A stretch of 28,251 bases of DNA, from the IMG/VR virus record IMGVR_UViG_3300034418_010223, positions 1 to 28,251 of that record, one strand, 5' to 3'. This document shows, one piece after another, positions 1-28,251 of this stretch. The notes under the pieces are model-generated. The model saw only the letters and a program-made list of their open reading frames with translations. It ran no database searches and was not told the origin of the DNA. Positions within the stretch are counted from its first letter, which is position 1. Each line of letters begins with the position of its first letter. The position numbers and the translations under genes were made by a program. Origin of the DNA: a virus. Its lineage: Duplodnaviria; Caudoviricetes.

Positions 1-28
1 CTTAGACTGACCTAAAGACCAGCTAGCT

Positions 29-427
29 ATGGCCGTCAAAACTGCTGCTACCGCTGAACTGCAGTTTGGCGGCGCCGTGATCGGGAAGGTTCGAGACGTA
101 TCGCTGAACATCAGCCGCGACCCACTGGAAACCACCGGCATCGGGCAAACCGATCGCACCTATACCTATGGCATCCGCAGCACAAGCGGAAGCGGGACGC
201 TGCTGTATGACTCCAGTGATACAGCAACCAGGAATGTGATGAACACGCTGCTGAGCGATTCTGAATCGCTTTCGCACGTCAAGCTGGTGCTCGACACCGC
301 AACAACGCTCGGTACCATCGAGGGCGATGTTGTAGTGACTCAGGCCGGTGTCAGCGTCAGTGTTGGCGATCTGGTCAGCGTGCCCATCAGCTTCAACGTC
401 AGCGGAAAACCCAGCGGTGGCTTCTGA
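29..427 (+). CDS. tail-tube-like structural protein
   Basis: 132 aa; pattern IGKVRDVSLNISRDPLETTGIG..RTYTYGIRS.SGSGT and C-terminal ISFNVSG typical of siphophage tube-fold proteins; start of tail operon. Confidence 0.6.
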   Translation: MAVKTAATAELQFGGAVIGKVRDVSLNISRDPLETTGIGQTDRTYTYGIRSTSGSGTLLYDSSDTATRNVMNTLLSDSESLSHVKLVLDTATTLGTIEGDVVVTQAGVSVSVGDLVSVPISFNVSGKPSGGF

Positions 428-1563
428 TGGCAGTTCTTGGCGTTGGTGGTGTCCTTGGTATCAGCCGGGCAATCCCGGAGCCGATTGCGCTGTCATCTGC
501 TCGCATCAACACCGGCGGCGCCACGACAACGATCTCACTGACCAACCCTGGCTACTGGACTGGCGACAGGATCATCATCGCGTCGTCGCTTGGTGTGCCG
601 TTTGATGTCAACGGCGATGGCTATGCCGACTGCCCAGATGGGCATGGCATCTATCGCGGCGGCATTTGGGATACCGGCATCAGCCGGGCTTTTTACGTTG
701 GTGGCGATACAGACGCCAGCCCCTTTTACCGTCAATACACAGAGACCCTCAATCTGGTCACACAAGCCGGCGATCAGCTTGTAACCCAGAGCGGCGATGC
801 ACTGATCGGCTTGTCAGGTGCGGAGGGGCTTGAAGATTTCTACAACAATGCCGCCAATACCGGCCTTGCGACGCAGGCCGATGGCTACATGAGTCGCGAT
901 GAGCTGGATCGCATTCAGCTTTGGACTACAGAGGCGGCGGCACATTCTGCCTCTGGCACAGAGAAAGCTATCAGCAAGGTTAAGTGCGGCAACTTCATCG
1001 TCACCTACTACGACGATGCTGCGGAGTACACCGCAGCGATCGACACTGCGGCAACATCACTCAATGAGCTCACGCTGTTGCAATCTGAACAGTTGCTGGC
1101 GAGCGTGATCACGCTGCCTGCCGGATTCGCGGCATTGTGTGATGACGCCAACCGCAACTGGAAGATGCAGTGCGACCTTCAGGAATGGGTAATGTCGATC
1201 GACGCCACCAGCCTTGACACCACTGCGATCGGCGAAACCTTTGGTGAGCACGTAAAATCTTTGGTGCGTGGAGCTGGCACGCTTCAATTCCAAGCGGATC
1301 ACCGTGCTCAGGAGGGTGAAGAAGACGGCCTAGCACTGTTGCGCCTTGTCTTGCTCACTCAAAACCACTGCAACACCAAAGCGCGTTTCCATCTTTACAA
1401 AAACCGCAATGCACCTAACCCCCAGATTGATGGTTCGGTTTACTACGAGTGCGACATTCTTCTCACAAATTCAAGGCTGAATACAAGAGCAGTCGATATT
1501 ATTGCTGGCACTGCTGATTTCGTGGCAACATCTGAAATCAAGATCAAGGTTACCCCCGGCTAG
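427..1563 (+). CDS. minor tail protein with C-terminal tube-like domain
   Basis: 378 aa; start overlaps the upstream stop (TGATG); C-terminal EWVMSIDATSLDTTAIGETF..VKSLVRGAGT resembles the upstream ORF. Confidence 0.55.
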   Translation: MAVLGVGGVLGISRAIPEPIALSSARINTGGATTTISLTNPGYWTGDRIIIASSLGVPFDVNGDGYADCPDGHGIYRGGIWDTGISRAFYVGGDTDASPFYRQYTETLNLVTQAGDQLVTQSGDALIGLSGAEGLEDFYNNAANTGLATQADGYMSRDELDRIQLWTTEAAAHSASGTEKAISKVKCGNFIVTYYDDAAEYTAAIDTAATSLNELTLLQSEQLLASVITLPAGFAALCDDANRNWKMQCDLQEWVMSIDATSLDTTAIGETFGEHVKSLVRGAGTLQFQADHRAQEGEEDGLALLRLVLLTQNHCNTKARFHLYKNRNAPNPQIDGSVYYECDILLTNSRLNTRAVDIIAGTADFVATSEIKIKVTPG

Positions 1564-1593
1564 ACTCAGAGCACGTAGGACCAATGGAAGCCC

Positions 1594-4500
1594 GTGGCCA
1601 GCCTTGGATTTGCCGGTGACGGCGGCTCGCTGAGCGACATCAACGCAACCCAAGGCGAGTTCCGCGAGCAGATTGCGGCGCTGAATGACCTGGTGCGTCA
1701 GATCGCCGGCAATGCCGCTGTGTCTGCTGGTGATTCTGCGCAGGCTGATCCGCTCAACGCGCCATTCACCCTTTACGTCAATCCCTACACCGGCAGCGAT
1801 GAGTTCGTCGGCGGTGCTTACAACACGTTTGAAGCTGGCGCCACGCAGCAGGAGATCATCGACTCCAAGCTGAAGCGCCTTGAAAAGCAGCGCCTCACCT
1901 GTGGTTTCACGCCGCAGCGTCCTTTCCGCACGATTAACCGTGCCGTCATCGAGGCGGCGATCATCACCAGTAAGGACTGGTACACGATCACCGACCCCGC
2001 AGCGCATGTTGACTGCGTGAGTATCGTGCTGGCTCCCGGCGTCCACACGCTTTACAACGACCCCGGCAGCGGTAGCACCAGCCTCACAAGCTGGGGGACA
2101 TCCAAGACCCCGACCACTGCCGAGCTGATTCAGTTCAACCCGGCCACGGTCGGCGGTGTGCTGCTGCCACGCGGTTGCTCCCTGTGCGGCGCTGATCTGC
2201 GCAAGGTCACCATCCGCCCCAACTGGGTGCCGGATACCGCAGACGAAGAGGCTGATTACAGCAATCGCCGCGAGATGCTGAAGATCACCGGCACCGGCTA
2301 CTTCTTCGGCTTCACCATCATGGACAAGGTGGGCGAAGAACGCAGCCACCACCTGCTGTCCGCTTTTGGCTTCGCCAGCAAAGCTGAGCTCGATGCCTTC
2401 TATGCCAAGACCTTTAGCGCTGTCGGCGATGGCGCTGACCTGGCTTCTGCGCTGACCGTTACGCGCGGCACTGAGTATCAGATCGTCGGCCCGATCGACC
2501 AGACCCAATCGCCTGTGCCGGCTTGGGACACCACCAGCAGCGCATCGCCTTACATCTTCAACTGCTCGGTCCGCTCCAATTACGGCTTGGGTGGCGCGTG
2601 GATGGATGGCGCCAAGGTAAGCGGCCTGCGCAGCATGGTCACCGCCAACTTCACTGGCGTGAGCCTGCAGAAGGACATGAGCTGCTGGCAGCGCTACAGC
2701 GCAGGCGGCTGGACCACCACCACTTACGACCAATACATCGCTGCTGATCCTGACGACATCAGGATGAAGCCCGAGCGGCTCAGCCGTCACATCGTCGCGA
2801 TCAACGACTCCTTCATCCAAGAGGTGAGCATTTTTGCGATCGGCCAAGGCATTCACCACTTCACCGATCTCGGCGGTGAAATCACCATCACTAACAGCAA
2901 CAGCAGCTTCGGCGGTTGCGCTGCGATCAGCAAGGGCTACAAGACCGTCTCCTTCCCCAGCGATCGCAACTGGACGATCCGCAACATTAAGGTGCCGCTC
3001 AATGTGAGCGAAAAGACTGGCAACATCAGCCAGATCTACCTAGGCACCGTTGAAAGCGCGACCGCTAGCGCAATCACCCTGACCACTGATCTGGCCGCCG
3101 ATCCGTCGTCTTCCACCATCCCAGCAATTCTGCTGCGTGATGGCTACTCACTTGCTGATGGCACCAAGATTTGGATCGAGAATCCGAGTGGCGATCCCTG
3201 GTATTCAAACCTCAGCAGTGCCGCGTGGGATGACGACGCACCCGACACGATCAATATCACCGGGGCCTTCACCGGCAACGACCCCACCACCGATCCTGAT
3301 GGCGTAAGCCTGCTGCCTGGCAAACGCGTTTACGTGCGCCGCTTGGTGGACACCCGCACGCCAGAAGAGCGGCGCGTGTCGATCCTGATGAACAACACGG
3401 CAACCGTCCGGCTGCCGCAGCGCAACTTCATCCTGCAGACCGATCCTGCTCGCACCAATGGCGCCATCAGCCGCGAACTGGTGGCTGGTGGCAGCGAAGT
3501 ATTCGCCGTCAGCAATGTTGGCTCTGTGCCCACATCCGGCGGTGGCATCGCCACTTCATCTGAGATCACCCTGCGGCGTTCGGCGCCGACCGTTACCTAC
3601 GCCAACGACACGTTCTACCCCGCTGGCACGATCGTTCGTCACGCAAACAAGCATTACCAAGCGCTGTCCGATGTGACCACAACCACGGCAGCACCTGATG
3701 CAGCAGTGTTTGGTGAAACCTTCGTGCACATGCCTTCGGACTACAACGCCGAAGACCCGATCACGCAAGAATCTCGCATCCTGTCGTTCGACACCGACAC
3801 CGACACCGATCCATACAGCCAGACGCTGGGCATCAACTTCAGCACCATCTGGACTAGCGCCGGCTCGACCCAAGAGCGCTATCGCAGCAGCACCGACTAC
3901 AAGGGCGTTCATGCGCTGCTCGTGGCTTTGGGCTTTACTTCAGATCAGGCGCATACGGCATTGGTGCCCAAGGCGACTGACAGCCGTCTGCTAGATCCGG
4001 CCAGCAGCGTTGATTTCCCTGACGCTCCAACCGGCGGTGCCGCTACTGGCCGTGGCTACTGGGCCGTTGAATTCCGTCGCCCCAGTGTGTTGCGCCTCTA
4101 TGGCCATGCCTGGGAATGGGCCGGCTATCTGAACTACAGCAAAGCCGTTCCTGCAGCCCAGAAGGATCTCGGCGCGCAGAATAAATTCACTTACTACTTC
4201 ACGAGCGCAGCTGGCGGTCGCGTTGTGCCACAGGGCTCCAACGAAGACGGCTTCAACGTGTCGCCACGTGGCCTGGAGGATGTTGAGACCGGCGCCACGC
4301 TGACGGTGGAGTCCCTGGGCACCAGCTCTGTTGACGACTACCAGCAGACGCAGTTCGCTGCGCTGAGCGTGGACGAGCTGAGCGTCAAGAACATCAACAT
4401 CTCTGGCACCATCACAGGCTTGCCTGATGTGAATCGTGCTGCAACCGATACTCTCGGCCCCACCTACCTGGCCTCGATTGATCGACTAAACAGCCTGGCA

Positions 4501-6330
4501 GCGGCATCCTCTGATAATCAGATCAACGCCAACCCTTACGCAGTCACCACTGAGGGCCTGAACTACTGGAAGAACAAAAACCGTCTGGTGTCTGCACCTG
4601 TTGGCGTGCAGTACATCTACGTCGATCCTGCATCAAGCAATAACCCAAGCTACGAGCAGATGCTGGCTGGTACGCCACCTAACGTACCTTCACTGCGTGT
4701 GCGCAATTTGCAGACGGCTGTTGCTTACGCGAACACCATTTACGGACCCACCGCGACCGTTGAGTACCGCATCGCACCTGGAATTTACGAGCTAAAAGGT
4801 GGCGTTGAGTTCAAGACCAACGCAGCCGTGCGAGCGTGGGATATGACCGCTAACACTGCGTTGAATGACGAGCGCGAAGGCGGCACCATTCCTTTCTTGG
4901 GTGGGTCTGCCGAAACATTCAGTAACTACATTGATCCAACAAAGCAGCCTATCTTTTTGACTTGGATGCGTTGTGAGTTCGGCGATACACCGGCTCTCAG
5001 GCTGGTGGTGCCGAGGTCCGACCCGTTTTATTTGCGATTCAGGGAATCGGGGTCTGTGATTGGTGTTGCTTGGTGGGGCGCTACCGAGACTATTACTGGA
5101 GGCTTTGCCTCAACACTTGCCAATGCGCAAGCCCGTGTATCCGATAGCTTTTTCACCGAAAACCGCATTCCGTTGGCGTCGATTCCGTCTGCCTTTAGGC
5201 AGAGTGCTGTAAATAACCCAGACGATGCTTTCGACTATTTCCAGCGTGCGTGCGCTATCCGAACCATCTCAGCCGATGACGATGGCCACTTCCGTTTGTA
5301 TGGGCATCGCCACAGCGCTGCTGTTGTTTTTGAAAAAAGTGGCAAGATGCACAACTGTGCCTTTGGCGCTATTTGCCCAGCTGACCTTAGCCTCCCAGGG
5401 GGTGAAGTTCAGCTTTATAGCATGATTGAAGTAGGCGCAGATAATGTTGAACTTAATGGCCTACGTTTCTTCGGTAATGTGCGAATGTCGAGCAAGCTTA
5501 ACACGGGTACGGTTGACCTTAGTAGTGAAGGTCTTGGTGTGCGCGATTACTCAGAGATAAGGACACGCGGCCGTTTTTCACCTGATTTTACGGCCCAAAA
5601 TTACTTGATGACTGGCCACGCAACTACGTGCATCGCCCCTGCTTCAGCCACTAACATCAATGGCTCGATGCAAGTGGGGCTGGGCACTCTTGCCAATTTT
5701 AATGCAAGCGGTTTCACAGAAAACAACAATCCATGGACTAATTTCTCGTTGATTTCTTCAAACTATAGTGGTGGCACGGTTTCGTATGCGATTGCAACCT
5801 CTACCGCATCGGCAAGTGATACGGCATGGAAAACAGCCGGGCCAGCGTTTAATTCCTTCTTTAACGCTGCCTCAAAAATTACCGCAGGCCTTTTTAGAAA
5901 CTGGGTTCAGTTTGCCCTCGATAGCGATTTAACTGGAGAGCCAAACAGAACCGCCGACAGCGCGGGATTTGATGGCAAATTTGGCAACTATGCCAGCAGT
6001 TATACTTCTAACACGACAAGCGCGAACTACTACTCCATGGGGAGTCGCTTTGGTAATACTCTGATTGCGGATCTTGATCGCATTAGCGTTTTTGGTGACA
6101 CCGATTTTACCTGGTTTTCTGTAGCAGGTGGAGACCGCTATGTGGCTGGTGAAGGCGTCCCAGCCCTTGATACATACATCAGTGGCCTCAGCGCTGGTGA
6201 CATTGGACAGAATGCCGACCCAGCAAGCTCTACTGGCCTGTTCTCCGCGCTTAACATTAAATTACGCGGCTACAAACAAGGCATTGATACCACTAATGCC
6301 AACATCATCCGCCTTAACATGGTGCTCTGA
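1594..6330 (+). CDS. large tail fibre/spike protein (beta-helix-like regions)
   Basis: 1578 aa, GTG start; two LYV(N/D)P...PF(R)TI-type motifs typical of pectin-lyase-like spikes; Ser/Thr/Gly rich; within tail module. Confidence 0.7.
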   Translation: MASLGFAGDGGSLSDINATQGEFREQIAALNDLVRQIAGNAAVSAGDSAQADPLNAPFTLYVNPYTGSDEFVGGAYNTFEAGATQQEIIDSKLKRLEKQRLTCGFTPQRPFRTINRAVIEAAIITSKDWYTITDPAAHVDCVSIVLAPGVHTLYNDPGSGSTSLTSWGTSKTPTTAELIQFNPATVGGVLLPRGCSLCGADLRKVTIRPNWVPDTADEEADYSNRREMLKITGTGYFFGFTIMDKVGEERSHHLLSAFGFASKAELDAFYAKTFSAVGDGADLASALTVTRGTEYQIVGPIDQTQSPVPAWDTTSSASPYIFNCSVRSNYGLGGAWMDGAKVSGLRSMVTANFTGVSLQKDMSCWQRYSAGGWTTTTYDQYIAADPDDIRMKPERLSRHIVAINDSFIQEVSIFAIGQGIHHFTDLGGEITITNSNSSFGGCAAISKGYKTVSFPSDRNWTIRNIKVPLNVSEKTGNISQIYLGTVESATASAITLTTDLAADPSSSTIPAILLRDGYSLADGTKIWIENPSGDPWYSNLSSAAWDDDAPDTINITGAFTGNDPTTDPDGVSLLPGKRVYVRRLVDTRTPEERRVSILMNNTATVRLPQRNFILQTDPARTNGAISRELVAGGSEVFAVSNVGSVPTSGGGIATSSEITLRRSAPTVTYANDTFYPAGTIVRHANKHYQALSDVTTTTAAPDAAVFGETFVHMPSDYNAEDPITQESRILSFDTDTDTDPYSQTLGINFSTIWTSAGSTQERYRSSTDYKGVHALLVALGFTSDQAHTALVPKATDSRLLDPASSVDFPDAPTGGAATGRGYWAVEFRRPSVLRLYGHAWEWAGYLNYSKAVPAAQKDLGAQNKFTYYFTSAAGGRVVPQGSNEDGFNVSPRGLEDVETGATLTVESLGTSSVDDYQQTQFAALSVDELSVKNINISGTITGLPDVNRAATDTLGPTYLASIDRLNSLAAASSDNQINANPYAVTTEGLNYWKNKNRLVSAPVGVQYIYVDPASSNNPSYEQMLAGTPPNVPSLRVRNLQTAVAYANTIYGPTATVEYRIAPGIYELKGGVEFKTNAAVRAWDMTANTALNDEREGGTIPFLGGSAETFSNYIDPTKQPIFLTWMRCEFGDTPALRLVVPRSDPFYLRFRESGSVIGVAWWGATETITGGFASTLANAQARVSDSFFTENRIPLASIPSAFRQSAVNNPDDAFDYFQRACAIRTISADDDGHFRLYGHRHSAAVVFEKSGKMHNCAFGAICPADLSLPGGEVQLYSMIEVGADNVELNGLRFFGNVRMSSKLNTGTVDLSSEGLGVRDYSEIRTRGRFSPDFTAQNYLMTGHATTCIAPASATNINGSMQVGLGTLANFNASGFTENNNPWTNFSLISSNYSGGTVSYAIATSTASASDTAWKTAGPAFNSFFNAASKITAGLFRNWVQFALDSDLTGEPNRTADSAGFDGKFGNYASSYTSNTTSANYYSMGSRFGNTLIADLDRISVFGDTDFTWFSVAGGDRYVAGEGVPALDTYISGLSAGDIGQNADPASSTGLFSALNIKLRGYKQGIDTTNANIIRLNMVL

Positions 6331-6332
6331 TC

Positions 6333-6689
6333 ATGATTGTCTCCTTCTCGCTTGAACTGCTGAACGCTCCTGCTGTTGTCACGCAGTTCGACGCCATGCC
6401 TGATGTGCTCACGGAAGTGCAGTATCGACTCTGTGGTTTCGACGGTCAGCGTTACGCCTATCGGACAGCCACTGCAGCCTTTGCCGCCCCCGAGCCCGAT
6501 GCCTTCATGCCCTACGACACGCTCACACCCGAGATCGTCACAGGTTGGGCAGAGGCTGCTGCAGCGGATGACATCGCGGTTCTGGAAACCGAGATCGAAG
6601 CCGAACTAGCGCAGCCCGTGCAAGAGCAAAAGCCACTTCCTTGGCTTGTACCCGGCATCGCTAGCATTGGCTTAACGCCTGCCCCCTAA
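6333..6689 (+). CDS. small tail-fibre-associated protein (putative assembly chaperone)
   Basis: 118 aa directly after a fibre gene; F.PY..LT.EIV..W...LPW motif; paralog of 8972-9313. Confidence 0.6.
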   Translation: MIVSFSLELLNAPAVVTQFDAMPDVLTEVQYRLCGFDGQRYAYRTATAAFAAPEPDAFMPYDTLTPEIVTGWAEAAAADDIAVLETEIEAELAQPVQEQKPLPWLVPGIASIGLTPAP

Positions 6690-6694
6690 TCGCT

Positions 6695-8845
6695 GTGGCG
6701 AATACAAAGATCACTGAGCTGACCCAGCTTACTAATCCTGTCAGCACTGATGTGCTGCCGATTGTTGACGTAGGAGCAGACGTTACCAAGAAGATCAGCA
6801 TTGCGGATCTACTGAAGAATGCTGCAGCCGGCGCAGTTGATGCTGCAGGCATTGCTTTTGATGGCGACGGGAACACCGGGCTATACAAGCCGGAATCAGA
6901 TCAACTTGCAGTTACCACTGGCGGATCGCAAGCCCTGCTGATTGATGGCAGCGGAAACATCACTGCCTCCGGCACCAGCACCGCTGGTAGCTTCATCCCC
7001 ACCAGCAGCACGGTGCCCACCAACGGGGTTTATCTACCTGGCGCAAATAGCGTGGCTCTCGCCACTAACTCAGCTGGACGCTTATTCATTGATGCAAGCG
7101 GGAATGTTGGTGTTGGGGCTGTTTCTGCTGTTCGTTTTTCTGTAACTCAGAATCAAAGCGCTTATTCATATTTTGATTTTACAAATACTACCGCAGGCGG
7201 CGGCATTGTCTGGCGCCAGATTGTTCGCAACATTGCTGACACCGGTACTACGTCGATTGATTTTGTTAAATACCTAGCTGGCGGCTTTGGAATCGTAAAT
7301 AACGACACCGATGCAGCAAACTTTACTGCATTTAAGGTTGGCGCCTCCGAGCGTGTCCGCATTACGTCAAGCGGCAGACTGGGTGTTGGAACCTCTAACC
7401 CAACTGCGTCTTTAGCTTTTGACAATTCTATTGACACAAACGGTTTTGATGTTAGCAAGATTCGCTTTTTTGACGATCTTAGCGGGAGTATAGTTGGGTT
7501 TGGAACAAGTTCAGGTCAATTAAATTATCGCGGTGCTGGTGCGCATGTTTGGTACGACGGGACAAATGAGCGGATGCGCATTGCCAGCAACGGCAAAGTG
7601 GGTATCAACAACGCAAGCCCTAGCCAGGCATTAGATGTTGTTGGCTCTTCTAGTGTTTCGGCTTCATCTTTCGCGCAATACTTCGCTATTAACGCAGTTG
7701 GGACAGGTGACGCTGTTGCCAATGGTTTATTCGCTCCTGCAGGCAACACTCTTGGTTTCTCAACAGGGGCAAGCGAACGACTCCGTATTGACTCAGCAGG
7801 TAATCTGTTGGCGGGCACTTCTCTTTCACGTACTGTAGGAGGCTTTACCCCGAGAATTCAACTTGAAGGTATAACAGACAATGGATCAACGCTTTCTATA
7901 GTACGGAACCAAGACAGCTTTGCTTTCCCTCAGCTTGTTTTTGGAAAATCTCGTGCAAACTCAAATGGAGGCGTAACTGCAGTCCAAAGCGGAGACTACT
8001 TAGGCGTTATTCGCTTTTGTGGTGCTGATGGCACCGACATGGACACGAACGGTGCATTTATTACATGTGAAGTAGACGGCACCCCCGGCGCTAACGACAT
8101 GCCGGGCAGGCTTGTCTTTTCGACGACCGCCGACGGAGCGAGCAACCCGACGGAGCGGATGAGGATTAGCAGTGCTGGAATCATTACCCATAATAGCAAT
8201 CAATCAAACGACTGGGCATTTACCACTAAGCATGATGGCGATAATAATGATCGCTTTGGCTTGAGCATCTGGTGCGGGAAAGATGATGCAACCGGCACAA
8301 ATTACGCTGTAGAGATTGCAGACGGCGACGGAACAAACCAAGGATTTATTACCTTTACTGGCGGTACTGTTACTTATGGCGCGTTTACAGCTCATCACCC
8401 TTGCATATTGCCTGATGAAGATAACGAGTCTGGTTATTCATACGGAACTCTGCTCGAAACAGTCTCCATCGAGTACAAGCAAAAAGATGGCGTGGCAACT
8501 GAGCGAGGCATCCAATACGTAGTTCGCAAAACTCAGGCGTTCAATTCAAAGACTATTCTTGGCGCCTATGGTTCATCTATGAACAACGGTCCAACTGGCG
8601 CAACCAACCTGCACCAAGCTCTTGTGCTGGGTGACGGGCATATTCTTTGTAACGGCATCGGTGGAAATATCAAAGCAGGAGACGGTATCTGCTCATCCAA
8701 TGTTGCTGGCATTGGTCAAAAAGCCACTGCCACGCCGTCCATGATTATTGGCATTGCACAAGAGGATGTCACGTTTGACGGAGATGAAACCAAACTTGTG
8801 CCAGTCCAGTACGGGCTGCAGCAGTTCACTCCTTGGGGCGAGTAG
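6695..8845 (+). CDS. tail fibre protein with probable C-terminal chaperone-like domain
   Basis: 716 aa; N-terminal KITEL motif; repeated ER(M/L/V)RI.S.G.(V/L)G(I/V)G fibre repeats; FTAHH...GD(G)I.SS..G.G.K C-terminal region. Confidence 0.85.
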   Translation: MANTKITELTQLTNPVSTDVLPIVDVGADVTKKISIADLLKNAAAGAVDAAGIAFDGDGNTGLYKPESDQLAVTTGGSQALLIDGSGNITASGTSTAGSFIPTSSTVPTNGVYLPGANSVALATNSAGRLFIDASGNVGVGAVSAVRFSVTQNQSAYSYFDFTNTTAGGGIVWRQIVRNIADTGTTSIDFVKYLAGGFGIVNNDTDAANFTAFKVGASERVRITSSGRLGVGTSNPTASLAFDNSIDTNGFDVSKIRFFDDLSGSIVGFGTSSGQLNYRGAGAHVWYDGTNERMRIASNGKVGINNASPSQALDVVGSSSVSASSFAQYFAINAVGTGDAVANGLFAPAGNTLGFSTGASERLRIDSAGNLLAGTSLSRTVGGFTPRIQLEGITDNGSTLSIVRNQDSFAFPQLVFGKSRANSNGGVTAVQSGDYLGVIRFCGADGTDMDTNGAFITCEVDGTPGANDMPGRLVFSTTADGASNPTERMRISSAGIITHNSNQSNDWAFTTKHDGDNNDRFGLSIWCGKDDATGTNYAVEIADGDGTNQGFITFTGGTVTYGAFTAHHPCILPDEDNESGYSYGTLLETVSIEYKQKDGVATERGIQYVVRKTQAFNSKTILGAYGSSMNNGPTGATNLHQALVLGDGHILCNGIGGNIKAGDGICSSNVAGIGQKATATPSMIIGIAQEDVTFDGDETKLVPVQYGLQQFTPWGE

Positions 8846-8971
8846 CCCTACTTTCTAGTCAACTTCTAGTTTGACTCAAGTTTGAAGTTGGCTAGACACC
8901 TTCACTAGGCGGGCAACCGGCCTACTCAACAGGTTGCACCACTCTTAGTCTTAATTCACCGGCACCTGATC

Positions 8972-9313
8972 ATGCCTGACACCAACCCCGCACCTGGAAT
9001 CGACTTCCCCTTCACTGTGTGGAAAGTCGCCAATATGGAGAGAAATCTTGATCACCTAGGAACGGTCTTCACGGTCCATTACACCGTGACGCACTTCCGT
9101 GATGGCGAGCAGGCTGGCGCCTATGGCTCCATCGGTCTCGAAGCACCTGCTGAAGGGACCGGCATCCCTTACCCCGAGTTGACCGAAGACATCGTTATTG
9201 ACTGGGTTAAGGCGCACTTCGGCGACGAAAAAATCGCCGAGATTGAAGCCGCCCTTGACGCCCAAATCGAAGAAAAGCTTGCACCTAGCAAGTCCAGCGG
9301 AGTGCCTTGGTAG
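8972..9313 (+). CDS. small tail-fibre-associated protein (putative assembly chaperone)
   Basis: 113 aa; WKVANMER..TVHY..GAYGSIGL..IPY.ELTE.IVI.WV..GVPW; follows a fibre gene. Confidence 0.65.
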   Translation: MPDTNPAPGIDFPFTVWKVANMERNLDHLGTVFTVHYTVTHFRDGEQAGAYGSIGLEAPAEGTGIPYPELTEDIVIDWVKAHFGDEKIAEIEAALDAQIEEKLAPSKSSGVPW

Positions 9314-9315
9314 GC

Positions 9316-9349
9316 AAACAAAAAGGGCCGGTGTGGCTCGGCCCTTCTT
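9316..9349. terminator. intrinsic terminator, probably bidirectional, at the junction of convergent operons
   Basis: stem AAGGGCCG (9323-9330)/CGGCCCTT (9339-9346); A-run on the left gives a U-tract on - strand. Confidence 0.75.
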
Positions 9350-9408
9350 GCAGTGATCCTGACGGGGATCTGTTCAGTTCACGCAGCTGCGAAACTTGTG
9401 AAAGGAAC
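9316..9408 (-). ncRNA. candidate ~90 nt small RNA
   Basis: TGTGC-TATAAT extended -10 on - strand at 9415-9425, no ORF, two internal hairpins, ends in terminator. Confidence 0.4.
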
Positions 9409-9425
9409 CCCCAAATTATAGCACA

Positions 9426-10034
9426 TCAGTAATCCCACCGCACCCTGGGTCGTCCAGCGCGCATCCCGATGTGACAAAAGCCCCGGTACGACATTCCGTA
9501 CCCCACCGAATACGGCCAGTTGTCATCGACCCACTTCTCGAAGGCCATACCATCACCCTTCAATGGGTAACAGTCCACAGCACCGCAGCCGACATTGAAC
9601 AGGTGCTCACTGTTGCTCGCCCCGCCCACCGCCGCATTGACCCCGCTGGGGCGGTGCCCACTGGTGATCTTGATCGGCCCAAACTTCGCCCTGGCTTTTT
9701 CCAGGAACTGACACAGCTCAATCGCAATGTCGCACTGCCCCTGGTTCAAGAACCTCCGGGCTGGATCGTTAAGAGTCAGCTCGCCGTAAGTGAAATTCGG
9801 CGTAACCTCCTGGCTGTACGGCGCACCAGGCGTAAGTTTTCTTACATCCGGCTCTTTGGGCGACTCGCGGAACTTGAGCACCCAGCTGGCGCTTTGCGTC
9901 AGGAGGGTGGGGTCAGCCTCATTGACGAACTGCCGCAGCATTTCGATTGCTTCGACCTGCTGAGGCTCTTCCTTGAAGTAAACCCAAAAGTTCTTCCACT
10001 CCTGGGGCGTCAGCTGGATGTCTGTGATGGCCAT
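9426..10034 (-). CDS. endolysin, peptidase M15 family (Zn D-Ala-D-Ala/L-Ala-D-Glu peptidase fold)
   Basis: ITSGHR...VNAAVGGASNSEH......D....H.G motif in C-terminal half; helical N-terminal extension. Confidence 0.85.
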   Translation of the reverse strand: MAITDIQLTPQEWKNFWVYFKEEPQQVEAIEMLRQFVNEADPTLLTQSASWVLKFRESPKEPDVRKLTPGAPYSQEVTPNFTYGELTLNDPARRFLNQGQCDIAIELCQFLEKARAKFGPIKITSGHRPSGVNAAVGGASNSEHLFNVGCGAVDCYPLKGDGMAFEKWVDDNWPYSVGYGMSYRGFCHIGMRAGRPRVRWDY

Positions 10035-10654
10035 GCAGCCTCCGCAATAACAGGGAATTGCTCTGCGAATATCAACTTAGCCGCCTGGGCGATCTCACGA
10101 TGCTCCAGTTGAGTCTCATTACTGCACCGCAAATCGAGGTAATGGATCCACGATCTCAATGTCCCGCTCATGAACAGGGTGGTCGGCGTGCAGAGGGGCA
10201 GGATCCGCCGCGCACACTCCTTAGCAATCCCAGTGTTCAACATGTCCTGGTACGTCAGGTAGATGTTGCGCATCAGTATTGAGGTCTGCCAGTCGAACTG
10301 CTCAGCGATTTTGGGGTCTAGGTCATCGTGACTGGCCTGCCGATTCTTCAAATCCTGTGTCCGCCACTTGGGAACTTCAGCCGGCCCCGTCCTGGCATAA
10401 CGTGTCGAGAACTCTTGGAACGAAAAGCTCCGGTGCCGCAAGATCTGAGCGGCAATGTCCCGCTCCGTCTTGATCTCTAGGCAGAGCGAGGCCATCTCGT
10501 ACGGACTCCAGTGACGGTGCTCGATGAGGTATCGAAGCAAGCGAGGAGCCGTCTCGTGGTTTTCTTGATTGTCTGGATTCGAAACGCGCGCCATCTTTGC
10601 GATGAGCTTCTCTGCGTCCGGCGTAGCCCAGACAAGTGATACAGGATTAAGCAT
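10010..10654 (-). CDS. thyX: flavin-dependent thymidylate synthase
   Basis: ThyX signature RHRSFSFQEFSTRY, plus H.SPYE and KECAR..LP. Confidence 0.97.
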   Translation of the reverse strand: MLNPVSLVWATPDAEKLIAKMARVSNPDNQENHETAPRLLRYLIEHRHWSPYEMASLCLEIKTERDIAAQILRHRSFSFQEFSTRYARTGPAEVPKWRTQDLKNRQASHDDLDPKIAEQFDWQTSILMRNIYLTYQDMLNTGIAKECARRILPLCTPTTLFMSGTLRSWIHYLDLRCSNETQLEHREIAQAAKLIFAEQFPVIAEAAWPSQTSS

Positions 10655-10883
10655 TGATGACCTGCGGGTGTAAGAAAATTTGCTGTTTGGAGCCTTTACC
10701 AGTGAAAGTCACAGCCCACGGCGGCAGCGACTTTTCCTGTGGCTGGACCGTATACCACTTGTGCTCGCAATGGGCGCAGTGGCGGCGGCGTAGCCGCTGA
10801 CCGTCTTCCGTGTCTTTCGTGAAGACGACAGAACTCCTGGAGCTGCCGCACTCGGGGCAGCCGGCGGTTGAACGCTGTTTCAT
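10647..10883 (-). CDS. NrdR-like zinc-ribbon protein without ATP cone
   Basis: CPECGS..S.V..T......RRRRHCAHC..KWYT matches the NrdR N-terminal Zn ribbon; only 78 aa. Confidence 0.75.
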   Translation of the reverse strand: MKQRSTAGCPECGSSRSSVVFTKDTEDGQRLRRRHCAHCEHKWYTVQPQEKSLPPWAVTFTGKGSKQQIFLHPQVINA

Positions 10884-11749
10884 TTGCAGACTTCTCCGAC
10901 CGACGCACCAGTCGAAAGGATCCTCAGCTTCAGCACAGCCTTGCTGTGCCGCTGCCGAATCCTTTCTCTGGACACGCCAAATGTTCTACCGATTTCCGCG
11001 AGCGTGTGCGTGCGATGCCCGCCTATCCCGTAGTACATCTTTAGGATCTCGCGATCATCCTCTGGCAGACGATCCAGCAGCAGATCCAAAGCGCCGACAC
11101 CGATCGCCCATTCGAGCGACTGCATCGGGTGTTCACGCTCGTCTGGGATCATCTCGACCAGCGCAGAGCCATCATCCGAGAGGCTCCTGGCCCTCTGATC
11201 GAGACTGGTGCAGTCGTGGACATGCCGCAGATAGTCATTGACCCGATCCTTTGACACCTCCAAATACTCGGCGTACTCCTCCTGGGTCGGCATCCGCCCA
11301 TGTTCTTGCTGGAACTGCGGCAGCCAGTAACGCAGCTTGTTCAGCAGATCCACCCCATTACAAGGCAGCCGAATCATCCGATCGTGATAATTGAGGTGGC
11401 GCGTAATCCCCTGCCGAATCCACCAATAGATGTATGTCGATAGTGCATAGCCCCGCTCAGGATCGAACTTCTTGATCCCATGCGCCAGGCCTATGTTCCC
11501 CTCCTGTATTACATCCAACATTTCCGTGCGCCTGGCACGTGGCATGTACTTCTTGGCGATCGACACTACGATCCGCAGGTTGCAGTTAATCAGCTTTTCG
11601 TAAGCCCGTTTACCGATCCTGGCCTGCTGGGGCGTCGGCTCCTCTGCGTCGAGCCACTCCCGAACCTGACGACTCAGCATGATCTCCTGGGTTTTGGTCA
11701 GCAGCGGGTAGCGGGCAATGGAGTTGATGTACTGACTGAGGTTGTCCAT
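10880..11749 (-). CDS. phage-encoded RpoD/sigma-70 family sigma factor (group 2-like)
   Basis: region 1.2 YINSIARYPLLT, region 2 NLRIVVSIAKKY..DVIQEGNIGL..KFDPERGY..STY.YWWIRQGI, region 4 TLAEIG..FGVSRERIRQ. Confidence 0.95.
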   Translation of the reverse strand: MDNLSQYINSIARYPLLTKTQEIMLSRQVREWLDAEEPTPQQARIGKRAYEKLINCNLRIVVSIAKKYMPRARRTEMLDVIQEGNIGLAHGIKKFDPERGYALSTYIYWWIRQGITRHLNYHDRMIRLPCNGVDLLNKLRYWLPQFQQEHGRMPTQEEYAEYLEVSKDRVNDYLRHVHDCTSLDQRARSLSDDGSALVEMIPDEREHPMQSLEWAIGVGALDLLLDRLPEDDREILKMYYGIGGHRTHTLAEIGRTFGVSRERIRQRHSKAVLKLRILSTGASVGEVCK

Positions 11750-11952
11750 TACTTCTCGTCAGTGACGTAGACATGCGTGCCAAAGCCGTGGTCTTTTTTG
11801 ACCACGGCCGCGAACATGATCGCAGACATCAAGCTGGAAAACGAGCAGGCGTCTTCTTCGATGGAGGTCAGCTGCAGCCGGGCTTCACCGTCACTGACTG
11901 GAGCGAGAACGTAGAAGCCAGGCGGGTTGTGAACACCGACACCAAAGCGCAC
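11749..11952 (-). CDS. hypothetical protein
   Basis: 67 aa; stop overlaps sigma ATG; extended -10 TG-c-TACATT upstream at 11975-11983. Confidence 0.6.
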   Translation of the reverse strand: MRFGVGVHNPPGFYVLAPVSDGEARLQLTSIEEDACSFSSLMSAIMFAAVVKKDHGFGTHVYVTDEK

Positions 11953-11989
11953 GGATTGAAAAAATGCAGCCCGTAATGTAGCAATGTAG

Positions 11990-12262
11990 TCAGGCTTCCG
12001 TGGATTCTTTCGAGTCTTTTCGGTTTTTCAGTCGCCCTTCTACACGTTTGCGCACGGTTTCGCGCCAGGTCACCTCGTCCTTGGCCAAGGCCTCGTCGTA
12101 AACAGACGACGGCAGCTTGCGCTTCAGCACCTCATAAAGAGCATCACGGATCCAGGCGGTGGGCTTAACCCCTGCCTGGTCCGACAGCTGCATGACCAGG
12201 TCGGCCCGGTTGGGATCCAGCAGGATCTGGAAGTAGCTCTTATTCCCGTGCCGGGTAGCCAT
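11990..12262 (-). CDS. putative ribbon-helix-helix DNA-binding protein
   Basis: 90 aa; YFQILLD beta-strand followed by two helices (..KPTAWIRDALYE..); own promoter with direct repeats. Confidence 0.55.
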   Translation of the reverse strand: MATRHGNKSYFQILLDPNRADLVMQLSDQAGVKPTAWIRDALYEVLKRKLPSSVYDEALAKDEVTWRETVRKRVEGRLKNRKDSKESTEA

Positions 12263-12274
12263 GCGTTGCGCTCG

Positions 12275-12305
12275 TGTGCTACCAATCTTAGCACTGTGCT
12301 ACCAA
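12275..12305. promoter_or_regulatory. operator-like direct repeat TGTGCTACCAA x2 overlapping a - strand extended -10
   Basis: copies at 12275-12285 and 12295-12305; AGTGC-TAAGAT on - strand at 12285-12295. Confidence 0.55.
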
Positions 12306-12580
12306 GCGGCTGGAGCGTCAAAATCCTTACGCCACGCATTGAGCTGCGCCCGGCGCGAAGCGCCGCGTTGCTTGGCACAGCCCTTTCTGACGTAGCGGCT
12401 CCACTCCAAGAACTCAGCAGCGCGCTGAAGGTCAGCCGTGGATGCCAACCGCGTCTCCCGGCTCAAGTATTCCAGGACCAGCTGCCGCCCAGTCTTCGCC
12501 AAGAGAGTAAGCAAGGTCCATTGCTTCCCACAGGCTAGTGCAGTACACCGAGCCAGCTTGGGTTTGAAGCTTGTAGCCAC
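12299..12580 (-). CDS. hypothetical protein (start uncertain)
   Basis: ORF fills the gap between polA and 12262; basic C-terminus. Confidence 0.55.
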   Translation of the reverse strand: MATSFKPKLARCTALACGKQWTLLTLLAKTGRQLVLEYLSRETRLASTADLQRAAEFLEWSRYVRKGCAKQRGASRRAQLNAWRKDFDAPAAW

Positions 12581-12607
12581 CCTCGACGGTGTAGACGGCG
12601 CAATTCA

Positions 12608-14434
12608 TCAGTGAGCCTCGGACCAGCGTTTACCGATTTGGGGCTCAGCCAGTGCCGGGATGTCACCCAACCACTTGGCTTCAGCCGCCTCCATCACTCG
12701 TTTTAGGTGCTCGGCCCACCACTGCGCATGATCCTCACGAACCAGCAACAACAGCTCGTCGTGTACTGCAGCAGCGATCTTCACCACATCCTCACCCTGG
12801 CTCTTGACCTCACCCCAGAGGTTGGCCAGCGCCACCTTGAGGATGGCCGCACCAGCCCCCTGGATCGGTGTGTTGCAACGGACGGTCAGCCGGTTCATGT
12901 CACCGGGCAGGAAGCGCCGGAAGCCGGAGATGGGAATCCGAGTTTCGGCCCACTGGTTGCCCTCGGACTTCTCAGCGTCGCGGGCATTGGCCTGTTGCCA
13001 CATGCGGATTCCGGGGTACGCCGTTAGCCAATCCTCCCGGATTTTCTTGGCCTCCTCCATGGTCATGGTGATGCCAGTCGCGCCGGCGTAGTCACGAAGC
13101 CCCTTGGCACCCGAGCCGTACAGCAGGCCGAAGTTGGCGGACTTAGCCACCTGCCTCTCACACCCCAGCAGATCCGCTGTGAGTTGGTGCAGGTCCTGCC
13201 CAGCCTGGAACGCTTCGGTCATCACCGGATCTTCGGCAACAGCTGCCGCTAGGCGCAATTCCATGCCGGAGAAATCAGCATCAACTAGGAGCCAACCATC
13301 GGGAGCTTCCACACAAGAACGGAAAGCTTCATCACGTGGAATCTGCTGATTATTCGGCTTAATACAGGACATCCGCCCCGTATCTGCGCCCAACTGAAGG
13401 TAACTGGCACGAACAAAGCCATCAGCACCGAGCTTGTCTTGGATGGATTCAACCATCTGGCGGCGCTTCTCAGCCTTCTTCCAGGCCAAGTAGATTTGCA
13501 CCACCTCATGGTCGGCAGCGTAGTTACGCAGCGCTGCCCTAGAGGCGCTGGGTCGTTCTGTCTTCGGATCGACCGGAGGCCGGCCCAGCAGCACCGTGAA
13601 CTTATCGACTAACTGCCGCGGGCTGTTGAGATTGAAGCCAGCCAGTTGCTTGGTGCCCAGCCGCACGGAGCCAGTGGTCTTAGCCCGCAAGTTGAAGGAG
13701 CCGTCTGGATCGCGAGGCAGCTTGTGCTCTTCGGGCAGCGCCTGATCAAGCTGCCGCACGAAGTCTTTGCCCAGCTGCTCGATGTCGTACTCGTAGTCCT
13801 CCCTGACCTTCTGAAGCTTCTCGGCGTTCCAGGGCAGGCCAGTGCGCCACATCTGCGCCATGGCGGGCAACGCCTTGCACTCAATGGCAAACGCTCTGGC
13901 CAGGGCAGCCTTCGCCAACCGCTGATCCAGGACTGGATCGAGCTGGAGCAGCGTGATCACATCCTCGGCCGCATATTTCAGCTGACTGATGGACAGCTCA
14001 CCGCTCCAGTCCGAGCGCTGCTCTTCTTTGTCCAGCTCCTTTTTGAGGTAGCGCTTGGCGACGGCATCGAGGCCGTGCTTCATGTTGGGCACGCCATTGT
14101 TGAGCAGGCGGCTGGCGATCATCGAGCACCGCACACGCCCCTCGACGTAAATGTCGTGCTCTTGCAGCCAGCCCAGATCAAACACAGCGTTATGCGCCAA
14201 CCAAAAGCGTTGGCCATTGCTGAAGAACAAGCGGAGCTTCTTCCAACCCTCGGCATCGAGCTTGAAGCAGTCGATGATCACGATGGTCTTACGCGCCTCA
14301 CAGCCAAGCTGAATGAGGCGCAGCTTCCCCTTCTCAGGTTGGAGCTGGAGCGTTTCTGTGTCGAACGCCAGAGAGACGCAAGTGTTCACAGCGTCGAGAT
14401 GCTCGACGCCGAACAGAACTTTGTAGTCGGCCAT
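12608..14434 (-). CDS. polA: family A DNA polymerase (3'-5' exonuclease + polymerase, no 5'-3' exonuclease)
   Basis: ExoI FDTET, ExoII HNAVFD, ExoIII YAAED; motif A DADFSGMELR; motif B RQVAKSANFGLLYG; motif C VHDEL. Confidence 0.97.
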   Translation of the reverse strand: MADYKVLFGVEHLDAVNTCVSLAFDTETLQLQPEKGKLRLIQLGCEARKTIVIIDCFKLDAEGWKKLRLFFSNGQRFWLAHNAVFDLGWLQEHDIYVEGRVRCSMIASRLLNNGVPNMKHGLDAVAKRYLKKELDKEEQRSDWSGELSISQLKYAAEDVITLLQLDPVLDQRLAKAALARAFAIECKALPAMAQMWRTGLPWNAEKLQKVREDYEYDIEQLGKDFVRQLDQALPEEHKLPRDPDGSFNLRAKTTGSVRLGTKQLAGFNLNSPRQLVDKFTVLLGRPPVDPKTERPSASRAALRNYAADHEVVQIYLAWKKAEKRRQMVESIQDKLGADGFVRASYLQLGADTGRMSCIKPNNQQIPRDEAFRSCVEAPDGWLLVDADFSGMELRLAAAVAEDPVMTEAFQAGQDLHQLTADLLGCERQVAKSANFGLLYGSGAKGLRDYAGATGITMTMEEAKKIREDWLTAYPGIRMWQQANARDAEKSEGNQWAETRIPISGFRRFLPGDMNRLTVRCNTPIQGAGAAILKVALANLWGEVKSQGEDVVKIAAAVHDELLLLVREDHAQWWAEHLKRVMEAAEAKWLGDIPALAEPQIGKRWSEAH

Positions 14435-14485
14435 GGGTGGACTCGGAATGTAGAAAGTTAAACCTGAATTACCGATCTATCGGGA

Positions 14486-14740
14486 TCAGTTGATCTGTGC
14501 GTAGGTCTTCATGAACTCGGCAAAGCCAGGCTCCTCAGGCAGGGGGTAGCCCTCGGTCTCCCAGTCGGACTCGGAGATGCCATCGGGCGACGCCCAGCCG
14601 TACTCAGGATCAGCGTCCCAGCCAGCATCAAGCCGTGCCTGGATCGTGCGATCCTCATCGGCCATCGCGGCCTCGATCTGCGGCAGCAACTCGTAGTAGT
14701 TGGGACGTGTGGTGGACAGGAACAGGTCGTTGTGGGCCAT
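14486..14740 (-). CDS. acidic hypothetical protein
   Basis: likely start MAHNDL at 14740, preceded by GAGG and TGTGC-TACAAT (14764-14774). Confidence 0.7.
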   Translation of the reverse strand: MAHNDLFLSTTRPNYYELLPQIEAAMADEDRTIQARLDAGWDADPEYGWASPDGISESDWETEGYPLPEEPGFAEFMKTYAQIN

Positions 14741-14777
14741 GGATGAACCTCGTTGACGTTGGAATTGTAGCACAGGA

Positions 14778-14942
14778 TCAGACAGTGGTGTGCCTTTTCA
14801 GGAACGCAACCAACAGGCGATGCGCTTCGCCTGCATCAGCGATGAACTGACCTTTGTAATGAAAGCCTTCCCTGTCAACACAAATGACTTCTTCTCCACG
14901 CTCGCTCAGAGTGATCTTGGAGTCAGATTTCTCGTGAGTCAT
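14778..14942 (-). CDS. small hypothetical protein (54 aa, below ORF-track cutoff)
   Basis: MTHEKSD..EEVICVDREGFHYKGQFIADAGEAHRLLVAFLKRHTTV; ATGA overlap with upstream stop. Confidence 0.7.
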   Translation of the reverse strand: MTHEKSDSKITLSERGEEVICVDREGFHYKGQFIADAGEAHRLLVAFLKRHTTV

Positions 14943-15301
14943 ACCGACACCTCAGAGATCAGACGCGCCAGGTAGAAGGTGGCCTTCCTCAGGTCTTCGA
15001 GGCCGCCCTTGTGCTGGTAGCGCCAGACGTACTTCATCTCGCTCCCCTTGAGGAAGCCGAGGAACTGCTCGTGCGGCATGGACGCCTTGATTGCGTCCAG
15101 ACATTCGATGTCGCCCTGCGTGTAGTGACTGGGACGATCCACCGGATCATGGTCCGGGGTATTCGGTGAGGCTGGAACGGTCTGGGCAGGTTGGGTTTGC
15201 TGGAGAGGTATGGCACCAGTCTTCTCCCGGATAGTTGGCGGGTTCCCGATGCTCTTCTGCTGTTGCGCAGCCGACTTGCTGATGCGTTTGATAGCGGCCA
15301 T
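14939..15301 (-). CDS. DUF3310 (SaV-like, T7 gp1.7-related) protein
   Basis: DPVDRPSHYTQGDIECLDAI..GFLKG...KYVWRY..KGG.EDLRKA.FYL; probable start MAAIKR. Confidence 0.9.
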   Translation of the reverse strand: MAAIKRISKSAAQQQKSIGNPPTIREKTGAIPLQQTQPAQTVPASPNTPDHDPVDRPSHYTQGDIECLDAIKASMPHEQFLGFLKGSEMKYVWRYQHKGGLEDLRKATFYLARLISEVSV

Positions 15302-15372
15302 GGTTTTGGGTCCAGTCGTAGAGGTTGTAGGAGAGAAGCAGCCCAAACCAGAAGTAAGGGCTGCGCAGGCTA

Positions 15373-15630
15373 TTAAAAATCGTTCGGGTCCAGCTCCCAC
15401 TCGATCGACGGGTCCTGGCAAAGGCTTTCGAGTTGTTCATCGGTCAGATCAAGAGAGTCGCCATCGACGTAAGGATCCCAGGAGAGCAGGCCGCGGCACT
15501 GCGCGGAGCCGAACTCAGGGGGATCCCAGCGAGTGGCTGGTGCGACTTGCACCATGTCAGGCACGACCGCAACGAACTCGATCCAGTCGGGGAACTTGCG
15601 GATAGCGCTGAGGAATTGAACTTGGGGCAT
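15373..15630 (-). CDS. hypothetical protein
   Basis: 85 aa; V.DMVQV.PAT..DPPEFG.A.C motif; TGTGC-TACGGT promoter at 15656-15666. Confidence 0.75.
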   Translation of the reverse strand: MPQVQFLSAIRKFPDWIEFVAVVPDMVQVAPATRWDPPEFGSAQCRGLLSWDPYVDGDSLDLTDEQLESLCQDPSIEWELDPNDF

Positions 15631-15685
15631 GGGTGGCTCCGGTTGGAACTCCCATACCGTAGCACACGATCAAGGGGGATGGGGG

Positions 15686-15940
15686 TCAGTCCTCCAGGAT
15701 TCCTTGAATCACGGGGAAGTAGTCGGGCGAGTAGCAGCTCAAGATCGTCATGTCCAGCTCGTTGGCGACTCCGACCTGAACAGCCTGTTCAAAGTCCTGC
15801 ACACCCGCCGGCGAATCGTCATAGGCGAACTGCCTGACGGTCTCGGCTTTTCCATCTCTTGCGTAGGCCGTGAACCGCACGACCGCAGCGGTGTTCTCCG
15901 CGTATTCCAACTCCATGTATGTCAGCTGGACGGTTCGCAT
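15686..15940 (-). CDS. hypothetical protein
   Basis: 84 aa from MRTVQL; the longer ORF-track version overlaps neighbouring genes. Confidence 0.65.
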   Translation of the reverse strand: MRTVQLTYMELEYAENTAAVVRFTAYARDGKAETVRQFAYDDSPAGVQDFEQAVQVGVANELDMTILSCYSPDYFPVIQGILED

Positions 15941-15953
15941 CGGCCTGGAGCGC

Positions 15954-16148
15954 TTAGGTGCAGTCTGCTGCTTCTGCGTCTGCTTCGCGGACAGAAGCAA
16001 CAGAGACAAGCGCAGTTTCGCGGTCAGCAACCCCCAGGCAATTAACCACAGCAGCCCAACTGCTACTGCAGCGCACAAGGCAAAGATGCTCGTCGCCAGT
16101 TTCCCGATCCCGGACCACAACCCTGTAAAGATTCTGTTGATGCTCCAT
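15954..16148 (-). CDS. hypothetical protein
   Basis: 64 aa from MEHQQN; tiles the operon without overlap. Confidence 0.55.
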   Translation of the reverse strand: MEHQQNLYRVVVRDRETGDEHLCLVRCSSSWAAVVNCLGVADRETALVSVASVREADAEAADCT

Positions 16149-16173
16149 CTCTTGAAACCAACTGACACAATGG

Positions 16174-16356
16174 GTGAACGGCATTGGACCAATGCGTCCC
16201 AGCTCAGCATTTGCCCTGGAACGGATGCGTAGAGAGCTTGATGGCTGCCGGGACGTAGAGCAACTGCGTTGTATCGCATTGCAGGCCATCCAGCTGTATC
16301 AGCACCAGCAGGAGGTTGTTGCCGAGATGGCCAAGCAAGGCTGGCTCAAACCTTGA
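16174..16356 (+). CDS. NblA-like small helical protein (putative)
   Basis: 54-60 aa; F.L.R......EQ.......L......EM.K..W spacing resembles the phycobilisome degradation adaptor NblA. Confidence 0.45.
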   Translation: MNGIGPMRPSSAFALERMRRELDGCRDVEQLRCIALQAIQLYQHQQEVVAEMAKQGWLKP

Positions 16357-16603
16357 CGGTTGCGAGTTTGTTGAAGAGAAAGGCGACAAGTCCCTCGAAT
16401 TGCCGCCGATCCATTCCACCGCCCACAAAAGAATAGGCGTCCCTCACGAGTTGGTTGTAGCCCTGGGCATCGAGCTTGGTAGCTGGTGCGGCCTCACTGA
16501 TGCACTTGCGGATCACTTCAGAGCGGCTGACGTTATGAACGGCAGCTTGAGCATCGAGCGCGGCGATGGTCGGTTCTTCGAGACGGAGCTTGATCTCGCG
16601 CAC
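16346..16603 (-). CDS. CopG/ribbon-helix-helix DNA-binding protein
   Basis: GTG start; REIKLRL....AALDAQA....SRSEVIR is an RHH signature; TGTGC-TAGTAT at 16630-16640. Confidence 0.8.
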   Translation of the reverse strand: MREIKLRLEEPTIAALDAQAAVHNVSRSEVIRKCISEAAPATKLDAQGYNQLVRDAYSFVGGGMDRRQFEGLVAFLFNKLATVKV

Positions 16604-16645
16604 TACATAAAATGTTTTAGGTACACACCATACTAGCACACTATT

Positions 16646-16801
16646 GTGGCTTACGAACCAGCCTGGCGCGTCGAGGATGAGCGTCGTATCGAGTGGATTG
16701 AAAAGCTGTACCGGCTGGATGGCCGCCACCACGACAGCCACCCAAAGCACGCCATCTACACCGGGCTAGTGGAGAAGTACGGGCCTATCCCTTGGAAGTA
16801 G
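16646..16801 (+). CDS. small hypothetical protein (51 aa, not in ORF track)
   Basis: MAYEPAWRVEDERRIEWIEKLYRLDGRHHDSHPKHAIYTGLVEKYGPIPWK; His-rich motif, phage-like codon usage. Confidence 0.7.
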   Translation: MAYEPAWRVEDERRIEWIEKLYRLDGRHHDSHPKHAIYTGLVEKYGPIPWK

Positions 16802-16829
16802 GCCGCTGAGTGTCCCAAGTGCGGGACAC

Positions 16830-17783
16830 TCAACCACGGCTAGAGACTGGCTGCAAGTTGCTGTTTATCCAGCTAATCAGAAAAGCCAACGTCTCTTGAA
16901 AATTCCACAAAAGTTGCGGAACCCAGGCCCCGTCGTCTTGATACATGGCTGGGCGCGTCTCCTCCCTTGCATACCGTGCGCCTTGTTTGGTAAGTGCGTA
17001 AGGGGCCTGTCCCCGCCTTTTGTCTGAGGTACGAAACTGTAAACCTGCCTGGCACAATAGTGCGTTTACAAGTTGTCTTTTGTCTTTCTTAGTTATAAAA
17101 CCTGCTTCTTTGGCTAAAGCCGTAAGGTGGTCAACAATGGGCTCAGTTATCTCACTCTCCAGTCCCTCCAGAATTTTAGTTTGGTTTACAAACTCTTCAG
17201 CTGAAGGGCACAGTAAACGCTGGTTTTCTAAAAACAGCTGTCTGTAGTCGGGGTGCTTGTTGGCGAGCGCCGTAAAACTTATGGCAAGTGAATTTTTGGC
17301 GCTTCCTCCCACTTTCTCCACCATGGTTGCGACCAAGCCCGCAAACGCCAGGTCTTCATTAGGGGCAGGGGCTAACGCAAGCGGCTGAGTGTCCCGCACC
17401 TGGGACACTCGCGTTTCCGCGTACCACTGATAGATTTCGTGCTCAAGCTCGGTGCAAAGGCGGCCAGCGAGTTTGAGGGAGACCACCTCGTCGCCCCAAG
17501 CGTCACCTCGCTCTGACTCGCGGACGATTAGTGCCGAATTTTCGGCGTTGTCAATAGCCGAGCTTATTGCGAAAACCTCTCGGCCAGTAACGGCGGAGCG
17601 GTGCTGGAGAAATCGCTGAGTGGCGTCGCTCTCAAACCAGTGAGCAAACCTGATTGGGTTGCCGCTGCCGGTTTCGCCGGCCTTGCAGAGGTCAGTGAGG
17701 CAAACACGGCCTGCTCGCATACGGATCGTCTGTCCGTTCCACGAGCGCACGACGAAACTGTCGGCGGGCTTCAGTTGTGTCAT
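16830..17783 (-). CDS. KilA-N domain protein with antirepressor (KilAC/ANT-like) C-terminus
   Basis: WNGQTIR....VCLTDLCKA.....HWF....TQRFL...W....SLKLA N-terminus; VNALL.QAGLQ....LTKQG..Y...QLLW C-terminus. Confidence 0.75.
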   Translation of the reverse strand: MTQLKPADSFVVRSWNGQTIRMRAGRVCLTDLCKAGETGSGNPIRFAHWFESDATQRFLQHRSAVTGREVFAISSAIDNAENSALIVRESERGDAWGDEVVSLKLAGRLCTELEHEIYQWYAETRVSQVRDTQPLALAPAPNEDLAFAGLVATMVEKVGGSAKNSLAISFTALANKHPDYRQLFLENQRLLCPSAEEFVNQTKILEGLESEITEPIVDHLTALAKEAGFITKKDKRQLVNALLCQAGLQFRTSDKRRGQAPYALTKQGARYAREETRPAMYQDDGAWVPQLLWNFQETLAFLISWINSNLQPVSSRG

Positions 17784-17975
17784 TTAGTTGTTTAGCGCCT
17801 ACGCCTGCCTCGCCGCTGTCAGGCTGTCGCGGGCAGGCCCATACGCTAGCACTGGGTTCAGGCGGCAACAACCGAAACCTGTAGTGCATTTAAATCGAAC
17901 AAGCTGTAAGTAACACGTAGACATCTGTATACGTGCTCGGTTAACATTGTTAACGTCAGGCTGTTCGCAAGAACA

Positions 17976-18005
17976 AAGGGAGGCGGAGCTACGGCTCCGC
18001 CTTTC
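17976..18005. terminator. strong hairpin, probable terminator
   Basis: AGGCGGAGC-TACG-GCTCCGCCT (17981-18002); lies directly after a - strand stop at 18011. Confidence 0.6.
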
Positions 18006-18010
18006 TGCTG

Positions 18011-18206
18011 TCAGAGATCCAGGTCGAACTCGTCCCAGGCAGCGGCGTGGAGCGCCTTCAGTTTCATTGTCCGGGCCCCCGGGCCCGGGCGGCCGGCGCC
18101 TGAGGTTGTACCAAAAACGTACAACCTCGTTTTCCCCGGCCACTGGGTCGGCCGGAGCCTCGGGCCCGCAGCGGTCCAGCCACTTTTTGAGGTCTTGTGC
18201 GCTCAT
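18011..18206 (-). pseudogene. small ORF apparently frameshifted at a G5 run (or sequencing error)
   Basis: MSAQDL..RRPPGPG joins ARTMKLKALHAAAWDEFDLDL* if one base of C5 (18076-18080) is removed; hairpin follows. Confidence 0.4.
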
Positions 18207-18213
18207 CCGGCGG

Positions 18214-20679
18214 TTAGCTGCCTTCGACCCAGCGCCAGGCGTCCTCCATCACCTCTTGGGTCGATTCCACCCTGTGTCCGTCTAAATCCGCGTCAAAACT
18301 CGGATCCGTTCCAGCGCAGTCGTTCTTAACGACAAACGGTTTTGTCGAAAGTCCCGTTTTGTCTAAAGTCCCTGGTGCATCTGTACTAGCGCCCGGACTT
18401 TCGACAAAATCGGACTTTAGACAATCTGGTTTGTCGTTTAAAACCGTTCCAGTCACTGGGTTTTGGACTTTAGACAGACTTTTATTGGACTCCCCCTGCG
18501 CGAGGGGTTTTTTCCTGAACCCTGGAACGGAATAACCCAAGGCGCGGTAGTAAGCCGGCGGACGCCCCTTGAACTTCAACCCAGTGGGTGGATCGCACCG
18601 TTCGATCAGCTTCTGGGCTTCAAGCCGCTGGAGCGCGTACTTGATGGCGCGCTCCTTGTGCTTGCCACCGATGAGGCTGTCGTCCCGAATGTCAGCGAGT
18701 GACTGAGGCAGCTCGGACTCCCGCATCAGGCGAAGCACGTCGAGCATGTAGTCATTTGGACCGTCGCCCTTAATCCGGGTTTTGCACTCCGGCATGGGAC
18801 CGATTCGGTAGGTGTAATCCGGCATGAGGCTGAACACCATCTGCTGCCCCTCCCGGTCATCCCTGGACTTCTCCACCGTGATGATCCGGCTGTTGAACGG
18901 CAGCCCCATCTGCATTAACTCCTTCGCGTCTACCTTCCGCATGTTCCAGGTCTCATCCACAGCGGCTTTGATCGCGCTGGTGCCCCTGAAGCCCCCAGTC
19001 CGGTTGTTGTGGTGGATCACAACAATCGAGCAAGCGGGAAAGTCCACTCCGTTGCGGCGCGCCAGGCGCTTCAAGGGCAGCGCATACTCCCGCCGGTTCT
19101 CCTCATAGGGGTTGGAGTCGTTGCAGCCATCGAGGCTGTCGATCACCACGAGGTCGTACTTGCGCTCCTCCTGCATCCGACAGAAGCGCCGATACCACTG
19201 CATATCCCACTCACCCACCACATCAACCCCACGCTCCACGCCGATGAGGTTGAACTGCCGCTTCGTGATCCGCTCGCTCTGATCACCATTCAGCCAGAGA
19301 CACCGACCGGCTGGAACGTCCACCATCGAGCCGTGAATGTTGAACGGCTTGCCCTGGCTGACGTGCTTGCACAGGGTCATGGCCATGGCGCTCTTACCCG
19401 TACCGCCATCGGCATGAACCAGCAGCAACCACGGCTTGGGCAGGATCCCCGGAATCAGGTACTCAAAGCCGCTGTCATCCAACTGTGAAACATCAGCAGG
19501 CTTCCCACCCTTGCTGCGCTTGAACGTCAGGTGAGCATCAATCAGGCGATCAACAGCCAGAGCACCTTCCCTGGCCCGTCCACCCTGCGCAGCCAGGATC
19601 GTCTTGGCCTGATCGAGGTAAGCGGGATCCTCAATCGTCTCCTCCAGCTCCAGCGCCTTGGAGATCAGCTCCTCAGCGGATAGGTAGTCCTGGCGGAAGC
19701 TGACGGTCGCCGCCTCCGTCTCTTCCACAATCCGTGCACCACTGTTCCCCTGAAATCGCTTGCGGGCTGGGTCGTACTCATCCGCCCACTTGATCAGGCT
19801 GCCAATGCCGTAGCCGCCGTCCGACTTGAAGTTGGCCCAGCGCTCGGCGCACGGATCGCCCTTCTCCCAGTCACCTGCGTAGTCCTGATCCCGCTGGCTC
19901 CACTCACTCCACAGCTCCAGACCACGATCGCCGAGGTCAGCGCTGTGCACCATCGCGCCGATCTTCCACCAGCCGTCTTCCCCCATGCCCTGGGGCGGTA
20001 TGTAGTCCAGGCACTGCTGAACGATCACCTCCCGATCCTCACGAGTGCGGCTGCGATAGGGATCCAGCGCCTTGCTCTTCCTGCTGGAGCGCCCGTCTTT
20101 CTCGGCCTTGGACTCCTGCATGAGGGCGATCAGCCACTGCGGGGCAGGTGGGATAGCTGAGAGGTCGCCAGAGAGGCTGTAGAGGCCCTCAGGAGCGCCG
20201 TAGCGCTCACTGCCGGGGTATTCACCCTCCAGCACCGCCATGCGGCCCCAGAGCACCTCAAAGCCCTGCTTGCCGCCACCCTCATGGCTCACATCCGCCA
20301 CGGTGTCCCAGAGATCCTCTGGAACCATGAACAGGAACTTGGCCGCCGCCTGTTTGGTGCTGGTGCAGCTCGGCCCATTCAGATCCTCACCCCACTTGAG
20401 CTGGAGCGCTCCGAGGTTCGAGTCCACATCGAGCACCACCAGGCCACCCGACCGCTGGCCAGACCACACACCCACCGCCGAATAGATCTCTGGGTACTGA
20501 TCCGCCTTCAGCGCCGACCGGGCTGGTGCGTACTTCTGGTAGCGAGTGGCGGCCATGGGCACCTTGCCGTCACTCGTGTAATCAGGCTTGCCCTCCCGCT
20601 GGATCGTGTAGTCCTTCCGGTAGACGGGGCAGGTGGCCCAGTGAGCAGGCCAAGCCTTAACTGCAGTCTCAAATGACAT
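18214..20679 (-). CDS. primase-helicase: Prim-Pol (AEP) + PriCT-2 + AAA_25/RepA-like helicase
   Basis: SGGLVVLDVD Prim-Pol motif; WWKIGAMVHS..LW.EWS..W..F PriCT-2; Walker A ADGGTGKS; Walker B LVVIDSL; IHHNNR..FRGTSAI; likely start MSFETA. Confidence 0.93.
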   Translation of the reverse strand: MSFETAVKAWPAHWATCPVYRKDYTIQREGKPDYTSDGKVPMAATRYQKYAPARSALKADQYPEIYSAVGVWSGQRSGGLVVLDVDSNLGALQLKWGEDLNGPSCTSTKQAAAKFLFMVPEDLWDTVADVSHEGGGKQGFEVLWGRMAVLEGEYPGSERYGAPEGLYSLSGDLSAIPPAPQWLIALMQESKAEKDGRSSRKSKALDPYRSRTREDREVIVQQCLDYIPPQGMGEDGWWKIGAMVHSADLGDRGLELWSEWSQRDQDYAGDWEKGDPCAERWANFKSDGGYGIGSLIKWADEYDPARKRFQGNSGARIVEETEAATVSFRQDYLSAEELISKALELEETIEDPAYLDQAKTILAAQGGRAREGALAVDRLIDAHLTFKRSKGGKPADVSQLDDSGFEYLIPGILPKPWLLLVHADGGTGKSAMAMTLCKHVSQGKPFNIHGSMVDVPAGRCLWLNGDQSERITKRQFNLIGVERGVDVVGEWDMQWYRRFCRMQEERKYDLVVIDSLDGCNDSNPYEENRREYALPLKRLARRNGVDFPACSIVVIHHNNRTGGFRGTSAIKAAVDETWNMRKVDAKELMQMGLPFNSRIITVEKSRDDREGQQMVFSLMPDYTYRIGPMPECKTRIKGDGPNDYMLDVLRLMRESELPQSLADIRDDSLIGGKHKERAIKYALQRLEAQKLIERCDPPTGLKFKGRPPAYYRALGYSVPGFRKKPLAQGESNKSLSKVQNPVTGTVLNDKPDCLKSDFVESPGASTDAPGTLDKTGLSTKPFVVKNDCAGTDPSFDADLDGHRVESTQEVMEDAWRWVEGS
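18306..18477. repeat. iteron-like direct/inverted repeats, candidate replication origin
   Basis: TTTTGTC(G/T)AAAGTCC at 18340 and 18357; inverted GGACTTT(C/A)GACA at 18395, 18412, 18465. Confidence 0.7.
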
Positions 20680-20747
20680 GCTGTAGAGTCCTAGAGGAGT
20701 TGAGTGGTTCAGTTCCCCAGGTGCCAGTCGGTGCCTGGGGACTTTTT
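20679..20747 (+). ncRNA. candidate antisense RNA to the primase leader (including its promoter)
   Basis: TGCTG-TAGAGT -10-like at 20680-20690; CCCCAGGTGC/GTGCCTGGGG hairpin + TTTTT that folds with G-U pairs only on + strand. Confidence 0.4.
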
Positions 20748-20761
20748 CTATGGTAGCCCCA

Positions 20762-20790
20762 TTGCCAACCCCTTGACCGTGTGCTAGTTT
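20762..20790 (+). promoter_or_regulatory. sigma70-type promoter of the SSB gene
   Basis: TTGCCA-17 bp-TAGTTT with TGTGC extension. Confidence 0.65.
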
Positions 20791-20826
20791 GAACGAGTTC
20801 AAGACCAGCGCGACGAGCGCAACACC

Positions 20827-21417
20827 ATGAAATTCGGTCTTTCAGCCAAAGGAAAAGCCCAAACCGCTCAGAAGGAATCGAGCGGCGGTTACCTGAGCCT
20901 CAAGAACATCAAAGACGGCGAGCCTGCCCGTTTCCACATCGTCAGCGAGGAGCCGCTGGAGTTCTGGCAAGTCTGGGGCGAGTCACCCGATGGCGCGGCC
21001 AAGCCCTTCCGTTTCGTGGAGGAGCCCAGCCCCAGCGACATCGACGCCGAGATGGGTGAGTACACCCGCCGCCTGAACTTCGAGGGCACCGCCCCCGACA
21101 AGGTCGTCTTCAGCCTGGCCTTCTTCGCGTACAACTACGACACCGAGACCATTCAGGTGGTCCAGTTCACCCAGAAAACTCTGATCCGCGAGCTGGACTC
21201 CATCGTCTCGATGGAAGACTACGAAGACCTCACCCAGTGGGACTTCAGCCTGGGACGTGACGGCAAGACCGCCCCGATCAGCTACAGCCTCCGCGCCGTA
21301 CCGATCAAAAAAGGAGCCCGCGATCAGATCGACGCCGCCTGGGCTAAAGCACAGGAAGACGGCTACGACATCAAGCAGCTCCTAGTAGGCGGCAACCCCT
21401 TCGGCGGCGCTAAGTAA
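20827..21417 (+). CDS. putative single-stranded DNA-binding protein
   Basis: 196 aa; GGYL.L..IKDG, KPFRF, F..YNY....IQV....QKT, WDF.L.R.G, GGNPF end; divergent from primase, next to exonuclease. Confidence 0.7.
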   Translation: MKFGLSAKGKAQTAQKESSGGYLSLKNIKDGEPARFHIVSEEPLEFWQVWGESPDGAAKPFRFVEEPSPSDIDAEMGEYTRRLNFEGTAPDKVVFSLAFFAYNYDTETIQVVQFTQKTLIRELDSIVSMEDYEDLTQWDFSLGRDGKTAPISYSLRAVPIKKGARDQIDAAWAKAQEDGYDIKQLLVGGNPFGGAK

Positions 21418-21427
21418 TAACTAAACA

Positions 21428-21463
21428 AGGGTGGGGGTCAGACTTGCCTGGCCCCTTCTCTTT
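21428..21463 (+). terminator. terminator-like hairpin overlapping the next promoter (TTGCCT-17-TATTAT)
   Basis: GGGGTCAG..CTGGCCCC followed by TTCTCTTT. Confidence 0.5.
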
Positions 21464-21493
21464 AGGTATTATTAGTTTGGGAACGTATATCTA

Positions 21494-21670
21494 ATGACCC
21501 TCCCACCCACTGAAACCAACTTCCTAGACGACGGGAGCGTTGAAGTCCGGGTAGGCGACCAGATCGGCTGGGTCACCAGCGCCCACCTGATCGAAACCAA
21601 AGTCCACCAACTCCAGCAGGCCTGGATCGAAGAACACACGAAGGGCGGAGAGGCCCTCATCAATGACTGA
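21494..21670 (+). CDS. small hypothetical protein (58 aa, not in ORF track)
   Basis: MTLPPTETNFLDDGSVEVRVGDQIGWVTSAHLIETKVHQLQQAW..; overlaps exonuclease start; promoter upstream. Confidence 0.7.
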   Translation: MTLPPTETNFLDDGSVEVRVGDQIGWVTSAHLIETKVHQLQQAWIEEHTKGGEALIND

Positions 21671-22475
21671 GAACACTTGTACTAGCGCCCAGGACGCATT
21701 AGCGGGGCTGCGCAAGTGGAGGCTGGTTCGTCACGACTCCGAGGAAGGTCGCACCTACAGCCACCCCGAAACGGGCGAAATTTTCCATTCAGTAACCCGG
21801 ATCCTGGGGGCCACAGCACCCGATTGGCAAAAACAAGCCCTTTCAAGGTGGCTGGAACGCCCTGGCTCGACGCAGGAACGCGACCTCGCAGCGAACAGGG
21901 GTACTACCGCCCACAACAGCGCGGAGTATCTCCTCAAGGTCGGAGCGAAACTGGCAAGGCAGACCGCTAACAAGAGAGGCGTCTGGAAGGCCCGTGAGGA
22001 CGGCCTGGAGCGTTGCCCGCCCGCCATTACCAAATGGGGCCTTGAAAGGGCCTTAGAGGGCGCCCCAAGGGTCTCCTGGCACGCATCAGGCTATGCAAGG
22101 GGCTTAAGGAGCTGGATCGTTGAGAACGTGACGGCTATCCACGCGGTGGAATTCAGCGGCTTTCACCCCGGGGGCTGGGCTGGAACGTGCGATGCCCTCG
22201 TGGATGTAGCTGGCACGCTGACGATCTGCGACTGGAAGACAAGCCAGAACGCCCGAAGCGAAGAAATGCTCTCCAACTACATCGACCAACTAGGCGCTTA
22301 CAGCCTTCAGCTCAAACACCTCACCGGAATCAAGCCAGAGGCTGGGGCGATCGTGGTAGCGCGCCGCTCTGGAGCGCCTCAGGTGCGTCTCCTTTCAGAG
22401 CTGGAACTGCGAGGAGCCGAAACGCGCTTTCAAGACAGGGCTATCCGGTATTTCGAGGATTTGGCCCATTCATAG
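21663..22475 (+). CDS. PD-(D/E)XK exonuclease (lambda-exo/Cas4/MGME1-like)
   Basis: SVTRIL, RGT.AH, AGTCDAL, ICDWKTS, QL.AY motifs. Confidence 0.9.
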   Translation: MTENTCTSAQDALAGLRKWRLVRHDSEEGRTYSHPETGEIFHSVTRILGATAPDWQKQALSRWLERPGSTQERDLAANRGTTAHNSAEYLLKVGAKLARQTANKRGVWKAREDGLERCPPAITKWGLERALEGAPRVSWHASGYARGLRSWIVENVTAIHAVEFSGFHPGGWAGTCDALVDVAGTLTICDWKTSQNARSEEMLSNYIDQLGAYSLQLKHLTGIKPEAGAIVVARRSGAPQVRLLSELELRGAETRFQDRAIRYFEDLAHS

Positions 22476-22576
22476 GTCGAGTCTCACAAGACCCAGCCCC
22501 ATTCATGTGATGTAGAATGGCTGGAACGGCGAGGTAGCAGCCTCCCGTTCCCGGACAACCGAAGCACCCGATTGCC

Positions 22577-23053
22577 ATGAGCACTCTAAACGAGAAGCCT
22601 CCCGTCGAGTATCTCTGGGAGAAGTACAGCTACAACCCGTTGACTGGCGCGTTACATCGCCGCGATAACGATCGCGTGCTACGCGGGAACCATTCAACGC
22701 GCAGTCACCAACTTTCCATTCATGGCAAGGCCCGCCATCCCTACGCGGTGGTGATTTGGGCATTCATGACTGGAGCGTGGCCCATTCATGAAATCGACCA
22801 CATCGACCGCGACCACTACAACCACCGTTGGTGGAACCTACGGGAGCTGACCAATAGGCGAAACAAGCTGAACACGCGCAGGGCCAGGGCTGGCGCGTAT
22901 CCGGACGGCAGCCGTTGGCAGGCCCGGATTCGGCATGGCGGCAAAAACCACTACCTAGGGAGCTTTGTCACCCAGGCCGAGGCTCAGGCTGCCTACGCGG
23001 CAGCCTTGGCTGAGCTGGAGCGGCCGAAGCACCTGATCACTGCGCAGGTTTGA
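22577..23053 (+). CDS. HNH homing endonuclease with C-terminal AP2 domain
   Basis: EIDHIDRD..N....NLRE.T...N; WQARIRHGGK.HYLGSF.T..EA..AY. Confidence 0.93.
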   Translation: MSTLNEKPPVEYLWEKYSYNPLTGALHRRDNDRVLRGNHSTRSHQLSIHGKARHPYAVVIWAFMTGAWPIHEIDHIDRDHYNHRWWNLRELTNRRNKLNTRRARAGAYPDGSRWQARIRHGGKNHYLGSFVTQAEAQAAYAAALAELERPKHLITAQV

Positions 23054-23180
23054 CCAGCTGGAACGTTAATTGATCGCCCGGCTGCCCATCCTCTTGCCAT
23101 TGCTTAAGCAGGTTCTGAAGCTGCTTCGGCGTTAGGCGAATGATCAGGGAACCGCTCAGCACGGCAACAGTGGGATTCAT
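23037..23180 (-). CDS. small hypothetical protein (47 aa)
   Basis: MNPTVAVLSGSLIIRLTPKQLQNLLKQWQEDG..; fills the gap downstream of 23223-23576. Confidence 0.45.
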   Translation of the reverse strand: MNPTVAVLSGSLIIRLTPKQLQNLLKQWQEDGQPGDQLTFQLVKPAQ

Positions 23181-23222
23181 TGGCTGGATCGTTAAGTGTT
23201 TGCAGGTTGAGTCGCGCGAGAC

Positions 23223-23576
23223 TTACGCCCATGCGCTGTGAGGCTGGCCCGTTCCGCGCCAGCGCTTTACGGTGTCCAGGGATTTGATCAGCGCGGCGAC
23301 GTCTTTAGCCTCACCGGCTGCGCACGCGACGGTTAAGCGGTGAACTAGCAGGGCTTCCACTTCTTCAGGGGCTGGAGCGGTTAGTTCATCGGCGGCTGGC
23401 CCGTGATCGCAGGCTTCCATTTCCGCGTGTGCCGCTTCAATGTCGCGGTAAGCGCTGGAGCGGCTGACACCGTGGCGTGCGCTGATCATGGTTGCAACAC
23501 GGGCCTGCGGTAGCCCGGCTTCCATCAGCGAACGCGCGTAACTCTGGCGCTGCTGAATTTCTATCTGTGTGGCCAT
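23223..23576 (-). CDS. HTH protein paralogous to the putative TerS
   Basis: start MATQIE; ARHGVSRSSAYRDI helix-turn-helix; TGTGA-TACGGT promoter at 23630-23640. Confidence 0.7.
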   Translation of the reverse strand: MATQIEIQQRQSYARSLMEAGLPQARVATMISARHGVSRSSAYRDIEAAHAEMEACDHGPAADELTAPAPEEVEALLVHRLTVACAAGEAKDVAALIKSLDTVKRWRGTGQPHSAWA

Positions 23577-23640
23577 GGGGTGCTCAGTGGCTGGGACGCT
23601 GGAGCGGCTGCTACCGCCCAAGCCTCTCTACCGTATCACA

Positions 23641-23685
23641 GAAATGGGGATTTTGGAGATTTTGGGAGAAATGGGGATTTTGGGA
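23641..23685. repeat. direct repeat GAAATGGGGATTTTGG x2 (GATTTTGG x3) between divergent promoters
   Basis: copies at 23641-23656 and 23668-23683. Confidence 0.8.
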
Positions 23686-23763
23686 CGTGGGGGCTGGCGC
23701 CCCCACAAACAGCCGATCCTGTGATACGATGGCAGGGTTCCACCACACCCATAGGAGAACACC

Positions 23764-23892
23764 GTGATTGTGATTGTCAGGGCTGGAGCGTGGGAGCTGA
23801 TTCCCGCGCCGCAGGATCCCACCGCAGCGTGGGAGCTTGCCGACAAGCTCACCGCCGAAACTGGCGCGCCTCACACCGTAGCTAAGGTGTGA
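23764..23892 (+). CDS. small hypothetical protein (42 aa)
   Basis: TGTGA-TACGAT promoter (23720-23730), AGGAG RBS, GTG start; MIVIVRAGAWELIPAPQDPTAAWELADKL.. Confidence 0.65.
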   Translation: MIVIVRAGAWELIPAPQDPTAAWELADKLTAETGAPHTVAKV

Positions 23893-23930
23893 TACAATAA
23901 ACCCGCTACCCCACCTTAAGGAGCAACCCA

Positions 23931-24536
23931 ATGCAACTAGCAACCGCCACGCTTGACTGCGAGCGTTTCGATTATGTGGCTGGATCGTGGCTTTTTTGGT
24001 CTGAGCACCATGCAGGTGCGGCATCGCCTGGCTATGCCAGGCTCAGCCGCTACCTGCAGGAATACCGTTTCGACCCTGGCGCGTGTTTCAGCGGCTGGGA
24101 ATCGCTGAGCGATTCCGCCAGGGAGATCTACCGCGGCTGGTGCGAGCGGGAGTCTGTGGATTGCGACTACGACTCGCTGCGCTACGTGCTGGAGCGTGAG
24201 GACTGGGATTGTGACGACGACTGCGTTTCGGAGCTGCTGGAGCGTTACGAGCACGCCGACCCTTCCGAGTCTGGGCTCTGTAATTACGAGCAGAGCGACT
24301 GGGTCAACCTTGATCAGTGCTACACGAGAGACCTGATCCGTTTCTACGATCGCAATGAAGACTCTGTGTTGCACTGGGCCGATGAAGCGTGCGGCGCGTT
24401 CGGCTGCACAAGCCGGCTGCAACTGCTGGAGGGTGACACGGTCGAAACGCCCGACGACATGAAGACCGCGCTGGTCAACCACGCGATGACCTACCTGGCG
24501 CGTTCGGTTCTCGCTGCGCTCGAAGCGAGAGCCTGA
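23931..24536 (+). CDS. acidic hypothetical protein (early-type)
   Basis: 201 aa, D/E/W/Y/C rich; TGTGA-TACAAT promoter (23888-23898) and AAGGAG RBS. Confidence 0.8.
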   Translation: MQLATATLDCERFDYVAGSWLFWSEHHAGAASPGYARLSRYLQEYRFDPGACFSGWESLSDSAREIYRGWCERESVDCDYDSLRYVLEREDWDCDDDCVSELLERYEHADPSESGLCNYEQSDWVNLDQCYTRDLIRFYDRNEDSVLHWADEACGAFGCTSRLQLLEGDTVETPDDMKTALVNHAMTYLARSVLAALEARA

Positions 24537-24630
24537 CGGCTCTCGCAACACAGCCCCTTCTCTGCTACAGTACAGATCAAGCGAGCCGAGAGCCCGGCTC
24601 GCATCCTTCCCCACCCATAGGAGAAAACCC

Positions 24631-24981
24631 ATGGCAAACCTCCACCAGCCCCGCATCATCGAAACCACTACCGTTCGCAGTGGTGGCACGCAAGAACCCA
24701 CCACCGAGCACGTCACAGAACGGATGTTCCGGATTGAAGAATCCGACACGCTCTGGGTTGGCCTGAACGGGATCAGCCTGGAACGTGGCAAGTTCGGCGG
24801 TGATCGCGACGTCCTGCGGGTCGACGCCTACAGCGGCACGCTGTTGGCCGATGCGTTGATTGAAAACCTCAGGATTCAGGCCTCGCTGGCGAAGGATGAG
24901 GCTGCTGGTTCGCTCAGTCGTCGCCAGGCTGCCGAGTTCGTAGAGCGTGCGGCAGCAGCGCTGCAGCTGGTCGCCGCCTAG
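24631..24981 (+). CDS. hypothetical protein
   Basis: 116 aa; AGGAG RBS; TG-c-TACAGT upstream; terminator downstream. Confidence 0.75.
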   Translation: MANLHQPRIIETTTVRSGGTQEPTTEHVTERMFRIEESDTLWVGLNGISLERGKFGGDRDVLRVDAYSGTLLADALIENLRIQASLAKDEAAGSLSRRQAAEFVERAAAALQLVAA

Positions 24982-25006
24982 TGAGGCTCGCTGCGCTCGC
25001 CTCACG

Positions 25007-25034
25007 GCCCACCGCTCAGGTGGGCTTTTTTGTT
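25007..25034 (+). terminator. intrinsic terminator
   Basis: GCCCACC-GCTCA-GGTGGGC followed by TTTTTTGTT. Confidence 0.85.
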
Positions 25035-25077
25035 GCTGTGCTTTTGGGTAGATTGAACCTAAATCAGCCGGCGCGTT

Positions 25078-25485
25078 GTGAGTGAGTCTGAAGAACTGAA
25101 AGGAACCCAGAGACCCTTCGGTAAAAGGAACCCAGACGCCGTGATTGAAGCGCGGCAGAAAAGGCTGTACAAAGCCCAGCTCAGTGGCCTGCCTTGCCGT
25201 CAGCTGGTCTTAGAGCACGCTGAACGTGAAAGCATCGCAGAAACCACGGCCTGGCGTGACTGGCGAGCGGTGTGCGCAATGAACCAGCAAGATTTCGAGC
25301 TGGAACGTGAGACTATACTTGCACGTCTCATGTCCATGAGGTTCCGAGCCGTGAACCAAGCGCTGCGCAAGAACCAGTTGACATCAGCGGCTCAGCTGAT
25401 GGACGCTATCGGCAGGGCAGCAGGAGAGGGTCAGCAGGCGCTAGAGATTAACGTTCCCAACCTGAACATCAAGATCGAAGATTGA
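25078..25485 (+). CDS. putative terminase small subunit
   Basis: 135 aa; N-terminal HTH (..ETTAWRDW), helical core, C-terminal beta-strand PNLNIKIED; upstream of TerL. Confidence 0.65.
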   Translation: MSESEELKGTQRPFGKRNPDAVIEARQKRLYKAQLSGLPCRQLVLEHAERESIAETTAWRDWRAVCAMNQQDFELERETILARLMSMRFRAVNQALRKNQLTSAAQLMDAIGRAAGEGQQALEINVPNLNIKIED

Positions 25486-25488
25486 GCA

Positions 25489-25523
25489 CAAAAAAGGCCC
25501 CGCAGTTGCGGGGCTTTTGTTTT
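25489..25523. terminator. bidirectional intrinsic terminator
   Basis: A-run, GCCCCGC-AGTT-GCGGGGC stem-loop, TTTTGTTTT; between convergent genes. Confidence 0.85.
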
Positions 25524-25531
25524 GCTGTTGA

Positions 25532-25735
25532 TCAGTAGCGAGAGACTGTAGGAGTTACGTCTTTTACTGATTCGATGAAGTAAAGGCCAGGCTGATGGAG
25601 CTGGTTTGTGCGTGCTGTCGCCATGGCCTCGGCTTGCTCTGCTGATTCTGCCTGCACGTTGTAAGAGAACCCGATGATCGCACCGCTGGGGCGGTTGCTG
25701 CGATCGATGAGGCTGACAACAACTTTGAAGAGCAT
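25532..25735 (-). CDS. hypothetical protein
   Basis: 67 aa; V.AESAEQAE..A motif; CGTGC-TAGGGT promoter at 25763-25773. Confidence 0.7.
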   Translation of the reverse strand: MLFKVVVSLIDRSNRPSGAIIGFSYNVQAESAEQAEAMATARTNQLHQPGLYFIESVKDVTPTVSRY

Positions 25736-25945
25736 GGCCTTGGGTGAACCGTTTGCCCCTTTACCCTAGCACGGGATTGGCGGGATCGGGGCGGCCGAAG
25801 CGGGGGTGGTGGTCGGTTTCTTGTGTGGCACAGTGGCGGGTAGGGAACCTACTGATACAACTGGCTTCTTGTCTATCCTAGCACAGGGGGGAGGGGTTCA
25901 TTCTGTGCTACGCTAAAACAAGCCCCCCAAAAATACAGCATCACA

Positions 25946-26131
25946 ATGTTGGCTATTGTGCTACTCGCCCAAACAGCAGTGCCCTGGAGCGGCCAGGGCC
26001 TCTGCCCACCGGGCTACTACCGCTACGGCAACTACTGCACCCCCACCACCCGAAGCACCCCCACGCGCATCACCACAACCTGCACCCAACCCACCAAGTA
26101 CACCACCACCTGCCTGGAGCGCCGCAACTAA
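25946..26131 (+). CDS. small Cys-rich protein with hydrophobic N-terminus
   Basis: MLAIVLLAQ..CPPGYYRYGNYCTP; TGTGC-TACGCT promoter at 25904-25914; TAATG coupling to next ORF. Confidence 0.6.
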   Translation: MLAIVLLAQTAVPWSGQGLCPPGYYRYGNYCTPTTRSTPTRITTTCTQPTKYTTTCLERRN

Positions 26132-26493
26132 TGGGCTACCGCAGACGCAGTTGGGGCTGGCGCACCACCTGGCGCACCCGCACCCGAAAGACCGGCCCCA
26201 GCCTGGTGCGCGGCCACTACCGCCGCATGTCAAACGGAAAGATCGTCTGGGTAAGTCCGCACATGCGCCGAAACTCATCCCTTCCGGTGTACCGCCAACC
26301 CACCAGCGTCTCAACCCTGCGCATAGTTTCTCCAGACCCAGTTCGCCCCGTCCCCGAACCGATCACGTATCAGCCACCCCAACAGACTCGCCCCGCGCCA
26401 CAACGCCTCGACCCCACCGACCACACCGCCTACATCATCTCTTCTGTGCTAGCCCTTGTATGCTTAGCCGGACTCCTCGCCCTCCTCACCTAA
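26131..26493 (+). CDS. Arg-rich protein with C-terminal transmembrane helix
   Basis: VRGHYRR..NGKIVWVSPHMR motif; YIISSVLALVCLAGLLALLT tail; abuts TerL ATG. Confidence 0.6.
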   Translation: MGYRRRSWGWRTTWRTRTRKTGPSLVRGHYRRMSNGKIVWVSPHMRRNSSLPVYRQPTSVSTLRIVSPDPVRPVPEPITYQPPQQTRPAPQRLDPTDHTAYIISSVLALVCLAGLLALLT

Positions 26494-27741
26494 ATGCCTG
26501 CTGGAACGGCAGAACTAACGCTACGAAAAGCGCAAGGCGCAGTATTCAACAGCCGCGAGCGCTTTAGGGTCCTTGTAGCAGGCCGCCGTTTCGGCAAATC
26601 GTATCTCTCCTGCATCGAACTCCTACGCGGTGCCATCGACAAACCGGGCGAAACCTTCTTCTATTGCGCCCCCACCTACCGCATGGCGAAAGACATCGCC
26701 TGGAAGGTCCTCAAACAACTGGTGCCCAAAGCGTGGATAAAAGCGAAAAACGAAACGGACCTCAAGCTCGAACTCGTAAATGGATCAACTATCGAGCTGA
26801 AAGGAACCGAAAACGCCATGGCGCTTCGCGGTCGCAGTTTGAGCGGCGTGGTGCTGGACGAAGCTGCCTTTATGGACCCCGGCGTCTGGTTCGAAGTGCT
26901 CCGCCCCGCGCTAGCCGACAAGCAGGGCTGGGCCTTATTCATTTCAACGCCGGATGGAACGGCGAGCTGGTTTTACGACCTGTGGTGCTACGCGGAAGAA
27001 GACCCAAGCGGATTATGGAAGCGCTGGTCTTATACCACGATTGAAGGCGGCAACGTCCCAGCCGAGGAAGTCGAAGCCGCCCGCTCCCAACTCGACCCCC
27101 GCACCTTTCGCCAAGAGTTCGAAGCCTCCTTCGAGAACCTTTCCGGCCTCGTCGCCGTCAACTTCTCCGAAGACAACATCGACAAAACCGTCAAGGACAT
27201 CCCCGAACTCACCCTTTACCTCGGCTTGGACTTTAACATTGATAATATGAGCTGTGTTTGCGCAGTTCGAGTAGAAGATGAACTCCACATCTTCGACGAA
27301 ATTGTTATGGTCAACTCGACAACATGGGAAATGGTCGAGGCCATCAACGAAAAATTCGGCCTGGAGCGTCGTAAGGACGTATCACCCGATCCGACTGGTG
27401 CAGCCAGGAAGACAGCTGGTGTTGGTTTAACGGACCACGCTATTCTTCGCAAGGGCGGCATAAAGGTAAGCAGTCCCCGCTCTCCCTGGAAAGTCCGGGA
27501 CAAGGTGAACTGTGTCAACACGGCTGTATTAGACAGTAATGACGTCCGGCGTCTCAAGATTCACCCCCGTTGCAAGGAAACGATTAAATCCTTGCGCACC
27601 CTTACCTACGACGCCAACGGGATGCCCAACAAGAAGCTTGGGGTAGACCATTTGTTCGATGCTCTCGGCTACCTATGTCTGATGAAATTCAACTTAAACA
27701 AAAGCACCCAATCGGGCGGCACTAGCTATCGAGTTTGGTAA
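26494..27741 (+). CDS. terL: terminase large subunit
   Basis: Walker A AGRRFGKS; Walker B LRGRSLSGVVLDEAAF; ISTP; nuclease GLDFN and DHLFDALGY. Confidence 0.96.
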   Translation: MPAGTAELTLRKAQGAVFNSRERFRVLVAGRRFGKSYLSCIELLRGAIDKPGETFFYCAPTYRMAKDIAWKVLKQLVPKAWIKAKNETDLKLELVNGSTIELKGTENAMALRGRSLSGVVLDEAAFMDPGVWFEVLRPALADKQGWALFISTPDGTASWFYDLWCYAEEDPSGLWKRWSYTTIEGGNVPAEEVEAARSQLDPRTFRQEFEASFENLSGLVAVNFSEDNIDKTVKDIPELTLYLGLDFNIDNMSCVCAVRVEDELHIFDEIVMVNSTTWEMVEAINEKFGLERRKDVSPDPTGAARKTAGVGLTDHAILRKGGIKVSSPRSPWKVRDKVNCVNTAVLDSNDVRRLKIHPRCKETIKSLRTLTYDANGMPNKKLGVDHLFDALGYLCLMKFNLNKSTQSGGTSYRVW

Positions 27742-27791
27742 TCAACTCGTGCTGCTGTAAGCTGCTACTAACAAAATCCAGGTCGATAGCC

Positions 27792-28251
27792 GTGTATCCA
27801 GGCCCTGCGTTTAGCAATACAGCGTATTCCGGGTATCTGTCTGGGTCAACGGCAACCGACGACCCGTTTTACCGGGACAACGACGTCGCAGCGATGTCGG
27901 ACGGCTGGCGAATCATGGAAGCCGTAACGAACGGCAGCGACTGGATCCGTCTAAACGCCCCGATCTACCTGCCTCAAGAGCCCCGCGAGGACGAGGAAGC
28001 CTGGAAAGCGCGTATTCGGCGCAGCGTCCTCTCACCATTCACGATCCGGATCATCGAGAACGCCGCCGGCCTAGTCCTGCGCCGTCCAATCCGTGTGCTT
28101 GGGGACGAGTACTGGCAAGATTTTGCCCGTAACGTCGACGGTCTGGGCTCTTCGATAAACGAATACGCCCGTCGCGCCATGATTTCGACGCTGACCTACG
28201 GGCACAGCGCCATTTTGGTCGACTACCCCAACGCCCCTGGAGCGCTGACTT
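27792..28251 (+). CDS. portal protein (DUF4055-like), truncated by window end
   Basis: open frame from GTG: W..M.AV..G...IR....YLPQEPRED.EAW..RIRRSVL.P; follows TerL. Confidence 0.85.
   Translation, partial: MYPGPAFSNTAYSGYLSGSTATDDPFYRDNDVAAMSDGWRIMEAVTNGSDWIRLNAPIYLPQEPREDEEAWKARIRRSVLSPFTIRIIENAAGLVLRRPIRVLGDEYWQDFARNVDGLGSSINEYARRAMISTLTYGHSAILVDYPNAPGALT

Follow-up and report, generated by a model that had tools for sequence, protein, structure and literature searches.

Primases such as DnaG and the primase-helicase T7 gp4 read a short site on the lagging-strand template and begin their primers with purines. These are TOPRIM-type primases with a site of 3–5 nt, and their fold is unrelated to that of the AEP primases. 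In phage NrS-1 an AEP primase with a helix-bundle domain is fused to a helicase; this PrimPol recognises TTTGGTTA and GTG(G/A) (GTG, GTGG or GTGA) and primes sequence-specifically at an 8-nt site (PMC8718748). In RSF1010, RepB' primes at ssiA and ssiB, which lie on opposite strands, and RepA is the helicase (PMC8567376; PDB 1g8y). The ssi sites are 40-nt hairpins found once per strand and serve no lagging-strand priming. The same article states that most primases read triplets only, which counts against the priming reading of the longer word described below. Short polar words are known from other processes as well. Phages P1, LLS and MD8 carry tens of octamers, locally concentrated in a peak, on the strand that counts as top with respect to terminase; their host has RecBCD, and the word is a proven host Chi (PMC12315714). 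The nick sites of T5, phiKMV and tf are also short words on one strand, independent of gene direction, but they are strict and fewer, with 14 in tf (PMC3517423).

The window analysed here, a stretch of 28,251 nt, belongs to an uncultured freshwater phage whose hosts are likely to be small cyanobacteria, and it carries the octamer CTGGARCG (CGYTCCAG on the bottom strand) mostly on one strand. Like NrS-1, this phage joins an AEP primase to a helicase in one protein that includes a helix-bundle domain, and sequence-specific priming is likewise proposed for it, as a prediction from sequence. Unlike NrS-1, whose enzyme is the replicative polymerase, it has a separate PolA; the proposed recognition word differs, and the accessible part of PMC8718748 describes no genome-wide layout of sites on one strand with a reversed pair at the origin. 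RSF1010 shares with it an AEP primase, a RepA-type helicase and opposed sites at an origin with inverted repeats (a likely origin in the phage), whereas in the family of the window phage primase and helicase are one protein and a word of 7–8 nt occurs 40–70 times per genome. As with P1, LLS and MD8, tens of octamers lie on the top strand with a local peak, and the likely hosts have RecBCD, as RecC in picocyanobacterial genomes shows (PMC5101192). The differences are that host chromosomes show no polarity of the word, that an exonuclease is encoded by the phage itself, and that an origin-like element is marked by copies in reverse. CTGGARCG is degenerate, and a second word, CCATTCA, is closer to the nick sites of T5, phiKMV and tf (PMC3517423). 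On balance, the AEP primase-helicase of the phage probably uses this word as its priming site, though by a narrow margin.

A polar word in the window and its relatives

An exact count gives 33 copies of CTGGARCG on the plus strand and 4 on the minus strand.

11898..28244, plus strand: CTGGARCG, 33 copies, with degenerate relatives CTGGATCG and CTGGCRCG
12608..14434, minus strand: family A DNA polymerase with 3'-5' exonuclease (profile annotation)
13825 and 14002, minus strand: reversed copies, both inside the family A DNA polymerase gene

The 32 plus and 4 minus positions reported in the initial annotation are all exact, and one further plus copy, at 13205, had been overlooked. One hundred dinucleotide shuffles gave a mean of 2.76 copies and a maximum of 6. 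The variant CTGGATCG is distributed 11:2 (plus:minus) in the window, and the degenerate form of the word is (C)TGGANC(G): TGG and the C at position 7 do not vary, and tolerance at positions 1, 5, 6 and 8 is graded.

Such a word could be a by-product of codon, amino-acid or mutational bias. Leu-Glu-Arg is encoded by 10 of the 33 copies, and coding repeats are able to imitate a skew of this kind: a paired-motif scan of 1/64 parts of viral contigs brought up no further family of this kind, and the most skewed of its 80 long loci owed this to a Ser/Gly/Thr coding repeat (L427). However, the sense copies number only 15 (the other five in other frames), with 14 antisense in all three frames and 4 intergenic. 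A synonymous-codon shuffle of 33 hand-picked window genes predicted 5.95 ± 2.02 plus copies in genes (maximum 14 in 2000 shuffles) against the 29 present, and 1.65 minus copies against 4. The word is G-rich and yet enriched on the C-rich strand. When an excess was demanded in both gene orientations, it ranked top among polar words in 5/5 family genomes and in 0/10 controls, two of which are nearly without minus-strand genes. Bias as the source is refuted by the codon shuffle and keeps next to no probability. The earlier argument that Leu-Glu-Arg codons do not explain the word thus holds on both gene strands and in all frames, and its status as a cis-acting DNA signal beyond codon effects is supported by the shuffle and the both-orientation test.

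The strand skew expected in relatives is there: in each of 12 long family contigs (28–49 kb, 37–59% GC) the word favours the top strand, whatever the gene direction. Across 79 family loci oriented by the large terminase gene (terL) and not deduplicated, the word stands at 436:25. Low-GC members, whose host is guessed from GC content to be of Prochlorococcus type, carry it mostly as TGGATCG (204:18), and the core word is identical at 37% and 58% GC. A 40.7-kb contig of the window's phage (99.98% identical) has 38:8, and in a 49-kb genome (G005:C164) 66:14 copies are distributed all round. Complete circles show no strand switch. The regional restriction noted earlier holds only in part: 1–11.8 kb of the window has no copy on either strand, but relatives carry the word genome-wide. 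Median gaps between copies in family genomes are 345–753 nt; word-free gaps of 5–8 kb in tail regions count against a priming model. An estimated 1200 or so terL-matching stretches of the family are present in IMG/VR. No close isolate was found among the annotated phages searched, and no host marker was found when 53 of the 114 small ORFs in two low-GC members were scanned against Pfam.

Density peak at the exonuclease gene

The features around the densest part of the window are as follows.

20827..21417, plus strand: conserved 196-aa protein, possible gp32-like SSB (score 0.85; gp32 on 18% of the matched cluster)
21663..22475, plus strand: PD-(D/E)XK exonuclease (exo), with both polar words peaking at its 3' end
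21852..24785, plus strand: density peak, 16 copies, from the copy positions of CTGGARCG
22466..22788, plus strand: cluster of CCATTCA, a second and strict polar word (11:0), with 5 of the window's 11 copies
25078..25485, plus strand: candidate small terminase subunit (0.88 to a T5 terS cluster; conserved upstream of terL)
26494..27741, plus strand: large terminase subunit, followed by the portal gene

The dense zone at 21.8–24.8 kb had been recognised correctly, with 16 copies in it. Throughout the family the peak has its centre in the final 500 nt of the exonuclease gene and falls off to the right, with 4.6–5.3 copies per kb at the exo 3' end versus about 1 elsewhere. This peak is not predicted by a simple priming model and counts against it. 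The gp32-like assignment of the 196-aa protein is a weak lead only; its single-sequence fold has a pLDDT of 37.

The peak could mean that the word is read by another phage enzyme, namely a nickase that interrupts one strand, as known from T5, tf and phiKMV, or else the exonuclease itself or the terminase. This is rather improbable. It would account for a peak on the exonuclease gene, and the candidate terS, a probable small terminase subunit judging by its sequence, is T5-like. Against it, the word differs from the tf site in its graded degeneracy, and the strict CCATTCA is the better nick or pac candidate. A virion nick site of the T5/tf type is disfavoured, as positions 1, 5, 6 and 8 of the word are graded and depart from a strict consensus. 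The peak does not track terL either: its distance from that gene is about 4, 4.5–5 and 6 kb in three groups, its position being fixed to exo. Loci L147–L151 keep the polarity and the origin layout (5:0 in L150) with a terL only 32% identical, and loci that share both an exo cluster and a terL cluster still vary in their preference at base 8 (0.41 vs 0.52). Directional packaging, another suggestion of the initial annotation, is disfavoured because the distance from peak to terL is not kept and the polarity persists with a different terminase.

Host chromosomes and the Chi reading

An unlikely reading, but one to be weighed seriously, is that the word is a picocyanobacterial RecBCD Chi, which would be used as in P1 and LLS to stop degradation and load RecA at an end or rolling-circle tail entered from the right. 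The likely hosts, as presumed for the window phage itself, encode RecC (21/251 sampled cyanobacterial-phylum genomes and 5/5 closed high-GC picocyanobacterial genomes), GCTGGARC resembles GCTGGTGG and the Pseudomonas GCTGGCGC, and LLS (20:3) and MD8 (32:0) have their words in the same top-strand orientation with respect to terL (PMC12315714). A single orientation and a local peak are observed in the family, though four sequencing runs matched to the region gave contigs and no genome ends by which to place the peak. Chi would explain the peak at the exo end, with its rightward decay, better than priming does. If it were true, this would be the first Chi word for cyanobacterial RecBCD, as none was found in literature searches.

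The host chromosomes speak against it. In 420-kb samples with clear replichores the word stands at 34:47 (leading:lagging) in G134 and 29:26 in G216, and a hand tally of TGGATCG over the entire G254 gave 31:29. In G202 the word is as frequent as its control (120 copies), and no more than 50 copies lie on the leading strand (100 of the 120 listed). Enrichment was only 1.05–1.5-fold in five picocyanobacterial samples, with no consistent polarity, so the motif skew sought in host chromosomes did not appear: the word is neither polar nor more than 1.5-fold enriched in those sampled. CTGGARC showed a raw lean to the lagging strand (128:220 in G134, 199:291 in G282), but once codons were controlled for, this was no more than other words varied. 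KOPS (FtsK) was rejected, the word not being polar on the host replichores sampled, and GTGAGGG (74:17 in G134) was dropped as a polar host control, with 34 copies coming from two stretches of that chromosome. The host negative is not decisive against Chi because some functional Chi sites are unpolarised (Vibrio) or weak (H. influenzae; PMC8022716), and no strongly polar word of any kind was seen in the host samples.

Other evidence against Chi comes from the phages. Among 11 unrelated cyanophages, a small sample whose hosts are not identical, the word is absent or weak and none shows strong polarity: it is 0:0 in Syn5, P60, P-SSP7 and MED4-117, 1:0, 5:3, 6:5, 6:3, 7:7 and 10:5 in six others, and 1:3 in 40 of the 79 kb of S-EIVl. 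A mild, about twofold, top-strand excess of some variants is seen in KBS-S-2A, S-CBS2 and S-CBS4, and Alteromonas phage ZP6 has no such word. Picocyanobacterial RecC types are 16–57% identical to one another, yet the core word is the same in members of 37% and 58% GC. The residues with which E. coli RecC is proposed to contact Chi are not consistently kept among picocyanobacterial RecC and are uninformative on the word. The family owns an exonuclease and an SSB-like gene, whereas Chi-rich lambdoids are mostly without such modules, and the reversed copies spaced about an inverted repeat within the primase gene would be left unexplained by Chi. Of the Chi-like shield near a genome end proposed earlier, the density peak does look end-related, for which reason Chi keeps its share of probability, but the expected polarity in hosts is missing. 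Open-access literature searches on the word and on strand bias of primase sites in cyanophages gave nothing relevant among the matches listed.

The primase-helicase and its candidate origin

Priming by the phage's own enzyme draws on the following features.

18214..20679, minus strand: primase-helicase, 821 aa, with AEP Prim-Pol domain, PriCT_2 helix bundle, AAA_25 RepA/DnaB-like helicase and C-terminal helical domain
18307..18314, minus strand: reversed copy bordering the inverted repeat on its left, at a position that the family conserves
18322..18444, no strand: inverted repeat with 50-nt arms, candidate origin, in the disordered tail of the primase gene (z −6.24)
18445..18452, minus strand: reversed copy directly adjoining the repeat's right arm
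18522..18529, plus strand: plus copy 77 nt right of the 18445 reversed copy, the pair standing back to back

The genome thus encodes an AEP primase with its catalytic acidic residues (invariant D84, D86 and E141) and a helix bundle. AEP motif II usually has a His, and here a Lys takes its position. Annotation came from PriCT_2 and PHROG primase matches; PF09250 is found on 13 of 78 primase homologues, and PF08707 and PF13481 on 78/78. The helicase half has a profile match to RSF1010 RepA (E 8.8e-5). Because the fold search gave helicase-type folds alone among the matches listed, the AEP assignment rests on profile hits. The model has pLDDT<50 at residues 718–749 and 784–806. No locus was found for a distant primase, P0078.

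Family-wide, reversed copies cluster beside the inverted repeat in the last 300 nt of the primase-helicase gene. In 33 non-redundant primase genes, the gene body holds 142 copies on the usual strand (28.8 expected) and 44 on the other (34.1 expected), and the last 300 nt hold 38 on the reversed strand (11.4 expected). These reversed copies occupy different reading frames in different clades. The back-to-back layout recurs in relatives, at about 75–138 nt and then about 126 nt. A significant inverted repeat is present in 24/33 primase tails versus 3/33 controls, and this repeat is likely to be the origin. The nine tails without one count against the priming model, as do L395/L397, which lack origin copies. 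Overall, the sites lie on one template strand round the replicon and are reversed at the inferred origin, as looked for in an AEP primase site.

Primase and helicase domains are shuffled among family members, and this allows base 8 of the word to be compared between them. For AEP group N0, all 7 helicase partners are relaxed at base 8 (G fraction 0.17–0.37, early arm). Within the same helicase group the N0 comparison gave 5:24 vs 10:8 (Fisher p 0.01), and per-locus medians were 0.36 (n=64) vs 0.57 (n=8) on backbones mostly 95–100% identical in terL. The largest same-helicase comparison was not significant (126:214 vs 16:16, p 0.18), site-by-site changes were 7 vs 1 (p 0.07), and one N2 locus scored 0.43. 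The co-variation is in the direction predicted but modest, among related loci and with a host effect not cleanly separable; that base 8 follows the primase domain and not the helicase is suggestive only. It nevertheless bears on a very improbable alternative, in which the same primase-helicase would bind the word as double-stranded DNA, through an origin-binding domain, to load or restart there. The origin layout and lineage restriction would be identical, and a folded C-terminal domain is predicted at residues 641–713, but base 8 tracks the N-terminal AEP group and not the helicase half.

Of the three ideas in the initial annotation, Prim-Pol priming in one-directional replication fits best, because of the reversed copies at the origin, the absence from other cyanophages and hosts, and the AEP co-variation; the word read, though, is probably CGYTCCAG and not CTGGARCG. 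Replication would start at the inverted repeat in the primase gene tail. The SF4-type helicase would travel 5'-3' along the exposed bottom strand, moving the fork leftward on the map with the early genes, while the primase would read CGYTCCAG on that strand every few hundred bases and start the complementary strand. The leading strand would be primed at the one or two reversed origin copies, with 18307..18314 as a predicted site. In the most speculative step, primers would begin with purines inside the word (GGARCG). With the bottom strand as template, the likeness of CTGGARCG to Chi may be incidental. A wider proposal, which we hold tentatively and at somewhat less than an even chance, is of a large uncultured picocyanobacterial phage family with a 7–8-nt AEP-primase word on one strand genome-wide, reversed at an origin in the primase tail and retuned on domain swap, and with a second, strict polar word marking a processing site at the exo gene. 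Sequence alone would then reveal the specificity of the primase, the origin and the direction of the fork. If priming is the right reading, it offers a sequence-level handle on start-site choice by AEP primase-helicases, together with a predicted origin and natural domain swaps for mapping specificity.

Fork direction and the strand read come from composition alone. A mirror model with a rightward fork and CTGGARCG as template fits the site layout equally well and is less favoured on composition. Codon skew points to the bottom strand as the template that lies exposed, which makes CGYTCCAG the probable word read and the fork probably leftward. Fourfold-site GC skew is −0.19 to −0.51 for exo (top strand) in 5/6 groups and positive for primase and polA (bottom strand) in 9/12 cases. 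The bottom strand is G+T-rich, and the sign of the skew is identical in 9/9 genomes.

A strand-polarised word in the phage lineage

The window is a complete 28-kb contig of a tailed phage with the following organisation:

1-9.3 kb, plus strand: tail genes
9.4-20.7 kb, minus strand: lysin, ThyX, sigma factor, PolA and primase-helicase
18214-20679, minus strand: the primase-helicase itself (821 aa; PriCT_2 and AAA_25 domains)
right of the primase-helicase, mostly plus strand: SSB-like gene, exonuclease (exo), HNH, small genes, terminase and portal

An exact search finds the octamer CTGGARCG 37 times, 33 on the plus and four on the minus strand, where dinucleotide shuffles of the window predict 2.76. 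All coordinates in the initial annotation were correct, and one plus-strand copy, at 13205, had been overlooked. The plus-strand copies are sense to genes in 15 cases, antisense in 14 (in all three frames) and intergenic in four. That codons do not explain the bias, as the annotation had argued, is borne out by synonymous-codon shuffling of 33 hand-picked genes, which gives 5.95 expected copies against the 29 seen in genes, with a maximum of 14 in 2000 shuffles.

Strand counts of the word in phages are given below as usual (top) strand to reversed strand. In 79 relatives sharing the terminase gene terL (71-81% identity) and oriented on it, the word occurs 436:25 (loci not deduplicated). The same phage is also represented by a 40.7-kb contig, with 38:8, and long family contigs have 17:4, 23:4, 18:3, 18:2, 66:14, 19:3, 10:1 and 34:4. 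Its sequence is degenerate: pooling 71 family sequences shows that the skew is largely lost on a change at TGG or position 7, and that positions 1, 5, 6 and 8 have graded tolerance. Members with 35-39% GC chiefly carry TGGATCG (204:18 unique contexts, 39 loci); their long contigs hold CTGGARCG at only 6:2, 7:5 and 7:1, and TGGANCG at 40:12, 49:21 and 41:14. The signal had been described as regionally restricted. The empty tail region does exist in the window, but it is not general, because complete family genomes keep the polarity around the circle without a switch (median gaps between sites 345-753 nt, largest 2.4-7.8 kb). Our guess is that frequent exchange of tail modules emptied it.

Ten whole cyanophage records gave 6:5, 1:0, 5:3, 7:7, 0:0 (four records), 10:5 and 6:3, and 40 of the 79 kb of S-EIVl gave 1:3. 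In a codon-controlled ranking restricted to words over-represented in genes of both orientations, some form of this one came first in 5/5 family genomes and 0/10 controls; three of these controls had an approximately twofold excess of single word variants, and two have nearly no minus-strand genes. The signal is real, lineage-wide and lies at the DNA level. No description of it was found among the entries listed in searches of the open-access literature. Two contigs deserve separate mention. An unrelated viral contig with 38% GC encodes a long Ser/Gly/Thr repeat protein (L427:4984-8386) that produces a 65:0 motif skew purely from coding, and a 49-kb family contig (G005:C164, terL 81% identical) sits within a 10.6-Mb bacterial MAG, probably through a binning error.

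The primase-helicase and the element in its gene

The initial annotation proposed, among other ideas, priming by the phage Prim-Pol, and this is now the likeliest reading: on balance, the word is probably the priming site of the predicted AEP primase-helicase, and it shows two genomic features expected of such a site, an encoded AEP-type primase and one-strand copies that are reversed at the putative origin. The Prim-Pol domain was also scored in 13/78 homologues. All 43 sequences compared keep D84, D86 and E141, and AEP motif II, where His is usual, has an invariant Lys (K114). The sole PDB match of the profile is RSF1010 RepA, and the matches listed for the structure model are DnaB, RepA and RecA folds. 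N-terminal and helicase trees conflict (16 representative rows), and the two halves have recombined between clades, giving natural swaps. The N-terminal AEP group N0 goes with any base at position 8, with 7/7 helicase partners, and other groups favour G. Within a shared helicase group the contrast was 5:24 vs 10:8 in one pairing (p 0.01) and 126:214 vs 16:16 in the other (p 0.18). The median G fraction at base 8 is 0.57 in N2 loci (n=8), whose backbones have terL 96-100% identical to N0 phages, vs 0.36 in N0 (n=64), and of the distinct homologous sites that differ, 7 do so as predicted and 1 the opposite way (p 0.07). That the base-8 preference may track the AEP group is suggestive only, because these loci are related to one another and a host effect may contribute.

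Two of the four reversed copies had been said to bracket an iteron cluster. In this analysis two flank an origin-like element, an inverted repeat with 50-nt arms (18322-18444; folding z -6.24), in the stretch of the primase gene encoding a disordered tail. Among 33 non-redundant primase genes, an inverted repeat (z>=3) is found in 24/33 tails vs 3/33 control segments. The same genes hold 142 usual-strand copies of the word in the gene body vs 28.8 expected, 36 vs 4.4 just upstream of the repeat, and 38 reversed copies vs 11.4 in the last 300 nt. At 38% GC as at 58%, a plus site is followed after ~75-138 nt by a reversed site and after a further ~126 nt by a second one; the reading frame of the reversed copies differs from clade to clade. 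Two loci (L395, L397) have no reversed copies at the element.

In 9/9 genomes, fourfold sites show a top strand rich in C and A. Among early genes alone, sense GC skew is -0.19 to -0.51 for exo (plus strand) in 5/6 groups and mostly positive for primase and polA (minus strand). As a general rule an exposed single strand loses C, so with a C-rich top strand the bottom strand would be the exposed template. The fork would then run leftward along with the early genes, the word on the template would read CGYTCCAG, and the reversed copies at the likely origin would prime the leading strand. The top-strand word is G-rich and is enriched contrary to the skew of its strand, which points to selection. 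It is worth noting that the asymmetry is unusually strong between adjacent early genes family-wide (exo ~-0.4, primase/polA ~+0.2; e.g. window 12608-27741), which suggests that one strand stays single-stranded for long, as happens when replication is by strand displacement or rolling circle.

The exonuclease end and the terminase

Copies of the word are densest over the final 500 nt of exo (4.6-5.3 per kb) in three groups where exo and terL lie 3.3, 4.2 and 5.6 kb apart, and they thin out rightward, which does not fit the priming reading. A second polar word, CCATTCA(T), is strict (392:45 family-wide, 11:0 in the window) and clusters where exo ends, in members of either GC class (window 22466-22788); in the family contig G003:C1 (9660-9743) it forms a 9-nt tandem array. 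Since peak and cluster coincide, a DNA end, a pac site or a nick site at this position is suggested. The pair also fits the pattern of phages rich in Chi, P1 and LLS among them (PMC12315714). Reading of the word by a phage nuclease or nickase, for which one-strand nick sites offer a precedent (PMC3517423), seems improbable. The terminase is an unlikely reader because polarity is kept, though weaker, with a 32%-identical terL (5:0 in L150). This different terminase marks the subgroup L147-L151, to which three loci with terL just 421 nt downstream of exo probably belong.

Hosts and Chi

The top sigma-factor matches are Synechococcus phages S-CBS3 and S-CBS1, most exonuclease matches are Synechococcus phages, and the source samples are freshwater metagenomes in 24/24 among the runs listed; from these we infer a picocyanobacterial host. 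RecC is present in picocyanobacteria, and for a leftward fork the top strand would carry Chi in the active orientation on a rolling-circle tail. That the word is the host Chi is nevertheless rather unlikely, being less probable than priming and somewhat more probable than a nuclease or nickase: a Chi word would be expected to be polar and over-represented in hosts and shared with unrelated phages, and neither was found in the hosts and cyanophages sampled. CTGGARCG is numerous in high-GC picocyanobacterial genomes, with copies that are largely codon-derived (observed/expected 1.05-1.5). The initial annotation had proposed checking host chromosomes for skew, and none appeared in three host samples: leading:lagging counts were 34:47 (G134) and 29:26 (G216), within the spread of other words (420-kb samples, replichores clear), and TGGATCG in G254 (n=60) gave 31:29 by manual tally from dnaN. 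In G202, CTGGAACG (n=120) equalled its control count. Two further genomes, with replichores not clear in either, gave 63:125 raw (G282) and 96:99 (G334). No strongly polar word of any kind was seen in the host samples; functional Chi can be unpolarised (PMC8022716), and Chi is therefore weakened while keeping a small share of the probability.

Among picocyanobacteria, RecC comes in no fewer than three highly divergent types, 16-31% identical from one to another (L103, L109 vs L104, L300 vs L110-L112), which implies that they differ in origin and perhaps in their Chi words. In the window, a palindromic element repeated at 16794-16835 and 17381-17410, near RHH and KilA-N genes, is likely a repressor operator.
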